Shown piece by piece: positions 1 through 64,000 of a stretch of DNA of 64,000 nucleotides. The notes below the pieces were generated by a model. The model did not search any database. It worked only from the letters and a program-made list of their open reading frames with translations, and was not told the DNA's origin. The stretch is from the NCBI RefSeq assembly GCF_051860965.1, contig NZ_JBIMKU010000003.1, positions 367,671 to 431,670 of the forward strand. Reading direction: 5' to 3'. Both the position numbers and the translations under genes were made by a program. The first letter of the stretch is position 1, and each line of letters starts with the position of its first letter. This stretch comes from Microbacterium sp. (GTDB lineage: Bacteria > Actinomycetota > Actinomycetes > Actinomycetales > Microbacteriaceae).

Positions 1-15
1 GCCGAGAGAGGGCAT
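1..15 (-). CDS. Probable 5' end of a gene running off the left edge (MPSLG...)
   Basis: Minus strand TAGGAT (27-22), 6 nt, then ATG at 15; same leaderless geometry as neighbouring genes; only 5 codons visible. Confidence 0.3.
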
Positions 16-41
16 CCCGTCATCCTAGGACGGGGGTGGGA

Positions 42-164
42 CTACTCCGCGCGGTCCTCGTCGTCCAGGCGACGCTCTTCGGCGGCCGCCAGGCGGTCCT
101 TCTCCTTCTGAGCGTCTTCGCGCTCTTCGCGGATCTTCTCGTGCGACTTCGAGTTGTTCGTCAT
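42..164 (-). CDS. Small highly charged protein, 40 aa (MTNNSKSHEKIREEREDAQKEKDRLAAAEERRLDDEDRAE)
   Basis: TAGGAT -10 (176-171), 6 nt, ATG; mostly host-typical codons (AAG, GAG, CGC, GAC); TAG stop at 44-42; below the ORF-track size cutoff. Confidence 0.65.
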   Translation of the reverse strand: MTNNSKSHEKIREEREDAQKEKDRLAAAEERRLDDEDRAE

Positions 165-173
165 GGCCCGATC

Positions 174-1658
174 CTAGGAGCCCGCCCGCTGCGCGGCATC
201 CCGATCCCTGTAGGCGTTGCGCTTCGTGAAGAGCGTCTCGGTCTGCTCGATGTCCATGCCCTTCGTCTCGGGGATCTTCCACGCGACGTAGATGAACGAC
301 AGCGCCGCGAACGCGGCGTACATGCCGTAGGTGAGCGGGAGCGACCAGGCCGACATCGCGGGGAACGACACGGTGATGAGGAAGTTCGCGAGCCACTGCG
401 CACCGGCCGCGACGCCGAGCGCCTTGCCGCGGATGCGGCTCGGGAAGATCTCGCCCAGCAGCACCCACACGAGGGGACCCCACGAGGCGCCGAAGCCGAT
501 GACGAAGAGGTTGGCCGCGACGAGCGCGATGGGTCCCCACGGCGCGGGGAGCGAGACCGCCCCCTCGGCGTCGGTCGTCGAGAACATGAAGCACACCGCC
601 ATCGCGGCGAGCGACAGGGTCATGATCACCGACCCCGTCAGGAGGATCGGCTTACGTCCGACGCGGTCGACGAGGAAGATCGCGACCAGGGTGACGAGCA
701 CGTTCGTGATGGACGTCACGACGCTGATCCCGAGGGATGCGGACTCGGGGAATCCGACCGACTGCCACAGGCTCGTCGAGTAGTAGAAGATCACGTTGAT
801 GCCCACGAACTGCTGGAACACCGACAGGATGATGCCGACCCACACGATGCCCTGCAGGCCGAACACCGGCCCCTTGAGCGAGACGCCGGCGTTCTTGCGG
901 TCCTCGTCGATCGTGTGGACGAGCTCGTTCACCGTCTTGTCGAGGTCGGCGGGCGGCACGAGCGTCGCGAAGATCACCTTCGCCTCGTCGACGCGCCCCT
1001 TCGCGATGAGATAGCGCGGCGATTCCGGCATCGTGAACGCGAGGATGCCGTAGACCGCGGCGGGGATGACACCGACGAGGAACATCCATCTCCACGCCTC
1101 GAGTCCGAGCCACAGGTCCTGCGACGCGCCGCCCGCGCCCCACGCGAGCAGGGCGTCGCTCAGCAGTGCGACGAAGATGCCGAGCGTGATGGCGAGCTGC
1201 TGGAGGGAGGCGAGGCCGCCGCGGATCTGCCGCGGCGCGATCTCGGCGATGTAGGCGGGAGCGACGACCGAGGCGATGCCGATGCCGAGGCCGCCCAGGA
1301 CGCGCCACAGGATGAGGTCCGGCACGCTGAAGGTGAGACCCGCGCCGATCGAGCTCACGAGGAAGAGCCCCGAGCCGAGCATCATGACCTTCAGGCGGCC
1401 CCATCGATCCGAGAGGTTGCCGGCCAGCACCGCGCCGACGGCGCAGCCCAGCAGGGCGACGGCGACGACGAAGCCCGTCAGGACGCTGCCGAGCTCGAAG
1501 TTCTGGTCGATGGAGTCGACGGCTCCGTTGATGACGGACGAGTCGAAGCCGAAGAGGAATCCGCCGACGGCGGCCGCGACGGCGAGGCCGATCGCTCGCT
1601 TGCCGTACGGACTCTTGAGGCTGAAGGAGCCCGTGGGGATCGAGTCTGGGGTGCTCAT
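174..1658 (-). CDS. Sugar porter family MFS transporter (GlcP-like glucose permease)
   Basis: [32 protein letters not shown] and PETKG motifs; many TM segments; start set at ATG 1658 by TAGCGT plus 7 nt (alternative GTG 1667). Confidence 0.92.
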
Positions 1659-1729
1659 GCTCGTCACGCTATCGCTCCGCGCGCGCGAGGGGGAGGGGCC
1701 TTTCGGAGGACGCTCGATAGGGTGTACGC

Positions 1730-2572
1730 ATGCCCGTGACCCTCCTCGGCGCCGCGGAGATCCGCGCGCTGGCCGCAGAGCTCGATGTCACTCCGACCAA
1801 GAAGCTCGGGCAGAACTTCGTCGTCGACGCCAACACGGTGCGCAAGATCGTGCACGTCGCGCGGGTCGTGTCGGGCGATCGGGTCGTCGAGGTGGGGCCG
1901 GGACTCGGATCGCTCACCCTCGCGATCCTCGAGGCCGGGGCATCCGTGACCGCCGTCGAGATCGACCACCGCCTCGCCGAGCGTCTGCCGTCGACCGCGG
2001 CGGCGCACGGCGTCCGGGACGGCGCGCTGACGGTGGTGGATGCCGATGCCCTCCGCATCACGGAGCTGCCCGGCGATCCCGAGGTGCTCGTCGCGAACCT
2101 GCCCTACAACGTCAGCGTGCCCGTGCTGCTGCACTTCATGGAGACGTTCCCGAGCCTCCAGCGCGGCGTCGTCATGGTGCAGGCCGAGGTCGGAGAGCGC
2201 CTCGCCGCCCCGCCGGGCTCGAAGACGTACGGCGCTCCGAGCGCGAAGGCCGCGTGGTACGGGTCGTGGCGGCTCGCCGGCACCGTGTCGCGCCAGGTGT
2301 TCTGGCCCGTGCCGAATGTCGACAGCGTCCTCGTCGCCTTCGAGCGCGACACGTCGCCGCGCGGCACCGAGTCGGAGCGCCTCGCGACGTTCCGGATCGT
2401 GGACGCCGCGTTCCAGCAGCGTCGCAAGATGCTCCGTCAGGCGCTGTCGGCGGTGCTCGGCGGGTCTTCCGCCGAGGCCTCGTCCGTGCTCGAACGCGCC
2501 GGCGTCGCCCCGACGGCGCGCGGCGAGGAGCTCTCGATCGACGACTTCGCACGCATCGCGCACCAGCTCTGA
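1730..2572 (+). CDS. rsmA: 16S rRNA m6,2A1518/1519 dimethyltransferase
   Basis: [32 protein letters not shown] motifs; leaderless TAGGGT plus 6 nt. Confidence 0.97.
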
Positions 2573-2691
2573 CCCACGCTGTTCTCTCCGCGTTCACCGC
2601 GTCGTCCCAGGTTCGCACGAAACATGCCGGTAACATTTCGGCGAGCCTCGCCACCTCCGGGGGCCTTCGCATTCCGAGAACGAGGCACATC

Positions 2692-3609
2692 ATGCGCACG
2701 GCGGAGTATCCGGCTCCTGAGCAGATCCTGCTCCACCTGAGCGACACGCACCTGCGTGCGCGCGGATCCCGGCTCTTCGATCTGGTCGACGGCACCGACC
2801 GCCTCGGCCGGACCCTCGACGTCATCGCGGCGAGCGGGATCCGCCCCGACGCGATCATCCTCACGGGCGATCTGGCCGACCTCGGAGAGGCCGACGCCTA
2901 TCGCGATCTGCGAGCGCTCGTGGAGCCCTTCGCGGCCGAGCTGGGCGCACGCATCCTGTGGGTCATGGGCAACCACGACGACCGCGGGTCGTTCCGCGCT
3001 CAGCTGCTCGACGAGGCTCCCGAGCTCGCCCCGATCGACCGCGTCGACGAGCTGGACGGCCTGCGCATCGTGACGCTCGACTCGAGCGTCCCCGGCGCGC
3101 ACCACGGCGAGGTCTCGGACGCCCAGCTCGCGTGGCTCGCCGGCATCCTGTCGACTCCGGCGCCCCTCGGAACGATCCTCGCGATGCACCACCCGCCCGT
3201 GCCGAGCGTGCTGCCGCTCGCGGCGTCGGTCGAGCTGCGCGACCAGCAGCGCCTCGCGCGCGTGCTCCGCGGCACCGACGTGCGGGCGATCATCGCGGGG
3301 CACCTGCACTACTCGACGTTCGCGACGTTCGCCGGCATCCCGGTCTCGGTCGCCTCGTCGACCTGCTACGCGCAGGACCTCACCGTCCCCGTCGGCGGCA
3401 CGCGACCGCAGGACGGCGCGCAGTCCTACAACCTCATCCACCTCTACGACGACACGGTCGTGCACTCGGTCGTGCCGATCGACGTGCCGCGCACGCTCGA
3501 GTACATCGATGCTGACGAGGCACGCCGCCGCCTCGCCGAGGCCGGGGTCGTGCCCCTCAGCGCCGACCGGCGGGATGCGCCGACCGAGCCGATTCCTCTG
3601 CTGCGCTGA
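2692..3609 (+). CDS. Calcineurin-like metallophosphoesterase, class III cyclic-nucleotide phosphodiesterase type (CpdA/Rv0805-like)
   Basis: All five metal motifs present: SDTH, TGDLAD, GNHDD, MHHPP, GHLH; ATG 2692 after GAGG. Confidence 0.88.
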
Positions 3610-5152
3610 GCTCGACGCGCTCCCACGGCGCCGCGATCGGGAACATCCGCTCCAGCGTCGCCCGCAGCGTCTGCACGCGCACGGCCTCGGGCACTTCGGT
3701 CTCGCCGCCGTCGTTCAGGCAGAACATGTCGACGTCGGGCCGCGCGGCGATTCGCGCCATGCGCCGCAGCCCCGAGGTCATCGTCGTCTGCACGTAGCGC
3801 GTGCGGGGCTCCTTCGTCGCGACCGCACGGCCCGTCATGAGGGCGTAGTAGTGGTAGAGGCTGTTGGTCACCGAGATGTCCGACGACGAGCGGAAGCGGG
3901 ATGCCGCGGTCCGCGCGAAGTCGTCGGGGAAGGTCTGCTCGAGCTCGGCCAGCACGCTGCGGCGCAGCGGGGTCGCGCAGTGCTCGAGATCGCGCGCGAT
4001 CGTGCGCCCGAACCGCTCGCGCAGGAGCTCCCGGTTCACGCGGAGGCCGTTGTCGTGGCCGCTGCGCGAGACGTCGGGCGCCCCGATCCCGATGCGCACG
4101 TCGCACTCGACGAACTTCGTGATGCCCGACGGCGTGAAGAAGAGCTCGGGCTCGACGGCACGGCCGAAGAACATGTCGTCGTTCGAGTAGAGGAAGTGCT
4201 CGGCGAGCCCGGGGATGCGGTGCAGCTGCGCCTCGACGGCGTGCGAGTTGTGGGTCGGGAGGGTCGACGGGTCGGCGAAGAAGTCCTCGCTGCGCACGAT
4301 CGTGACCTTCGGGTGGTCGAGCAGCCACGCGGGCGCGGGAGAGTCGGTCGCGATGAAGATGCGCCGCACCCACGGCGCGTGCTGGTGCACGCTGCGCAGG
4401 GCGTAGCGCAGCTCGTCGACGTGCCGATAGCGGGCGGGGCCGGCATCCCCTTCCCCCACGACGTACTGCTCGAGCTGGGCCGCGCGCTGACGCTGGAACT
4501 CGCTCGACGAGCCGTCGACCCACGAGAACACGATGTCGACGTCCTCGGTGAACTCGTGCGGCTGCGGTGCGAACATGCCGTCGATCGTCCGCCACGAGCG
4601 ACCGAAGCGCTCGACGGTCGTCCACTCGAGGTCTTCGGTCGCGATGCGGCGGCGCGTGAGCGCGTTGTCGGAGGGTGCTTCGACGAGGCGCTCGTCGAAG
4701 CGCCAGAACTCCACCCGGGCGCCCAGGGACGCCCCGTAGCGGAGGGTTCCGCGGCGGCTGATGCGGGGGCGGTAGACACGCAGCGTGCTGGGGTCCGCGC
4801 CGGGGTCGACGGCTTCGGGCGCAGGCACGGGTACCCGGCGCTTCGCCTTGATGTAGACCGGCTCGTGCGAGCCGAGCGCCGCGAGCGCGGCCATCGCGAG
4901 GCGACGCTGGGCGACGTCGATCGCGAGGGCGTGGATGCCGCGGCTGTGGCGCACGAGGGAGATCCCCACGCCGGCGCTCTCGAGCGCATCCGCCACGAGG
5001 AGCAGATCCGCCGTGCGCGCCTCGTCGGGCGTGACGGTGTCGTGGACGAGATGGATGACGCCGTCGTCGAGCACGGTGTCCGCGCGCAGCAGGAGGTCCG
5101 TCCAGTCGGGACCCTGCGGGGGGAGCGCGGAGAGCGCGGCGATCGACGTCAT
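3557..5152 (-). CDS. Stealth family hexose-1-phosphoryl transferase (CpsY-like)
   Basis: Stealth conserved regions [34 protein letters not shown]; SD AGAGGAGG before ATG 5152. Confidence 0.9.
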
Positions 5153-5342
5153 GTTCCTCCTCTGCGGATGCCTCGTGGCGCGGGCGATGGCTCGGCCGGC
5201 GGGGGACCCGGTCTCGTCACCATAGGCGACGATCGTTTCCCGGACGTTTCGTGGCCCGTCTCTTGACAACGGTCTCGTCGCGTGCAGTCTCCACGTGGAC
5301 TCCGCCCTGCGCGCACCCGGCCTGCGCGATAGCGTTGGACGC

Positions 5343-6410
5343 ATGACCGAAGCGCCGCGGTTCCGCACCGACATGCCCGACACCCACCGCCCGTACGTCG
5401 CCGCCGACGACCGCTACCGCGTCGCGGAGTACCGCCAGGTCGGGGCATCCGGCCTCTATCTGCCGCCCCTCTCGCTCGGCCTGTGGTGGAACTTCGGCGA
5501 CAACTTCCCGATCGACAGCCAGCGGGCCCTGCTGCGCCACGCGTTCGACAAGGGCATCACGCACTTCGACCTCGCGAACAACTACGGCCCGCCCTACGGC
5601 TCGGCCGAGAAGAACTTCGGCCGCATCTTCGCCGAGGACTTCCGCCCGTACCGCGACGAGCTCGTCATCTCGTCGAAGGCCGGCTGGGACATGTGGCCGG
5701 GTCCGTACGGCGAGTTCGGCTCGCGCAAGTACCTGCTCTCGAGCGCCGAGCAGTCGCTCACGCGCATGGGCCTGGACTACGTCGACATCTTCTACTCGCA
5801 CCGGTTCGACCCCGTGACGCCGGTGGAGGAGACGATCGGCGCACTCGACACGCTCGTGCGCCAGGGCAAGGCGCTCTACGTCGGCATCTCGTCGTACTCG
5901 GCCGAACGCACCGCCGAGGCCGCGGCCGTCGCGCGCAGCCTGGGCACGCCGCTCGTCATCCATCAGCCCGCCTACTCGATCCTCAATCGCTGGGTCGAGG
6001 ACGGCCTGACGGGCGTCCTGAGGCAGGAGGGCCTCGGCGCGATCGCGTTCACTCCGCTCGCGCAGGGACTCCTCACCGACAAGTACCTCGGCGACGGCAC
6101 CGCCGATCGCGCCCAGAAGCGCTCGTCGCTGCCGCAGGAGGCCCTGTCCGCGAAGGGTCTGGCCACGCTCCGGGGCCTGGATGTCATCGCGAAGGAGCGC
6201 GGTCAGTCGCTCGCCCAGCTGGCGATCCAGTGGGTGCTGCGCGACCCCGTGGTCACCTCGGCGCTGATCGGCGCGTCGCGCACCGAGCAGATCGACGAGA
6301 ACATCGCCGCGCTCGACGGCCCCGCCTTCACGACCGAGGAGCTCGAGCGGATCGACGCCCTGTCCGACGGCGTCGACGTCGACCTCTGGGCGGAGTCGAC
6401 GCAGCTGTGA
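5343..6410 (+). CDS. Aldo/keto reductase (YghZ/MgrA L-glyceraldehyde-3-phosphate reductase type)
   Basis: [33 protein letters not shown] motifs; TAGCGT plus 7 nt leaderless start. Confidence 0.9.
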
Positions 6411-7339
6411 GTCGCTCGGTGTCCGTCGACCGCGTGCACGTGCGCGCGCCTGGAAAGCTGAACCTCTTCTTCGAGGTCGGCGGGGTCCAGGACGACGGGT
6501 ACCACGACGTCGCGTCGGCCTATCAGGCCGTATCGCTCTACGAGGACGTCTGGGCGACGCCGTCCGACGAGTTCACGATCGCCGTGTCCGGCACCGTCGA
6601 CGTGTCGGGGGTGCCCGCCGACGATCGCAACCTCGCGCTGCGCGCCGCCCGTCTCGTCGCGAAGAAGGCGGGCTTCGGCGGGGGAGTGCACCTCGACATC
6701 GTCAAGCACGTCCCGGTCGCCGGGGGGATGGGCGGGGGATCGGCGGATGCCGCGGCCGCACTCGTCGCGTGCGACGCGCTGTGGGGCACCGACCTCGGGC
6801 CGGCGGAGCTGCATCGGCTCGCGGCGCGCCTCGGCGCCGACGTGCCGTTCTCGCTCCTCGGCGGCACGGCGATCGGCACCGGCCGCGGTGATCAGCTGAG
6901 CCCCGCTCTGGCCAAGGGGCGCTTCGACTGGGTCGTCGTGCCGTCCGACGAGGGGCTCTCGACACCCGAGGTGTACGCGCACCTCGACGAGCTGCGCGCG
7001 CATCCCGACATCCGGCCCGCCGTCCGCGTGCCCGATGTCGACCCCGGGGTGCTGCACGCGCTGCGCGCGGGCGACCCCGTGAGTCTCGCCGAGGCGCTGC
7101 GCAACGATCTGCAGGCCGCCGCGCTGTCGCTGCGCCCCGACCTGCGCGACCTGCTCGAGCGCGGGGATGCGCGGCCGTCGGCGCTCGCGGGCATCGTCTC
7201 CGGCTCGGGTCCGACGATCGCGTTCCTCGCCGCGGATCCCGAGTCGGCACTCGATCTGCAGGTGACGCTGTCCGCCGAGGGGTACGAGGCGCTGCACGTG
7301 CACGGCCCGGTCGCGGGCGCCCGCATCCTCTCGTCGTGA
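6407..7339 (+). CDS. ispE: 4-diphosphocytidyl-2-C-methyl-D-erythritol kinase
   Basis: [35 protein letters not shown]; GTGA overlap with the AKR stop. Confidence 0.95.
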
Positions 7340-7398
7340 AGGCGTCGTGCGCCGTGCGCCCGGATGACGGTGTCCGCCCGCTTCCCTAGGCTCTCGTC

Positions 7399-8709
7399 AT
7401 GAGCTCCGACGACTTCCGCACCATCCCCGTCGACGAGACCTCGCGGTCGCGCCTCGCCGACGGCGGGCTCGACTACCGACTCGTCGACGTCGCATCCGAG
7501 GACTATCCGCGGTGGCTGCAGGTGGTCGCGCGCGGCTTCCTCGATCCCGAGAGCACCGACGAGCAGATCGCGGCTGCTCAGGAGCGCAGCGGCTATCGGC
7601 GCACGACGGGGGTCTACGACGCCTCCGGCCCGATGGCGGACTCGCCCGTCGCGTCGATCGCTTCGTGGGTCGCCGAGCTGACGGTACCGGGCGGGTCGAG
7701 CATCCCCTCGTGCGCGATCTCGGCCGTCACGGTGGCGCCGACCCATCGGCGTCGCGGGGTGGCGCGGGCCATGCTCGAGGGCGAGCTGCGGGCCGCGTCC
7801 TCCGCCGGGGTGCCCGTCGCGATGCTGACGGTGAGCGAGTCGACGCTCTACGGACGGTACGGCTTCGCACCGGCGGCCGCCGCGGCGACGTGGAAGATCG
7901 AGACCAAACGGGCCGCCTGGATCGGCCCGCGGCCCGAGGGCCGGCTCGACTTCGTCACGCGCGAGACGGCGCGCGAACTGCTGGCGCAGCTGCACCCCGG
8001 CGTGCGCGGGAGCGCCGCGGGCGAGATCGGTCTCGATCCGGCATGGTGGGACGGCTTCACGGGTCTGCGGCCCGGCGCGGAGCACGCGGGCGCCAAGCGT
8101 GCCGTGAGGTACGCCGACGCGACCGGCGAAGTGCGCGGGGTGGCGGTGTACACCGTGCGCGAGAACCACGACGACTTCACGAAGTCGACGGTCTCGATCG
8201 GCTACCTCGCGGCCGTGACCGACGACGCCTACGCCGCGCTCTGGCGCTTCTTCCTCGAACTCGACCTCATCGCCGAGGTGCATGCGGAACTGCTGTCGGT
8301 CGCCGAGCCGCTCCTGTGGATGATCGCGGACCAGCGCGCGGCGACGGTGACGGTGACCGATCACCAGTACGTGCGCATCCTCGATGTGCCGGTCGCGCTC
8401 GAGGCCCGCCGCTACGGTGCCTCGGGCGTCCTCGCCCTCGACGTGACCGATCCGCTCGGTTTCGCGCGAGGGCGATGGCTGCTGACGGTGGATGCCGCGG
8501 GCCACGGCTCTGTCGCCGCTCTCGACGGTGCGGCGCCCGCCGATGCCGTCGAGGTGGCACTCGGCATCGAGGAGCTGTCGGCGGTGTACCTCGGCGGAGT
8601 CTCGCTCGCGACTCTCGCCGCCGCGGGCCGCGTGTCGTCGAGCGATGTCGCCGCGGCATCCCGCGTCTTCAGCTGGCACGTGCCGCCGCGCCTGAGCATC
8701 TGGTACTGA
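7399..8709 (+). CDS. Eis-like GNAT acetyltransferase with C-terminal SCP2-like domain
   Basis: VTVAPTHRRRGVA, SESTLYGRYGF, RILDVPVALEAR; aromatic C-terminus; leaderless TAGGCT plus 6 nt. Confidence 0.85.
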   Translation: MSSDDFRTIPVDETSRSRLADGGLDYRLVDVASEDYPRWLQVVARGFLDPESTDEQIAAAQERSGYRRTTGVYDASGPMADSPVASIASWVAELTVPGGSSIPSCAISAVTVAPTHRRRGVARAMLEGELRAASSAGVPVAMLTVSESTLYGRYGFAPAAAAATWKIETKRAAWIGPRPEGRLDFVTRETARELLAQLHPGVRGSAAGEIGLDPAWWDGFTGLRPGAEHAGAKRAVRYADATGEVRGVAVYTVRENHDDFTKSTVSIGYLAAVTDDAYAALWRFFLELDLIAEVHAELLSVAEPLLWMIADQRAATVTVTDHQYVRILDVPVALEARRYGASGVLALDVTDPLGFARGRWLLTVDAAGHGSVAALDGAAPADAVEVALGIEELSAVYLGGVSLATLAAAGRVSSSDVAAASRVFSWHVPPRLSIWY

Positions 8710-8735
8710 CCCGGGTCGCCTAGCCTTGAGGAGAC

Positions 8736-10529
8736 ATGGCGCATCTTCTCGGGGCGGAAGCCCTGCATCTCGAGTTCCCCACGCGCGTCGTCTTCGACGG
8801 CGTCTCCCTCGGCATCGACGAGGGTGATCGCATCGGCGTCGTCGGCCGCAACGGCGACGGCAAGTCCTCCCTGCTCGCGATGCTCGCGGGTCGCCTGGAG
8901 CCCGACAGCGGGCGCGTGACGGTCAGGGGCGGCGTCCGCGTCGGGGTGCTCGACCAGGCCGACACGATCGGCGACGTCGGGACGGTGGCCGAGGCCGTCG
9001 TCGGCGACCTGCCCGAGCACGAGTGGGCCGGGTCGGCCCGCGTGCGCGACGTCATCGCCGGCCTGCTGTCCGACATCCCGTGGGACGCCCCTCTCGCGGG
9101 GCTCAGCGGCGGGCAGCGACGTCGCGTCGCGCTCGCGCACCTGCTCATCGACGATTGGGACGTCGTGTTCCTCGATGAGCCGACCAACCACCTCGACGTC
9201 GAGGCGATCGCGTGGCTCGCCGAGCACCTCAAGCGGCGCTGGCCCGCGAGCCAGGGCGGTCTGCTCGTGGTCACCCACGACCGGTGGTTCCTGGACGAGG
9301 TGTGCAACACGACGTGGGAGGTGCACGACCAGATCGTCGAGCCCTTCGAAGGCGGATACGCGGCCTACATCCTGCAGCGCGTCGAGCGCGATCGGCAGGC
9401 GGCGTCGATCGAGGCGCGCCGGCAGAACCTCGCGCGCAAGGAGCTCGCGTGGCTGCGGCGGGGTGCGCCGGCCCGCACGTCCAAGCCGAAGTTCCGCATC
9501 GATGCGGCCAACGAGCTGATCGCCGACGTTCCCGAGATCCGCGACAAGACCGAGCTGCAGTCGCTCGCCGTGACACGCCTCGGCAAGGATGTCGTCGATC
9601 TGCTCGACGCCTCCGTGGCGTACGGCGACCGCGCCGTGCTGAAGGACGTCGAGTGGCGCATCGCGCCCGGCGAGCGCACCGGCATCCTCGGCGTCAACGG
9701 CGCCGGCAAGTCGACGCTCCTGGGGCTCGTCTCGGGCACCGTGGAACCCACGACGGGCCGCGTCAAGCGCGGCAAGACCGTGCAGGTCGCCACCCTCACG
9801 CAGCGGCTCGACGAGCTCGAAGATCACCTCGACGATCCGGTGCGGGTCGTGATCGCGGGTCTGCGCACGACCTACACCTTCGGTACCGGGTCGAAGGCGG
9901 CAGAGCTCACGCCGGGACAGCTGCTCGAGCGCATGGGGTTCTCGAGCGCGCAGCTGTCGACACCCGTGAAGGACCTCTCCGGTGGTCAGAAGCGTCGGCT
10001 GCAGCTGCTCATGATCCTGCTCGAGCAGCCGAACGTGCTGATCCTCGACGAGCCGACCAACGACCTCGACACCGACATGCTCGCCGCGATGGAGGACCTC
10101 CTCGACACGTGGCCGGGCACGCTGCTCGTCGTCTCGCACGATCGCTACTTCATCGAGCGCGTGACGGATCAGCAGTACGCGATCCTCGGCGGCCACCTGC
10201 GGCACCTTCCGGGAGGCGTGGACGAGTACCTCCGCCTGCGGACGAGGGAGCGGGACGCCCCCGCGACAGCGGTCGCGGCATCCGCCCCCGTCTCTGCACC
10301 GGGTCTGTCGGGAGCCGACCTCCGCGCGGCGCAGAAGGAGCTCGCGGCGCTCGAGCGCCGGCTCGAGAAGCTCGAGAAGCAGATCGCCGGCGCGAAGGCG
10401 GCGCTCGCCGACCACGATCAGTCCGACTACGCGGGCATCGGCGTCGAGATGGCGCGGATCGGCACGCTCGAGACGGAGCGCGACGACGTCGAGGAGCGCT
10501 GGTTCGCCCTCACCGAGCAGATCGGCTGA
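8736..10529 (+). CDS. ABC-F family ATPase (Uup-like)
   Basis: Two ATPase cassettes (GRNGDGKS/LSGGQ/LDEPTN and GVNGAGKS/LSGGQ/LDEPTN), no TM segments, C-terminal coiled coil; SD GAGGAG. Confidence 0.92.
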   Translation: MAHLLGAEALHLEFPTRVVFDGVSLGIDEGDRIGVVGRNGDGKSSLLAMLAGRLEPDSGRVTVRGGVRVGVLDQADTIGDVGTVAEAVVGDLPEHEWAGSARVRDVIAGLLSDIPWDAPLAGLSGGQRRRVALAHLLIDDWDVVFLDEPTNHLDVEAIAWLAEHLKRRWPASQGGLLVVTHDRWFLDEVCNTTWEVHDQIVEPFEGGYAAYILQRVERDRQAASIEARRQNLARKELAWLRRGAPARTSKPKFRIDAANELIADVPEIRDKTELQSLAVTRLGKDVVDLLDASVAYGDRAVLKDVEWRIAPGERTGILGVNGAGKSTLLGLVSGTVEPTTGRVKRGKTVQVATLTQRLDELEDHLDDPVRVVIAGLRTTYTFGTGSKAAELTPGQLLERMGFSSAQLSTPVKDLSGGQKRRLQLLMILLEQPNVLILDEPTNDLDTDMLAAMEDLLDTWPGTLLVVSHDRYFIERVTDQQYAILGGHLRHLPGGVDEYLRLRTRERDAPATAVAASAPVSAPGLSGADLRAAQKELAALERRLEKLEKQIAGAKAALADHDQSDYAGIGVEMARIGTLETERDDVEERWFALTEQIG

Positions 10530-10554
10530 GGTTCAGCGCTTCGAGTGCCGTGAC

Positions 10555-10622
10555 GTAAGGGGAATGCCGCGAGACAAGGAGCCGGACGCCGCGATCCTCC
10601 TTACCTCGGCATTGTCTCCTTG
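10555..10622. repeat. Long imperfect palindrome between convergent genes (terminator or REP-like element)
   Basis: Nested pairings AAGGAG/CTCCTT, GAG/CTC, AATGCC/GGCATT, TAAGGGG/CTCCTTG. Confidence 0.55.
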
Positions 10623-10658
10623 GCTCGCGCGCGCACGGTCGGCGATCGCCGAGGCGCA

Positions 10659-11162
10659 TCAGTGCACGGCGTACTCGAGCAGGACGATCGCGATGCCGAG
10701 TGCCGCCGTTCCCGCTGCGCCGAGCAGTCGGATCACGATGTGCGCGCCGCGACGCCAGTACGCGACGTACCCGAGGACGGCCAGCACGACCCAGGTGACC
10801 CACATGGTCGCCTCGTAGGCGTCGTCGGCGCTGAGGCCGTTGATCCCGCAGACGATCAGCGCGATCGTGGCCGGCAGCGCGGCCCACAGCATGCCCGCGG
10901 CGTGCGAGACGGAGTGGGCGATGGATGCTCGAAGCCCCCGCTCCCCGTGATCGGTCAGCGTGTGCGCGAAGACGTGGGCGATGAAGAAGACGATCAGGGT
11001 CCAGGCGGCGGTGTTGAGCATCTCCCATGCGTCGTCGGCGTGGTCGGACGAGATCGTGACGAACGCGGCGAACACGATGAGTCCGTAGATCGCCGCGGGG
11101 CTGCGGAAACGCGCGTCCAGCCACGCACCCCAACGGGTCTTCTCCGGTGCCGGCTCGGTCAC
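10659..11162 (-). CDS. Hypothetical membrane protein (about 4-5 TM), coupled to the MarR gene
   Basis: Hydrophobic helices; GTG start overlaps the MarR stop (GTGA). Confidence 0.75.
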   Translation of the reverse strand: MTEPAPEKTRWGAWLDARFRSPAAIYGLIVFAAFVTISSDHADDAWEMLNTAAWTLIVFFIAHVFAHTLTDHGERGLRASIAHSVSHAAGMLWAALPATIALIVCGINGLSADDAYEATMWVTWVVLAVLGYVAYWRRGAHIVIRLLGAAGTAALGIAIVLLEYAVH

Positions 11163-11656
11163 GCGTCGAACCCCAGGCTCAGCTTGCGCAGCAGGCCGGC
11201 GAGGCGCTCGCGATCGCCGCGCGACACAGCGCCGAGCAGCACGGCCTCGGCGTCCACGAGGCGGGTGATCGCGGCATCCACCCTCAACTGGCCATCCTCC
11301 GTCAGCGTCACGAGCACGCTGCGACCGTCGCCCGGATCGGCCTCGCGCCGCACGAGACGCCGCGCGACGAGTCGGTCGATGCGGTTGGTCATGGTGCCGC
11401 TCGAGACGAGCGTCTGCTGGAGGAGCTGCTTGGGGCTCAGCTGGAAGGGCTCGCCCGCGCGGCGCAGCGCCGACAGGACGTCCCACTCCCAGGATTCGAG
11501 GTCGCTGCGGCGGAAGGCGTCCTTGCGCGCGCGGTCCAGATGCCGCGACAGCCGATCGACCCGCGAGAGCACCTCGAGGGGGGAGAAGTCGAGGTCTGGC
11601 CGCTGGCGGGTCCACGCCTCGACGATCCTGTCGACTTCGTCGGACTCGTGCGGCAT
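11159..11656 (-). CDS. MarR family regulator, TamR/urate-responsive (UrtR) type
   Basis: DEVDRIVEAW...RPDLD...PLEVLSRV N-terminal helix and SGTMTNRIDRL closely resemble Streptomyces TamR as I recall it; CAGAAT plus 7 nt start. Confidence 0.88.
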   Translation of the reverse strand: MPHESDEVDRIVEAWTRQRPDLDFSPLEVLSRVDRLSRHLDRARKDAFRRSDLESWEWDVLSALRRAGEPFQLSPKQLLQQTLVSSGTMTNRIDRLVARRLVRREADPGDGRSVLVTLTEDGQLRVDAAITRLVDAEAVLLGAVSRGDRERLAGLLRKLSLGFDA

Positions 11657-11736
11657 GTCTGCCATTCTGCCGGTCGGGGCGGATCGGCGTGCGATACCCC
11701 GTCTGGCAGACTTGACGGGGTCGCGCACGCGGCCGG

Positions 11737-11808
11737 TCCGCCGTGGTGTAACGGCAGCACGACAGCCTTTGGAGCTGTGAGGCCCAGGTTCGAATCCTGG
11801 CGGCGGAG
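11737..11808 (+). tRNA. tRNA-Gln (anticodon TTG), CCA not encoded
   Basis: Full cloverleaf: acceptor TCCGCCG/CGGCGGA, anticodon stem ACAGC/GCTGT with loop CTTTGGA, T-arm CCAGG-TTCGAAT-CCTGG. Confidence 0.97.
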
Positions 11809-11809
11809 C

Positions 11810-13276
11810 ATGTCCCACACAAACACCCCCCTCGCCGTCGTCGTCCTCGCCGCCGGGCAGGGCACGCGCATGAAGTCCACGATGCCGAAGGTCCTGCACC
11901 CCATCGGGGGTCGCCCGCTCGTCGGTCACGTCCTCGCGACGGCCCGCGCACTCGCGCCGGAGTCGGTCGTCGTCGTGGTGCGGCACGAGCGCGACCGGGT
12001 CGCGGCCGCGGTCGTCGACCAGGAGCCCGCAGCGGTCGTCGTCGACCAGGACGAGATCCCCGGCACGGGTCGTGCGGTGGAGATCGCGCTCGCCGCGCTG
12101 CCCGGCTTCGAGGGCGACGTGCTCGTGCTGAGCGGCGACGTGCCCCTCCTCGAGGCCGAGACGCTCGGTGCGCTCATCGCCGCGCACCGTGCGTCGGCGG
12201 CCGCCGCGACCGTGCTGAGCGCCGTCGTCGACGACGCGCACGGGTACGGACGCGTGATCCGGGATGCCTCGGGCGCGGTGCTGCGGATCGTCGAGCAGAA
12301 GGACGCCACCCCCGACGAGGCGGCCGTCACCGAGATCAACGCGGGCGTCTACGTCTTCCGCGCGCCGGCCCTCCGCACCCAGATAGCGCTCGTCGGCACG
12401 GCGAACGCGCAGGGCGAGAAGTACCTCACCGACGTCGTCGGACTGCTGCGGAGCGCGAGCGAGTCCGTCGCGGCGTCGGCGGCTCCGGATGCCGCGGCCG
12501 CGCTCGGCGTCAACGACCGCGTCCAGCTGTCCGAGGCCGGGCGTCTGCTGAACGCCCGCACGGTGCGCCGCTGGCAGCTCGAAGGTGTCACGATCGTCGA
12601 CCCCGCGACGACGTGGATCGATGTGACGGCCACGCTCGCGCCCGACGTCACCATCCTCCCGAACACGCAGCTGCTGCGTGCGACGGTCGTCGAGTCCGGC
12701 GCCGTCATCGGTCCCGACACGACCCTCGTCGACTGCGAGGTGGGACCGGATGCCTCGGTCAAGCGCACCGACGGCACCCTCGCCGTCATCGGCGCCGGAG
12801 CATCCGTCGGACCGTTCTCGTACCTGCGGCCCGGCACCTATCTCGCGGCCGGGGGCAAGATCGGCACGTTCGTCGAGACGAAGAACTCCACGATCGGCGA
12901 GGGCAGCAAGGTCCCGCACCTGTCGTACATCGGCGACACCACGATCGGCGCCCACGTCAACATCGGAGCCGGCGCCATCACGGCCAACTACGACGACATC
13001 GCCAAGCACCGCACCGAGATCGGCGACGAGGTGCACACGGGGTCGCACAACGTGTTCGTCGCGCCCGTTAGGATCGGAGACGGAGCGAAGACCGGGGCGG
13101 GGGCAGTCGTCCGAAAGGACGTCCCCGCAGGTGCCCTGGCCCTGAGCGTGGCCCCTCAGCGCAACGTCGAGGGGTGGGTCGAGACCAACCGACCGGGCAC
13201 GGGTGCTGCGGATGCCGCGGCCAAGGCCCGGTCCGCAACGAAGGCGGACGATGGGTCGCAAGAACAAGACGATTGA
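11810..13276 (+). CDS. glmU: Bifunctional UDP-GlcNAc pyrophosphorylase / GlcN-1-P acetyltransferase
   Basis: LAAGQGTRMKS, GYGRVIR, EINAGVY, YLTD, hexapeptide domain, KVPHLSYIGD. Confidence 0.97.
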   Translation: MSHTNTPLAVVVLAAGQGTRMKSTMPKVLHPIGGRPLVGHVLATARALAPESVVVVVRHERDRVAAAVVDQEPAAVVVDQDEIPGTGRAVEIALAALPGFEGDVLVLSGDVPLLEAETLGALIAAHRASAAAATVLSAVVDDAHGYGRVIRDASGAVLRIVEQKDATPDEAAVTEINAGVYVFRAPALRTQIALVGTANAQGEKYLTDVVGLLRSASESVAASAAPDAAAALGVNDRVQLSEAGRLLNARTVRRWQLEGVTIVDPATTWIDVTATLAPDVTILPNTQLLRATVVESGAVIGPDTTLVDCEVGPDASVKRTDGTLAVIGAGASVGPFSYLRPGTYLAAGGKIGTFVETKNSTIGEGSKVPHLSYIGDTTIGAHVNIGAGAITANYDDIAKHRTEIGDEVHTGSHNVFVAPVRIGDGAKTGAGAVVRKDVPAGALALSVAPQRNVEGWVETNRPGTGAADAAAKARSATKADDGSQEQDD

Positions 13277-14285
13277 ACTCGATCGCGAACACGACATCGC
13301 ACCCGGGCTCGTCGCCAAGACCAAGAAGCGCCTCGTCGTCGCTCGCGGCAGCTCGCACCCGGAGCTCGCGATCGAAGTCGCCGGGCACCTGGGCACCGAG
13401 CTCGTGCCGACCGAGTACCGCACGTTCGCGTCGGGAGAGATCCTCACGCGGTTCGAGGTGTCGATCCGCGGGTGCGACTTCTTCCTGATCCAGAGCTTCG
13501 GTCCGCCCGTCAACGAATGGCTCATGGAGACGCTCATCATGCTCGACGCGGCCAAGCGCGCGTCGGCGAAGCGCATCACCGTCGTCGCTCCCTACTACCC
13601 CTACTCGCGTCAGGACAAGAAAGGCCGCGGCCGCGAGCCGATCAGCGCACGCCTGGTGGCCGATCTGCTCAAGACCGCGGGCGCCGACCGCGTCATGAGC
13701 GTCGACCTGCACGCGGCGCAGATCCAGGGGTTCTTCGACGGACCCGTCGACCACCTGTTCGCCAAGCCCGTGCTGCTGGAGTACTTCCGCGACAACCTGA
13801 GCGCGGCCGACCGCGAGAAGCTCACGGTGGTCTCGCCCGACACGGGTCGTGTGCGCGTCGCCGACCAGTGGTCCGACAGCCTCGATGCGCCGCTCGCCAT
13901 CATCCACAAGCGCCGCGACCCGAACGTCGCCAACCAGGTGACCGTCAACGAGATCGTCGGACACGTGGACGGACGCGTGTGCCTGCTCGTCGACGACATG
14001 ATCGACACCGGCGGCACGATCGTGAAGGCGGCCGAGGCGCTCAAGGCCAACGGCGCCGAGCGCGTCATCGTCGCGGCGACCCACGCGATCTTCAGCGATC
14101 CCGCCGCGACGCGCCTGCAGAGCGATGCGATCGACGAGGTCGTCGTCACCGACACGATCCCGGTCCCCGAGGAGAAGCGCTTCTCGACGCTCACGATCCT
14201 TCCGATCGCGCCGCTGCTCGCGCGCGCGATCCGCGAGGTGTTCGAGGACGGCTCGGTGACGAGCATGTTCGGCGGGGATGCCTGA
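13251..14285 (+). CDS. prs: Ribose-phosphate pyrophosphokinase
   Basis: FASGE, PYYPYSRQDKK, DLHAAQIQGFF, VSPDTG, VDDMIDTGGT; start overlaps the glmU end by 26 nt. Confidence 0.97.
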   Translation: MGRKNKTIELDREHDIAPGLVAKTKKRLVVARGSSHPELAIEVAGHLGTELVPTEYRTFASGEILTRFEVSIRGCDFFLIQSFGPPVNEWLMETLIMLDAAKRASAKRITVVAPYYPYSRQDKKGRGREPISARLVADLLKTAGADRVMSVDLHAAQIQGFFDGPVDHLFAKPVLLEYFRDNLSAADREKLTVVSPDTGRVRVADQWSDSLDAPLAIIHKRRDPNVANQVTVNEIVGHVDGRVCLLVDDMIDTGGTIVKAAEALKANGAERVIVAATHAIFSDPAATRLQSDAIDEVVVTDTIPVPEEKRFSTLTILPIAPLLARAIREVFEDGSVTSMFGGDA

Positions 14286-14301
14286 GCCGGCTCGTCACTG
14301 C

Positions 14302-14319
14302 TTCAAAGGTCGTTCATAG
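14302..14319 (+). promoter_or_regulatory. Tandem TTCAAAG/TTCATAG repeat with 11-bp period, candidate response-regulator site
   Basis: Heptamers at 14302 and 14313, about 10 nt upstream of a weak -10 (GAGGAT) of the FMN-lipoprotein operon. Confidence 0.45.
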
Positions 14320-14364
14320 AGTCGTCCGTGAGGATGGTGGGACGCTCGCAGAAGGAGGACCATC

Positions 14365-14829
14365 ATGATCCGCACCACCGCAGCATCCCGCACCGCCGTC
14401 CGTTTCGGCACGGTCGCGGCCGTCGGCTTCGCCGGCGCGATCGCACTCGCTGGCTGCACGTCACCGGCCACGACGGGTTCGGGGACGGATGCCGGGACGG
14501 ACACCGGCACCGATTCCGGCTCGTCCACCACGACCTACACCGACGGCACGTATACCGCCGACGGCACGTACCAGACTCCTGAGTCGGTCGAGACGATCTC
14601 GGTCACCGTCACGCTCGCCGACGGCGTCGTGACGGCGGTCGACGTCGAGGGCGACCCGCAGAAGGCCGAGTCGGAGCAGTATCAGGCGAAGTTCATCGGC
14701 GGCATCTCGGACGAGGTGGTCGGCAAGTCCATCGACGACATCTCGGTGAGCCGTGTGGCGGGCTCGTCGCTCACGAGCGGCGGCTTCAACCAGGCGATCG
14801 AGACGATCAAGTCCGAAGCGGCCGCCTGA
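14365..14829 (+). CDS. FMN-binding (flavinylation substrate) lipoprotein
   Basis: Lipobox LAGC, T/G/D-rich linker, FMN_bind-like domain ending VSRVAGSSLTSGGF (variant of [ST]GA[ST]); SD AAGGAGG; next to apbE. Confidence 0.85.
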   Translation: MIRTTAASRTAVRFGTVAAVGFAGAIALAGCTSPATTGSGTDAGTDTGTDSGSSTTTYTDGTYTADGTYQTPESVETISVTVTLADGVVTAVDVEGDPQKAESEQYQAKFIGGISDEVVGKSIDDISVSRVAGSSLTSGGFNQAIETIKSEAAA

Positions 14830-14834
14830 TCACG

Positions 14835-15686
14835 ATGGCGGGTCCCGCCGTCTGGCGCTTCGACGCGATCGGGGTGCCGTGGCAGATCGAGACGCCCGAG
14901 CCGCTCGATGTGATCGCGCGGCGCGCCGTCGAGGCCGTCATCGAGCACTTCGACGCGGAGTGGTCGCGCTTCCGGCCGGACTCGCTCGTCTCGCAGCTGG
15001 CCCGTGACGGCGGCGAGGTCGCGGCACCGGCCGACGCGGCCCCGATGCTCGAGGCCTACGCCGAGCTGTCCGCGGCCACAGATGGCGCCGTCAATCCGCT
15101 CATCGGCTGGGCGCTCGCGCGCCGGGGCTACGACGCGGGGCTCTCGCTCGTCGATCGCGGAGCCGAGCCGTCGCCGGACTGGCGGTCGCTGCTCGCGTGG
15201 GACGACGAACGGCTGCGGCTGCGGCATCCATCGGTCATCGACGTCGGCGCGCTCGGCAAGGGACGCCTCGTCGACCTCGTGCTCGATGCCGTCGGGAGCG
15301 ACGACGTCGTGGTCGATGCGAGCGGTGACCTCGCCGTGCGCGGCGGGACCCAGCGGATCGGGCTGGAGCACCCCTTCGATCCGCGTCGCGCGATCGGCGT
15401 GTGGGAGATCCGGGATGCCGCGCTGTGCGCCTCGGCGACGAATCGGCGCGCGTGGGGCGATGGCCTCCACCACGTGCTCGATGCGCGCACGGGGGAGCCG
15501 GTGCGCACGATCGCGGCGACGTGGGCCGTGGCGCCCACCGCGATGCGCGCCGACGCGATCGCGACGGCGCTCTTCTTCGACGGCGGAGAGTGCCTCGCGC
15601 ACGACTGGGGAGTCTCATGGGTGCGCATGACGACAGACGGTCGCGTCGAGTGGTCGCCCGGGAGTAAGGCAGAGTTGTTCACGTGA
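14835..15686 (+). CDS. apbE: FAD:protein FMN transferase (ApbE family)
   Basis: WSRFRPDSLVS, TDGAVNPLIG, IDVGALGKG, DASGD, HHVLDARTG, ADAIATAL; no N-terminal signal peptide. Confidence 0.9.
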   Translation: MAGPAVWRFDAIGVPWQIETPEPLDVIARRAVEAVIEHFDAEWSRFRPDSLVSQLARDGGEVAAPADAAPMLEAYAELSAATDGAVNPLIGWALARRGYDAGLSLVDRGAEPSPDWRSLLAWDDERLRLRHPSVIDVGALGKGRLVDLVLDAVGSDDVVVDASGDLAVRGGTQRIGLEHPFDPRRAIGVWEIRDAALCASATNRRAWGDGLHHVLDARTGEPVRTIAATWAVAPTAMRADAIATALFFDGGECLAHDWGVSWVRMTTDGRVEWSPGSKAELFT

Positions 15687-17254
15687 TCGGATCCCTCACC
15701 GCCCTGTGGAACCGCGTGTTCGCGGTGCTCGGCCGCGTCTCGATGTACCGTCTCGTGCTGCTCTCGCTCGGCACGCTGGCCGTCATCGCGCTGGTGCTCT
15801 CGTTCTTCGGGCTCGTCGCGCCCGGCCCCCTCGAGCTGGTCGTGACGCTCGTCGTCCTGTCGATCGTGTGCTCGGGAGTGGATGCCGCGGCCCAGCGCGT
15901 CCTGAAACTGCCCTGGCGCATCGAGTCGTCGCTCATCACGGCGCACATCCTGCTGTTCGTGCTGCGCCCGACGCTCGACCTCGCCGGGATCGCGGGCATC
16001 GCGCTCGCGGGCGCCGTGGCCTCCCTCTCGAAGTACGTCATCGCATGGCAGGGACGACACATCCTCAACCCCGCCGCCGTCGGCGCGACCGTCCTCACGC
16101 TGGTGAGTCTCGCGGCGCCCGCTCTCGGCGCGCCGTCCTGGTGGGTCGGCACGCCGGCGATGGCCGGACCCGTCATCCTGCTCGGCATCGCCGTCCTCTG
16201 GCGCACCGAGAAGCTCCGTGTCGTGGCGGTGTTCCTCGTCGCAGCGGTCGCGGTCGCCGTCCTGCGCACGACCGCGCAGTACCAGGCCGCAGGAGTCTCC
16301 GTCCCGATCGGCGACGTCTTCTGGCCGATCCTGTGGTCGTCGCCCTTCCTCTTCCTCGGTGCGTTCATGCTGTCCGAGCCGCTCACGCTCCCGCCGCGCC
16401 GCTGGCAGCAGTTCACCGTCGCGGGCGTCGTCGGCGTGCTCGCCGGATGGCCCATCGACCTCGGCGCCATCAGTCTCGGCCAGGAGCGCGCGCTCATCAT
16501 CGGCAACCTCGTCGCGTTCGCCTTCGCCGTCCGTTCGGCGGTGCGCCTGACGCTCGAGTCGCGCACCGACCTGACGCCGACCGTGCGCGAGCTCACTTTC
16601 CGGGCACGGCGGCCGCTGAAGTTCGTTCCGGGGCAGTATCTCGAGATCGAGGTGCCGCACCGCCACCCCGACGCGCGGGGCACGCGGCGAGAGTTCAGCA
16701 TCTCGTCGGCGCCCGAGGATCTTCCGCTCGTGAAGGTCGCGTTCCGCGAGGCATCCGGGCCCGGGGCGAAGCCGCAGAGCTCGTTCAAGCGCGCCCTCGC
16801 GCTGGTCGAACCCGGCGCAGGACTGCCGGTGACGGGTGTCTGGGGAGACTTCGTGCTGCCCAAGCGCACGGCCGCTCCGCTGCTCATGGTCGCCGCGGGG
16901 ATCGGCGTCACGCCGTTCGTGTCGCAGCTGCGGCAGGCGCAGGCGGCGCGCGAGGACCGCGACATCGTGCTCGTGTACGTCGCATCCGAGTCGTCCGAGC
17001 TCGTGTATCGCGCAGAACTCGAGGCGACCGGTGTGCCGACGATCGTGTTCACGCGCGATCGGCCCGCCGATCTGCCGCGGCACTGGGTCTGGGCGCAGGG
17101 CGTCCGACTCGACGCCGACGGCCTGCTGCGCGTCGTGCCCGACCTCTCGGCCCGCCACGCCTACATCTCGGGCCCGCCCGGCCTCATCGCCGACCTCGCG
17201 CCGGCGCTGGAGCGCGCGCGGTCGATCACGACCGACGCCTTCAGCGGCTACTGA
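15683..17254 (+). CDS. RnfD/NqrB-like membrane domain fused to an FNR-type FAD/NAD(P)H oxidoreductase
   Basis: HILNPAAVG and FMLSEPLTLP (RnfD-like NPA and FMxTDP motifs); RREFSISS (FAD); AAGIGVTPF and YISGPP (NAD binding); GTGA overlap with apbE. Confidence 0.82.
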   Translation: MIGSLTALWNRVFAVLGRVSMYRLVLLSLGTLAVIALVLSFFGLVAPGPLELVVTLVVLSIVCSGVDAAAQRVLKLPWRIESSLITAHILLFVLRPTLDLAGIAGIALAGAVASLSKYVIAWQGRHILNPAAVGATVLTLVSLAAPALGAPSWWVGTPAMAGPVILLGIAVLWRTEKLRVVAVFLVAAVAVAVLRTTAQYQAAGVSVPIGDVFWPILWSSPFLFLGAFMLSEPLTLPPRRWQQFTVAGVVGVLAGWPIDLGAISLGQERALIIGNLVAFAFAVRSAVRLTLESRTDLTPTVRELTFRARRPLKFVPGQYLEIEVPHRHPDARGTRREFSISSAPEDLPLVKVAFREASGPGAKPQSSFKRALALVEPGAGLPVTGVWGDFVLPKRTAAPLLMVAAGIGVTPFVSQLRQAQAAREDRDIVLVYVASESSELVYRAELEATGVPTIVFTRDRPADLPRHWVWAQGVRLDADGLLRVVPDLSARHAYISGPPGLIADLAPALERARSITTDAFSGY

Positions 17255-17305
17255 GCGCTTTCCGCGCTATTCGCGCGGGCCAATTGCGGTCGGGCATCTC
17301 CGGGG

Positions 17306-17360
17306 CGTGTCCCACGACACGCCGCTACCGGCAGTCGATTCCGGCATGAACTGGGACATG
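17306..17360. repeat. 55-bp palindromic element, copy 1
   Basis: CGTGTCCCAC...CTGGGACATG terminal inverted repeat; internal GGCGTGTC-CCAC-GACACGCC hairpin; gapless alignment to copy 2. Confidence 0.8.
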
Positions 17361-17398
17361 CCTGGCTCCGGTGCCACGAGGTCAGGCTGCTGCTCCGG

Positions 17399-17453
17399 CG
17401 TGTCCCACGACACGCCGCTATGCGAGGCTCATTCCGATGTGAAGTGGGACACG
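17399..17453. repeat. 55-bp palindromic element, copy 2
   Basis: Perfect 10-bp terminal inverted repeat CGTGTCCCAC/GTGGGACACG; first 22 nt identical to copy 1. Confidence 0.8.
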
Positions 17454-17515
17454 TAGCGCTGGAAAGGGGACATGGCGGCCGCCCGAACCGAGATGACGCG
17501 CAGAGCGTGGGGAGC

Positions 17516-19000
17516 TCAGGATGCCGCGGGCTGCGCCGGCTTGACGGCCGGAAGCCGCAGCTCGAACGTCGTGTCGCCCGGTTCGCTGACGACCGAGAGC
17601 GACCCGTCGTGCGCCTCGGCGATCGCGCGGGCGATCGAGAGTCCGAGTCCCGTGCCCCCGGTCTTGCGCGCTCGGGAGCGGTCGGCGCGCGCGAAGCGCT
17701 CGAACAGCTCGTCGGCGAGGTCGGGATCGATGCCGGGGCCGTCGTCGTGCACGCGCACGACGGCCTCGTCGGCCTCATGCGCGACGCTCACGGTCACGGT
17801 CGTGCCCTCGGGCGTGTGCACCCGCGCGTTCGCGAGCAGGTTCGCGAGCACCTGCGTGAGGCGCCCGGAGTCGCCCGCGACGACGACCGGCTCGTCGTCG
17901 AGCTCGAGCACCCACTCGTGGTCGAGTCCCGCGGCCTGCGCATCGCCGACCGCCTCGATCGACAGACGAGAGAGATCGACGGATCCGTAGACGAGCTCCT
18001 GACCCTCGTCGAGCCGTGCCAGGAGCAGCAGGTCCTCGACGAGCGACGTCATCCGCAGCGACTGCGCCTGGATGCGCTCGAGCGACGACTCGGTCGTCTC
18101 GCTCAGCGAGCGGTCGCGCAGCGAGAGCTCCGAGTACCCGCGGATCGAGGCGAGCGGCGTGCGCAGCTCGTGGCTCGCGTCGGCGACGAAGCGTCGCATG
18201 CGCTCCTCGTTGCGCTGGCGCGCGTCGAGGGATGTCCCGACATGATCGAGCAGAGTGTTGAGCGCGAGCCCGACGCGGCCGATCTCGGTGCGGTCGTCGG
18301 TCTCGGCATCCGGAACCCGCTCCGTGATCGTGACCTCGCCCTGATCCAGCGGCATCGTCGCGACCCGCTCGGCGGTGTCGGCGACACTGCGCAGGGGGCG
18401 CAGTCCCGAGCGCACGACGAAGGCGATCGTCGCCGCGAGGAGCAGCAGGCCGCCGGCCGTCACGAGGGCCACGGTCGTGATGATCTGCGCGACGGTCGAC
18501 TGGACCTCGCCCAGCGAGACGCCGACGACGGCGTAGTAGCTCTGGGACGGTACGCCCGTCACGCGGTACGAGCCGAGCGCCGAGATCGAGATCGAAACGG
18601 GGGAGGGGCCTGGCGCGGTGAAGGCGTCCACGACCTCCTGCAGCTGGTCAGCCGAGAGCTCGCGCACATCGCCCGGCTCAGCGACGAAGGCGCCGGTCGT
18701 GTTCAAAGACGACGACTGCAGGACGAGCACGGTGCCCCGCTCCTGCCATCCCTGATCGAGGACATCCTGCGCCGTGAGCTCCTCACCCGTCGGCGGGAAC
18801 TGGCGCAAGAGGCTCTGCGCCGTCTCTGTCGCGGTCGACCGCAGCTTCGCGTCGAGATTCGTCTGCAGGATCTGACCGAGGATCGCGCTCGTCGCGAAGG
18901 CGATCGCGACGATGATGAACGTCACGATCCCGATGATCGTGACCATGAGACGCGACTGGAGGCTCCACCGCCTCCGTCGTGGAGCAGCGTCGGACGTCAC
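17516..19000 (-). CDS. Sensor histidine kinase with HAMP domain (TcrY/TrcS-like)
   Basis: Two TM helices, FVADASHELRTPL H-box, NLLANA N-box, DDGPGI and GTGLGL boxes. Confidence 0.95.
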   Translation of the reverse strand: MTSDAAPRRRRWSLQSRLMVTIIGIVTFIIVAIAFATSAILGQILQTNLDAKLRSTATETAQSLLRQFPPTGEELTAQDVLDQGWQERGTVLVLQSSSLNTTGAFVAEPGDVRELSADQLQEVVDAFTAPGPSPVSISISALGSYRVTGVPSQSYYAVVGVSLGEVQSTVAQIITTVALVTAGGLLLLAATIAFVVRSGLRPLRSVADTAERVATMPLDQGEVTITERVPDAETDDRTEIGRVGLALNTLLDHVGTSLDARQRNEERMRRFVADASHELRTPLASIRGYSELSLRDRSLSETTESSLERIQAQSLRMTSLVEDLLLLARLDEGQELVYGSVDLSRLSIEAVGDAQAAGLDHEWVLELDDEPVVVAGDSGRLTQVLANLLANARVHTPEGTTVTVSVAHEADEAVVRVHDDGPGIDPDLADELFERFARADRSRARKTGGTGLGLSIARAIAEAHDGSLSVVSEPGDTTFELRLPAVKPAQPAAS

Positions 19001-19725
19001 TGCGGGGCCTTGATCATGTACCCGACGCCGCGGACGGTGTGGATGAGCGGCTCACGACCCGCGTCGATCTTCTTGCGCAGGTACGAGATGTACAGCTCGA
19101 CGACCGACGAGCGACCGCCGAAGTCGTAGTTCCAGACGCGGTCGAGGATCTGCGCCTTCGAGACCACTCGGCGCTGGTTGCGCATGAGGAAGCGCAGCAG
19201 CTCGAATTCCGTCGCCGTCAGCTCGATCTCGGCTCCCGACCGCTCGACCTCGTGACTGTCCTCGTTGAGGGTGAGGTCGGCGACCCGCAGGATCGGCTCG
19301 GCGCCGCTCGCATACGCCGTGCCCGCGCGGCGCATGAGGCCGCGCAAGCGTGCGACGACCTCTTCGAGGCTGAACGGCTTCGTGACGTAGTCGTCGCCGC
19401 CGGCCGTGAGTCCTGCCACGCGGTCGCTCACGGCATCCTTCGCCGTCAGGAACAGCACGGGCACGTCGTCGCCGGACTGACGCAGCCGCTGCAGCACGGC
19501 CATGCCGTCGAGGTCGGGCATCATGATGTCGAGCACCATGGCGTCGGGGGCGAACTCGCGAGCCGTCTGCAGCGCCTGGAAGCCGGATGCCGCGGTCTTG
19601 ACCTCCCACCCCTCCATGCGCAGCGCCATCGACAGCAGGTCGGTGAGCATCTGCTCGTCGTCGACCACGAGCACGCGCAGGGGGGTGCCGTCGGGACGGG
19701 TGAGGGCGGTGGCGGGCGTCGTCAT
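18997..19725 (-). CDS. OmpR-family response regulator (TcrX/TrcR-like)
   Basis: VVDDE, LDIMMPD, FLTAKD, GGDDYVTKPF, winged helix HTVRGVGY; leaderless ATG after CATCAT plus 6 nt. Confidence 0.95.
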   Translation of the reverse strand: MTTPATALTRPDGTPLRVLVVDDEQMLTDLLSMALRMEGWEVKTAASGFQALQTAREFAPDAMVLDIMMPDLDGMAVLQRLRQSGDDVPVLFLTAKDAVSDRVAGLTAGGDDYVTKPFSLEEVVARLRGLMRRAGTAYASGAEPILRVADLTLNEDSHEVERSGAEIELTATEFELLRFLMRNQRRVVSKAQILDRVWNYDFGGRSSVVELYISYLRKKIDAGREPLIHTVRGVGYMIKAPQ

Positions 19726-19743
19726 GATCACATGATGCCCGTG

Positions 19744-19830
19744 TTCCTATGCGGTTCCTATGGAGCGGGCTATGCGCTCGCTGTGAGTCCGTGCCGCGGC
19801 ATCCATCAGCGGTTCATAGGCTCCGCTGAT
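19744..19830. promoter_or_regulatory. Divergent control region with four CTATG/CTGTG repeats (11, 12, 11-bp spacing) and an 8-bp inverted repeat around TTCATAG
   Basis: CTATG at 19747, 19758 and 19770; CTGTG at 19781; ATCAGCGG (19805) / CCGCTGAT (19823). Confidence 0.6.
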
Positions 19831-19895
19831 CCGTCGCATCGACGGCGTCCCTAGCTTCGGTGTCGACGGCCCGAGGCGGGCCTGGAAGGAGCCGC

Positions 19896-21350
19896 ATGTA
19901 CGGCACGTATCTCCGGCGCGAGCTCGCCGGCCGCAAGAAGCAGACGATCATCGTGGCCGCGGGCCTCGCGGTCGCGATCGCCCTCGTCATCATCGTCAAC
20001 TCGCTGGCCGCAGGGGTGCGGGATGCCCAAGCCCAGGCGCTCGCGTCGGTCTACGGGGTGGGCACCGACCTCACCGTGACGGGCGCTCAGGCCGAGCCCG
20101 GTCAGGGCGGGCAGCGATTCGACTTCGGAGAGGACGCCGGGACGACGGGCGAGGACGGCTCGACCGAGCTCAGCCAGTCGCGTCTCATGACCGAGCCGAT
20201 GCGCTCGACCCTCGATGCGTCGATCCTCGACACCGTGTCCGGCGTCGACGGGGTGGCCGCGGCATCCGGCGCCCTCAGCCTCACCAACATGACGTTCTCG
20301 GGCGAGCTGCCGCAGCGCCCCGCCGAGGGCACCGACCAGACGCAGCAGGCGCCGCCGGAGGGCGGGGCGCAGGGCGGATTCGGCGGCGGGTCGTTCGGCG
20401 TCGACTCCGTCACGGTGCTCGGCATCGACCCCGCGGCGGACGCGGTGGGGCCCCTGTCGGCCGTGTCGGTCGACGACGGCCGCGCTCTGGAGTCGTCGGA
20501 CGACGGCGCCTTCGTCGCCGTGCTCGACGCCACCTACGCCACGACGGCGGACCTCGGCGTCGGCGACACGATCGAGCTCGGCGGAACCTCGTTCGAGATC
20601 GTCGGTGTCGTCTCGTCCACGTCGAGCAGCGCGGACACCGCGTCGAACGCGTACATCCCCCTCGACGTGGCGCAGGAGCTCTCGGGCGCCGGCGACGTGC
20701 TCTCGACCGTGTACGTGCAGGCGGCGTCCGCCGACGGCATCGCGACCGTCCAGGCGGCGATCGAGGACGCGGTTCCGGATGCCACGGTCAGCTCGCAGTC
20801 GGACCTCGCCTCGACGGTGTCGGGCTCGCTCTCGAGCGCCTCGTCGCTCATCACGAGTCTCGGCACGTGGCTGTCGATCATCGTGCTCGCCGTCGCGGTG
20901 CTGCTCGCCGTGCTCTTCACGATCTCGGGCGTCTCGCGCCGCACGCGGGAGTTCGGCACGCTCAAGGCGATCGGCTGGTCCAACGGCCGCGTCGTCGGCC
21001 AGGTCGCCGGCGAATCCCTCGTCCAGGGCCTCATCGGCGGTGCCGTCGGCCTCGTGATCGGCCTCGCGGGCATCTGGGCGATCAATCTCGTCTCGCCGAC
21101 GATCTCGACCGCTCCTGCGGCCGAGACGATGCCGGGCGGGCCGGGCGGCATGACGCAGGGCGGGGGCCCCGGCTTCCTGGGCGGCACCGCTCAGGTATCC
21201 GCGGACGTCGTGCTCAACGCGCCGTTCACCCTGTGGGTCGTCGTCGCGGCGGTCGGACTCGCCGTGGCGGCCGGCCTCATCGCCGGCGCGTTCGGCGGCT
21301 GGCGCGCAGCGCGGCTCAGCCCGGCCGAAGCCCTCCGATCGGTGGGGTGA
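19896..21350 (+). CDS. FtsX/MacB-type ABC transporter permease
   Basis: N-terminal TM, large extracytoplasmic domain, RRTREFGTLKAIGW, C-terminal PAEALR; SD GAAGGAG. Confidence 0.9.
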   Translation: MYGTYLRRELAGRKKQTIIVAAGLAVAIALVIIVNSLAAGVRDAQAQALASVYGVGTDLTVTGAQAEPGQGGQRFDFGEDAGTTGEDGSTELSQSRLMTEPMRSTLDASILDTVSGVDGVAAASGALSLTNMTFSGELPQRPAEGTDQTQQAPPEGGAQGGFGGGSFGVDSVTVLGIDPAADAVGPLSAVSVDDGRALESSDDGAFVAVLDATYATTADLGVGDTIELGGTSFEIVGVVSSTSSSADTASNAYIPLDVAQELSGAGDVLSTVYVQAASADGIATVQAAIEDAVPDATVSSQSDLASTVSGSLSSASSLITSLGTWLSIIVLAVAVLLAVLFTISGVSRRTREFGTLKAIGWSNGRVVGQVAGESLVQGLIGGAVGLVIGLAGIWAINLVSPTISTAPAAETMPGGPGGMTQGGGPGFLGGTAQVSADVVLNAPFTLWVVVAAVGLAVAAGLIAGAFGGWRAARLSPAEALRSVG

Positions 21351-21393
21351 GGCATCCATGACCAGTCAGAACATCATCCGTGAAGGAGACACC

Positions 21394-22116
21394 GTGTCCA
21401 TGACCCAGACCCAGCAGCCGCCCGTGGAGGCGCCGCTCGCCCGCCTCTACCGACTCGCAGACGTCACGCGCACCTATCGGCAGAAGGATCGCGTCGTGAA
21501 GGCGCTCGCCGGCGTCGACCTCGAGATCGCGGCAGGCGAGTTCGTCACGATCCAAGGGCCGACGGGCGGCGGCAAGTCGACGCTCCTGCAGCTGCTCGGC
21601 GCTCTCGACCGCCCGAGCACGGGCGCCGTGCAGCTCGGCGAGATCGACATCGCGACGGCATCCAACGCCGAGCTCGGGCGCATCCGCGCGAGCGAGATCG
21701 GCTTCGTCTTCCAGGGGTTCAACCTCATTCCGACCCTGACAGCCGCCGAGAACGTCGACATGGCGCTCGAACCGCTCGGTCTGGCTCGGACCGAGCGCGC
21801 GGAGCGCGTCGCCGAGGCCCTCGCGCACGTCGGGCTCGCCGATCGTGCCGATCACCGGCCGGGCGAGCTGTCGGGCGGTCAGCAGCAGCGCGTCGCGATC
21901 GCGCGCGCGATCGTCAAGCGCCCGCGCGTCCTTCTGGCCGACGAGCCGACGGGCAACCTCGACGAGAGCATGCGCGACGAGATCCTGGCGCTCCTGGAGG
22001 GGCTCAACGCCGAGGGGCTCACCCTCATCGTCGTCACGCACGACTCGGCGGTCGCCCGCCGCGCGTCGCGCCGGCTGCGACTCGAGAAGGGGACCGTGCG
22101 CGACATCACGCGCTGA
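21394..22116 (+). CDS. ABC transporter ATP-binding protein (LolD/MacB type)
   Basis: GPTGGGKST, LSGGQQQRVAIARA, LLADEPTGNLD, VTHD; start uncertain (21358, 21394 or 21400). Confidence 0.92.
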   Translation: MSMTQTQQPPVEAPLARLYRLADVTRTYRQKDRVVKALAGVDLEIAAGEFVTIQGPTGGGKSTLLQLLGALDRPSTGAVQLGEIDIATASNAELGRIRASEIGFVFQGFNLIPTLTAAENVDMALEPLGLARTERAERVAEALAHVGLADRADHRPGELSGGQQQRVAIARAIVKRPRVLLADEPTGNLDESMRDEILALLEGLNAEGLTLIVVTHDSAVARRASRRLRLEKGTVRDITR

Positions 22117-22121
22117 GCGCG

Positions 22122-23111
22122 TCAGCCCGCGGAGCGGGCGAAGGCGGCCATCCGGTCGAACGCGGCGTCGAGATCCTCGTCGACGACCTGCGCGTCCGGA
22201 TGGCCGTCGTAGTACGCCAGGATGCCGCGCGCGCCCTCGTCGAAGGTCACGGTCGTCTCGAACTCGGGCACGAGTGCGCGCACCTTGGCGTTGTCGAACA
22301 CCATCGAGTGCGCCTTGTCTCCGAGAAGCGTCGGGCCGAGCTCGGGGCGGAAGGCGGCGATCGCGTCGCTCGTGACGTGGACGAGATCGGGGTCGGCGAC
22401 GCCCGCGGCATCCGCCAGCCACCCGTAGATGCTGTTCCAGGTCGGGGCGTGGTCGCCCGTGATGGTGAACGCCTCGCCGATCGCGGCGGGGTTGCCGAGA
22501 AGCCCCGTCACGGCGACCGCGACGTCGTCGGCGTGCGTGATCGTCCACTGCGTCGTGCCGTCTCCGTGCACGACGACGGGCTTGCCCGCCCGCATGCGGG
22601 CGATGTCGGTCCAGTGACCCATCGTCGGGAGCAACTGCCGGTCGTAGGTGTGCGACGGGCGGATGACGGTGACCGGCAGATCCCGTTCGGCGTGCGCCCG
22701 GAACAGCAGGTCCTCGCAGGCGATCTTGTCGCGCGAGTACTGCCAGAACGGGTTCACGAGCGGTGTCCGCTCGGTGACGGGCAGGTGCGACGGCGGCTTC
22801 TCGTACGCCGACGCGGAGCTCACGAAGAGGTACTGGCCTGTGCGACCCTCGAAGACGCCGAGCATGTTCTCGACGTGTTCGGGCACGAACGACAGGAAGT
22901 CCGCGACGACATCGAACTCTCCGCCGCCGAGCGCCTCGCGAAGCCCTGCGGGATCGCGCACGTCGGCGACGACCTCGCGCACGCCGTCGGGGACGGGCCG
23001 GCGTGCCGTGCCGCGGTTCAGGACCGTCACGTCGTGACCGCGTTCGAGCGATCGGCGCACGCTCGCCGCGCTGATGGTTCCGGTTCCGCCGAGGTAGAGG
23101 ATGCTCGTCAT
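22122..23111 (-). CDS. NAD-dependent epimerase/dehydratase family protein
   Basis: YLGGTGTIS Rossmann motif, FVSSASAY, YSRDK (YxxxK); leaderless TATCGT plus 7 nt. Confidence 0.85.
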   Translation of the reverse strand: MTSILYLGGTGTISAASVRRSLERGHDVTVLNRGTARRPVPDGVREVVADVRDPAGLREALGGGEFDVVADFLSFVPEHVENMLGVFEGRTGQYLFVSSASAYEKPPSHLPVTERTPLVNPFWQYSRDKIACEDLLFRAHAERDLPVTVIRPSHTYDRQLLPTMGHWTDIARMRAGKPVVVHGDGTTQWTITHADDVAVAVTGLLGNPAAIGEAFTITGDHAPTWNSIYGWLADAAGVADPDLVHVTSDAIAAFRPELGPTLLGDKAHSMVFDNAKVRALVPEFETTVTFDEGARGILAYYDGHPDAQVVDEDLDAAFDRMAAFARSAG

Positions 23112-23149
23112 GACCCTCACGATACGGTGCCGACCGTAGGCTGAACGCC

Positions 23150-24163
23150 ATGTCCGTCATCGACACCGCCGTCTACGTCGAGGGCGCCGCAGTCACCCGC
23201 GGTGCGAGTCCGGCCGAGGCGATCGCCGACGCCCGCGCGCGCGGCGGGATCGTGTGGATCGGCCTTCGCTCGCCCGAGCCCGCCGAGCTCGAATCCCTCG
23301 TCGAGCCGTTGGCGCTGCATCCCCTCGCCGTCCGCGACGCCCTCCGCGGCCACGAGCGCTCCAAGCTCGAGGAATTCGGCGACATGGTCTTCCTCGTCCT
23401 GCAGCCGGCGCGCTACATCGACGAGACCGAACGTCTCGAGTGCTCCGAGGTCGATCTGTTCGTCGGCCCGGACTACGTCGTCACGGTCCAGAGTGACGAC
23501 CTCATCGACCCGGCGCGCATGCGCGATGATCTCGAAGACCACCCCGAAGTGCTCCGCAAGGGGACCTTCGGCATCGTGTGGGCGATCATGTCGGCGGTGA
23601 TCGGCGGATACGCGCCGGTGCTCGACGGCGTCGAGAACGACATCGACGAGATCGAGGAGGAGATCTTCTCCGACAAGCCCAAGGTGTCTCGACGCATCTT
23701 CAGTCTCCAGCGCGAGGTCATCGATCTGCAGCACGCGACCGACCCTCTGCGCGACATGCTCGACCGCCTCCAGGACGTCGTGCGCGCATCGACGCACACC
23801 GCCGCCGCGCCCGCCTTCCATGATCTCGACGACCGCGCCCGGCACGTGATCGACAAGGTGCACGGCCTGCGGCAGACGCTCGACAACGCGCTGACGGTGC
23901 ACGCGAGCCTCGTCGACCAGCAGAGCAACGAGGAGATGCGCCGGATGACGGAGTTCGGGCTGCAGCAGAACGACCAGGTCAAGAAGATCTCGTCGTGGGC
24001 GGCCATCCTGTTCGCCCCGACGCTCGTCGGCACGATCTACGGCATGAACTTCGACAACATGCCTGAGCTCCACTGGACGTACGGTTACTACGTCGCACTC
24101 GGCCTCATGGTCGCGACGAGCGTCACGCTCTACATCGTCTTCAAGCGCAAGGACTGGCTGTAG
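23150..24163 (+). CDS. corA: CorA family Mg2+/Co2+ transporter
   Basis: YGMNFDNMPEL signature between two C-terminal TM helices. Confidence 0.92.
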   Translation: MSVIDTAVYVEGAAVTRGASPAEAIADARARGGIVWIGLRSPEPAELESLVEPLALHPLAVRDALRGHERSKLEEFGDMVFLVLQPARYIDETERLECSEVDLFVGPDYVVTVQSDDLIDPARMRDDLEDHPEVLRKGTFGIVWAIMSAVIGGYAPVLDGVENDIDEIEEEIFSDKPKVSRRIFSLQREVIDLQHATDPLRDMLDRLQDVVRASTHTAAAPAFHDLDDRARHVIDKVHGLRQTLDNALTVHASLVDQQSNEEMRRMTEFGLQQNDQVKKISSWAAILFAPTLVGTIYGMNFDNMPELHWTYGYYVALGLMVATSVTLYIVFKRKDWL

Positions 24164-24167
24164 GGCG

Positions 24168-25019
24168 CTACTTCGTCTCGCCGGTCGTCCCCGGCGGGAA
24201 CGCGAGCGCGGGTCCGCCCTTCAGCGTCGCGTCGAGCCACCTCACGAGCAGTCCGTTCGACAGCGCGAGCTGCGCTCCCCGCGGGATGGCGCCGCGGTCG
24301 CAGCCCAATCCGAAGAACGACGACGAGTCGAGGAAGCCGCAGTGGTACCCGCCGGTGATCGACACGAAGGCCGACGGCGAGGGAGCGGCGGCGAAGATCG
24401 AGCGCGTGGATGCGGGGCGCACGACCGTGTCGGAGGAACCGACGACGAAGAGCGACGGGGCGGCGATGCCGGGCGCCGCAGCGACGGCCGAGGGCCGGGT
24501 GTCGGCGGCCGCGAGCGTCGCCACGGCGTCGATGCCGGGCGCGCGGGATGCCGCGAGGACCGCGGCACCGCCGCCCATGGAGTGCCCGGCGACGGCGTCC
24601 AGCGCGCGATCGGCGTTCGGCAGCGTGCGCTGAGCCCACGTGATCGCCACGGTGAGGTCGTCCGCGAACGACGAGTGGCTGGGCAGGAGCCCCGTCTGCG
24701 TGTTGGGAGCGATGACGATGTAGCCGCTGGAGGCGAGCGCTGCGAGCGTCGACTGGTAGCGGCTGGCCGACTGCGTGAAGCCGTGGCCGAACCCGATGAC
24801 CGGATAGACGCCCGGAGCCGTGGGCTGGACGAGGCGTGCCGAGAAGCGGCGGCCGTTCTCTGAGACCGTGACCGTGGTGGTCGCGACCGGGAGCCCGGCG
24901 ACGACGGCTGACACGGCGGCAGGTGACGCGAGCCCGGTCTGTGCGGACGCGGCCGCGGGGGCGAGGAGGAGTGCGGCGGCGACGACGGCGGCGCCTGCCA
25001 GCTTCGCGGTGCGGTTCAT
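24168..25019 (-). CDS. Secreted alpha/beta hydrolase (chlorophyllase/cutinase-like)
   Basis: Signal peptide ending AAASA; GHGF, GHSMGGG nucleophile, GSSD (Asp), GGYHC (His); leaderless TACGAT plus 6 nt. Confidence 0.82.
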   Translation of the reverse strand: MNRTAKLAGAAVVAAALLLAPAAASAQTGLASPAAVSAVVAGLPVATTTVTVSENGRRFSARLVQPTAPGVYPVIGFGHGFTQSASRYQSTLAALASSGYIVIAPNTQTGLLPSHSSFADDLTVAITWAQRTLPNADRALDAVAGHSMGGGAAVLAASRAPGIDAVATLAAADTRPSAVAAAPGIAAPSLFVVGSSDTVVRPASTRSIFAAAPSPSAFVSITGGYHCGFLDSSSFFGLGCDRGAIPRGAQLALSNGLLVRWLDATLKGGPALAFPPGTTGETK

Positions 25020-25125
25020 GCCGCGATCGTAGGTCGAGCCGCGCGCCGTCGAAAGGGCTTGCCCGCGCCGGAGCGATTCGGTAGCGGCGCCGCCGATGTC
25101 GGCTGCGCTCGCTATGGTGGCGCAC

Positions 25126-26448
25126 ATGAACGTCGAAGGTCTCCGCTCCGCCCTGCCCTCGGCCGTCGTCGCGCCCGGCGACGACGGCTGGGACGCCGCC
25201 CGACTCTTCCACTCCGGCATCGGCGAGCCCGACGCCGTCGTGCGCGCTCGATCGGTCGCCGACGTGCAGGCCGCGGTGCGCTGGGCGTCGGCGGTCGGTG
25301 CGCCGGTCATGGTCCGGGGCGGCGGGCACAGTGCGTGGGGGAGTGTGCCCGGCGGACTCACGATCGATCTCTCGGCGCTCGCCGACGTCGCCGTCGACGG
25401 CAGCCTCGTGAGCGTCGGCGGCGGTGCGACGTGGGGCGCGGTCGCGCATGAACTCGCCGCGCACGGCCTCGGCGTCAGCTCCGGTGACACGGCCTCGGTC
25501 GGCGTCGGCGGTCTCACCCTCGGCGGCGGGATCGGCTGGATGGTGCGTGCGTGGGGCCTCGCATCCGATCAGCTCGAGAGCGCGCAGCTGGTGACGGCGG
25601 CAGGTGAGGTCGTCGAGGCGACGGATGCCTCGCATCCCGATCTCCTCTGGGCCCTGCGCGGTGGCGGCGGCAACGTCGGCGTCGTCACGCGGTTCGACTT
25701 CCGCGCGCACGCTCTGCCCTCGGTCGTCTTCGCCACGCTCGGCGTCTCGGGCGACGCGCGCCCCGTCCTGCGCGCGATGCGCGACGCTCTCTCAGACGCG
25801 CCGCGCGACCTCACGGTCACGTTCATGGATGTCCCGCCGATGGACCCGAGCGCGCCCGAGGGGGCGACGATCACGGCGTGCTGGATCGGCCCCGACGAGA
25901 TCGCCGCGCGTGCGGCGCTCCTTCCGCTCCTCGCGCTCGAGGGCGTGACCGAGATCGATCTCGGTGTCCGGGCGTACCCCGACATCCTCCTCGACGCTCC
26001 CGACTTCGACCCCGCTCAGCCGATGCCGGGGTTCGTCGGCGGCAACGCGCTCATCGCCGACCTCGGTGACGACGCGATCGACCGCCTCGTCGCCTTCCGC
26101 GAAGCGCATCCCGCCTCGGTGCTGTTCCTGCGGTCGCTCGGCGGCGCCTACGGCGATGCGGCCCAGGATTCCACGGCCTTCGCCGCGCGCGATGCGACAT
26201 GGTTCGCGATGGCCGGCGCCTTCGACATCCCGGGCATGCTCGACGACGACGAGCGCGCGGCGGCGGTCGCCGAGTGGGATGCCATCGAGCCCCTGGGTGT
26301 GGGCGTCTACGGAAACTTCACGACGTCGATCGATCCCGATTGGGTGCCGCGGATGTATCCGCCCGCGACGCTCTCCCGCCTGACCGGGATCAAGCGCGCG
26401 TGGGATCCCGAGAACCTCTTCTCACGGAACCACAACATCTGCCCATGA
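25126..26448 (+). CDS. FAD-linked oxidoreductase, berberine-bridge-enzyme (VAO/PCMH) family
   Basis: RGGGHS covalent-FAD His motif, VGVGGLTLGGG, LWALRGGGGNVGVVT, C-terminal KRAWDPENLF; TATGGT plus 7 nt. Confidence 0.9.
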   Translation: MNVEGLRSALPSAVVAPGDDGWDAARLFHSGIGEPDAVVRARSVADVQAAVRWASAVGAPVMVRGGGHSAWGSVPGGLTIDLSALADVAVDGSLVSVGGGATWGAVAHELAAHGLGVSSGDTASVGVGGLTLGGGIGWMVRAWGLASDQLESAQLVTAAGEVVEATDASHPDLLWALRGGGGNVGVVTRFDFRAHALPSVVFATLGVSGDARPVLRAMRDALSDAPRDLTVTFMDVPPMDPSAPEGATITACWIGPDEIAARAALLPLLALEGVTEIDLGVRAYPDILLDAPDFDPAQPMPGFVGGNALIADLGDDAIDRLVAFREAHPASVLFLRSLGGAYGDAAQDSTAFAARDATWFAMAGAFDIPGMLDDDERAAAVAEWDAIEPLGVGVYGNFTTSIDPDWVPRMYPPATLSRLTGIKRAWDPENLFSRNHNICP

Positions 26449-26459
26449 CCGGACGGCGC

Positions 26460-26495
26460 TTCGCTCGCCGCGCGCAGACGTGCGCGGCGGGCGAA
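26460..26495. terminator. Bidirectional hairpin between convergent genes
   Basis: TTCGCTCGCCGCGCGC / GTGCGCGGCGGGCGAA stem with G-U pairs. Confidence 0.65.
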
Positions 26496-26503
26496 GAACA
26501 GCC

Positions 26504-27952
26504 TCAGTGGGTGTCTTCCGCCTCGACCTCGGTGCGGTCGCCCGACCACAGGGTGTGGAACGTGCCGGGCTTGTCGATGCGCTTGTACGTGTGGGCGCCG
26601 AAGAAGTCGCGCTGCCCCTGGATGAGGGCGGCGGGCAGCCGCTCGGCGCGCAGGCCGTCGTAGTACGCGAGCGACGACGAGAACGCGGGCGCCGGGATGC
26701 CGACCTTCGCCGATGTCGCGACGATCTCGCGCCACGCGTCCTGCGCGCGCGTGAACACGTCGACGAAGAACGGCGCGGTGAGCAGGACGGGAAGGTCGGG
26801 AGTCTCGGCGTAGGCGTCGGTGATGCGGTTCAGGAACCGGGCGCGGATGATGCAGCCTCCGCGCCAGATCGCGGCGATCTTGCCGAGGTCGATGTTCCAG
26901 TCGTACTCGGCGGCGCCGGCGCGGATCTCGTCGAAACCCTGCGAGTAGGCGACGATCTTCGACGCGTAGAGCGCGAGGCGCACCTGCTCGATGAACGCGT
27001 CGGGATCCTCCGCCGTGAAGCCCTCCGTCGGGCCGGGCAGGTCGCGCGAGATCTCGCGTTGCTCCGGGTGCGACGACAGCGAGCGGGCGAAGGTCGCCTC
27101 GGCGATGCCCGAGACCGGGGTGCCGAGCGACAGCGCGGTCTGCACCGTCCAGGCGCCCGTGCCCTTCGCCCCGGCCTGGTCGAGGATGACGTCGACGAGG
27201 GGCCGGCCGGTCGCGGCATCCACCTGCCTGAGAACTTCGGCGGTGATCTCGATCAGGTACGACTCGAGCTCGCCCTTGTTCCACTCGGCGAAGACCTCGG
27301 CGATCTCGGCCGGCGTCTTCCCCGTGCCGCGGCGGATGAGGTCGTACGCCTCGGCGATGAGCTGCATGTCGGCGTACTCGATGCCGTTGTGCACCATCTT
27401 GACGAAGTGGCCCGCGCCGTCGTGGCCGACGTGCGTGACGCACGGCTCGCCCTCGGCGATCGCCGCGATCGAGCGCAGGATCGGGCCGAGCGTGACCCAC
27501 GACTCGTCGGAGCCGCCGGGCATGAGCGAGGGGCCGAGCAGGGCGCCCTCCTCGCCGCCCGAGACGCCCATGCCGACGTAGTTGATACCCGTCTCGCGGA
27601 CGGCCTTCTCACGTCGGATGGTGTCGGTGAACAGGCTGTTGCCGCCGTCGACGATGATGTCGCCCGGCTCGAAGACGCGGACGAGCTCGTCGATCACGGC
27701 ATCGGTCGGGCCCCCGGCCTTGACCATGATGATCGCCGTGCGCGGCTTGACGAGCGATGCGGCGAACTCCTCGTACGAAGCGGTGGAAACGAAGCCGGCT
27801 TCGGGATGCTCCGTGACGAGCTCCTCGGTCTTGGCGTGTGTGCGGTTGTACACGGCGACCGTGTTGCCCTCACGACTCGCGAGATTGCGGGCGAGGTTCG
27901 ACCCCATCACCGCGAGCCCGACGACTCCGATGTTCGCTGCCTGCTCGGTCAC
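26504..27952 (-). CDS. gnd: NADP-dependent 6-phosphogluconate dehydrogenase (decarboxylating)
   Basis: GLAVMGSNLA, IIVDGGNS, GVSGGEEGA, KMVHNGIEY, QRDFFGAHTY; SD GAGGAG 5 nt before GTG 27952. Confidence 0.97.
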   Translation of the reverse strand: MTEQAANIGVVGLAVMGSNLARNLASREGNTVAVYNRTHAKTEELVTEHPEAGFVSTASYEEFAASLVKPRTAIIMVKAGGPTDAVIDELVRVFEPGDIIVDGGNSLFTDTIRREKAVRETGINYVGMGVSGGEEGALLGPSLMPGGSDESWVTLGPILRSIAAIAEGEPCVTHVGHDGAGHFVKMVHNGIEYADMQLIAEAYDLIRRGTGKTPAEIAEVFAEWNKGELESYLIEITAEVLRQVDAATGRPLVDVILDQAGAKGTGAWTVQTALSLGTPVSGIAEATFARSLSSHPEQREISRDLPGPTEGFTAEDPDAFIEQVRLALYASKIVAYSQGFDEIRAGAAEYDWNIDLGKIAAIWRGGCIIRARFLNRITDAYAETPDLPVLLTAPFFVDVFTRAQDAWREIVATSAKVGIPAPAFSSSLAYYDGLRAERLPAALIQGQRDFFGAHTYKRIDKPGTFHTLWSGDRTEVEAEDTH

Positions 27953-28045
27953 GTGCACTCCTCAAGACGCTGTGTTCGGGGGATGCCCCCAGCCTAGAGG
28001 TTCGTCCGCGGGGGCGCCGGGCGGCGCGTCACAGAACGGCGGCGG

Positions 28046-28171
28046 TCAGTCCTGGCGGTAGCCCGAGCGGCCCATCGACCAGAAGGCTCCGACGACGCCG
28101 AAGAAGCCGACGAGCGTGATGAGACCGATGACGCCCAGGAGCAGGTTCGATGCGAGCTGGCTGTCGATCAT
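28046..28171 (-). CDS. Small single-TM protein, 41 aa (MIDSQLASNLLLGVIGLITLVGFFGVVGAFWSMGRSGYRQD)
   Basis: SD GGAGG 6 nt before ATG, TACGAT -10 upstream, one hydrophobic helix with polar tail. Confidence 0.7.
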   Translation of the reverse strand: MIDSQLASNLLLGVIGLITLVGFFGVVGAFWSMGRSGYRQD

Positions 28172-28238
28172 GGGAGTCCTCCGTGGGGCGTACAGGGTGC
28201 GTTCCTCATCGTAGCGGGGCCGCTGGTAGACTTGACGC

Positions 28239-28384
28239 TGAACTTCGGCGAGGGATCGCTCGAGCCGCCGCATCGGCCGGCTCGGAGCATCCGTGATCGA
28301 CGCGGTGTTGCAGGCTTCACGGCTTTCCTCACGCGTGCGCGTTCGAGTCGAAACCAGACCTCACAACCCTGCAAGGAGAACACC
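28239..28384 (+). promoter_or_regulatory. Structured 5' leader of rplY, candidate autoregulatory element
   Basis: TAGACT -10 at 28227; long hairpin GGAT/ATCC, GCT/AGC, CGAGCCG/CGGCTCG; TTGCAGG (28308) can pair with CCTGCAA (28368) overlapping the SD. Confidence 0.55.
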
Positions 28385-29029
28385 ATGTCGACTGAGACCG
28401 ACACCAAGGTCCACGCCGAACTCCGCGAGAACTTCGGCAAGGGCTTCGCCCGCCGCCTGCGCGCGACCGGCCAGATCCCCGCCGTCATCTACGGGCACGG
28501 CACCGACCCCGTGCACGTCGCCCTCCCCGGTCACCAGGTCGCCCTGCTGATCCGCAAGGCGAACGTCGTGCTCGAGCTCGACGTCAACGGCACCGAGCAG
28601 CTCACGCTGGTCAAGGACGTCCAGAAGGACCCCGTGCACCAGATCATCGAGCACATCGACCTCCTCGTCGTGAAGAAGGGCGAGAAGGTCCAGGTCGACG
28701 TCCCGATCGTCGTCCTGGGCGAGCCGTTCGCCGGCACGATCGCCAACCTCGACAACGCGACCGTCGCGCTCGAGGTCGAGGCCACGCACATCCCCGAGAA
28801 CATCGAGGTCGACGTCGAGGGCCTCGAGGACGGCACGCACATCACCGCCGGCGACCTGAAGCTCCCGAAGGGCGCGTCCCTCGTCGCCGACGCCGAGCTG
28901 CTCATCGTCGCCATCTCGGTCCCGGCTGCGACGCTCGCCGCCGAGGACGAGATCGCCGAGGCTGACGCCGAGGTCGCGGCCGAGCAGTCCGAGGAGTCGG
29001 CCGAGGCCGCCGAAGAGGCCGCCGAGTAA
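28385..29029 (+). CDS. rplY: 50S ribosomal protein bL25/Ctc (general stress protein type)
   Basis: FGKGFARRLR, IPAVIYGHG, KDVQKDPV, HIDL, C-terminal domain and acidic tail; SD AAGGAG. Confidence 0.96.
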   Translation: MSTETDTKVHAELRENFGKGFARRLRATGQIPAVIYGHGTDPVHVALPGHQVALLIRKANVVLELDVNGTEQLTLVKDVQKDPVHQIIEHIDLLVVKKGEKVQVDVPIVVLGEPFAGTIANLDNATVALEVEATHIPENIEVDVEGLEDGTHITAGDLKLPKGASLVADAELLIVAISVPAATLAAEDEIAEADAEVAAEQSEESAEAAEEAAE

Positions 29030-29049
29030 TCTCAGCAGCAGACACCGCG

Positions 29050-29093
29050 CGGATGCCGCGTCGTCACCGGTCACCGGGGCGGCGCGGCATCCG
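29050..29093 (+). terminator. Terminator hairpin after rplY built from an inverted GGATGCC pair
   Basis: Perfect 11-bp arms CGGATGCCGCG / CGCGGCATCCG extended by G-U pairs. Confidence 0.75.
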
Positions 29094-29129
29094 TCGTCTG
29101 CGGCGGTGCCGCTCTGAAAGGATGGATGC

Positions 29130-29714
29130 ATGGCTGAGACGTGGATCGTCGTCGGGCTGGGCAATCCTGGTCCCCGCTACGAGGCGACCCGGCACAACAT
29201 CGGTCAGATGGTCGTCGACGAGCTCGCTGCGCGTCGCGGCGAGGGCTTCAAGGCCCACAAGGCGCACGCGCGCGTCGCAGAGACGTGGCTGCGCCCCGGC
29301 GGCGCGAAGATCGTCCTCGCGAAGCCGAATTCGTTCATGAACGTCTCGGGTGGGCCCGTCGCGGGGCTCGCGAAGTTCTACGGCGTCGACCCCGACCACA
29401 TCATCGTCGTGCACGATGAGCTCGACATCCCCTTCGACACCATCAAGCTCAAGACCGGGGGCGGGCACGGCGGCCACAACGGCGTACGGGATGTCGCGAA
29501 GGCCCTCGACACCCCGGAGTTCCCGCGCGTGCGGGTCGGCATCGGGCGCCCGATGGGACGTCAGGACGCCGCGGACTGGGTGCTCGACCCGTTCGGCGCC
29601 GCCGAGCGGAAGAACCTTCCGATCCTGATCGACGATGCGGCCGACGCGGTCGAGCAGCTCATCGCCGAGGGGCTTCTGGCGGCGCAGCAGAAGCATCACG
29701 CTCCGCGCGACTGA
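29130..29714 (+). CDS. pth: Peptidyl-tRNA hydrolase
   Basis: [40 protein letters not shown]. Confidence 0.97.
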
Positions 29715-29718
29715 GCAC

Positions 29719-30453
29719 TCACCCGCCGATCGACGACCCTGCCGCGAAGCCCATCGCCAGGCTCGCCTGCACGGCGACCGCGAACACGATCGGGCCGAGG
29801 GTCGCGGCGATGACCGCGACGATCGCGGGCACACGACCGCGGTTCTTGACGATCGCGATGATGCCCTGCACGAGCGCCCAGATGCCCAGCGCGGTGCCGA
29901 CCCAGAACGCGATCTCGCCGAGGAGGACCTGATCGCGCACGGGTGTCAGCACCGACCAGTCGAAGTCGGCGTCGAGGGGGCGCAGCGCGATCTCGCGGCC
30001 GGCGCCGGTTCCGATGGCGAAGCCGGCGATGGCTGCCACGATCGGCGTGACGACGGCGGCGACGATCGCGGCGAGCAGGGCGACGAGTCCGAGCGTGGAG
30101 GAGGGCCGCTCCGCGACCGGCGCCGCGGGGAGGTCAGCGGGGCGCGCAGCGCCTCCCGGGTACGTGTACGGCGCAGCGTACGACGCCGGCGCGGGCCCCG
30201 CGTATCCGGGTGGGGGAGCGTACCCCTGGGGAGGTGCGTAGCCCTGCGGTGGCGCGTAGCCCTGCGGTGGCGCGTAGCCCTGCGGTGGCGCGTAGCCCTG
30301 CGGGCCTACCGGCGCGGCGCTCGCGTGCGAGGCGGGGCCAGGGGGCTGCGGCGCCCGCTCCTCGGAGACGGGAGCTGCCGGCTGCTGCGGAGGCACGGGC
30401 GCGGCCGGGCGCGCGGGAAGAGGCGGCACGGGCGGCACGACGGGATCGCTCAC
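29719..30453 (-). CDS. Membrane protein with Pro/Gly/Tyr-rich repeat N-terminus
   Basis: PPQGYA repeats followed by about 3 TM helices; leaderless TAGGAT plus 6 nt GTG. Confidence 0.75.
   Translation of the reverse strand: MSDPVVPPVPPLPARPAAPVPPQQPAAPVSEERAPQPPGPASHASAAPVGPQGYAPPQGYAPPQGYAPPQGYAPPQGYAPPPGYAGPAPASYAAPYTYPGGAARPADLPAAPVAERPSSTLGLVALLAAIVAAVVTPIVAAIAGFAIGTGAGREIALRPLDADFDWSVLTPVRDQVLLGEIAFWVGTALGIWALVQGIIAIVKNRGRVPAIVAVIAATLGPIVFAVAVQASLAMGFAAGSSIGG
30201..30303 (-). repeat. Coding 18-bp tandem repeat (PQGYA x5 plus one PPGYA)
   Basis: GCGTAGCCCTGCGGTGGC units on the + strand, in frame. Confidence 0.9.
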
Positions 30454-30510
30454 GGCTTCATCCTATGAGCGACGCGGCGGGGTGTCCGTGGTGCGCCGTA
30501 GACTTCTGCG

Positions 30511-33500
30511 GTGACAGTTCCCGGGATCGTCCGCGCCCTCGAGCAGGCGGACTCGTTCCAGGATGCCGGGGCTGCGGCATCCATCGACGCCGACTTCTCC
30601 CTCGTCGAGGGGCTCGCCGCCCCGATGCTCGCGGCTCTCCTCGAGCGGCGTCGGCGGGCGGGCAAGCCCGGTGTGCTGCTCGTCGTGACACCGACCGGGC
30701 GTCGCGCCGATGCGCTCGGCCCCGCGATCGGCTCCGTGCTGCCGGGCGCCGAGGTGCTGCACTTCCCCGCGTGGGAGACCCTGCCGCACGAGCGGCTGAG
30801 CCCGTCCGCCGAGATCGTGGGCCGTCGCCTGGAGGTGCTCGGCCGTGTCGCGAGATGGGATGGCGAGACGCCGCTCGTCGTGACGGCATCGGTGCGCGGC
30901 GCGATCCAGCCGCTGGCGGCGGGTCTCACGGACATCGCACCGATCGCACTCGAGATGGGCGGCCGCGGCCACGACCTCGGCGACGTCGCACGGCGGCTGG
31001 TCGAGCTCGCCTACCACCGTGTCGACATGGTCTCGCGCCGCGGCGAGTTCGCGGTGCGCGGCGGCATCCTCGACGTCTTCTCGCCGACCGCACCTCATCC
31101 GTACCGCGTCGAGTTCTTCGGCGACGAGGTCGACCAGATCCGAGCCTTCTCGGTCGCCGACCAGCGATCGCTGCCCGGCGACGTCCCGGCGGTCGAGCTC
31201 ATCGCGAGCCGCGAGCTGCTCCTCACCGAGGCGGTGCGGGCGCGCGCCCTCCAGCTGAAGGACGAGTTCCCGGGCCTGCGCGGCATGCTCGAGAAGATGA
31301 GCGAGGGCATCCCGGTCGAGGGGATGGAGTCGCTCCTCCCGGCGGTCGTCGATCGGCTGGTGACGCTCGTGGAGTATCTGCCCGAGTCCTCCGCCGTCGC
31401 CCTGGTCGACCCGGAGCGCTCCGTCACCCGCGCCATGACGCTGGGCGAGACCAACCGCGAGTTCCTCGAGGCGGCGTGGAGCGCCGCGACGGCGGGAGCC
31501 GAGACGCCCATCGACCTCGGAGCGGGCGACTTCGTGACCCTGCCCCGGCTGCGCGACGACGCGCATGCGCGCGGCGACGTGTGGTGGACGCTCAGCGCGT
31601 TCGACTCGGGGGCGGCCGATGCCGCCGCTGAAGGCCTCATCGACGCCGACATCGATGTCGCACTCGAAGCGGCGGCGGTCGTCCGCGTGCCGGGGGCGGC
31701 GGTGCCGTCCTTCCAGGGCAACGTCGACGGGGCGATCGGCCACGTCGGCTCGCTGCTCGCCGACGGCTGGCGGGTCGTGGTCGCGGCATCCGGAATCGGA
31801 CTCGTCGAGCGCGCACGCGATGTGCTCGCTGACCGCGGCATCGCGGCGCGCAAGGTCGATGATCTGCTCGCAGCCCCCGAACCGGGCGTCGCGCACGTCG
31901 TCCTCTCGACCCTCGAGCGGGGCTTCGAGTCCGCCGACGCCAAGCTCGCGGTGCTCACCGAGACCGAGTTCTACGGCCGCACGATCGGCGGCGACCAGAG
32001 GGTCGTCAAGAAGCTCGCGTCGCGACGCAAGAACGTCGTCGACCCGATCCAGCTGAAGGCGGGCGACACCGTCGTGCACGCGACGCACGGCATCGGCCGC
32101 TTCGTCGAGCTCACGCAGCGCGAGGTCTCGAGCGGCGGCCGCAATCCGGTCAAGACGACGCGCGAGTATCTCGTGCTCGAGTACGCGCCCTCCAAGCGCG
32201 GGTTCCCGGGCGACAAGCTCTTCGTGCCGACCGATCAGCTCGATCTCCTCTCGCGCTACGTCGGCGGCGAGGCGCCGACCCTGTCGAAGATGGGCGGCAG
32301 CGACTGGGCGCAGGCGAAGGGCCGCGCCCGCAAGGCCGTCCGCGACATCGCGGTCGAGCTCGTCAAGCTCTATTCGGCGCGCATGGCGGCCAAGGGCTAC
32401 GCGTTCGGCCCCGACACGCCCTGGCAGCGCGAGCTCGAAGAGGCGTTCCCCTTCGCCGAGACGCCCGATCAGCTGCAGACGATCGACGAGATCAAAGCCG
32501 ACATGGAGAAGCCGATCCCGATGGATCGCCTGCTGTCGGGCGATGTCGGCTTCGGCAAGACCGAGGTCGCCGTGCGCGCCGCGTTCAAGGCCATCCAGGA
32601 CGGCAAGCAGGTCGCGATGCTCGTGCCGACGACGCTCCTGGTCAAGCAGCATCTCGAAACCTTCACCGAGCGGTTCGCCGGGTTCCCGGTCAAGGTCAAG
32701 GCGCTCTCGCGGTTCCAGACCGACAAGCAGGCGCGCGAGATCCTCGCGGGGCTCGCCGACGGCACGCTCGACATGGTGATCGGCACGCACCGCATCCTGA
32801 CCGAGAAGGTGATCTTCAAGGACCTCGGCCTCATGATCATCGACGAGGAGCAGCGCTTCGGGGTCGAGCACAAGGACGCCCTCAAGAAGCTCAAGACGAA
32901 CGTGGACATCCTCGCGATGAGCGCGACGCCGATCCCTCGCACGCTCGAGATGGCGGTCACGGGCATCCGCGAGATGTCGACGCTGCAGACGCCGCCCGAG
33001 GACCGGCATCCCATCCTCTCGTTCGTCGGCCCGCGCAACGACAAGCAGATCGCGGCCGCCATCCGTCGCGAACTGCTGCGCGAGGGGCAGATCTTCTTCG
33101 TCCACAACCGTGTGCAGTCCATCCAGCGGGTCGCGGCGGAGCTGCAGGAGCTCGTGCCCGAGGCGCGGATCGCGGTCGCGCACGGCCAGATGGGCGAGCA
33201 CGCGCTCGAAGAGGTCGTCGACGCGTTCTGGGAGCGCCGGTTCGACGTGCTCGTGTGCACGACGATCGTCGAGACCGGCCTGGACATCTCGAACGCAAAC
33301 ACGATCGTCATCGACCGCGCCGACAAGTACGGTCTGTCGCAGCTGCACCAGCTGCGCGGCCGTGTGGGGCGCGCACGCGAGCGCGCGTACGCATACTTCC
33401 TCTACGACGAGATGAAGCCGCTCTCCGAGACGGCGGCGGACCGTCTCGAGACGATCGCCGTCAACAACGACCTCGGCTCGGGCATGCAGGTCGCCCTCAA

Positions 33501-34125
33501 GGACCTCGAGATCCGCGGCGCGGGCAATCTGCTCGGCGCCGAGCAGGCCGGGCACATCGCCGGCGTCGGGTTCGACCTCTACCTCCGCATGATCGGCGAG
33601 GCCGTCTCGGCATTCCGCGGCGACGAGATCGAGGGGCCCACCGAGCTCCGCCTCGAGCTGCCCGTGCAGGCTCGCATCCCCGACTCCTATATCGACAGCG
33701 AGCGCCTGCGGCTCGAGGCGTACCAGAAGCTGTCGTCCGCGGCATCCATCTCGTCCAAGGACGACGCCCTCGACCTCGTCATCGAGGAGCTCACCGACCG
33801 CTACGGCGACCCGCCCGCCGAGGTCGGCGGCCTGCTCGCCGTCGCGCGTCTGCGGCGTCGTGCCGCCAAGGCGGGGCTCGCGGACGTCGTCGCGATGGGG
33901 CCGAACCTGCGGCTCGCACCTGCGAACCTGCCCGACTCGATGCGTGTCCGGCTGCAGCGTCTGCACCCGAAGGCGAAGGTCGTCGCGGGCGGCGAGGCGC
34001 TCGTCGTGCCGCTGCCGACGGCGGGGGGCGAGGCGGTGGCGGATGCCGATCTCATCGCGTGGGTCGCCCAGCTCATCGACCAGCTGTGGCCCGTGAAGGA
34101 CGCCGCGCCCACGACCGCCGACTGA
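30511..34125 (+). CDS. mfd: Transcription-repair coupling factor
   Basis: UvrB-homology module (RGEFAVRGGILDVF), CarD-like RID, GDVGFGKTEV, DEEQRFGV, QLRGRVGR, TRCF domain; TAGACT plus 6 nt GTG. Confidence 0.98.
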   Translation: MTVPGIVRALEQADSFQDAGAAASIDADFSLVEGLAAPMLAALLERRRRAGKPGVLLVVTPTGRRADALGPAIGSVLPGAEVLHFPAWETLPHERLSPSAEIVGRRLEVLGRVARWDGETPLVVTASVRGAIQPLAAGLTDIAPIALEMGGRGHDLGDVARRLVELAYHRVDMVSRRGEFAVRGGILDVFSPTAPHPYRVEFFGDEVDQIRAFSVADQRSLPGDVPAVELIASRELLLTEAVRARALQLKDEFPGLRGMLEKMSEGIPVEGMESLLPAVVDRLVTLVEYLPESSAVALVDPERSVTRAMTLGETNREFLEAAWSAATAGAETPIDLGAGDFVTLPRLRDDAHARGDVWWTLSAFDSGAADAAAEGLIDADIDVALEAAAVVRVPGAAVPSFQGNVDGAIGHVGSLLADGWRVVVAASGIGLVERARDVLADRGIAARKVDDLLAAPEPGVAHVVLSTLERGFESADAKLAVLTETEFYGRTIGGDQRVVKKLASRRKNVVDPIQLKAGDTVVHATHGIGRFVELTQREVSSGGRNPVKTTREYLVLEYAPSKRGFPGDKLFVPTDQLDLLSRYVGGEAPTLSKMGGSDWAQAKGRARKAVRDIAVELVKLYSARMAAKGYAFGPDTPWQRELEEAFPFAETPDQLQTIDEIKADMEKPIPMDRLLSGDVGFGKTEVAVRAAFKAIQDGKQVAMLVPTTLLVKQHLETFTERFAGFPVKVKALSRFQTDKQAREILAGLADGTLDMVIGTHRILTEKVIFKDLGLMIIDEEQRFGVEHKDALKKLKTNVDILAMSATPIPRTLEMAVTGIREMSTLQTPPEDRHPILSFVGPRNDKQIAAAIRRELLREGQIFFVHNRVQSIQRVAAELQELVPEARIAVAHGQMGEHALEEVVDAFWERRFDVLVCTTIVETGLDISNANTIVIDRADKYGLSQLHQLRGRVGRARERAYAYFLYDEMKPLSETAADRLETIAVNNDLGSGMQVALKDLEIRGAGNLLGAEQAGHIAGVGFDLYLRMIGEAVSAFRGDEIEGPTELRLELPVQARIPDSYIDSERLRLEAYQKLSSAASISSKDDALDLVIEELTDRYGDPPAEVGGLLAVARLRRRAAKAGLADVVAMGPNLRLAPANLPDSMRVRLQRLHPKAKVVAGGEALVVPLPTAGGEAVADADLIAWVAQLIDQLWPVKDAAPTTAD

Positions 34126-34178
34126 CGCGCGGATCCGGCCGAGGACTCTGTCGAGACCTCGGGTTCATCCGATCCCTG

Positions 34179-34346
34179 TCAGATCCAGACCGCGAGGCAG
34201 TCCCGGCACGCGAACTCGAGGGCGTCGATCCAGCCCTCGTCGATCGCGTCGCGACGTTCGACATCGACGTGGAACCAGCGCTCCCGCGGCTGCACGTCGA
34301 GCGACCCGCACGCGGGGCAGACTTCGGCGACGATGATCCGTGCCAT
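34179..34346 (-). CDS. Small putative zinc-ribbon protein, 55 aa
   Basis: CPAC...CRDC; leaderless TACCGT plus 6 nt ATG. Confidence 0.65.
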   Translation of the reverse strand: MARIIVAEVCPACGSLDVQPRERWFHVDVERRDAIDEGWIDALEFACRDCLAVWI

Positions 34347-34495
34347 GACGTCACGGTAGCCCCGGCTCGCGCGCCGGTGCGGCGCGACACGCAGCCCCGA
34401 CAAGCCCCGCAGTCGTGGCATGACCTGCGAGCAGCTCCCGCGCATCGGCTGACGGCCGGCGCTACGCTGGCCGCAACCAGCAGAGAGGTGGGACA

Positions 34496-35095
34496 GTGCG
34501 GTTCGAGCATCTCGGGGCGGAGCCCCGCATCCATCCGACGGCCATCGTCGCGCCCACCGCGGTGATCAGCGGCGACGTCGAGATCGGCCCCGACTGCCAG
34601 ATCCTCCACGGTGCCGTCATCACGGCCGAGGGAGGAGCGATCACGCTGGGCGAGAACGTCATCGTCATGGAGAACGCTCTGATCCGCGCGACGGCCACCA
34701 ACCCCGTCCACATCGGCGACCACGTGCTCGTCGGCCCCATGGCGAGCGTCTCGGGCGCCGTCGTCGAGGAGGAGGTCTTCCTCGCGACGGGCACGCGCGT
34801 GTTCAACGGCGCGCGCATCGGAGAGCGGTCGGAGGTGCGCATCAACGCCGTTGTGCACCTGCGTACGACCCTGCCGCCCGAATCGACCGTGCCGATCGGA
34901 TGGATCGCCGTCGGCGACCCCGTGCAGCTCCTCTCGCCCGACAGGCATGAGGAGATCTGGGCGGCGCAGCGCGAGCTCGACTTCCCGGGCTACGTCTTCG
35001 GCCTCGATCGCGAGACGCCCGACCTCATGGTGCAGCTCACCGAGCGCTACGGACGCAGTCTCGCCCGCCACGAGCACGACCGCCGGGTCGACTGA
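34496..35095 (+). CDS. Gamma-carbonic-anhydrase-like left-handed beta-helix protein lacking the Zn-binding His residues
   Basis: Hexapeptide repeats (IHPTAIVAPTAVISGDVEIG); SD GAGAGG. Confidence 0.82.
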   Translation: MRFEHLGAEPRIHPTAIVAPTAVISGDVEIGPDCQILHGAVITAEGGAITLGENVIVMENALIRATATNPVHIGDHVLVGPMASVSGAVVEEEVFLATGTRVFNGARIGERSEVRINAVVHLRTTLPPESTVPIGWIAVGDPVQLLSPDRHEEIWAAQRELDFPGYVFGLDRETPDLMVQLTERYGRSLARHEHDRRVD

Positions 35096-35097
35096 CG

Positions 35098-35157
35098 CGC
35101 GCCTGCTTCTCGCTCGCGCGCCGCCGATCTGTGGCGCGAAAGCGAGAAGCAGGCGCG
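35098..35157. terminator. Long bidirectional hairpin between convergent gamma-CA-like gene and ppc
   Basis: Perfect 17-bp arms CGCGCCTGCTTCTCGCT / AGCGAGAAGCAGGCGCG. Confidence 0.8.
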
Positions 35158-35162
35158 GTCGC

Positions 35163-37826
35163 TCAGCCGGTGTTCTGCAGACCCGCGGCGACGCCCGAGA
35201 CCGACAGCAGCAGCAGACGCTGGAGGTCGGGATCGACCTCCTCGGCCGACCGCAGGCCCCGCAGCGCCCGCAGCTGCAGGAGCGACAGGGCATCGACGTA
35301 GGGGCTGCGCATCTTCACCGCGCGCTGGAGCACGGGCTTGTTGCCGAGCAGCTCGGTGCCGCCCGTCAGGCGCACGACCCACGAGCGCGTGAGCGCCATC
35401 TCGTCGCTCACCAGGGTGGCGAGATCGTCGCGATCGCCGAGCGACAGGTAGTGCCGTGCGATGCGGTCGTCGGCCTTCGCGAGGCTCATGGCGACGTTGT
35501 CGATCAGGGTGCGGAAGAGCGGCCACTCGCCGTAGGCGCGCACGAGGCGCTCTTCGTCGCCGACGGCGTCGAGCGCCGTGCCGAGGCCGAACCAGCCCGC
35601 CAGGTTGATGCGCGCCTGCGTCCAGGCGAAGACCCACGGGATCGCCCGGAGGTCCTCGAGCGACTCGACCGACAGGCCGCGCCGCGCGGGTCGTGAGCCG
35701 AGGGCGAGCAGGCCGAGCTCCTCCATGGGCGTCACCTGCGCGAACCAGGGTGCGAAGCCCGGCGCCTTGACGAGTTCGAAGAATCGCGCGCGGGATGCCG
35801 CATCCATCGCCGCAGCGACGTCGGCGTAGCGCTCCGCGGCCTCGCTGTTGCGGCGCTCGATCGAGGGGGCCGACGCGAGGAGCACGGCGGCGGCGACCTG
35901 ATCGATGTGGCGCATCGCGATCGCGGGATCGCCGTATCGGGCGAAGATGACCTCACCCTGCTCCGTGAGCTTGAACCGCCCGTCGACCGAGTGCGGCGGC
36001 TGCGCGAGGATCGCCGAGTTGGCGGGCCCTCCGCCACGACCGAGCGCTCCGCCGCGGCCGTGGAAGAGGGTCAGCTCGATCGCGTTCTCACGTGCCCACG
36101 CCGAGATCTGCGCCTGCGCATCGTAGAGCGCGAGGTTCGCCGCGACCGGCCCGACGTCCTTCGACGAGTCCGAGTAGCCGAGCATCACCTCGAGACGGCG
36201 GCCCGTGGCATCCAGTCGCGCGGCGAACAGGGGATGCTGCACGATCTCCGCCAGGATCGCCGGCCCCGCCTGCAGGTCGGCGAAGGTCTCGAAGAGCGGG
36301 ATGACGTCGAGCACGGGAGGGGTGCCGTCCGGCCCGACGGCGTAGCGCGCGAGGCGGTGGACGTTCGCGAGGTCTTCGGCGGACTGCGTGAACGAGACGA
36401 TGTAGCGCCCGGCTGCGCGGGGGCCGTAACGCTCCTGCAGGAACACGATCGTGCGGAAGACCTCGAGCACCTCTTCGGCGAGCTCGCTGCGCGGCGCGCC
36501 GGCGTCGAGCTCTGCGAGCACCTTCGCGTGCACGGCGGAGTGCTGGCGGACCTCGAGCTCGGCGAGGTGGAAGCCGAACGACTCCACCTGCCACATCAGC
36601 TGCTGCAGGTGCCCGTAGGCCTGCCGCGGCGCGCGGGCCGCGATGAGGGAGTCCTGCACGACCCGCAGATCTGCGATCAGCTGCTCGGGGTCGCGGTAGG
36701 CGAGGTCGGCGTCGCGCGTGCGGGTCGCGGCGATCTTGCGAGCGACGAGGAGCAGGATGCGGCGGTGCGGCTCGTTCGGCGAGCGTTTCGCGATCTCGGT
36801 GGCGGCATCCTCGTCGGCGTCCTTGAGCCGCTGCCACAGAGCGGTGAGCGCCGCGGACGGGGGAGTGGTCGAGGCATCCAGCGTCAGCGTCCGCCCGATG
36901 CGCGCCGCCGTCCGCTCGAGGCCGAGCAGCACGTGCTCGCTGGCGATCCCGGCCGCCTTGCGGGTGACCGAGGCCGTCACGAAAGGATTGCCGTCGCGGT
37001 CGCCGCCGACCCACGACCCGACCCGCACGAACGGCCGGACGACGGGGGCGCGTCCGCCCGCGGCCGGTCCTTGCAGGGCGTCGTCGACCCGCCGGTAGAC
37101 GTGCGGCACGGCGGTGTAGAGCGTCTCGTCGAAGATCGCCATGACGGCGCGCACCTCGTCGGTGGGCGCGGGCTTCTCGGGGCGCAAGGGCGCGGTGCGC
37201 CACAGCGTGTCGATCTCCTCGAGCATGCGACGCTCGGCGCGGCGCTGGTCGGCGCCGTTTCGCAGAGACGCGTCGTGCTCTTCGAGGAGGACGGCGAGGC
37301 GACGGATGCTGGACGACACGGCTCGGCGACGAGCCTCGGTGGGATGCGCGGTGAAGACGGGGTGGAACCGCAGCGCCTGCAGGCGGGCCAGGGCCGTGTC
37401 GTCGCCGACCTCGGCCGCGAGGTGCACGAAGGCGGCGGCGATCGAGTCACCGGCCTCCTCTCGGTCGGGGCGCCCGTCGCGCTCGCGCAGGATGCGCACG
37501 CGCTGGTGCTCCTCGGCGAGGTTGACGAGGTGGAAGTACGCCGTGAACGCGCGCGCGACCTCGTCCGCACGGGCGATCGTGAACGAGTCGGCGATCGCGG
37601 CCGCGCGGGCGAACGCCTCGTCGCTCTCGTCGGTGTAGGCCTGGATCGTCGCGACCCGCAGGCTCTCGACATCTTCGAACAGACCCGGCGAGCCGCTCTC
37701 CCGGAGCACCTTGCCGAGAAGCGCCCCGAGCATGCGCACATCCGAGCGCATCTGCTCGGGGATCTCCTGCTCGGCTTCGTAGCGGCCGACGAGGTCGATC
37801 GCCTCGGTCTGGGTCAGTTCGCGCAT
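35163..37826 (-). CDS. ppc: Phosphoenolpyruvate carboxylase
   Basis: FTAHPTE, SWVGGDRDGNP, VMLGYSDSSKD, FHGRGGALGRGG, LRAIPWVFAW, C-terminal GLQNTG. Confidence 0.98.
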   Translation of the reverse strand: MRELTQTEAIDLVGRYEAEQEIPEQMRSDVRMLGALLGKVLRESGSPGLFEDVESLRVATIQAYTDESDEAFARAAAIADSFTIARADEVARAFTAYFHLVNLAEEHQRVRILRERDGRPDREEAGDSIAAAFVHLAAEVGDDTALARLQALRFHPVFTAHPTEARRRAVSSSIRRLAVLLEEHDASLRNGADQRRAERRMLEEIDTLWRTAPLRPEKPAPTDEVRAVMAIFDETLYTAVPHVYRRVDDALQGPAAGGRAPVVRPFVRVGSWVGGDRDGNPFVTASVTRKAAGIASEHVLLGLERTAARIGRTLTLDASTTPPSAALTALWQRLKDADEDAATEIAKRSPNEPHRRILLLVARKIAATRTRDADLAYRDPEQLIADLRVVQDSLIAARAPRQAYGHLQQLMWQVESFGFHLAELEVRQHSAVHAKVLAELDAGAPRSELAEEVLEVFRTIVFLQERYGPRAAGRYIVSFTQSAEDLANVHRLARYAVGPDGTPPVLDVIPLFETFADLQAGPAILAEIVQHPLFAARLDATGRRLEVMLGYSDSSKDVGPVAANLALYDAQAQISAWARENAIELTLFHGRGGALGRGGGPANSAILAQPPHSVDGRFKLTEQGEVIFARYGDPAIAMRHIDQVAAAVLLASAPSIERRNSEAAERYADVAAAMDAASRARFFELVKAPGFAPWFAQVTPMEELGLLALGSRPARRGLSVESLEDLRAIPWVFAWTQARINLAGWFGLGTALDAVGDEERLVRAYGEWPLFRTLIDNVAMSLAKADDRIARHYLSLGDRDDLATLVSDEMALTRSWVVRLTGGTELLGNKPVLQRAVKMRSPYVDALSLLQLRALRGLRSAEEVDPDLQRLLLLSVSGVAAGLQNTG

Positions 37827-37848
37827 CCGTCAACGGTATCGCCGCCGT

Positions 37849-37864
37849 GTTACATCAATGTCAC
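37849..37864. promoter_or_regulatory. GTTAC-N6-GTCAC direct repeat, GlnR/MtrA-type box candidate, over the ppc -35 region
   Basis: GTTACATCAATGTCAC, 10 nt upstream of the ppc -10 (TACCGT, 37838-37833). Confidence 0.45.
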
Positions 37865-37903
37865 GGGGGGACGCAGGAGGACCCCGCTAGAGTGGTGTGC
37901 GGA

Positions 37904-37939
37904 GTGCCGGGAAGTCTGGTCGGCGGCACCGACCCGACC
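37904..37939 (+). promoter_or_regulatory. Candidate pseudoknotted cis-regulatory RNA in the nhaA leader
   Basis: GTGCCG/CGGCAC and GGTCGG/CCGACC crossing stems between the TAGAGT -10 (37888) and the SD GAGAGGA (37944). Confidence 0.5.
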
Positions 37940-37955
37940 CCACGAGAGGAACAGG

Positions 37956-39152
37956 ATGCATCTGCTCCGTTCTGCCCGCTTTCCCGCTATCGTCCTGCTC
38001 GCCGCCGCGATCCTCGCCCTCCTTCTCGCGAATTCTCCGTGGGGCGCCGCCATCGTCGGGGTCAAGGAGACCTACCTCGGCGTTCCCGGCGTCTTCGAGA
38101 TGTCGGTGGGGCACTGGGTCCAGGACGGACTCCTCGCGATCTTCTTCTTCGTGGTCGCCGTCGAGTTGCAGTTCGAGCTCACCAACGGAGAGCTGAACTC
38201 CGCCCGCAAGGCCCTGCAGCCCGCGATCGCGGCAGCGGGCGGTGTCGTCATCCCCATCGCCGTCTACCTCGCCTTCGCGGCCGGGTCCGACGCGGCCTCC
38301 GGCTGGCCGATCCCGACGGCCACCGACATCGCGTTCGCCCTCGGCGTGCTCGCGGTCTTCGGCAAGGGCCTCCCCTCCGGCATCCGGATCTTCCTCCTGG
38401 CACTGGCGATCCTCGACGACATCGTCGGGATCGTGTTCATCGCGGTGCTGTTCACGGACGGCGTCGACATCGGGATGCTGGCGCTCGCCCTCGTGGCCGT
38501 GGCACTGTTCGGAGTGCTCAGTCGCGCCTCCGGCGGTCGGGGTCGCGTCGCGATCTCTCTCGCTCTCGTCGTGCTCGCCATCACGGCGTGGGTGCTCGTC
38601 TACCTCTCGGGCGTCCACGCGACGATCGCCGGAGTGGCGCTGGGGCTCGCGATGGCCCAGCAGCCCGCGCTGCGCGCGCGACACGCGCTCGAGCCCTGGG
38701 TGAATGCGATCGTGCTGCCGCTCTTCGCCTTCTCGGCGGCGCTCGTCGTCATACCCGCCGTCTCGGCGGGCCAGCTGTCGCCGGCGTTCTGGGGCGTGCT
38801 GGTCGCGCTGCCCGTCGGCAAGGTCGTCGGGATCACGCTCTTCGGCTGGCTGTCGCTGCGCATCGGGAACAGGGGCGCAGCGCCCCATCTGTCGATCGCC
38901 GATCTTCTGACGGCGGGCGCGCTCGGCGGCATCGGCTTCACCGTGTCCCTCCTGCTGTCGGAGCTCGCCTTCGCGGGGAGTCCGCTCATCCGTGACGAGG
39001 CGACCCTCGGCGTCCTGGCCGGCTCTGCCGTGTCGCTCGTGATCGCGGCGATCCTCGTGTCGCAGCGCGCGAGGTACTACCGTCGGCGGGGTGACGCCGC
39101 CGCCGACGCCGATCCCGTCCACGCCGATCCGAACGAGAGTCGCATCACGTGA
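37956..39152 (+). CDS. nhaA: Na+/H+ antiporter NhaA
   Basis: WVQDGLLAIFFF, AAAGG, GWPIPTATDIAFALG, LAILDDI, SGVHATIAGV, GIGFTVSL. Confidence 0.96.
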   Translation: MHLLRSARFPAIVLLAAAILALLLANSPWGAAIVGVKETYLGVPGVFEMSVGHWVQDGLLAIFFFVVAVELQFELTNGELNSARKALQPAIAAAGGVVIPIAVYLAFAAGSDAASGWPIPTATDIAFALGVLAVFGKGLPSGIRIFLLALAILDDIVGIVFIAVLFTDGVDIGMLALALVAVALFGVLSRASGGRGRVAISLALVVLAITAWVLVYLSGVHATIAGVALGLAMAQQPALRARHALEPWVNAIVLPLFAFSAALVVIPAVSAGQLSPAFWGVLVALPVGKVVGITLFGWLSLRIGNRGAAPHLSIADLLTAGALGGIGFTVSLLLSELAFAGSPLIRDEATLGVLAGSAVSLVIAAILVSQRARYYRRRGDAAADADPVHADPNESRIT

Positions 39153-39844
39153 GCCACGATCACCCTGACGCCCTGCGCGAAGCGGCCGACACCATGAAGG
39201 CCGTGCGCGATCGATGCGTCTGGACGCAGCAGATCGACCATCGCGCTCTCGTGCCGTACCTCATCGAGGAGAGCGCCGAGCTCATCGACGCCGTCGAGGA
39301 CGGCTCGCGCGACGAACTGCGCGAGGAGCTGGGCGACCTGCTGTGGCAGGTCCTGTTCCACTCCGAGATCGCCTCGCGCGACACCGAGGATCCGTTCGAC
39401 ATCGACGACGTCGCACGAGGGCTCACGGACAAGATGGTGCGCCGGCATCCCCACGTCTTCGCCGGCGCGGTCGCCACGACGCCCGAAGAGGTGCTCGTGC
39501 ACTGGAATGCGGCCAAGGCGGCCGAGAAGAACTCCCGCACGAGTGTGCTCGACGGGGTGTCGCGCCATATGCCGTCGCTCGCGCTCGCGCAGAAGCTCCT
39601 GGGAAAGGCGGCGAGCATCGGTGCGCCGAACCCCACCGATCTCGTCGAGCCCGACCCCGGCGACGTGCCGTTCGACGGGATCACCCGTGTTCACGATGGG
39701 GCACCGCGCTCGGAGCGCGAGCTCGGCGACGCGCTGCTCGCGCTCGTCGCGGTCTCGCGGGCGCACGGGTGGGATGCCGAGCGCGCGCTGCGCGAGCGCC
39801 TGCGCGCGCTCGAGGACGACATCCGCGACGCGGAGCGCGCATAG
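39149..39844 (+). CDS. mazG: MazG family nucleoside triphosphate pyrophosphohydrolase
   Basis: CVWTQQ, YLIEESAE, EELGDLL, KMVRRHPHVF; second domain degenerate; GTGA overlap with nhaA. Confidence 0.9.
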   Translation: MSHDHPDALREAADTMKAVRDRCVWTQQIDHRALVPYLIEESAELIDAVEDGSRDELREELGDLLWQVLFHSEIASRDTEDPFDIDDVARGLTDKMVRRHPHVFAGAVATTPEEVLVHWNAAKAAEKNSRTSVLDGVSRHMPSLALAQKLLGKAASIGAPNPTDLVEPDPGDVPFDGITRVHDGAPRSERELGDALLALVAVSRAHGWDAERALRERLRALEDDIRDAERA

Positions 39845-39935
39845 TCCGGGACGGCTGGGTCGCCGGGCCCTCGCGTCGAGGTCTGCGCCGTCGCTCGAGG
39901 AGTCGTGCAGGGGATCGACCTGGAACAATAGCCCC

Positions 39936-41219
39936 GTGGCATCCGTGAACCCGCCGCGCGGCATGCGCGACTTCCTCCCCGCCGAGAAGGCCCGTCGCGA
40001 GCGCGTGCTCGCCGTCATCCGCGAGCGCTATCGCGCGCACGGCTTCGACGAGATCGAGACGCCCGTCATGGAGGAGTACGCGCGTCTGCACGCCGGCATC
40101 GGCGGTGACAACGAGAAGCTCGCGTTCAACGTGCTCGCGCGCGGGCTCGACGCCGAGGCGATCCGGGCGGCGGCCGACGATCCCGCGGCGCTCACCGATC
40201 TCGGCCTGCGCTACGACCTCACCGTCCCGCTCGCGCGGTTCTACGCGACGCACCGCGGTCAGCTGCCGACCGTGTTCCGCTCGATCCAGATCGCGCCGGT
40301 CTGGCGCGCCGAGCGCCCGCAGAAGGGTCGCTACCGCCAGTTCGTGCAGTGCGACATCGACATCATCGGCGACGCGTCGGCGCGCGCCGAGGCCGAGCTC
40401 GCCGTCGCGACCCTCGACACACTCGATGCGCTCGGACTCGAGGGGGGCAGCATCCGGATCAACGACCGTCGCGTGCTGGACTGGATGCTCGAGTCCTTCG
40501 GCTTCGGCGAGAGCGAGCGCCCGAGCGTGCTCATCACGATCGACAAGCTCGACAAGCTCGGTCCCGACGGCGTCGTCGCCGAACTGCGCGAGCGGAACGC
40601 GACCGCCGCGGCCGCCGATGCCTTCGCGGCGTTCCTGCGCCGGCCGATGACGATGGAGTACAACCCCTACGGCGAGCGCCAGATCCGCAAAGCCCTGCCC
40701 GAGGGGGCGCCCGACGAGATCGTCGCCCACCTCGTCGGCATCGGCGACGCGGTGGCCGCGGCCCGCGGCGGCGCCGACATCCCACTCGTCTTCGACCCGT
40801 TCCTCGTGCGCGGAATGGGCTACTACACCGGCACGATCTTCGAGCTCGCGCACCCGTCCGTGTCGTACTCGCTCGGCGGGGGAGGGCGCTACGACGGCAT
40901 GATCGGCCGATTCCTCGGCCAGGACGTGCCCGCCGTGGGCTTCTCGATCGGGTTCGAGCGCATCGTCGACCTGCTGGAGGGAGGAGCGGATGCCGCGGCA
41001 TCCGCCGTCGTCCTCGTCCACGACCGCGACGTGCCGACCGGCGAGCTCCTCGCGGTCAAGGCGGCTCTCGTGGCGGAAGGATCGCGGGTGCGGCTCGAGC
41101 AGCGCACGAAGAACCTCAAGGCGCTGCTGGAGCGGGCCGAGGCCGACGGATACACGGCCTTCGCGACGGTATCGGCCGGCGCGACGCGTACGGACCTCGA
41201 GGTCAAGCCCCTGGGCTGA
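39936..41219 (+). CDS. hisS: Histidine--tRNA ligase, eukaryote-like (RYDLTVP) type
   Basis: PRGMRDF, LRYDLTVPLAR, RAERPQKGRYRQF, RGMGYYTG, GGGRYD, GFSIGFERI. Confidence 0.9.
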   Translation: MASVNPPRGMRDFLPAEKARRERVLAVIRERYRAHGFDEIETPVMEEYARLHAGIGGDNEKLAFNVLARGLDAEAIRAAADDPAALTDLGLRYDLTVPLARFYATHRGQLPTVFRSIQIAPVWRAERPQKGRYRQFVQCDIDIIGDASARAEAELAVATLDTLDALGLEGGSIRINDRRVLDWMLESFGFGESERPSVLITIDKLDKLGPDGVVAELRERNATAAAADAFAAFLRRPMTMEYNPYGERQIRKALPEGAPDEIVAHLVGIGDAVAAARGGADIPLVFDPFLVRGMGYYTGTIFELAHPSVSYSLGGGGRYDGMIGRFLGQDVPAVGFSIGFERIVDLLEGGADAAASAVVLVHDRDVPTGELLAVKAALVAEGSRVRLEQRTKNLKALLERAEADGYTAFATVSAGATRTDLEVKPLG

Positions 41220-41267
41220 CACCCGACGGTCAGCCGCCGTTCACCCGGGCGGTGTGGAATCCCACGC

Positions 41268-42059
41268 ATGGCACACGTGCGGACCGTCGCCATCGCCTCC
41301 GGCGCCGTCGTGGGATTCACCGCGTTCGCCGTGACGGGCCGGGTCGTGCTCGCCCGTCAGGCCGCGATCGCACGTCGCCGCATCGGCAAGCCCCTCGGCG
41401 AGGACGCGATCGACGCGGACCGCGTGTGGCAGCGGGGGCGCGAGGGCGAACCGATCGACCTGCTGCTCCTCGGGGACTCGATCGCAGCAGGCCTCGGCGC
41501 AGGGCGCCGCAAGGACACACTCGGCGGGCGGATCGCGAAAGGCTTGGCTCGGCGCCTGCATCGCCCTGTGCGGCTGCGCACGGCCGCCGTCGTGGGGGCG
41601 GAGTCGTCCGCGCTGGCCGCACAGCTCGACGATCTGCCGCCGGACTACCGTCCCGACATCGCCGTGATCGTCGTCGGCGGGAACGACGTGACGCACCGCA
41701 TCCCCGTGTCGGAGTCCGTGCGTCATCTGACCGGCGCGATCCGCCGACTGCAGGCCCTCGGGGCAGCGGTCGTCGTCGGCACGTGCCCCGACCTCGGCGC
41801 ACTCCGCCCCGTTCCGCAGCCGCTGCGCGCCCTGGGCTCGCGGCAGTCGCGTCTGCTCGCGGCCGCGCAGGCCGACGCGGTCGAGAGCGTCGGCGCGCAT
41901 GCGGTATCGCTGCGTACGGCGGTGGGCGCCTTCTTCATCTCTCAGCCCGACGAGATGTTCAGCCTCGATCGGTTCCACCCGAGCGCGCTCGGCTACCGCC
42001 GCACGGCCGAGGCGCTCCTTCCCGCGATTCTCGCCGCGTTCAGCGCCCGGACGCCGTGA
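41268..42059 (+). CDS. SGNH/GDSL hydrolase with N-terminal anchor
   Basis: LGDSIAAG (block I), GGND (block III), DRFHP (block V). Confidence 0.88.
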   Translation: MAHVRTVAIASGAVVGFTAFAVTGRVVLARQAAIARRRIGKPLGEDAIDADRVWQRGREGEPIDLLLLGDSIAAGLGAGRRKDTLGGRIAKGLARRLHRPVRLRTAAVVGAESSALAAQLDDLPPDYRPDIAVIVVGGNDVTHRIPVSESVRHLTGAIRRLQALGAAVVVGTCPDLGALRPVPQPLRALGSRQSRLLAAAQADAVESVGAHAVSLRTAVGAFFISQPDEMFSLDRFHPSALGYRRTAEALLPAILAAFSARTP

Positions 42060-42510
42060 CCCGCTTCTTCTCGCGCACGTACACCTCGCGGCGCACGCGC
42101 GCGACGACGTCGCCCGCGGCATCCGTGATCTCGGTCTCGAACCACTCGAGCACCTTCGCGCCGTCCTTCGCACGTTCGCGCAGCTCGTGCGCCTTCTCGG
42201 GCGGCACAGCGAAATGCGCCGTCAGCACGCCGCGACCCGGCTTGACGAACTCGATCTCGCCACGGGTGTCCCACACGACGTAGTCGCGCCCCAGCTGGTG
42301 CATCACGAGCATGAAGAAGTACGGATCCGTCATGGCCGACATCGAGCCGCCGAATGCCGTCTTGACGTAATTGCGCGTGATGACGTTGACATGCAGCTCG
42401 ACGGTCGCGCTCGTCCAGTCCTCGGCGAAGCGGCGGACGCGGATGCCGCTCCACAGGTTCGGAGCCCACAGGCTCATGCCGATGGCCAGACGTCGAGGAG
42501 TCACGCGCAT
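42040..42510 (-). CDS. DUF4442 / hotdog-fold thioesterase-like protein
   Basis: NYVKTAFGGSMSAMTDP, VWDTRGEIEFVKPG; leaderless CACGAT plus 6 nt; 20-nt convergent overlap with the SGNH gene. Confidence 0.8.
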   Translation of the reverse strand: MRVTPRRLAIGMSLWAPNLWSGIRVRRFAEDWTSATVELHVNVITRNYVKTAFGGSMSAMTDPYFFMLVMHQLGRDYVVWDTRGEIEFVKPGRGVLTAHFAVPPEKAHELRERAKDGAKVLEWFETEITDAAGDVVARVRREVYVREKKRVTASGR

Positions 42511-42635
42511 GACTTCATCGTGCCGGTGCGGTCGGAACGCGCCGGAATCGATTGTCGCGCGGCCACAATCGCACGCGGCACGAGCACCGCAGGGCCTGTG
42601 CTTGACGCGGCATCCGCGCACTTGTTGGGTGGTGA

Positions 42636-44693
<2,058 letters not shown>

Positions 44694-44715
44694 AAGCCTG
44701 TCGAGAGGGGGAGCC

Positions 44716-45240
44716 GTGGCGAAGACGACGGCTCCCCCTCCTCGTGCCCGGCGCACGTCGCAGAGGGCCCCGCGGCGCCGACTCGACGTGCGCGAGTGGC
44801 TCGGCGGCATCCGGCTCTCCGGGTTCATGGTGATCATGATGGGCCTCGTCGTGCTGGCGGCCTTCGTGCTCGTGCCGACGATCGGCACCTACCTGGGCCA
44901 GCGTCAGCAGATCGCGGCGCTCGAACAGGCCGTCGAGCTGAGCAAAGAGGACGTGGCGGCGCTCGAGGCCGAACGGGAGCGCTGGAAGGATCCCGCGTTC
45001 CTCACGACGCAGGCCCGCGAGCGTCTGTACTACGTCAAGCCCGGCGAGGTGGTCTATCTCGTCGACAACGACCTGCCGATCGAGGACATCCCGCAGGAAC
45101 AGGCGGCGGTCAGCGACGACGTCGAGCAGACGCAGACCGACTGGATGTCGCAGTTCGTGCGATCGGTCACCGAGGCGGGGCTGGCCCAGACTGTCAAGGC
45201 GCCGACGATCGGCGTGCCCGACCCGACGCCGAGCCCCTGA
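44716..45240 (+). CDS. ftsB: Septum formation initiator (FtsB/DivIC family)
   Basis: Basic N-terminus, TM, coiled coil, QARERLYYVKPGE; position directly after eno. Confidence 0.85.
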   Translation: MAKTTAPPPRARRTSQRAPRRRLDVREWLGGIRLSGFMVIMMGLVVLAAFVLVPTIGTYLGQRQQIAALEQAVELSKEDVAALEAERERWKDPAFLTTQARERLYYVKPGEVVYLVDNDLPIEDIPQEQAAVSDDVEQTQTDWMSQFVRSVTEAGLAQTVKAPTIGVPDPTPSP

Positions 45241-45281
45241 TCGCCAGGCGCCGCTCAGGTGCCGCCCGGTAGCCTGGAACC

Positions 45282-45800
45282 GTGCCGACTCCGCCCTACG
45301 CCCCCGCGACCGAGCGCGACCTCGAGGTGCTGCGTGCACAGCTCGGCCGTCCCTCGCGCGGCGTCGTCGGCATCGCGGCACGGTGCGTCTGCGGCAACCC
45401 CACGGTGGTCGCGACCGCCCCGCGACTGCCCGACGGCACGCCGTTCCCGACGTTCTACTACCTGACGCACCCCGCCGCGACGGCGGCGATGTCGACGCTC
45501 GAGGCAGGTCAGGTGATGCGGGAGCTGAACGAGGAGCTCGCCGCCGACGAGGAGCTCCGCGCCGCGTATGCGCGGGCGCACGAGGCCTACCTCGCCGACC
45601 GAGCGCCCTACGGCGACGTCGCCGAGATCGACGGCATCTCGGCCGGGGGCATGCCCACGCGCGTCAAGTGCCTGCACGCCGTACTCGGCCACACGCTCGC
45701 CGCGGGCCCCGGAGTCAACCCGATGGGCGACCGTGCGCTCGCGCTGTCGTCGTGGTCTCCTGAGCGCTGCGTCTGCGCCGAACCGGGACCGCGCGGATGA
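45282..45800 (+). CDS. DUF501 domain protein
   Basis: QLGRP, PFPTFYYL, GGMPTRVKCLHA; usual neighbour of eno-ftsB; leaderless TAGCCT plus 6 nt. Confidence 0.88.
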   Translation: MPTPPYAPATERDLEVLRAQLGRPSRGVVGIAARCVCGNPTVVATAPRLPDGTPFPTFYYLTHPAATAAMSTLEAGQVMRELNEELAADEELRAAYARAHEAYLADRAPYGDVAEIDGISAGGMPTRVKCLHAVLGHTLAAGPGVNPMGDRALALSSWSPERCVCAEPGPRG

Positions 45801-47080
45801 TCCGCCGCGCCGCGCTCGCGAGCACGGCTGTCGCGCTCGCCCTCGCGGTCGTCGCAGCCCCCGCGGCTGCTGCCGCGCCCGTCGCGCCGTCGACGACCGA
45901 GGCCGACCCCGTGCGGGCCGCGGAGTACTGGCTCGACGACTACGGCATCCGCACGGCGTGGCAGTCGACGCGCGGCGCCGGCGTGCGCATCGCGGTGATC
46001 GACACGGGCATCGCGCGCGGTCCGGTCGAGTTCGCGGGCGCCGTCGCCGGCGGAACGGATGTCTCGGGCGCCGGCACGCCCGACGGCCGAACTCCCGTCG
46101 GCGCTGTGGACTCCAATCACGGCAGCTGGGTGGGCTCGCTCGCCGCCGGCCGCGGCACGGGCGCCGATACGGGCATGATCGGGGTGGCGCCCGAGGCGGA
46201 GCTGCTGTCGATCTCGGTCGGCTTCGGGTCGTCCGCGATCGTTCCGTTCACGGAGCAGATCGCCGAGGCGGTGCGGTGGGCCGTGGACAACGACGCCGAC
46301 ATCATCAACATGTCGCTGACGACGAACGTGCCCGATTGGGACGAGAGCTGGGACGACGCCTTCCTCTACGCCTACGAGAACGACGTCGTCGTCATCGTCG
46401 CGGCCGGCAACCGCGCCAGCGGCACGACCCGCGTCGGCGCACCGGCGACGATCCCCGGCGTGCTGACCGTCGGCGGCGTCGATCCGTCGGGCCGCGCGAG
46501 CATCGACGCCTCGACGCAGGGCATCACGATCGGCGTCTCGGCGCCGAGCGAGCAGCTCCTCGGCGTCTCGGCCGACGGGCAGCTCGTCCAGTGGAGCGGC
46601 ACGAGCGGCGCCGCGCCGATCGTGGCAGGCATCGCCGCACTCGTGCGGTCGGCGCATCCCGAACTCGACGCGAACAACGTCATCAACCGGCTCATCAAGA
46701 CCGCGAAGCCCACGCCCGCCATGAAGGCGACCCCCGACCTGCTCTACGGATACGGACTGGTGGATGCCGCGGCCGCCGTCTCGACGAGCGTGCCGTCCGT
46801 GTCGACCAACCCCATGGGCAGTCTCGAGGAGTGGATCCGCCTGTACCGGCGCGCCGACTCGGGTCCGGCCCCGGTGCAGACGTCGGCGCCCGTCGTGGTG
46901 GCTCCTCTGCCGGCCGCGGAACCCGCGCCTCAGGCGGCGTCGCCGCTCCTGCCGTCGCGGGACACCCTCCTGTACGGCACGCTCCCGCTCCTGATGCTCA
47001 CGGTCACGGCTATACTGGTGGCGCTCGGCGTCACTGCTGCTGTCCGACGCATCCGATCGGCGCGTTCGCCGAGCCGCTGA
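45797..47080 (+). CDS. S8 subtilisin-like serine protease, mycosin-like architecture
   Basis: Signal peptide; triad motifs VIDTG, HGSWVGS, GTSGAAP; YGYGLVD; Pro-rich linker and C-terminal TM. Confidence 0.9.
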   Translation: MIRRAALASTAVALALAVVAAPAAAAAPVAPSTTEADPVRAAEYWLDDYGIRTAWQSTRGAGVRIAVIDTGIARGPVEFAGAVAGGTDVSGAGTPDGRTPVGAVDSNHGSWVGSLAAGRGTGADTGMIGVAPEAELLSISVGFGSSAIVPFTEQIAEAVRWAVDNDADIINMSLTTNVPDWDESWDDAFLYAYENDVVVIVAAGNRASGTTRVGAPATIPGVLTVGGVDPSGRASIDASTQGITIGVSAPSEQLLGVSADGQLVQWSGTSGAAPIVAGIAALVRSAHPELDANNVINRLIKTAKPTPAMKATPDLLYGYGLVDAAAAVSTSVPSVSTNPMGSLEEWIRLYRRADSGPAPVQTSAPVVVAPLPAAEPAPQAASPLLPSRDTLLYGTLPLLMLTVTAILVALGVTAAVRRIRSARSPSR

Positions 47081-47101
47081 CACGTAGGAGTACTCCGAAC
47101 C

Positions 47102-48523
47102 GTGACGAACACCGTCCCCAAGATCCTCATCGTCGGTGGTGGCTACGCAGGTTTCTACACTGCGTGGAAGCTCGAGAAGCACCTCCGCAAGGGCGAGGCC
47201 GACGTCATGATCGTCGATCCGCTGCCGTACATGACCTACCAGCCCTTCCTTCCCGAGGTCGCGGCCGGTTCCATCGAAGCGCGTCACTCGGTGGTGGCTC
47301 TTCGCCGTCACCTCAAGAAGACGACCGTCATCGCCGCCAAGGTGACCGGCATCGACCACGCGCACAAGACGGCGACGATCACGCCGATCGCGGGCGAGCC
47401 GTACCAGCAGGAGTACGACCAGATCGTCGTGACCGCGGGCGCCGTCTCGCGCACCTTCCCGATCCCCGGCATCGCCGACAACGCGATCGGCCTCAAGACG
47501 ATCGAAGAGGCCGTCGCGATCCGCGACAAGCTCATGTCGAACTTCGACAAGGCGTCGATGCTGCCGCACGGGCCCGAGCGCGATCGCCTGCTGACGGTCG
47601 TCGTCGTCGGCGGCGGCTTCGCCGGCATCGAGGTCTTCGCAGAGCTGCGCTCGCTCGCATCGTCGCTCATCAAGTACTACCCGACGATCACGTTCGACGA
47701 CACGCACTTCCACCTCATCGAGGCGATGGGGCGCATCATGCCCGAGGTGTCGCTCAAGACGAGCGAGTGGGTGCTCAAGGACCTGGCCCAGCGCGGTGCG
47801 TCCGTGCACCTCGACACGCAGCTGACGAGTGCCGTCGACGGCAATGTCGAACTCTCGACGGGCGAGACGATCCCCACCGACCTGATCGTCTGGACCGCCG
47901 GAGTGATGGCGAACCCCACCGTCGTGCGCGGCGGCGACCTCCCGGTCGAGGAGCGCGGTCGTATCCGCACGCGCGCCGACCTGCGCGTCGGGTCCGAGGA
48001 CGAGATCGTCGAGGGCGCATGGGCGGCCGGCGACGTCTCGGCCGTCCCCGATCTCTCGGGCGGCGGTGTCGGCGGCTACTGCGTGCCGAACGCCCAGCAC
48101 GCCGTGCGCCAGGCCAAGCTGCTCGCGAAGAACCTCGTCGCGGTCCTGCGCGGTGAGCTGCCGCGCGAGTACTTCCACAAGAACATGGGCGCCGTCGCGG
48201 GACTCGGGCTCTACAACGGCGTCTTCCAGTCGGGCAACATCGCGCTCAAGGGTCTCATCGCCTGGTTCGCGCATCGTGGCTACCACGGTCTCGCGATGCC
48301 GTCGTGGGAGCGCAAGTGGCGCGTGCTGTGGGGCTGGTGGAACAACCTCTGGCTCGGTCGCGACCTGGTCAACCTCGAGGCGGTGCAGAACCCTCGCTAC
48401 GTCTTCGAGGAGTTCGCGGCACGCCCGCGCCCGGCGGCTCCCGCCATCGACCCGAAGAGCGTCGCCGGCGAGAAGGCACCGGTCGCCGGCGCCGCCGCGA
48501 AGAAGCCTGCGAAGGTCGGCTGA
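47102..48523 (+). CDS. ndh: Type II NADH dehydrogenase
   Basis: GGGYAG, YQPFLPEVA, VGGGFAGIE, WTAGV, AGD, AQHAVRQ. Confidence 0.88.
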   Translation: MTNTVPKILIVGGGYAGFYTAWKLEKHLRKGEADVMIVDPLPYMTYQPFLPEVAAGSIEARHSVVALRRHLKKTTVIAAKVTGIDHAHKTATITPIAGEPYQQEYDQIVVTAGAVSRTFPIPGIADNAIGLKTIEEAVAIRDKLMSNFDKASMLPHGPERDRLLTVVVVGGGFAGIEVFAELRSLASSLIKYYPTITFDDTHFHLIEAMGRIMPEVSLKTSEWVLKDLAQRGASVHLDTQLTSAVDGNVELSTGETIPTDLIVWTAGVMANPTVVRGGDLPVEERGRIRTRADLRVGSEDEIVEGAWAAGDVSAVPDLSGGGVGGYCVPNAQHAVRQAKLLAKNLVAVLRGELPREYFHKNMGAVAGLGLYNGVFQSGNIALKGLIAWFAHRGYHGLAMPSWERKWRVLWGWWNNLWLGRDLVNLEAVQNPRYVFEEFAARPRPAAPAIDPKSVAGEKAPVAGAAAKKPAKVG

Positions 48524-48542
48524 GCCGCATCACGCTACCCTG

Positions 48543-48575
48543 GGCCCGGGTGTCGACGTCTGTCGGCCCCGGGCC
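48543..48575 (+). terminator. Hairpin between ndh and tRNA-Leu
   Basis: GGCCCGGG / CCCGGGCC arms; may be a terminator or the tRNA leader structure. Confidence 0.5.
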
Positions 48576-48588
48576 TTCGGCATACCTG

Positions 48589-48661
48589 GCCCCCGTAGCC
48601 CAATGGCAGAGGCAGGCGACTTAAAATCGCTTCAGTCCGGGTTCGAGTCCCGGCGGGGGTA
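48589..48661 (+). tRNA. tRNA-Leu (anticodon TAA) with a short 5-nt variable loop, CCA not encoded
   Basis: Acceptor GCCCCCG/CGGGGGT, anticodon stem GGCGA/TCGCT with loop CTTAAAA, T-arm CCGGG-TTCGAGT-CCCGG, discriminator A. Confidence 0.95.
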
Positions 48662-48763
48662 CGTCCGGACGCGCCGTCCGCTGTCGAGATCGCACAAAGA
48701 ATCATCCGTGTGCCCCGCCGCATGCAAGCCTGCTGTCAGCGATCGATCGCAGGAGGTCCCCAG

Positions 48764-49078
48764 ATGAAGACACGCGCGCGTCGCGGGATCATCGCGCTCG
48801 CGGCGGGCGCCGCTGTCGTGATCTCGAGCGGGTTCGCGATCTCGTTCGGCATGGGCATGGTGCGCGCGCCCGCCGGTGTGCTCTGGCAGGGAATGTGGAG
48901 CCTGCTTTTGGGCGACGCGGTGCCCGATGCACCTGCGAGCGTCTTCGTCGTCCCGGCACTGTGGGTGGCGGGCGGCCTCGTCGTGATGATCGCGGGGTGG
49001 GCGGCCATCATCCACGGCGTCGACCAGCTGTGGCGAACGCGCCACGACGCCGTCGATGTGGTCGAACCGACCGCCTGA
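48764..49078 (+). CDS. Hypothetical small membrane protein, 104 aa, about 2 TM
   Basis: SD AGGAGG; two hydrophobic segments. Confidence 0.7.
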   Translation: MKTRARRGIIALAAGAAVVISSGFAISFGMGMVRAPAGVLWQGMWSLLLGDAVPDAPASVFVVPALWVAGGLVVMIAGWAAIIHGVDQLWRTRHDAVDVVEPTA

Positions 49079-49120
49079 TGGCGTCATCAGCGCCGCCCGC
49101 GCGGTCGTAGGCTGTTGCGC

Positions 49121-49150
49121 ATGTCTTTCCCCCCGAAGAGGCACGCATGA
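49121..49150 (+). CDS. Leaderless 9-codon upstream ORF (MSFPPKRHA)
   Basis: TAGGCT (49108) plus 7 nt ATG; its TGA overlaps the next start (ATGA). Confidence 0.45.
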   Translation: MSFPPKRHA

Positions 49151-50376
49151 GCCTCGACCTGCTCTCCTCCGCCCCGGCATCGCAGCCGTGGCAGGATCCT
49201 GCCTCGTACTGGGGCGGGATGACGGATGCGATCGCCTCCGTCTCCGGTCCCGTCGGCGTCATCAACCTCGCGGCCCTGCGACACAACGCCCTCGACATGC
49301 TCGTGCGGTCGGGCGGTGTCCCGATCCGCGTCGCGAGCAAGTCCGTGCGGGTGCGCGAGGTGATCGACGCGACGCTCGCGCTGCCGGGCTACGCCGGCAT
49401 CCTCGCGTTCACGCTCCCCGAGGCCCTGTGGCTGGCCGAGACGCACGACGATGTCGTGCTGGGGTATCCGACCGCCGACCGCGCGGCCATCGCCGTGCTC
49501 GCCGCCGACGAGGCGCTCGCGTCGCGCGTGACGCTCATGGTCGACGACCTGGCACAGCTCGATCTGGTCGATGCCGTCGCGGCACCCGGCTCCCGCGCCG
49601 AGATCCGCGTCGCGATCGACGCCGACGCCTCGTGGCGGGCCCCGGGCCTCGGCCACATCGGCGTGCACCGCTCGCCCGTGCACGAGCCGGGGGAGGTCGC
49701 GAGTCTCGCCCGAGCGATCGCGGAGCGCCCCGGGTTCCGGCTCACGGGTCTCATGATGTACGAGGCCCAGATCGCCGGGCAGGGCGATGCCACGGGTTCG
49801 GCGGATGCCGTCATCCGGTGGATGCAGCGTCGCTCGGGCCACGAGCTTCTCGAGCGACGCACGGCGATCGTCGCGGCGCTGCGCGACATCGCGCCCCTCG
49901 AGTTCGTCAACGGCGGCGGAACCGGGTCGCTCGAGTACACGGCATCCGACCTGTCGGTCACCGAGCTCACGGCGGGCAGCGGTCTGCTCGCGGGGCACCT
50001 CTTCGACGGCTATCGCGTCTTCGACCTCGCACCGGCTGCGGCGTTCGCGCTCGACGTCGTGCGCAAGCCGCAGCACGACATCGCGACGGTCCTGGGCGGC
50101 GGATGGATCGCCTCGGGCCCGCCCGTCGCATCCCGCCAGCCTCTGCCGTCGTGGCCCGCGGGTCTCAAGACCAACGGCCGCGAGGGGGCGGGCGAGGTGC
50201 AGACGCCGCTGCAGGGGGAGTCGGCGCGGAGCCTCGGCGTCGGCGACCGCGTGTGGTTCCGTCATTCGAAGTCGGGAGAGCTCGCAGAGCGCATCGACCG
50301 GTATCTGCTGATCGACGGTGACCGCATCGTCGCAGAGCTGCCCACCTACCGTGGCGAAGGGAAGGCCTTCCTATGA
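49147..50376 (+). CDS. PLP-dependent alanine-racemase-fold protein (DSD1 / D-serine dehydratase-like)
   Basis: RVASKSVR PLP lysine, MMYEAQIAG, VNGGGTGS, ELTAGSG, GAGEVQTP. Confidence 0.85.
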   Translation: MSLDLLSSAPASQPWQDPASYWGGMTDAIASVSGPVGVINLAALRHNALDMLVRSGGVPIRVASKSVRVREVIDATLALPGYAGILAFTLPEALWLAETHDDVVLGYPTADRAAIAVLAADEALASRVTLMVDDLAQLDLVDAVAAPGSRAEIRVAIDADASWRAPGLGHIGVHRSPVHEPGEVASLARAIAERPGFRLTGLMMYEAQIAGQGDATGSADAVIRWMQRRSGHELLERRTAIVAALRDIAPLEFVNGGGTGSLEYTASDLSVTELTAGSGLLAGHLFDGYRVFDLAPAAAFALDVVRKPQHDIATVLGGGWIASGPPVASRQPLPSWPAGLKTNGREGAGEVQTPLQGESARSLGVGDRVWFRHSKSGELAERIDRYLLIDGDRIVAELPTYRGEGKAFL

Positions 50377-51686
50377 CGCGTCCGGGCGGCGTGTGGCAGA
50401 ACTGGGGACGGTCGCAGCGCGTCCGCCCCCAGCTGGTGGAGTTCCCTCGGACGGTCGAGGCGGTCCGGCGCGCGGTGACGGCGGCGGCGAAGCGCGGAAT
50501 GCCGGTCAAGGCCGTGGGCGCGGGGCACAGCTTCACGGGCATCGCGGTGGCGCCGGGTCTGCTGCTGGATCTCACCGATCTGACGGGTGTCGTCGACGTC
50601 GATCGGGACCGCGGGCGGGTGACCCTACTCGCGGGCACGCGCCTGCACCAGGTGCCGGCACTGCTCGCCCCGTACGGCCTCGCGATGCAGAACCTCGGCG
50701 ACATCGACCGCCAGTCGATCTCCGGCGCGATCTCGACGGGCACCCACGGCACGGGGGCGCAGTTCGGGGGCATCTCGACGCAGGTCGTCGGCGCGCGGCT
50801 CGTGACGGCCTCGGGGGAGCTGATCGCCGTGAGCGAGGACGAGAACGCCGAGCTGCTGCCGGCCGTCGCACTGGGACTCGGCGCTCTCGGCATCCTCGTC
50901 GAGGTCACCCTGCAGTGCGTGCCGGCGTTCCTGCTGCACGCCGTCGAGAAGCCGGTGCCATTGAGCGAGCTGCTCCCGTCGCTCGATGGGTGGGCTGCGG
51001 CATCCGATCACTTCGAGTACTACTGGTTCCCGCACACCGAGGTCGGGCTCACGAAGGTCGACACCCGGCTTCCCGAGAGCGCCGTGCGGCACCCGCTCCC
51101 GAAGGTCGGCAAGTGGATCGACGAGACCCTGCTCGCCAACGGCGTATACCGCGTCGCGTGCGGCGCGGGCACCGGCATCCCGGCCATCGTCCCTCGCTTC
51201 TCGCGGCTGGCGGTGAAGCTCACGGGCGATCGCGAGTACACCGACCGGTCGACGAAGGTGCTCACCCAGAGCCGCACCGTGCGTTTCCGCGAGATGGAGT
51301 ACGCCGTCCCCGCGGAGAATGTGCGGCCCGCCTTCGACGCGCTGCGCGCCCTCATCGACGCGCGCGGATGGAAGATCTCGTTCCCCGTCGAGGTGCGCTT
51401 CGCGGCCGCCGACGACCTGTGGCTGTCGACCGCCCACGGGCGGGCATCCGGCTACATCGCGGTGCACCGCTACTGGCGCGAAGACCCGACGGAGTACTTC
51501 GAGGCCGTCGAAGAGATCATGCTGTCGTACGGCGGGCGGCCGCACTGGGGCAAGATGCACACGCTGGATGCCGCGACCCTCCGCGAGCGGTATCCGCGCT
51601 TCGACGACTTCACGGCGCTGCGCGATCGACTCGATCCCGACCGGATGTTCCGCAACGACTACCTGGATCGCGTCCTCGGTGAGTAG
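50373..51686 (+). CDS. FAD-linked sugar-lactone oxidase (D-arabinono-/L-gulono-1,4-lactone oxidase family)
   Basis: WQNWG, GAGHSF covalent-FAD His, STGTHG, FREMEY, GRPHWGK; ATGA overlap. Confidence 0.9.
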   Translation: MTRPGGVWQNWGRSQRVRPQLVEFPRTVEAVRRAVTAAAKRGMPVKAVGAGHSFTGIAVAPGLLLDLTDLTGVVDVDRDRGRVTLLAGTRLHQVPALLAPYGLAMQNLGDIDRQSISGAISTGTHGTGAQFGGISTQVVGARLVTASGELIAVSEDENAELLPAVALGLGALGILVEVTLQCVPAFLLHAVEKPVPLSELLPSLDGWAAASDHFEYYWFPHTEVGLTKVDTRLPESAVRHPLPKVGKWIDETLLANGVYRVACGAGTGIPAIVPRFSRLAVKLTGDREYTDRSTKVLTQSRTVRFREMEYAVPAENVRPAFDALRALIDARGWKISFPVEVRFAAADDLWLSTAHGRASGYIAVHRYWREDPTEYFEAVEEIMLSYGGRPHWGKMHTLDAATLRERYPRFDDFTALRDRLDPDRMFRNDYLDRVLGE

Positions 51687-51772
51687 GGGCTGAGAGTAAT
51701 CCTCTTATCTCACGCGCGGCGTATCGCGGTAAGTAGGATGAGGGCACAACCCCTCGAACGGAGTCCTTCGCT

Positions 51773-52342
51773 ATGTGGGAATGGCTGATCCCGGTCCTGA
51801 TCGTCGTCGCGATCATCATCATCGGCGGCATCTACCTGTGGGCGACGTACAACTCCCTCGTCGCGCTCAATGTGCGCGTCGACGAGGCGTGGAGCGACAT
51901 CACGGTGCAGCTCAAGCGGCGCGCCGACCTTCTGCCGAACCTCATAGAGGCGGTCAAGGGCTACGCGGCGCACGAGAAGGCGGTCTTCGAGAACGTCACA
52001 CGCGCGCGAGCCGAAACGCTGACGGCCGGCGGCCCGGCCGAGGCGGGTGTCGCAGAAGGCCACATGCAGCAGGCGCTCAAGTCGCTGTTCGCCGTCGCCG
52101 AGGCGTATCCGCAGCTGCAGGCGAGCCAGAACTTCCTGCAGCTGCAGCAATCGATCGTCGACACCGAGGACAAGATCCAGGCGTCCCGCCGGTTCTACAA
52201 CGGCGGTGTGCGCGAGCTGAACACCAAGATCAAGGTGTTCCCGAACAACCTGTTCGCGCGCAACCTCGGCTTCCACGAGCGCGAGTTCTTCGAGGTCGTC
52301 GACGGCGCGGCGATCAGCGAGCCGCCGCGCGTGCAGTTCTGA
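51773..52342 (+). CDS. lemA: LemA family protein
   Basis: N-terminal TM, YNSLV, QLKRRADLLPNL, EAYPQL, RRFYN, FPNNL. Confidence 0.95.
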   Translation: MWEWLIPVLIVVAIIIIGGIYLWATYNSLVALNVRVDEAWSDITVQLKRRADLLPNLIEAVKGYAAHEKAVFENVTRARAETLTAGGPAEAGVAEGHMQQALKSLFAVAEAYPQLQASQNFLQLQQSIVDTEDKIQASRRFYNGGVRELNTKIKVFPNNLFARNLGFHEREFFEVVDGAAISEPPRVQF

Positions 52343-52361
52343 TACGTCGCATGCCCTGACG

Positions 52362-53240
52362 GTGTACACGGCGATCGCGCGCAACAAGCGCAACACGTGG
52401 TTCATCCTGATCGGCTTCGTCGTCCTCCTCGGCGCGATCGGTCTGCTCGCGGGCTGGCTCGCCGGCAACAACTGGTGGGTGACGGCGTTCATCCTCGTCT
52501 TCGCCGCGGGCTATGCGACGTTCCAGTACTTCTTCGCCGACCGCGAGGCGATCGCGATGAGCGGTGCCGTGCCGGTGACGCAGACGGACGCTCCGCGCTT
52601 CTACCGCCTGGTGGAGAACCTCTGCATCACGACGGGCACGCCGATGCCGAGGCTCTACGTCGTCGAAGACCCGGCGCCGAACGCGTTCGCGACGGGGCGG
52701 ACGCCGGAAGAGGCATCCATCACCGTCACGACGGGACTCTTCGAGCTGATGACCGATCGCGAGCTCGAGGGAGTGCTCGGCCACGAGCTCGGTCATATCC
52801 GCAACTACGACATCCGCGTCTCGCTGATCGTGTTCGGGCTCGTCGTCGCCGTCGGGGTCCTCGCTGATCTCGTGCTGCGGTTCTCGTTCTTCGGCGGTCG
52901 GGGCGGTGGCAGGTCGAACGTCGTCTTCCTGCTCTTCGGGATCGTCGCGTCCCTGGTCGCCCCGCTCCTGGCCGGTGCCGTGCAGGCGGCGATCTCGCGC
53001 CAGCGCGAGTACCTCGCCGATGCGACGAGCGCGATGACCACGCGCGACCCCGAGGGCCTCGCCTCGGCGCTCCAGAAGCTCGGCGAGTACGGCCGACCGC
53101 TGCAGAAGGCCAACACCTCGATGGCGCATCTGTGGATCTCCGACCCCCTCAAGCCCGGGGCGATGGCGCGCCTCTTCTCGACGCACCCGCCCATCGCCGA
53201 TCGCATCGAGCGGCTCCGCGAGATCGGCGGCTCGTTCTGA
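52362..53240 (+). CDS. htpX: M48 zinc metalloprotease HtpX
   Basis: PNAFATGR, HELGH, SRQREYLADA, LFSTHPP; adjacent to lemA. Confidence 0.93.
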   Translation: MYTAIARNKRNTWFILIGFVVLLGAIGLLAGWLAGNNWWVTAFILVFAAGYATFQYFFADREAIAMSGAVPVTQTDAPRFYRLVENLCITTGTPMPRLYVVEDPAPNAFATGRTPEEASITVTTGLFELMTDRELEGVLGHELGHIRNYDIRVSLIVFGLVVAVGVLADLVLRFSFFGGRGGGRSNVVFLLFGIVASLVAPLLAGAVQAAISRQREYLADATSAMTTRDPEGLASALQKLGEYGRPLQKANTSMAHLWISDPLKPGAMARLFSTHPPIADRIERLREIGGSF

Positions 53241-53275
53241 ACCTCGGTGTCGGGACCGCGCGCTACCCTCGCTGA

Positions 53276-54373
53276 ATGGTCCACCAGCTCTCGCGCGAGC
53301 AGGCGCGGCGCATCGCCGTACGGGCGCAGCTGCTGACGGCCGACCGCCCGACGAGCATCGTCGAGACGGTCTACGGGCTCACCGTCGTCAACATCGAACC
53401 CACGGCTGCGATCATGCCGAGTGCCGACCACATCCTGTGGAGCCGGATCGGCTGGCCGTATCAGCCGGCCGATCTGAAGCAGGCGGTCGAGGTCGACCGC
53501 GACGTCTTCGAATGGGGCGGGTTCTACCGCCTGATGTCCGACCTGCCGTTGCTGCGGCACGAGATGGCGCAGCGCCCGGCCTACGCCGAAGCCCGTGAGT
53601 GGCTCGCCGCGAACGCCGTGTTCCGCGCCGATGTCATGGATCGCCTGCGCGCCGAGGGTCCCCTCCATGCGGCAGACGTGCCCGACACGGCGCAGGTCTC
53701 GTGGCGCTCGTCCGGGTGGACGAACAACCGCAACTCCTCGCAGATGCTCGAGATCCTCGTCACGACGGGCGATGTCGCCGTTTCCGGCCGCGATGCGAAG
53801 GGGCGATCGTTCGACCTCGCCGAGCGGGTCTATCCGAGCGATCTGCCCGACGTCTCGTTCGAAGCCGCCGCCCGCGAGCGCACGGAACGTCGCCTCGCCG
53901 CGTTCGGCATCGCGCGGGCGAAGGGCATCAAGCAGCCCTTCGAGCCGGTCGATGTCGGGACGGTCGGCGAAGCGGCCGTCGTCGACGGCGTCGAGGGGGA
54001 GTGGAGGGTGGATGCCGGGGCCCTCGCATCCATCGACTCCTTCGCACCGCGCACCGCGCTGATCTCGCCGTTCGACCGCCTCGTGTTCGATCGCGACCGC
54101 CTGCGCGACCTGTTCGGCTACGAGTACCTGCTCGAGATGTACAAGCCGGCCGCGAAACGGCGATGGGGGTACTTCGCGCTCCCGATCCTGCACGGCGACC
54201 GCTTCGTCGGCAAGCTCGATGCGAAGGCGGATCGCAAGGCCGGTGTGCTGCAGGTGCACGCGATCCACGAGGATCTGCCGTTCTCGGCCGAGGTCGCCGC
54301 CGACGTCGACGCCGAGATCCGAGAACTCGCCCGGTGGCTCGGTCTCGACGTGCGCGGCCTCGCGGGGGAGTGA
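53276..54373 (+). CDS. YcaQ/AlkZ-like winged-helix DNA glycosylase homolog with a variant NIE motif
   Basis: LISPFDRLVFDR, YLLEMYKPAAKRRWGYFALPILHGDRFVGKLD; leaderless TACCCT plus 6 nt. Confidence 0.85.
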   Translation: MVHQLSREQARRIAVRAQLLTADRPTSIVETVYGLTVVNIEPTAAIMPSADHILWSRIGWPYQPADLKQAVEVDRDVFEWGGFYRLMSDLPLLRHEMAQRPAYAEAREWLAANAVFRADVMDRLRAEGPLHAADVPDTAQVSWRSSGWTNNRNSSQMLEILVTTGDVAVSGRDAKGRSFDLAERVYPSDLPDVSFEAAARERTERRLAAFGIARAKGIKQPFEPVDVGTVGEAAVVDGVEGEWRVDAGALASIDSFAPRTALISPFDRLVFDRDRLRDLFGYEYLLEMYKPAAKRRWGYFALPILHGDRFVGKLDAKADRKAGVLQVHAIHEDLPFSAEVAADVDAEIRELARWLGLDVRGLAGE

Positions 54374-54376
54374 GGT

Positions 54377-55273
54377 TCAGCCGACCGCGAGCGTCATCGT
54401 GTCGCCGGTGATCTCGACCGTGCCGCGCAGCGCCCAGTCGTCGGCGCGGTAGGTGAAGGTCCCGGGCGATCCGTCGCGCGTCGTGCCGGTCGCGGTCGCG
54501 ACGAGGACGCCACCGGTCGCAGCGAACGTGCGCGCGTCGGGCGCGAGTGCGAGGACCGGCGCGGTGTCGACGCGGAACGAGACCGACGCCAGCGTCGCGA
54601 GGTCGGCCGCCCACGGCACCCGGATGCCGCAGTGCGCGGGCACGGTCGCCGCGCTCTGGGTGCAGGAGGCGATGTACGCGTCGAGCTGCTCCTGGATGCT
54701 CGCGGCGGCGTCGGGGGAGAGGGATGCGTCGACCGCGGCCGTCGCGGGAGCCGCGTTCGTCACGACGACGCTCGTCGACCCGTCCACGAGGCCCGCGGGC
54801 GCCGCTTCCACGGTGTAGACCGCTGGCAGAAGCGACACCGCGCCCGCGGGAACGAGCGCGCCACCCACCCGGACGGCGTCGCCGATCGTCGTCGTGACGT
54901 CGAGGGTCGCGAGGTAGTCGGCATCCACCCGCCACCCCTCGCCCGTCTCGGTGAGGGTGAAGCCGATCACGGCCGGCTCGCCGCCCAGCGTGCCCTCCGC
55001 GCGCACGGAGTCGTCGTCCTGCACCTCGAAGTCGTACTCCTGGAGGTAGGCGTCCGCGTCTTGGAACGACGCCGCGATGGCGTCGAAGCCGTCGGGCTCC
55101 TGCGCGAGCAGCCCGCGAACGCCCGCGGCGTCGCCGGTGGACAGCGCGTGCAGGTACGCCTCCGCCGTCTGCTCTGCCGTCGCAGGCCGGCTCAGCAGCC
55201 ACCAGGCCGCGCCACCGGCCACGACGAGCGCCAGGGCGCCGGCCGCGATCCCGATGACGGCGCCGCGCTTCAC
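54377..55273 (-). CDS. Hypothetical membrane-anchored extracytoplasmic protein
   Basis: N-terminal TM, beta-rich body, one Cys pair; host-like codon use; SD GGAGGAG. Confidence 0.7.
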   Translation of the reverse strand: MKRGAVIGIAAGALALVVAGGAAWWLLSRPATAEQTAEAYLHALSTGDAAGVRGLLAQEPDGFDAIAASFQDADAYLQEYDFEVQDDDSVRAEGTLGGEPAVIGFTLTETGEGWRVDADYLATLDVTTTIGDAVRVGGALVPAGAVSLLPAVYTVEAAPAGLVDGSTSVVVTNAAPATAAVDASLSPDAAASIQEQLDAYIASCTQSAATVPAHCGIRVPWAADLATLASVSFRVDTAPVLALAPDARTFAATGGVLVATATGTTRDGSPGTFTYRADDWALRGTVEITGDTMTLAVG

Positions 55274-55282
55274 TCCTCCACG

Positions 55283-56560
55283 CTAGCCCGCCGGCTCGTC
55301 GTCGGCGAGTGCGACGGGCTCGGCGGTGCCGGCCTCGTGGCGAGCGGCCTCGGGCAGCTCCGCCGCGAGATCGTCGACGGCATCGCCCCAGCGCGAGATC
55401 GAGATCCCGCCCAGCCCCTGCCAGGCCGCGGCCGTGCGCAGCTCGCCCGCCAGGCGGGACGCGGCATCCGTCGATCTGCCGTGCTCCCACCACGCCGACT
55501 GCACCAGCAGTCGCGAGGTTGCCCGATCGGCTTTCAGATCGACCCGCCCGACGATGTCGTCGCCGACGAGCACGGGCAGCGAGTAGTACCCGTATCGACG
55601 CTGCGCGGCCGGCGTGTAGATCTCGATGCGGTACTCGAAGTCGAAGAGGCGCACCGCGCGGTCGCGGAACCAGACGACGGGGTCGAAGGGGGTGAGGATC
55701 GCGGCGGCATCGAGACGCCGGGGCATCGCGGCCTCGGTGTGGAGCCAGGCCTTGGCGGGGCGCCCGGCGCTCAGCCACCTCTGCACGGCGACGGCTTCGA
55801 TCTCGCCGGCGTCGACGAGCTCGGCGATGGCAGTCATGATCGCGCGGCGGTCCTTGATGCGCCAGTAGTCAGCGATGTCGGACGCCGTCGCGACGCCGTG
55901 GGCGCGTGCGGCTCGGCGCACGAGCTCGCGGATCGCATCGGCGCGTGGAACGGGCGCTGCGAGGACGGATGCCGGGATCACGTGCTCGGCGAGGGCGTAG
56001 ACCCGCTCGAACCCGCGCCGGCCGGCGATCGCGACCTCGCCGAACAGCCACAGATGCTCGAGGGCGTTCTTGACGGCATCCCAGTTCCACCACTCGCCGC
56101 CGGTGCCGCGGGGGATGTCGTACTCGATCTCCGCAGGCCGCAGCGGCCCGCGCTCGGAGAGCTCGGTGCGCACCCAGTCCACCACGGCGCGGTGGGCGTC
56201 GTACCACTCGGGCGTGCCGTGCTTCGCTCGCAGGTCGTCCATCCGGAATCGGAAGAGCCCCCAGTCCTCGGCCGGGATGAAGGCGGCGACGTGCGCCCAG
56301 TACTCGACGTAGGGCGCCCGGCGCGCGAACAGCAGCCGGTCGAGCAGCGAGGTGTCGTAGGCGCCCAGCCGCGAGAACAGCGGCATGTAGTGGGAGCGTG
56401 CGAAGACGTTGACGGAATCGATCTGCAGAGTGCTCATCCGCGCGAGCGCCGCGGTGAGCTGGCGGGTGCCGGCCTTCTCGGGCCGGGTGCGCGCGAAACC
56501 CTGCGCCGCGAGCGCGATGCGCCGAGCCTGCGCGTTCGTGAGCGTGGAGGGCCGTGGCAT
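55283..56560 (-). CDS. YcaQ-like interstrand-crosslink DNA glycosylase
   Basis: LQIDSVNVFARSHY (QxD motif), EYWAH, LTPFDPVVWFR, YRIEIYTP..RRYGYY; leaderless TAGGCT plus 7 nt. Confidence 0.9.
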   Translation of the reverse strand: MPRPSTLTNAQARRIALAAQGFARTRPEKAGTRQLTAALARMSTLQIDSVNVFARSHYMPLFSRLGAYDTSLLDRLLFARRAPYVEYWAHVAAFIPAEDWGLFRFRMDDLRAKHGTPEWYDAHRAVVDWVRTELSERGPLRPAEIEYDIPRGTGGEWWNWDAVKNALEHLWLFGEVAIAGRRGFERVYALAEHVIPASVLAAPVPRADAIRELVRRAARAHGVATASDIADYWRIKDRRAIMTAIAELVDAGEIEAVAVQRWLSAGRPAKAWLHTEAAMPRRLDAAAILTPFDPVVWFRDRAVRLFDFEYRIEIYTPAAQRRYGYYSLPVLVGDDIVGRVDLKADRATSRLLVQSAWWEHGRSTDAASRLAGELRTAAAWQGLGGISISRWGDAVDDLAAELPEAARHEAGTAEPVALADDEPAG

Positions 56561-56664
56561 GCGCGTCAGCCTAGTCACGCGCGCCGACACCCCGACCGGC
56601 CGCTCGACGGGCGCGGGCGCGACCATATGACCGCCCCGGAATGCGGCGACTCTAGACTGGCGTG

Positions 56665-57858
56665 ATGAGCGGCTCCGACGAAAAGCCCCGCGGTTCGCTG
56701 TTCGACGCGCTCCGCGATCGCAGCCGCGTCGTGTCGTCCGATCTCGCCGGTTCGATTCCCCGCGGGCTCCGCGTCGCCGCCGCATACTCCTGGCGCCTCA
56801 TCGCGATCGCCATCGCCGCCGGGATCATCGTCTGGCTCGTCATCCAGCTCAAGCTCATCGTCATCCCGCTGCTGCTCGGCGTGCTGATCACGGCGCTCCT
56901 GTGGCCCGCCTTCAGCTGGCTCCTGCGCCACCGCGTGCCGAAGTGGATCGCGATCGTGATCGCCATCATCGGCACCCTCGCGATCGTCGGGGGACTGCTG
57001 TGGCTCGTCGTCTGGCAGGTCACGCGTCAGTGGAGTTCGGTGCAGGCGCGCACGGTCGAGGCGGTGGAGCAGTTCCGGCAGTACCTCATCGACGGCCCTC
57101 TGCACCTGACCTCGGGTCAGATCGACGACCTCCTCGCGCAGGCCTGGACGCTCATCCAGCAGCAGGCCGAGCTGCTCTGGTCCGGTGCCCTCGCGCTCGG
57201 ATCCACCCTCGGCCATGTCGCGACCGGCGCCGTGCTGACGCTGTTCATCCTGCTCTGCCTGCTCGCCGACGGCGGCGGCATCTGGAAGTGGACGACGCGC
57301 ATCTTCCCCAAGAGGGCGCGCCCCGCCGTGGACGGTGCGGGCCGGGCAGGCTGGGTGACCGTCGTCAACTACGCCCGCACGCAGCTGCTCGTCGCGACGA
57401 TCGACGCGATCGGCATCGGTCTGGGCGCGTTCTTCCTCGGGGTGCCGCTCGCGATCCCCGTCGCGGTCCTCGTGTTCCTCGGGGCGTTCGTCCCGATCGT
57501 CGGTGCCGTCGTCACGGGTGCCGTCGCGGTGTTCCTCGCGCTCGTCTACAACGGCCCGTGGATCGCGCTGTGGATGCTCGTGGTCGTGCTGGGGGTCCAG
57601 CAGCTCGAGGGGCACGTGCTCCAGCCGATCCTCATGGGCTCCGCCGTCAAGGTGCACCCCCTCGCCGTGGTGCTCGTCGTCGCCGGCGGCGCGATGATCG
57701 CCGGCATCCCGGGAGCACTCTTCGCCGTGCCGCTGGCCGCGTTCGTCAATGTCGTCGCGGTCTATCTGAGCGAACGCGGCTGGGAGTCGGGCGCGCCACC
57801 GCCCCGCGGCGATCTCATCTGGACCACCGTGCCGCGTCAGAGAAGGACCCCCGCGTGA
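56665..57858 (+). CDS. AI-2E (PerM) family transporter
   Basis: Multiple TM helices, FVPIVGA, QQLEGHVLQP, HPLAV; TAGACT plus 6 nt ATG. Confidence 0.92.
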   Translation: MSGSDEKPRGSLFDALRDRSRVVSSDLAGSIPRGLRVAAAYSWRLIAIAIAAGIIVWLVIQLKLIVIPLLLGVLITALLWPAFSWLLRHRVPKWIAIVIAIIGTLAIVGGLLWLVVWQVTRQWSSVQARTVEAVEQFRQYLIDGPLHLTSGQIDDLLAQAWTLIQQQAELLWSGALALGSTLGHVATGAVLTLFILLCLLADGGGIWKWTTRIFPKRARPAVDGAGRAGWVTVVNYARTQLLVATIDAIGIGLGAFFLGVPLAIPVAVLVFLGAFVPIVGAVVTGAVAVFLALVYNGPWIALWMLVVVLGVQQLEGHVLQPILMGSAVKVHPLAVVLVVAGGAMIAGIPGALFAVPLAAFVNVVAVYLSERGWESGAPPPRGDLIWTTVPRQRRTPA

Positions 57859-59105
57859 CCCCGCAGACCCGCAGTCCCAGCGCCGCCCCGTCCCTCGCCG
57901 CGATCGAGGATGCCGCCGCCACCCTGCGCGGCGTGATCTCGCGCACCCCCGTCGATCAGTCGCAGCACCTCTCGGATCTGCTCGGCGTCCCCGTCCACCT
58001 CAAGCTCGAGAATCTGCAGCGCACGGGTTCCTTCAAGATCCGCGGAGCGACGTACCGTCTCTCGCGACTCACGGCCGAAGAGCGCGCCCGAGGCGTCGTG
58101 GCGGCATCCGCCGGCAACCACGCGCAGGGCGTCTCGCTCGCGGCCCAGGAGCTCGGCATCCCGGCGACGATCTTCATGCCTCTCGGCGTGCCCGTCCCCA
58201 AGCTCCTCGCGACGCGCGGCTACGGCGCCGACGTCGTGCTCGAAGGGGCGACGGTCGAGACCCCGCTGCGCCTGGCCGCCGAGTTCGCCGAGCGCACGGG
58301 GGCGGTGCTCATCCACCCCTTCGATCACGCCGACATCATCGCCGGACAGGGCACGCTCGGCCTCGAGCTGTACGACCAGGTGCCCGACCTCGAGACCGTC
58401 GTGCTGGGCATCGGCGGCGGCGGGCTCATCGCCGGCGTCGCCGCGGCGCTCAAGGCGCGCGCAGCGGCGGACGGGCGCAGCATCCGGATCATCGGCGTCC
58501 AGGCCGAGAACTCGGCCGCGTACCCGTCGTCCCTGGCAGCGGGGCACCCGCTCGACGTCGCGACCAAGCCGACCATCGCCGACGGCATCGCGGTCGCGCG
58601 GCCGGGCAACCTGCCGTTCGAGATCATCCGCGAACTCGTCGACGAGGTCGTCACGGTGTCCGACGACGACATCGCCCGCGCTCTGCTGATGCTCCTCGAG
58701 CGGGCCAAGCAGGTCGTGGAGCCCGCGGGTGCCGTCGGCGTCGCCGCGATCCTCGCCGGGAAGGTGGATGCCTCCGGCCCCACGGTCAGCGTGCTGTCGG
58801 GTGGCAACATCGACCCGCTGCTGCTGCAGCGCGTCGTCGCGCACGGACTCTCGGCATCCGGACGCTACATGTCGCTGCAGATCCCGCTGCCCGACCGTCC
58901 CGGCCAGCTCGCCCGCGTGTCCGAGCTGCTCGCTCAGGCGGGCGCGAACGTCATCGAGGTGCTGCACACGCGGCACGGGCAGGGCCTGCAGATCAGCGAG
59001 GTGATCCTGCAGCTCAGCGTCGAGACGCGCGGCGAAGAGCACCGTGCGCACGTCATCGCGACGCTCGAGGCCGCCGGCTACGCGCCGACGGTCATGCCGG
59101 ACTGA
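57855..59105 (+). CDS. ilvA: Threonine ammonia-lyase with a single ACT domain
   Basis: KLENLQRTGSFKIRGA, SAGNHAQG, IGGGGL, EPAGA, SGGNID, LPDRPGQL. Confidence 0.93.
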   Translation: MTPQTRSPSAAPSLAAIEDAAATLRGVISRTPVDQSQHLSDLLGVPVHLKLENLQRTGSFKIRGATYRLSRLTAEERARGVVAASAGNHAQGVSLAAQELGIPATIFMPLGVPVPKLLATRGYGADVVLEGATVETPLRLAAEFAERTGAVLIHPFDHADIIAGQGTLGLELYDQVPDLETVVLGIGGGGLIAGVAAALKARAAADGRSIRIIGVQAENSAAYPSSLAAGHPLDVATKPTIADGIAVARPGNLPFEIIRELVDEVVTVSDDDIARALLMLLERAKQVVEPAGAVGVAAILAGKVDASGPTVSVLSGGNIDPLLLQRVVAHGLSASGRYMSLQIPLPDRPGQLARVSELLAQAGANVIEVLHTRHGQGLQISEVILQLSVETRGEEHRAHVIATLEAAGYAPTVMPD

Positions 59106-59597
59106 TCACTGACCGTTGTAGGTCTCGACCTTGAGGACCTCGACGGCGATCTCTCGGCCGTTGGGCGCCGTGTACGACGTCTTGTCGCCCTCTTTCAGAC
59201 CGAGGATGGCCGCGCCGAGCGGGGACGCCTCGCTGTAGACGTCGAGCTCGGATCCGACGGCGATCTCGCGGTTGCCCAGCAGGAAGCGCTCCTCGCCACC
59301 GGCGACGACGGCCGTGATGACGGTGCCCGACTCGACGACGCCGTGGCTCTCGGGCGCCTCGCTGACGGTCGCGGTCTTCAGCAGGTGCTGCAGCGTGCGG
59401 ATGCGGGCCTCCTGCTTGCCCTGCTCGTCCTTGGCCGCGTGGTAGCCGCCGTTCTCTTTGAGATCGCCCTCTTCGCGGGCGGCTTCGATGCGCTTCGCGA
59501 TCTCTTCGCGGCCGGTCGTCGAGAGGTGCTCGAGTTCGGATGCGAGACGGTCGAAGGCATCCTGGGTGAGGAAGGTCACCGGGGCATCGCTGGACAC
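59106..59597 (-). CDS. greA: Transcription elongation factor GreA
   Basis: EGDLKENGGYHAAK, SPLGAAILG; SD AAGGAG. Confidence 0.97.
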   Translation of the reverse strand: MSSDAPVTFLTQDAFDRLASELEHLSTTGREEIAKRIEAAREEGDLKENGGYHAAKDEQGKQEARIRTLQHLLKTATVSEAPESHGVVESGTVITAVVAGGEERFLLGNREIAVGSELDVYSEASPLGAAILGLKEGDKTSYTAPNGREIAVEVLKVETYNGQ

Positions 59598-59630
59598 GTC
59601 GATCTCCTTGGTTCGGGGGCGGTACGGCGA

Positions 59631-59655
59631 ACGCCCCGGGCTCCTGCCGGGGCGT
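59631..59655 (-). terminator. GC hairpin between DUF4307 and greA
   Basis: Perfect 9-bp arms ACGCCCCGG / CCGGGGCGT; no U-tract. Confidence 0.5.
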
Positions 59656-59669
59656 CACTGCCGGCCAGA

Positions 59670-60062
59670 CTACGTCACCCAGCAGTCGTTGACAAAACCG
59701 GTCACCGCGACGGCGGTCGTCGGAAGCGTCGCACGATGGGCCTGACCGTGGTCGTCGGACGCCGCGAACTCCACGACTTTCCAGCCCACGGTGCCGTGCT
59801 CGGCATCCTGCGCCTCGATGGCGCATGCGACGCCGCGACCCGGGGGCGAGGTGAACTGGAACGTGACCTCGACCGTGCGATCGTCGACCAGACGGAACCC
59901 GGTGGTGTCGGCGTCGACGGCGGTCGACGCCGACGCGACGGTCATCCAGCCGACGACGATCGCGGCCACGACACCGAGTGCGATCCCGATCCACAGACCC
60001 CAGCGGCGCCCGCCGGCGCGGGTGCGCCCGTAGCGCTCGTCGAGCATCTGCTGAGTGGTCAT
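59670..60062 (-). CDS. DUF4307 domain membrane protein
   Basis: ERYG, TM, CAIEA, VGWK; usual greA neighbour. Confidence 0.85.
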   Translation of the reverse strand: MTTQQMLDERYGRTRAGGRRWGLWIGIALGVVAAIVVGWMTVASASTAVDADTTGFRLVDDRTVEVTFQFTSPPGRGVACAIEAQDAEHGTVGWKVVEFAASDDHGQAHRATLPTTAVAVTGFVNDCWVT

Positions 60063-60139
60063 GGCCGTCCGTCGTGGGGGATCGGGAAGATTAGGCTGGA
60101 GTTCCAGGCTATGCGCTTTCGGCGCGGAAGAAGGAACCC

Positions 60140-60427
60140 ATGCACGACGCGCTCTTCGCGGGCCTCCAGACCCCGACGCCCACGGGGACGCCTGTCGATC
60201 CGAACCTCGTGACCCCCGGCTTCTGGGGCTTCGCCCTCATCGTGTTCATCGCGATCGCGGTGATCGTGCTCGTGTGGGACATGCTCCGCCGCATCCGCCG
60301 GGGCCGCGTGCGTGCCGACATCCGCGAAGAGCTCCTCGCAGAGCAGCAGGCGGCGGATGCCGTGCGCGCGAGCGACGTGGACGACCAGGACGTCGATCCC
60401 GCCGACGACCCCGACCGCAGGGCCTGA
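60140..60427 (+). CDS. Hypothetical single-TM protein
   Basis: VTPGFWGF, TM, WDMLRRIRR; SD AAGGA. Confidence 0.75.
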   Translation: MHDALFAGLQTPTPTGTPVDPNLVTPGFWGFALIVFIAIAVIVLVWDMLRRIRRGRVRADIREELLAEQQAADAVRASDVDDQDVDPADDPDRRA

Positions 60428-60429
60428 GG

Positions 60430-61173
60430 TCAGCCCGGCAGGCCCAGCGACGGGCTCACTGGCTGGAGCGCGATGAGCAGACATGCCGTCCAGTGGCACA
60501 GGAACGCCAGCACCGTGCACACGTGGAAGATCTCGTGGAAACCGAAGTGCCCCGGCCACGGATTGGGCTTCTTCAGGGCGTAGACGATCGCGCCGCCGGT
60601 ATAGAGCAGTCCGCCGACGATGACGAGGATGACCATCGCGAAGTTCGCGGCGAACAACTGGGGCATGTACATCACGGCGGCCCAGCCCAGCGCCAGGTAG
60701 AGGGCGACGTAGAGCCACCGCGGGGCGTTGATCCAGAAGACCCGGAAGAGGATGCCCAGCAGCGCGCCCGACCACACCACCACGAGCAGGATGGTGCCCT
60801 GATCGGGCGGGAGCGCGAGTGTCGCGAGCGGCGTGTACGTGCCCGCGATCAGCAGCAGGATGTTCGCGTGGTCGATGCGCTTCAGCACCGCTTTGGTCTT
60901 GGGACCCCAGTCGAACCGGTGGTAGACGGCGGAGTTGCCGAAGAGCAGGAGCGAGGATGCCATGAACACGGCTGCGGCCCACTTCGCCGGAGCGCCGTCG
61001 GAGAGGACGATGAGCACGATCCCCGCGGCGATCGCGACGGGGAAGATCGCCGCGTGGATCCAGCCTCGCCACGTGGGCTTGATCTCGGGCACCGCCGCCT
61101 CGTCGTCGGCGACCTCCATGAGCGGCAGCACGGGGACCTCGGGGGCCTTCGGAAGGCGGGTGCGGCGGCTCAT
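60430..61173 (-). CDS. Hemolysin III / PAQR family membrane protein (TrhA-like)
   Basis: KPTWRGWIH, SAVYH, RIDHANI, GTYTP, FHEIFH; leaderless TACCCT plus 6 nt. Confidence 0.92.
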   Translation of the reverse strand: MSRRTRLPKAPEVPVLPLMEVADDEAAVPEIKPTWRGWIHAAIFPVAIAAGIVLIVLSDGAPAKWAAAVFMASSLLLFGNSAVYHRFDWGPKTKAVLKRIDHANILLLIAGTYTPLATLALPPDQGTILLVVVWSGALLGILFRVFWINAPRWLYVALYLALGWAAVMYMPQLFAANFAMVILVIVGGLLYTGGAIVYALKKPNPWPGHFGFHEIFHVCTVLAFLCHWTACLLIALQPVSPSLGLPG

Positions 61174-61213
61174 GTCCCCAGGGTAGGCCCATCCTCATGC
61201 CCGGGGGCGTACA

Positions 61214-61250
61214 TACTCAGTCTCATAGACAGCGGTACTCAGTTTCACAG
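61214..61250. promoter_or_regulatory. 15-bp direct repeat with 22-bp period, candidate operator
   Basis: TACTCAGTCTCATAG (61214) and TACTCAGTTTCACAG (61236), AT-rich, between divergent promoters. Confidence 0.55.
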
Positions 61251-61285
61251 CCGCGTGACAGGCGCGGGACGGGTAGCGTAGGCGT

Positions 61286-62071
61286 GTGGCGCGGGCATCG
61301 TCGAACGAGGGCAGGGGACCCCTCTATCGGCTCTACATCAATCGGCTGCGTCGACGCCTCGACCCCGCCGCCGTGCCTCGCCACCTCGCGATGATGATCG
61401 ACGGCAACCGGCGCTGGGCGCGCCAGCTCGGCTACGACTCGGCGGCGCACGGTCACCGCGCGGGGGCGGCCAAGATGCGCGAGTTCCTCGAATGGTGCGA
61501 CGACCTCGGCATCCGCGTGGTGTCGCTGTACCTGCTCTCCAACGACAACCTGGTCAAGCGCGACTCGCAGGAGCTCTCGGACCTCATCGAGATCATCGCC
61601 GAACTCGCGGAGCAGCTCTCGCACGAGCGCGATTGGCGCGTGCAGCACGTCGGTCGGTCCGACCGCCTCCCGCCCGAGCTCGCGCGCGTCCTGGTCGCGG
61701 CACAGGACCGCACGCGCGACCACACCGGGATGCACGTCAACCTGGCGGTCGGGTACGGCGGCCGTGGCGAGATCGTGGATGCCGTGCGCAGCATCATCGC
61801 CCAGCACGACGAGGGCGGCGGATCGCTCGAAGAGCTCGCGGCATCCCTCACGCCCGAGCAGATCGGCGAGCACCTCTACACCGGCGGGCAGCCCGATCCC
61901 GACCTCGTGATCCGCACATCGGGGGAGCAGCGACTGAGCGACTTCCTCCTGTGGCAGTCGGCCCACAGCGAGTTCTACTTCGTAGAAGCGCTCGGGCCGG
62001 ATCTGCGCGAGGTGGACTTCCTGCGTGCGATCCGTGCCTTCGCGGACCGCGACCGCCGCTTCGGCGGCTGA
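61286..62071 (+). CDS. cis-isoprenyl diphosphate synthase (Rv1086-like short-chain Z-FPP synthase)
   Basis: MIDGNRRWA, LSNDN, VGYGGR, IRTSGEQRLSDFLLWQ, RRFGG; leaderless TAGCGT plus 6 nt. Confidence 0.93.
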   Translation: MARASSNEGRGPLYRLYINRLRRRLDPAAVPRHLAMMIDGNRRWARQLGYDSAAHGHRAGAAKMREFLEWCDDLGIRVVSLYLLSNDNLVKRDSQELSDLIEIIAELAEQLSHERDWRVQHVGRSDRLPPELARVLVAAQDRTRDHTGMHVNLAVGYGGRGEIVDAVRSIIAQHDEGGGSLEELAASLTPEQIGEHLYTGGQPDPDLVIRTSGEQRLSDFLLWQSAHSEFYFVEALGPDLREVDFLRAIRAFADRDRRFGG

Positions 62072-62090
62072 GCAGTGCCAGAATGTGAGC

Positions 62091-63212
62091 GTGACGGACC
62101 TCGAGGGCTTCCACGCCTCGTTCGACGGCGAACCCGGCTACCTGGACTGGGCCGCGTTCGGACCGCTGTCTCCCGCCGTGCGGGCCGAAGCCCAGGCGGA
62201 CACGGAGCTGCTGGGCTCGGGTAGGCGCTCGAGCATCGAGCTCGTCGACGCGCACGTAGCCGAGGCGCGCGAGCTCGTCGCGGAGCTGATCGGCGCCCCG
62301 GTCGACGAGGTCGTGCTGCAGCCGTCGACGACCTACGGCATCATGCAGGCGTTCTACGGGCTCGCGGGCGGCCTCATGCTGTCGCGCACCGAATTCCCCA
62401 ACCTCACGGTCGCGGCGACGCGCGCGAGCAATGCACTGGGCTCCCTCCACCTCCAGTGGCTCGATTCCGACGACGGCTTCGTCACTCCCGACCTCGTGCG
62501 CGAATCGCTCACCGACGACACGACCGCGCTCGCCGTCAGCCTCGTGGACGCCCGCACGGGCTATCGCGCGGACCTTCCTGCGCTGCGCGACGTGATCGGC
62601 GACCGACTCCTCATCGTCGACGCCATCCAGGGATTCGGCGTTGTCGATGTCGACTACGCGGCGGCGGATGTGGTGTGCTCGAACGGCTACAAGTGGCTGC
62701 GCGCGGGCCGCGGCACGGGATTCGCGTGGTTCGGCGAGCGCGCGCTCGAGCGGATCGCCCCCGTCCTCTCGGGGTACGTCGGCATCGACGGCGAGCTGTC
62801 CTTCGGCGTGGTCCCGGTGCCTTCCGCATCGTCGGCGGCGTTCACCGTGTCGCGCACCGACAGCCTCGCGGCAGCCCGCCTCGCGACGGCCCTCCGCGAG
62901 GTGCGGGATGCCGGGATCGGCGCCATCGAGAGCGAGATCGCACAGCGCACGGGCGACGTGATGTACTTCGCCGACCGCTACGAGGTGCCCGTGATCACTC
63001 CGCGGGAGCCGGCGCAGCGCGCCGGGATCGTGACCCTGGCGCCCGCGCCGCAGGATGCGGCGCCGCTCGCGGCATCCCTCGCCAATCACGGGCTCGCCGT
63101 CACCCTGCGCGCCGGACTCGTGCGCGTGTCGCCGCATGTGGGCACGGCTGCCGACACGCTGCGCCTGTTCGGCGATGCCCTCGCGGCGTTCTCGTCGTCG
63201 CGCGTGTGGTGA
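62091..63212 (+). CDS. Class V PLP-dependent aminotransferase (cysteine desulfurase/kynureninase-like)
   Basis: YLDWAAFGP, VDAIQGFG, NGYKWL PLP lysine, RVSPH; CAGAAT plus 6 nt GTG. Confidence 0.85.
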   Translation: MTDLEGFHASFDGEPGYLDWAAFGPLSPAVRAEAQADTELLGSGRRSSIELVDAHVAEARELVAELIGAPVDEVVLQPSTTYGIMQAFYGLAGGLMLSRTEFPNLTVAATRASNALGSLHLQWLDSDDGFVTPDLVRESLTDDTTALAVSLVDARTGYRADLPALRDVIGDRLLIVDAIQGFGVVDVDYAAADVVCSNGYKWLRAGRGTGFAWFGERALERIAPVLSGYVGIDGELSFGVVPVPSASSAAFTVSRTDSLAAARLATALREVRDAGIGAIESEIAQRTGDVMYFADRYEVPVITPREPAQRAGIVTLAPAPQDAAPLAASLANHGLAVTLRAGLVRVSPHVGTAADTLRLFGDALAAFSSSRVW

Positions 63213-63395
63213 GGCATCCGGAGTTCACATACTCGTAACCCGCGCACCGCGTGTCGGAGTGGGTCGGTGTCGGTGGGCGGACGTACGTTCATCTCATCGG
63301 GCAAGGAGCCCGTTCGAGTCGGCCGTACGGACCACGACTCGTGACCCTGGTCGACTCGTGACTGCCGGGTTTCCCACCCGGGGCGGGAGTGGGTT

Positions 63396-64000
63396 GTGAC
63401 CACACGAGCTACAACGGATCAGCGCAGCACGGTCGAGACCGAGGGCGAGGTCGAGCAGGATCTGCGCACCTACGTCCTCGACACGTCGGTCCTCCTGAGC
63501 GATCCGCGAGCGTTCTTCCGATTCGCCGAGCACAACGTCGTGATCCCCGTCGTGGTGATCACGGAGCTCGAGGGCAAGCGCCACGACCCCGAGATCGGCT
63601 ATTTCGCCCGCCAGGCCCTGCGTCACCTCGATGAGCTTCGCATCGAGCACGGTCGACTCGACTTCCCCGTCCCCGTCGGCGAGGGCGGCACACTGCGCGT
63701 CGAGCTCACGAACACGGATGCGAGTGTTCTCCCGGCCGGCATGCGCCTCGGCGACAACGACACCCGCATCCTGGCCGTCGCGATGAATCTCGCGCAGGAC
63801 GGGCAGGAGGTCACGGTCGTCTCCAAGGACCTCCCGATGCGCGTGAAGGCGGCATCGCTCGGAGTCATCGCCGAGGAGTATCTCGCCGAGCAGGCGATCG
63901 ACTCCGGCTGGACGGGCATCGCCGACATCGCCGTGTCGGGCGACGACATGAGCGACCTCTACGAGAGCGAGATCGCGACGAGTGACGATGTGCGGGGCTT
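63396..64000 (+). CDS. phoH2: PIN-PhoH (PhoH2) protein, N-terminal part truncated by the window end
   Basis: [41 protein letters not shown]; open to the window end; missing from the ORF track. Confidence 0.92.

Follow-up and report, generated by a model that had tools for sequence, protein, structure and literature searches.

An iterated GGATGCC(G) word in Microbacteriaceae genomes with the layout of DUS, USS or HIP1 signals

The word GGATGCC(G) occurs in thousands of copies on both strands of a Microbacterium chromosome, at a frequency of about one copy per kb, and its abundance is a DNA-level signal and not a coding artefact. The evidence below supports an iterated signal with the layout of the DUS/USS uptake sequences or of HIP1. 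We propose, with a probability of roughly 0.4, that the word serves as a "self" tag comparable to DUS, USS and HIP1 and is read in a strand-specific manner; its role in uptake or recombination, and the existence of a specific reader, we infer. The first-pass annotation of this DNA knew of no described equivalent in Microbacteriaceae, and we likewise found no published description in the literature.

Results

Enrichment beyond coding and composition

The window analysed is a stretch of 64,000 nucleotides of Microbacterium DNA. The exact 11-mer GGATGCCGCGG occurs in it 19 times (11 on the + strand, 8 on the − strand), compared with 0.39 copies expected and 3 at most in dinucleotide-preserving shuffles of the window; every coordinate and strand claimed in the first-pass annotation was exact on recount (Table 1). 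The hexamer GGATGC/GCATCC, counted there by hand at about 165, is present 171 times at the sites as placed, vs. 59 ± 6.6 expected from dinucleotide shuffles, and 111 of these 171 are GGATGCC/GGCATCC. The perfect palindrome described inside hisS is present as well; two convergent 11-mers overlap to form it, and its translation is D-A-A-A-S. An apparent switch from + to − orientation along the window turned out to be chance.

Table 1. Coordinates of the word and of associated structures in the window
Feature	Position	Strand	Remarks
GGATGC/GCATCC span, n=171	12..63771	both strands	dispersed over genes and spacers
GGATGCCGCGG copy	3899..3909	+	exact match
GGATGCCGCGG copy	4933..4943	+	exact match
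GGATGCCGCGG copy	6745..6755	+	exact match
GGATGCCGCGG copy	8490..8500	+	exact match
GGATGCCGCGG copy	8651..8661	-	exact match
GGATGCCGCGG copy	12487..12497	+	exact match
GGATGCCGCGG copy	13210..13220	+	exact match
GGATGCCGCGG copy	15880..15890	+	exact match
GGATGCCGCGG copy	17519..17529	+	exact match
GGATGCCGCGG copy	19585..19595	+	exact match
GGATGCCGCGG copy	19794..19804	-	exact match
GGATGCCGCGG copy	20257..20267	-	exact match
GGATGCCGCGG copy	22403..22413	-	exact match
Hairpin between rplY/ctc and pth, arms CGGATGCCGCG / CGCGGCATCCG	29047..29097	+	-44.3 kcal/mol, z -6.1
GGATGCCGCGG copy	33737..33747	-	exact match
Perfect 20-bp palindrome in hisS, GCGGATGCCG / CGGCATCCGC	40986..41005		-19.4 kcal/mol, z -3.4
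GGATGCCGCGG copy	42114..42124	-	exact match
GGATGCCGCGG copy	42873..42883	-	exact match
Hairpin upstream of eno, arms ACCGGATGCC / GGCATCCGGT	43311..43349	+	-27 kcal/mol, z -5.3
GGATGCCGCGG copy	46762..46772	+	exact match

Across the genome, GGATGCCGCGG is found 707 times, more often than any other 11-mer. The 3,409 called genes hold 369 copies vs. 22 expected from synonymous-codon shuffles, and third-position shuffles that also preserve all dinucleotides leave this result unchanged, so that the excess over protein-, codon- and dinucleotide-preserving shuffles is 16–17-fold; the reverse complement is found 270 times in genes vs. 35–44 expected. The enrichment thus persisted under the codon-preserving shuffles that had been set beforehand as its refuting test. 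It extends to every reading frame and both orientations, and the occurrence in several frames, both orientations, genes and spacers noted in the window is borne out across the genome. Among coding-set 7-mers GGATGCC tops the enrichment (5,192 vs. 1,913), and its one-letter neighbours are mildly depleted, to 0.62–0.94 of expectation. The unit has the core GGATGCC(G), and the CG(G) that follows is weaker, which corrects the earlier view of a fixed 11-mer.

Codon usage is shifted in the motif context, as the first-pass annotation had suspected: GAT makes up 21.2% of Asp codons overall, 71.2% in G-GAY-GCC and only 21.9% in C-GAY-GCC; GCA makes up 7.6% of Ala codons overall and 57% before TCC; and rare codon choices are paired twice, GCA with TCC and GAT with GCC. 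That the word is a mere by-product of amino-acid, codon or dicodon bias would accord with its commonest frames, which encode the ordinary dipeptides D-A, A-S and G-I in an Ala-rich proteome. This explanation is already refuted by the shuffles, by the hexamer density (2.42 per kb in both coding and non-coding DNA) and by the conservation at orthologous sites reported below; the enrichment of both orientations and all frames, the lack of the word in other families of the order and the different words of sister species also speak against it, and we consider its probability negligible. A mobile repeat of the REP/MITE type was also ruled out: 90% of the copies lie in frame inside genes and their flanks are information-poor.

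Lineage restriction, dialects and conservation at orthologous sites

Most of the 121 Microbacteriaceae genomes show enrichment of the word: in 67 the octamer exceeds its reversed control by a factor of five or more, and the enrichment varies continuously from 0.7- to 34-fold. The 11-mer stays at background level in 16 further families of the order, most of them similar in genome size. Some lineages (G045, G078, G044/G138 and at least two Microbacterium lineages) carry GGATCC instead of GGATGCC, sister species in some cases differ in their word, and three genomes (G080, G095 and G139) have no such word; the signal is therefore lineage-restricted, with variants. The GGATCC dialect is palindromic and GGATGCC is not.

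We compared orthologous sites between species pairs that are 86–94% identical. In species that use GGATGCC, 66% of its sites are conserved (controls 48%), compared with 39% of GGATCC sites (controls 52%) and only 26% of GGACGCC sites; in species that use GGATCC, conservation reaches 78% for this word (controls 57–60%), and GGATGCC is neutral (55% vs. 54%). Each lineage thus keeps only its own word. GGACGCC is unusually unstable, and its commonest replacement is GGATGCC.

Such conservation cannot tell selection from biased gene conversion. Under a neutral model, sequence-specific repair or nicking would resolve near-cognate mismatches towards GGATGCC (GGATCC elsewhere), and the word would accumulate without function; the conversion of unstable GGACGCC mostly into GGATGCC, the depletion of one-letter neighbours, the equal coding and non-coding densities and the continuous variation among genomes all agree with it. 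A model of the biased-repair type was proposed for HIP1 by Elhai (PMC4390886). The draining of an unstable near-cognate into a favoured word also resembles Dcm/Vsr and CCWGG in E. coli, but here it is stronger by a factor of ten or more, and the favoured change, C to T, runs in the opposite direction to Vsr repair. No match to PF00145 (m5C methyltransferase) was found in G000, G110, G098 or G127; the absence from G000 and G110 makes a Vsr-type mechanism unlikely and is at odds with biased repair, as is the specification of all seven to eight positions with several synonymous choices made jointly.

Placement along the chromosome

Copies are spread through core DNA more evenly than chance would give, above all when each strand is taken separately: the per-strand variance-to-mean ratio is 0.78–0.87, whereas 25 of 25 control words reach at least 0.99. 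Copies on the same strand 12–100 bp apart occur at 0.59 of expectation vs. a control median of 1.25, this avoidance between neighbouring copies is confined to the same strand, and among close pairs the convergent ones are 3.5-fold and the divergent ones 0.27-fold. Biased repair predicts neither the per-strand under-dispersion nor the same-strand avoidance nor the convergent/divergent asymmetry, and we regard it as an unlikely explanation. The word is scarce in DNA of low GC content, with 1.25–2.0 copies per 5 kb where GC is below 0.65 vs. 7.6–9.3 in core DNA (a density 4–7 times lower in low-GC islands), and in the lytic phage Guetzie, which has 0.18 octamers per kb.

The word might instead provide closely packed binding sites for a nucleoid protein specific to the family that shapes or compacts the chromosome, a role in chromosome organisation having been proposed for HIP1 by Xu et al. 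2018 (PMC5861425). The even spacing in core DNA, the rarity in islands and lytic phage and the lineage-specific conservation would suit such a protein, and the palindromic GGATCC dialect would suit a dimeric binder. However, double-stranded binding leaves the same-strand-only avoidance unexplained, healthy relatives (G080, G095 and G139) have no word, and no candidate protein was found; we therefore rate this explanation as rather improbable.

No replication or strand polarity was detected (heterogeneity chi-square 43 with 71 degrees of freedom), and the orientation of the word does not correlate with GC skew. The leading/lagging comparison proposed in the first-pass annotation thus yields a word without the polarity of Chi or KOPS. 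Like Chi (e.g. GCTGGTGG for RecBCD) and KOPS/architecture-imparting sequences, the word is a short, over-represented core-genome word that could mark self and be read on one strand; unlike them, it has no replication-oriented skew, and it is several times denser than known Chi sites. None of the 24 Microbacteriaceae genomes tested has RecC, which excludes RecBCD. A Chi-like regulator of an AdnAB-type helicase-nuclease, by which the word would signal self DNA to an end-resection machine, posits one-strand, one-direction reading, with both orientations equally useful at two-ended breaks; the mutual independence of the copy sets on the two strands, the lack of the self marker in islands and lytic phage and the different word specificities of lineages are compatible with it, and Chi specificity changes between genera. 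Nevertheless, every Chi that we know of is skewed, we know of no Chi for AdnAB, and about one copy per kb is dense for a Chi site, which leaves this explanation very doubtful.

The word is also concentrated between convergent genes: GGATGCC reaches 2.38 per kb in convergent intergenic regions vs. 1.5–1.65 elsewhere, and inverted pairs number 10.6 per 100 convergent intergenic regions vs. about 4 elsewhere, a modest effect. In the window, the hairpins that inverted pairs had been said to form at rplY and before eno are both present, but a T-run is absent from each, and they are not canonical terminators.

Candidate readers

No reader of the word was found, and none of the candidates examined (orphan methyltransferase, m5C methyltransferases, ComEC, pilus ATPases and RecBCD) tracks it. 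Core DNA of G000 encodes a conserved orphan beta-class methyltransferase (C1:76639-77484) and no other methyltransferase, a gamma-class enzyme being absent from this genome. Orthologues 65–94% identical to the orphan enzyme occur in 110 of 121 family genomes, some as small as 0.9–1.5 Mb, and its closest characterised relatives, M.RsrI, YhdJ and CcrM, are adenine methyltransferases. This enzyme could label the word for use in repair, in the control of replication or in the recognition of self, in analogy to the role of DmtA and DmtC for HIP1; the 11 genomes without it have a lower median enrichment, a weak association (2.9 vs. 6.8; Mann-Whitney p = 0.0014, with no phylogenetic correction), and G095 and G139 lack both word and enzyme. 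However, GGATGCC and GGATCC genomes, the word-free G080 and G027, an outgroup genome from outside the family, all share virtually the same conserved enzyme core, and the variation is confined to a low-complexity loop after the DPPF motif; the enzyme is present without any enrichment of the word in G027, G030, G032 and G080, and it is missing from the GGATCC genome G045 and from G116, in which the word is 10-fold enriched. A methylation-linked signal, one branch of the first-pass reading, thus gained no support, and we judge it improbable.

Every genome tested, word-free ones included, has ComEC and Tad-type ATPases, which are therefore uninformative on the reader; clusters of the type IV pilus ATPases PilB/PilT do not track the enrichment. 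Neither ComEC nor these ATPases discriminate the genomes, and no candidate for a dedicated receptor with variants matching the dialects was found. The uptake channel ComEC, whose presence would suit the self tag, is universal in the family. A Hi-C study reported transformation of Microbacterium sp. by free plasmid DNA (PMC10257627); as that plasmid was foreign and synthetic, a strict requirement for the word is argued against.

Discussion

Our results suggest that a force acting on the whole DNA word, and not on proteins or single bases, maintains it at its observed frequency, given the 16–17-fold excess in all frames and orientations and the paired rare codons. Its scarcity in low-GC DNA and in phage Guetzie points to a tag of native DNA, and the avoidance of close same-strand copies together with the low per-strand variance-to-mean ratio points to strand-specific reading. 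Most likely, a DNA-processing machine serving uptake or recombination of same-species DNA would read the word on each strand separately. The word would then be the equivalent in actinobacteria of DUS in Neisseriaceae, USS in Pasteurellaceae and the cyanobacterial HIP1, which is now proposed to be a methylation-dependent uptake signal (PMC13756078). Fragments bearing the word (e.g. GGATGCCG) would be preferred for uptake or recombination, so that word-creating alleles would spread and word-destroying alleles be lost by molecular drive, with or without benefit; the specificity of the reader may flip between GGATGCC and GGATCC or be lost, whereupon the genome would re-equilibrate.

Like the DUS (GCCGTCTGAA and dialects) and the USS (AAGTGCGGT), the word is short and non-palindromic, occurs about once per kb on both strands without polarity, sits in genes in the least costly frames, forms inverted pairs at gene ends, is evenly spaced and scarce in foreign DNA, and is confined to one family in which it has dialects. 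Unlike them, it belongs to a Gram-positive, high-GC host with no known ComP-like receptor for it, one of its dialects is palindromic, a single letter, present or absent, separates the dialects, which change from one sister species to another, and some members of the family have no word at all. We know of no sequence-specific uptake in Gram-positive bacteria. USS is richer between genes; the equal density of the word in genes and spacers is therefore unlike USS and counts against an uptake reading, and the same-strand-only avoidance and the convergent/divergent asymmetry are not simply predicted by uptake either.

With HIP1 (GCGATCGC) the word shares a large excess over codon-aware expectation in genes and spacers, conservation at orthologous sites, alternate words in some lineages with absence in a few, and a function still debated. 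It differs in that the main word is non-palindromic and that neither this word nor its dialects are tracked by a cognate methyltransferase. Cyanobacteria also have alternate HIPs (PMC4390886, PMC5861425, PMC13756078), and a periodicity of 10–90 kb is reported for HIP1. The inverted pairs at gene ends are a DUS/USS-like feature in favour of the self tag.

Enrichment of the word

In the source genome (3.84 Mb, 69% GC, genus Microbacterium; its HisRS lies nearest to that of the M. trichothecenolyticum group, at ~90% identity), GGATGC exceeds the expectation of a maximal-order Markov model more strongly than any other hexamer (9,354 vs 6,577, z = 34), and GGATGCCGCGG ranks first among all 11-mers, with 707 copies (3–336 for each one-letter neighbour). 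In the window itself (C3:367671-431670), the 19 copies of this 11-mer reported by the first-pass annotation are all present exactly as listed (dinucleotide-preserving shuffles give 0.39), and the excess of GGATGC/GCATCC that it had estimated is borne out (171 vs 59 expected).

That annotation had been unable to compute how far codon bias contributes. Gene calling gave 3,409 genes on 90% of the DNA, and two protein-preserving shuffles were applied to them: in one, synonymous codons were permuted within each gene; in the other, stricter one, third positions were swapped only among sites sharing the amino acid, the first two codon letters and the following letter, which preserves the protein, the codon usage and every dinucleotide. 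Enrichment persists against codon- and dinucleotide-preserving shuffles: there are 369 coding copies of the 11-mer vs 22; its reverse complement occurs 270 times in genes vs 35–44 expected; and all frames are enriched. By the stricter shuffle, no coding 7-mer is more enriched than GGATGCC (5,192 vs 1,913), and nearly all the other top 7-mers overlap it. The suspected forcing of disfavoured codons is also evident: GAT supplies 71% (2,073/2,911) of Asp codons in the context G-GAY-GCC, vs 21% overall and 22% in C-GAY-GCC; GCA rises to 57% before TCC vs 7.6% overall; and the TCC share is 75% after GCA vs 21% overall. Hexamer density is equal in coding and non-coding DNA (2.42 per kb), 10-mers occur at 0.36 per kb in non-coding vs 0.38 in coding DNA, and between genes the octamer GGATGCCG is the commonest 8-mer. 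A coding or codon artefact is thus ruled out by both kinds of shuffle and by the non-coding density. We also observed that genes contain GGGGGGG 16-fold less often than synonymous shuffles do (18 vs 286), in contrast to GGGGGGGG, which lies 5.5-fold above Markov expectation genome-wide (47 vs 8.5).

Anatomy, orientation and spacing

The GGATGCC core is followed by G in 64–69% of cases, then by C in 50–56% and G in 57–59%. As the C-variant GGACGCC shows no such tail, the tail belongs to the word; and as the word consists of this core and a soft tail, the 11-mer is its most favoured extension and not the unit.

Orientation is without polarity: heterogeneity falls below binomial (chi-square 43 over 71 bins of 50 kb), adjacent copies share orientation at a frequency of 0.46, slightly below chance, and genome-wide there is no correlation of orientation with GC skew or with gene strand. 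This rules out polarity of the Chi/KOPS type, and the run of + copies followed by − copies in the window, with its switch near 19.7 kb, is chance. RecBCD is rejected as the reader, since RecC was found in 0/24 Microbacteriaceae sampled, vs 7/12 other families of the order (36 genomes). A non-polar Chi-like signal, serving AdnAB, we regard as very improbable.

Over short distances the spacing is distinctive. Same-strand copies 12–100 bp apart occur at 0.59 of expectation, vs a median of 1.25 for 40 control 7-mers of similar frequency and 1.17 for GGACGCC. Convergent pairs (GGATGCCG...CGGCATCC) closer than 25 bp are 3.5-fold enriched, and divergent pairs stand at 0.27-fold. Throughout the genome, the hexamers of convergent pairs are preferentially separated by 1, 4 or 10 nt (68, 50 and 50 cases), and pairs within genes encode D-A-(x)n-A-S; a 7-nt spacer is almost absent (3 cases) despite fitting the same reading frame. 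Copies are distributed evenly along genes, and counts per window in core DNA are under-dispersed, most clearly per strand (variance-to-mean ratio 0.78–0.87; at least 0.99 for all 25 control words). Convergent, terminator-side spacers hold 2.38 GGATGCC per kb vs 1.5–1.65 elsewhere, and 10.6 inverted word pairs per 100 regions vs ~4 elsewhere. The rplY hairpin, the pre-eno hairpin and the hisS palindrome described in the first-pass annotation are real; no T-run was found at the two window hairpins.

Per-strand even spacing and avoidance confined to the same strand point to a reader that is confined to a single strand or direction and gains progressively less from copies lying close together.

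Distribution and dialects

The 11-mer is present in 15–785 copies in 24 other Microbacterium genomes and in 5–38 copies in 16 other families of the order. Across 121 Microbacteriaceae genomes of 95 genera, the ratio of the octamer to its reversed control has a median of 6.3-fold and a maximum of 34-fold, is at least 5-fold in 67/121, and is below 2-fold in five. Within the genus, HisRS-linked 21-kb loci from 80 Microbacterium genomes revealed an alternative word: M. azadirachtae, M. panaciterrae and their relatives, which form one clade, lack the GGATGCC word and have GGATCC (CGGATCCG) as top hexamer; M. karelineae has GGATCC too, as does, more weakly, M. stercoris. GGATCC also heads the hexamers of G045, G078 and, as AGGATCC, G044, genomes of three genera (g22, g54 and g21), and it is enriched, yet not the top hexamer, in a second g21 genome (G138). 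No outstanding word was seen in G080, G095 or G139. On the HisRS tree the GGATCC state has at least two origins within Microbacterium; sister species carry different states (M. stercoris vs NPDC096154), and G045, with GGATCC, belongs to the same genus as the word-free G139.

Conservation at orthologous sites

Conservation was scored in pairs of loci 86–94% identical, with all 7-mers, and also 7-mers of equal A/T count, as controls for GGATGCC; at ~80% identity, turnover of positions hides conservation, so that closer pairs are required. In GGATGCC species, GGATGCC is conserved at 66.0% of sites (n = 788) and the default synonymous form GGACGCC at only 25.9%, vs ~48% for controls, the usual replacement of GGACGCC being GGATGCC; GGATCC is conserved at 39% vs 52%. 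In GGATCC species it is their own word that is kept: GGATCC is conserved at 78.3% (n = 460) vs 57–60%, CGGATCCG at 71% vs 49%, and GGATGCC, at 55% vs 54%, is neutral. M. karelineae has GGATCCC at 4/18 sites that hold GGATGCC in the window.

From this double dissociation it follows that a force particular to each lineage, whether selection or biased conversion, keeps its word in place. The data require that the force act on the whole double-stranded word, with specificity at seven or eight positions, and that it be strand-symmetric, independent of coding and different between lineages. From the shift of GAT from 21% to 71%, equivalent to a scaled coefficient near 2, we infer that it is weak at each site. 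Neutral biased repair could be such a force; however, the per-strand even spacing and same-strand-only avoidance tell against a purely mutational origin, and we consider it unlikely that the word was produced in this way.

Candidate readers

The first-pass annotation had suggested surveys for a co-occurring methyltransferase, competence pilin or DNA-binding protein; of the candidates surveyed here (methyltransferases, ComEC, type IV pilus ATPases and RecBCD), none tracks the word. PilB/PilT are patchy across the family (~1/3 of sampled genomes) and unrelated to the strength of enrichment, and ComEC, found in all 31/31 genomes tested, is universal in the family and does not discriminate between genomes.

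Candidate genes in the source genome and in two genomes of the GGATCC dialect (G045, G078)
Feature	Genome	Coordinates	Strand	Remarks
PilB-like and PilT-like ATPases	source	C11:37094-40458		type IV pilus cluster; outside window
Orphan beta-class DNA amino-methyltransferase	source	C1:76639-77484	-	motif IV DPPF; core genome; outside window
DUF1156-type methyltransferase (TDPPYYDNIGYSD) island	source	C3:199357-209272	-	low GC, 61-64%; outside window
SPPY (N4-cytosine type) methyltransferase, McrB-like AAA ATPase, McrC-like gene	G078	L083:8040-11736 (C1, ~2,314-2,318 kb)		
ParB-domain/methyltransferase fusion (DPPY)	G045	L082:7805-9088	-	phage-type region; portal- and terminase-like genes
225-aa DPPY methyltransferase	G045	L084:4540-5217	+	phage-type region; adjoins several pentapeptide-repeat proteins

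A regular-expression screen over six-frame ORFs of the source genome yielded housekeeping methyltransferases, one DUF1156 enzyme and one conserved beta-class orphan, and nothing else; it found no gamma-class and no m5C methyltransferase, the latter being missing from several strongly enriched genomes as well. Among characterised enzymes the orphan is closest to M.RsrI, YhdJ and CcrM, and its gene runs across the stop codon of a neighbour resembling a lipoate-protein ligase. The orphan occurs in 110/121 genomes of the family at 65–94% identity, including genomes of 0.9–1.5 Mb; this wide conservation suggests that, like CcrM, it may serve a housekeeping epigenetic function.

Genomes without the orphan are less enriched (median 2.9 vs 6.8, p = 0.0014, uncorrected for phylogeny), but the word-free G080 has it, and it is missing both from G045 (GGATCC) and from G116 despite 10-fold enrichment; it also occurs, at ~68% identity, in three other families without enrichment; and, outside a low-complexity loop after DPPF, hardly any sequence change separates the enzymes of the two dialects, the word-free case and the outgroup. 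Given this near-invariance and these mismatches, the orphan is unable to set the dialect and not sufficient for enrichment, and a methylation-linked signal appears improbable to us.

The extra PF01555 genes of GGATCC genomes were rejected as readers, because they are not shared: those of G045 lie in phage-like DNA and that of G078 in a recombinase-flanked island, bordered by serine recombinases, whose enzyme is absent from the other GGATCC genomes. The DUF1156 enzyme of the source genome is flanked by a DUF499-like protein of 1,135 aa and by a helicase of 1,174 aa whose C-terminal domain resembles a nuclease; the region is nearly without the word and looks like a defence island.

A proposed self word in Microbacteriaceae

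To our knowledge, hyper-abundant "self" words have been known from few lineages only, Neisseriaceae, Pasteurellaceae and cyanobacteria. Whether selection or molecular drive gave rise to them is still disputed, and the reader of the Pasteurellaceae uptake word USS and the function of the cyanobacterial palindrome HIP1 are still unsettled. Searching full texts for the word in combination with Microbacterium, or with its complement, returned primers only. Microbacteriaceae, a family of common soil, plant and clinical actinobacteria, add an independent third case, and a very large one.

Among known systems, the uptake words DUS (of Neisseriaceae) and USS come closest, together with HIP1, for which a role in methylation-dependent uptake was recently proposed (PMC13756078; bioRxiv 10.1101/2024.09.10.611283). 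In a Hi-C study, a Microbacterium sp. was reported to be naturally transformed by a foreign plasmid (PMC10257627). On the basis of the spacing pattern, these systems and the transformation report, we place an uptake or recombination "self" tag first among the possible roles, tentatively and at somewhat less than even odds, followed by biased repair, by nucleoid organisation, which seems to us rather unlikely, by methylation and by the Chi-like signal. Our more specific proposal, at a probability of roughly 0.35, is that Microbacteriaceae recognize their own DNA strand-specifically through a novel system: a putative machine would read a 7–8-letter word occurring ~1/kb, with a specificity that would switch repeatedly between GGATGCC and GGATCC or be lost, even between sister species. 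If true, Gram-positive bacteria would gain their first known sequence-specific signal for DNA uptake or recombination, and sister pairs in which it is on, off or switched would let the reader be found. The word may also influence the transformability of Microbacteriaceae. The family offers natural experiments, namely two interchangeable words, word-free lineages and differing sister species, and these contrasts open the questions of reader and accumulation to comparative genomics and simple genetics.

The word is moreover a sensitive marker of native vs foreign DNA in Microbacteriaceae genomes. In the source genome GGATGCC occurs 1.25–2.0 times per 5 kb where GC is below 0.65 vs 7.6–9.3 times in core DNA, base composition alone accounts for only a ~10% change in this count, and the longest stretches without the word are low-GC islands. 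In the one phage analysed, the lytic Microbacterium phage Guetzie (OR253907; 64% GC), the octamer is neither enriched nor avoided (7 in 39.8 kb). Three palindromes are strongly under-represented in Guetzie, a pattern typical of genomes that avoid restriction: AGCGCT (28 vs 72), AGGCCT (14 vs 48) and ACCGGT (6 vs 27).

Follow-up and report, generated by a model that had tools for sequence, protein, structure and literature searches.

The 5' end of the nhaA mRNA in the Microbacterium genome studied here is probably a conserved cis-regulatory RNA and a candidate riboswitch, of a class that is absent from Rfam and from the literature searched. The set of genes that it precedes resembles those of the Na+-I and Li+ riboswitches. 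The window, by which we mean the whole stretch of 64,000 nucleotides that was analysed, holds the element in the 129-nt gap separating the divergent ppc and nhaA genes (Table 1). A cis-acting element in the nhaA leader had been proposed in a preliminary description of this DNA; it has proved to be conserved, strand-specific and tied to genes for monovalent-cation transporters. The ATG of nhaA was found at position 37956, not at 37957.

Table 1. Features of the ppc/nhaA region, in positions of the window.
Feature	Position	Strand	Remarks
PEP carboxylase gene (ppc)	35163-37826	minus	Pfam PEPcase, E 2.8e-238
-10 box TAGAGT	37888-37893	+	ends 7 nt 5' of the conserved block
Conserved 24-nt block GGAGUGCCGGGAAGUCUGGUCGGC	37901-37924	+	consensus GGNGNG-[C/U]CGGGAAGNCUGGUCG[G/A]C; sharp edges; 159 different instances
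Block 5' tail GGNGN	37901-37905	+	Gs 1, 2 and 4 invariant; positions 3 and 5 free
S1 of the preliminary description, GTGCCG (37904-37909)/CGGCAC (37924-37929)	37904-37929	+	present here, not conserved
P1 5' arm GCCGG	37906-37910	+	pairs with 37920-37924; helix predicted unaided by RNAalifold
P1 loop GAAGUCUGG, 9 nt	37911-37919	+	invariant save the fifth base (U, C, A or G)
P2 5' strand GGUCGGC (5' arm of the earlier S2 plus one base)	37918-37924	+	complement enriched in leaders
P1 3' arm UCGGC	37920-37924	+	putative switching strand, common to P2
P2 3' strand	37929-37939	+	two overlapping CCGACC (37929-37934, 37934-37939), then CC
Shine-Dalgarno (SD) GAGAGGA	37944-37950	+	5 nt upstream of the nhaA ATG; read from the sequence
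nhaA, Na+/H+ antiporter, 398 aa	37956-39152	+	presumed regulated gene; Pfam PF06965, E 1.4e-100

A 24-nt block is conserved in actinobacterial leaders

Loci of nhaA were taken from 40 relatives and then oriented. The block (...GGNGNGCCGGGAAGUCUGGUCGGC...) was present in the leaders of 19 of 30 nhaA loci; the remaining leader sequence differed. In the information profile, 24 positions were conserved, 20 of them invariant or nearly so, and the flanks were random. About 160 different instances of the block, which can also be written GGNGNG-CCGGGAAGNCUGGUCGGC, were available (159 in the pair counts below). The sequence GTGCCGGGAAGTCTGGTCGGC, which the preliminary description had associated with nhaA in other actinobacteria, is indeed conserved near this gene across them.

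When one genome per species was scanned for the exact word, at least about 95 stretches with the full block were obtained. The matches listed include Streptomyces, Nocardia, Amycolatopsis, Micromonospora, Arthrobacter, Leucobacter, Cellulomonas, Nocardioides and Blastococcus as well as Acidimicrobiales, Gaiellales and Solirubrobacterales. Those listed from outside Actinomycetota were without the GGNGNG prefix and situated within genes, with the exception of a single full block in a Chloroflexi MAG (L065). This copy precedes a permease-like gene resembling one in the actinobacterial locus L211, and it could stem from a mis-binned contig or from horizontal transfer. With a loosened pattern, in which four stem positions and one loop position were left free, matches were obtained in 249 of 401 sampled genomes and in 106 of 174 genera of the class Actinomycetes, while the reversed pattern, used as a control, gave almost always zero matches. 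The stem positions left free were still almost always GCC in the matches. The source Microbacterium genome has a single copy of the block. A search for RNA sequencing runs of this bacterium found none: runs filed under its species name seem to derive from a eukaryotic host, and four candidates consisted of metagenome DNA. The contigs of the latter, from other organisms, aligned to positions 37897-37925 only, which again shows the conservation of the block.

Several nhaA loci of the same genus (L010-L015, L019) are without the block. They form one NhaA clade, are 60-66% identical and share the N-terminus ...ANPLRGQQFP. A TACGAT box lies a few bases 5' of the likely ATGCGCATC start in this clade, which suggests that its nhaA mRNAs are leaderless. 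Within Microbacterium, then, the element has undergone loss or replacement. The source genome also has a second NhaA-like gene (contig C13:15303-16508), which is longer, with a frame of about 636 aa and 37% identity, and likewise lacks the block.

The block precedes genes for monovalent-cation transport

A downstream open reading frame could be assigned for 127 copies, and in all of them the block is oriented towards its gene, an orientation that the preliminary description had singled out as a check. NhaA was encoded in 73 of the 127 cases and Na_H_Exchanger (CPA) proteins in 22-24. Less frequent were Na_Ca_ex (4-6), DUF2254 (4), CBS-domain proteins (3-6) and NatA-like ABC ATPases (2-4), and single cases comprised TrkH, a P-type cation ATPase, SulP and a CitMHS/ArsB/NhaD-like permease. 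The genes under the element encode unrelated protein families with one theme, the export and homeostasis of monovalent cations. The element has in this respect the features of a riboswitch: it is a conserved, structured element of the 5' UTR, on the sense strand, in front of functionally related and non-homologous genes.

Two blocks frequently stand 0.2-3 kb apart, in divergent or tandem arrangement, before different transporter genes (L098, L116, L132, L140 and L217, the last with nhaA and an ABC ATPase; also G691:C1:3980307/3980724 and G093:C1:3640077/3642684). These loci look like small cation-stress gene islands.

Covariation supports a hairpin, P1, within the block

The proposed hairpin, P1, consists of a GCCGG/UCGGC stem, a 9-nt loop (GAAGNCUGG) and the 5-nt tail GGNGN. 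When the five pairs, numbered from the first stem base, were counted over the 159 instances, pair 1'-19' was GC in 154, UA in 2 and GU, AC and UC in 1 each; pair 2'-18' was CG in 148 and UA in 11; pair 3'-17' was CG in 158 and UA in 1; pair 4'-16' was GC in 158 and GU in 1; and pair 5'-15' was GU in all 159. Doubly compensated pairs occurred in 14 instances (C-G to U-A at 2'-18' and 3'-17', G-C to U-A at 1'-19') and G-U replacements in 2, with zero half-changed intermediates at pairs 2' to 5'. On the NhaA tree the U-A state of 2'-18' required three changes, at least two of which are forced by well-supported branches, and the same state was found in families that are not on this tree. RNAalifold, applied to a MAFFT alignment of 33 short leaders, predicted exactly P1; all cells were paired, and the observed value was reached in none of 500 shuffles. 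The predicted base pairs of P1 are, in short, backed by covariation, and the events are few because the stem is so conserved in sequence. Both conservation and covariation among actinobacterial leaders, which the preliminary description had proposed to look for, were found.

The G tracts of the block (GG..GGG..GG..GG) might also be read as a two-layer RNA G-quadruplex that would sense ion ratios through its different stability with K+ and with Na+ or Li+. A two-tetrad pattern would accommodate the four G runs and their loops of 2-7 nt, and the invariant Gs of the tail otherwise lack an explanation. However, an A at 18' (11 of 159 instances) or at 17' (one instance) breaks the fourth G run and is compensated in P1 each time, as predicted by the hairpin and not by the quadruplex. 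We therefore regard the quadruplex as very improbable.

Further pairings were considered for the block and its surroundings. An alternative hairpin register (CCGG/CUGG with a GAAGN pentaloop), predicted by ViennaRNA in some leaders, found no compensatory support and is contradicted by the U12'-to-G and G1'-to-U variants. An outer helix, CCGGG:CCCGG, burying the first Gs of the SD was rejected as well, 'CC' preceding the SD in 21% of cases as compared to 18% in control genes. Neither complements to the 5' arm of the block nor a pairing partner for the tail GGNGN were enriched among the leaders. Directly 3' of the block, several leaders (L079, L081, L023, L095, L118) carry (R)GGGAGUC, a near-repeat of GGGAAGUC of the block; in L079 it occurs as three repeats with CAAGGGCUCC.

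The 3' strand of a predicted competing helix, P2, is anchored next to the Shine-Dalgarno sequence

A 7-nt window was slid along the block, and the leader was searched for its complement in comparison to shuffled sequences. Only the last 7-8 nt of the block (GGUCGGC) had an enriched complement in the leader, and all other parts were at or below the null expectation. Seven contiguous pairs were possible in 31% of the leaders and 11% of the shuffles, and six or more in 67% and 36%, respectively. The complement, GYCGACC and often then CC, has its 3' end 10-22 nt upstream of the start codon, immediately 5' to the SD; the most enriched leader hexamers were GACCCC (8.6-fold) and CGACCC (5.9-fold). 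In leaders of at least 45 nt, the complement remains 12-22 nt from the start codon, with loop lengths ranging from 13 to 40 nt. Copies with an A at 18' always had a U opposite in P2. In the window, the minimum free energy (MFE) fold pairs 37918-37923 with 37929-37934. As to an expression platform, the leaders thus hold an enriched, SD-anchored complement to the 3' arm of P1, of which a clear form is absent from about a third of them.

P1 and P2 cannot coexist because they share bases, which makes the predicted arrangement a switch and not a pseudoknot. A pair of mutually exclusive helices built into the leader had already been suspected in the preliminary description, and this idea was borne out in the form of P1 and P2, which have 37920-37924 in common. 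In the free thermodynamic ensemble, the probability of P1 was about 0.01 and P2 dominated the predicted folds. When P1 was forced, the mean predicted accessibility of the SD went from 0.46 to 0.38, that is, it was not raised; folding consequently does not predict the direction, or even the mode, of control.

The preliminary description had drawn an H-type pseudoknot from S1 and a second stem, S2 (GGTCGG at 37918-37923 with CCGACC at 37934-37939, or alternatively with the CCGACC at 37929-37934), following the TAGAGT box. All of these strings, as well as loop 1 (GGAAGTCT), are present in the window at the positions given. Both stems are perfect 6-bp helices here, and an H-type arrangement with two such stems arose in only 45 of 3000 dinucleotide shuffles. 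Judged on this one sequence, the pseudoknot as drawn exceeds chance only weakly: the MFE of 37895-37960 was -21.2 kcal/mol as compared to -22.65 +/- 2.92 for shuffles (z +0.50) and hence no better. Among relatives, S2 (GGUCGG/CCGACC) recurs and is enriched, but S1 does not hold: it pairs at 6 of 6 positions in just 3 of the 159 instances, with a median of 3 of 6. S1 and P1 have 5' bases in common, the 3' partner of S1 lying three bases further on, and the S1 register appears to be particular to this genome. Since the covarying stem is out of register with S1 by these three bases and overlaps S2, we consider it hardly credible that the pseudoknot acts as an aptamer.

In most copies the block is predicted to lie at the start of the transcript

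Of 160 instances, 116 have a TAnnnT box that ends 6-9 nt 5' of the block, the distance being 7 nt in 73 of them; in the upstream profile, -15 is a T and -19 an A. As the -10 box ends 7 nt before the block, transcription would start roughly at or beside its first G, and the block would usually begin the transcript. SD-like tracts were found in other leaders at the same place as in the Microbacterium nhaA leader. Copies from Streptomyces and Nocardia hold 15-25 extra bases between promoter and block; the block is thus not always at the start of the transcript, which speaks against an operator coupled to the promoter.

Such an operator, located at about +1 to +24 and bound by a widely conserved repressor of cation transporters, with the stem as its dyad, would account for the fixed place of the block after the -10 box in 116 of 160 copies. 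The partial dyad GCCG-N11-CGGC is present, and the compensatory changes in P1 maintain this DNA dyad (GCCG...CGGC) too, which counts against the RNA reading. However, pair 5'-15' is an invariant G-U, and further G-U replacements occur elsewhere in the stem; a dyad has no need of these, and a perfect one in DNA would carry G/C or A/T, whereas a G-U fits RNA. The conserved 5' tail is without a mirror image, and the complement to the 3' arm adjoins the SD, its spacing being variable and G-U pairs being tolerated. Together with the extra bases in some copies and the uniform orientation of the block towards its gene, these features favor RNA over DNA, and we consider the operator quite improbable.

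In Nocardia, Amycolatopsis and related copies (L054, L074, L080, L116, L132, L150, L154), a conserved box, TTTACGGCATCTTTAC, directly 5' of the block stands in place of the usual TAnnnT -10 sequence. It may represent a different type of promoter or a second regulatory site. Streptomyces copies (L059, L083, L088, L096, L109, L130, L146) have a small conserved inverted repeat (AACGCGTCA...GACGC) between promoter and block, and the block is not at the first base of the transcript. A leaderless small open reading frame starting from a GUG within the block was rejected, since no more than 56 of 98 copies carry a U as the middle base.

The element matches no known RNA family

A cmscan of positions 37700-38100 against all 4227 families of Rfam 15 at E <= 10 returned only a chance match to a miRNA on the opposite strand, and scans at gathering threshold of the window and 18 related loci gave no match at the element. 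[quoted passage not shown] The element matched none of these at E <= 10, neither nhaA-I (Li+-I/Na+-II) nor, assuming that both models are contained in Rfam 15, nhaA-II (Li+-II), a motif reported only from some Proteobacteria, and DUF1646 (Na+-I). At gathering score, the only Rfam matches in the whole window were two tRNAs (11737-11808 and 48589-48661). In one Gaiellales MAG (L044), a fluoride riboswitch at 1672-1734 lies about 100 nt from the block, on the plus strand with the block on the minus strand. No description of the element was found in a search of the literature.

The Li+ (nhaA-I/II) and Na+ (DUF1646) classes have been described from Proteobacteria and Firmicutes. The Li+ riboswitches (PMC9646797; Weinberg et al. 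2017, PMC5737381) are likewise cis-acting leaders, mostly of nhaA and occasionally of other cation transporters; they were discovered as conserved motifs, and they serve as ON switches in ion export. They differ in being reported from Proteobacteria only and in their larger, multi-helix aptamers and, in accordance with the Rfam search, they have no match in sequence or structure to the element, which consists of a single 24-nt hairpin block at the mRNA 5' end in Actinomycetota. The Na+-I riboswitch (DUF1646; White et al. 2022, PMC9337991) is associated with similar genes, namely Na+/H+ antiporters, Na+ pumps or exporters and sodium-related transporters. However, its architecture is a different one, and DUF1646 RNAs usually have terminator platforms (PMC9337991), whereas the element described here apparently uses an alternative helix adjacent to the SD. 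According to the papers on these classes, alkali cations are known to be sensed only by a single bacterial protein and by three classes of RNA (Na+-I, Na+-II and Li+-I/II), none of them reported from Actinobacteria.

Very small translational riboswitches exist in guanidine-II (the mini-ykkC hairpins) and preQ1-I, in which loops are highly conserved and part of the aptamer competes near the SD. Their ligands are organic cations or bases, and guanidine-II is made up of two kissing hairpins. The element shares with both the tiny size, the conserved loop and the predicted competing pairing near the SD, but the loop sequences differ, and a second copy of the hairpin, as in guanidine-II, is absent from the block-bearing leaders. 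In the alx leader (PRE) of E. coli, alternative folds control a membrane transporter under alkaline stress; this enterobacterial RNA is long and acts through transcriptional pausing. No likeness in sequence to the element was seen. The alx system is mentioned in PMC10197570.

Proposed mechanism

We propose that P1 with its loop and G-rich tail is the likely sensor, since P1 is weak and P2 dominates the predicted folds; P1 would then form only with the help of a ligand or a protein. P2, in which GGUCGGC pairs with GYCGACC, would be the more stable default fold and lock the region just 5' of the SD. A signal of cation stress would change the proportion of P1 to P2 and with it the access of ribosomes to this region, thereby setting the amount of antiporter. 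Decay of the mRNA dependent on its 5' end is a possible alternative output. Judging from the set of genes, the most likely signal would be a raised cytoplasmic level of Na+ or Li+, possibly also alkaline pH. Since exporters are turned on by the Li+ and Na+ classes, P1 probably corresponds, by analogy, to the ON state.

In its strongest form, to which we give somewhat less than an even chance, this proposal takes the block for the aptamer of a very small riboswitch of a new class, with Na+ or Li+ as its directly bound ligand. Actinomycetes would have in it their main sensor of Na+/Li+ stress, and it would control exporters of the NhaA, NhaP, NhaD, NatAB and P types by the helix swap next to the SD. 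Just as tentatively, and as part of the same reading, the sensor class would be present in most genera, including Streptomyces, Nocardia and relatives of the mycobacteria. We infer RNA rather than DNA as the active form, translation as the output and direct binding of the ion. A hairpin of 24 nt is very small for a selective ion pocket, which counts against the riboswitch reading.

Instead of an ion, a conserved actinobacterial RNA-binding protein or ribonuclease that carries the cation or pH signal might read the hairpin, its binding determining whether P1 or P2 is formed. The near-invariance of stem, loop and tail in sequence, and not just in pairing, is typical of recognition by a protein, and the element is very small, with a P1 too weak to form alone. 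However, no regulator gene is consistently adjacent to the element, the neighbors varying from ppc at the present locus to others elsewhere, and both the gene set and the layout match those of ion riboswitches, which work without a protein. We consider recognition by a protein unlikely, though well worth bearing in mind.

Significance of the element

Taken as a whole, the comparative evidence indicates that the element is widespread and uncatalogued and that, as a leader RNA of cation-transporter genes with an anatomy like that of a riboswitch, it represents a new class. The regulatory idea of the preliminary description is supported to the extent that comparing sequences allows, and its pseudoknot is wrong in detail. 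Should it be an ion sensor, it would explain how the export of sodium and lithium is switched on throughout a phylum that counts antibiotic producers, and also relatives of important pathogens, among its members. It would then also be among the smallest natural RNAs that respond to ions, would aid in studying how RNA discriminates between Na+, Li+ and K+, and might find use as a compact genetic part. Even if the hairpin is read by a protein, the element would define a conserved cation-stress regulon, and it reassigns poorly annotated genes, such as those encoding DUF2254 and CBS proteins and some 'drug efflux' ABC systems, to ion homeostasis.
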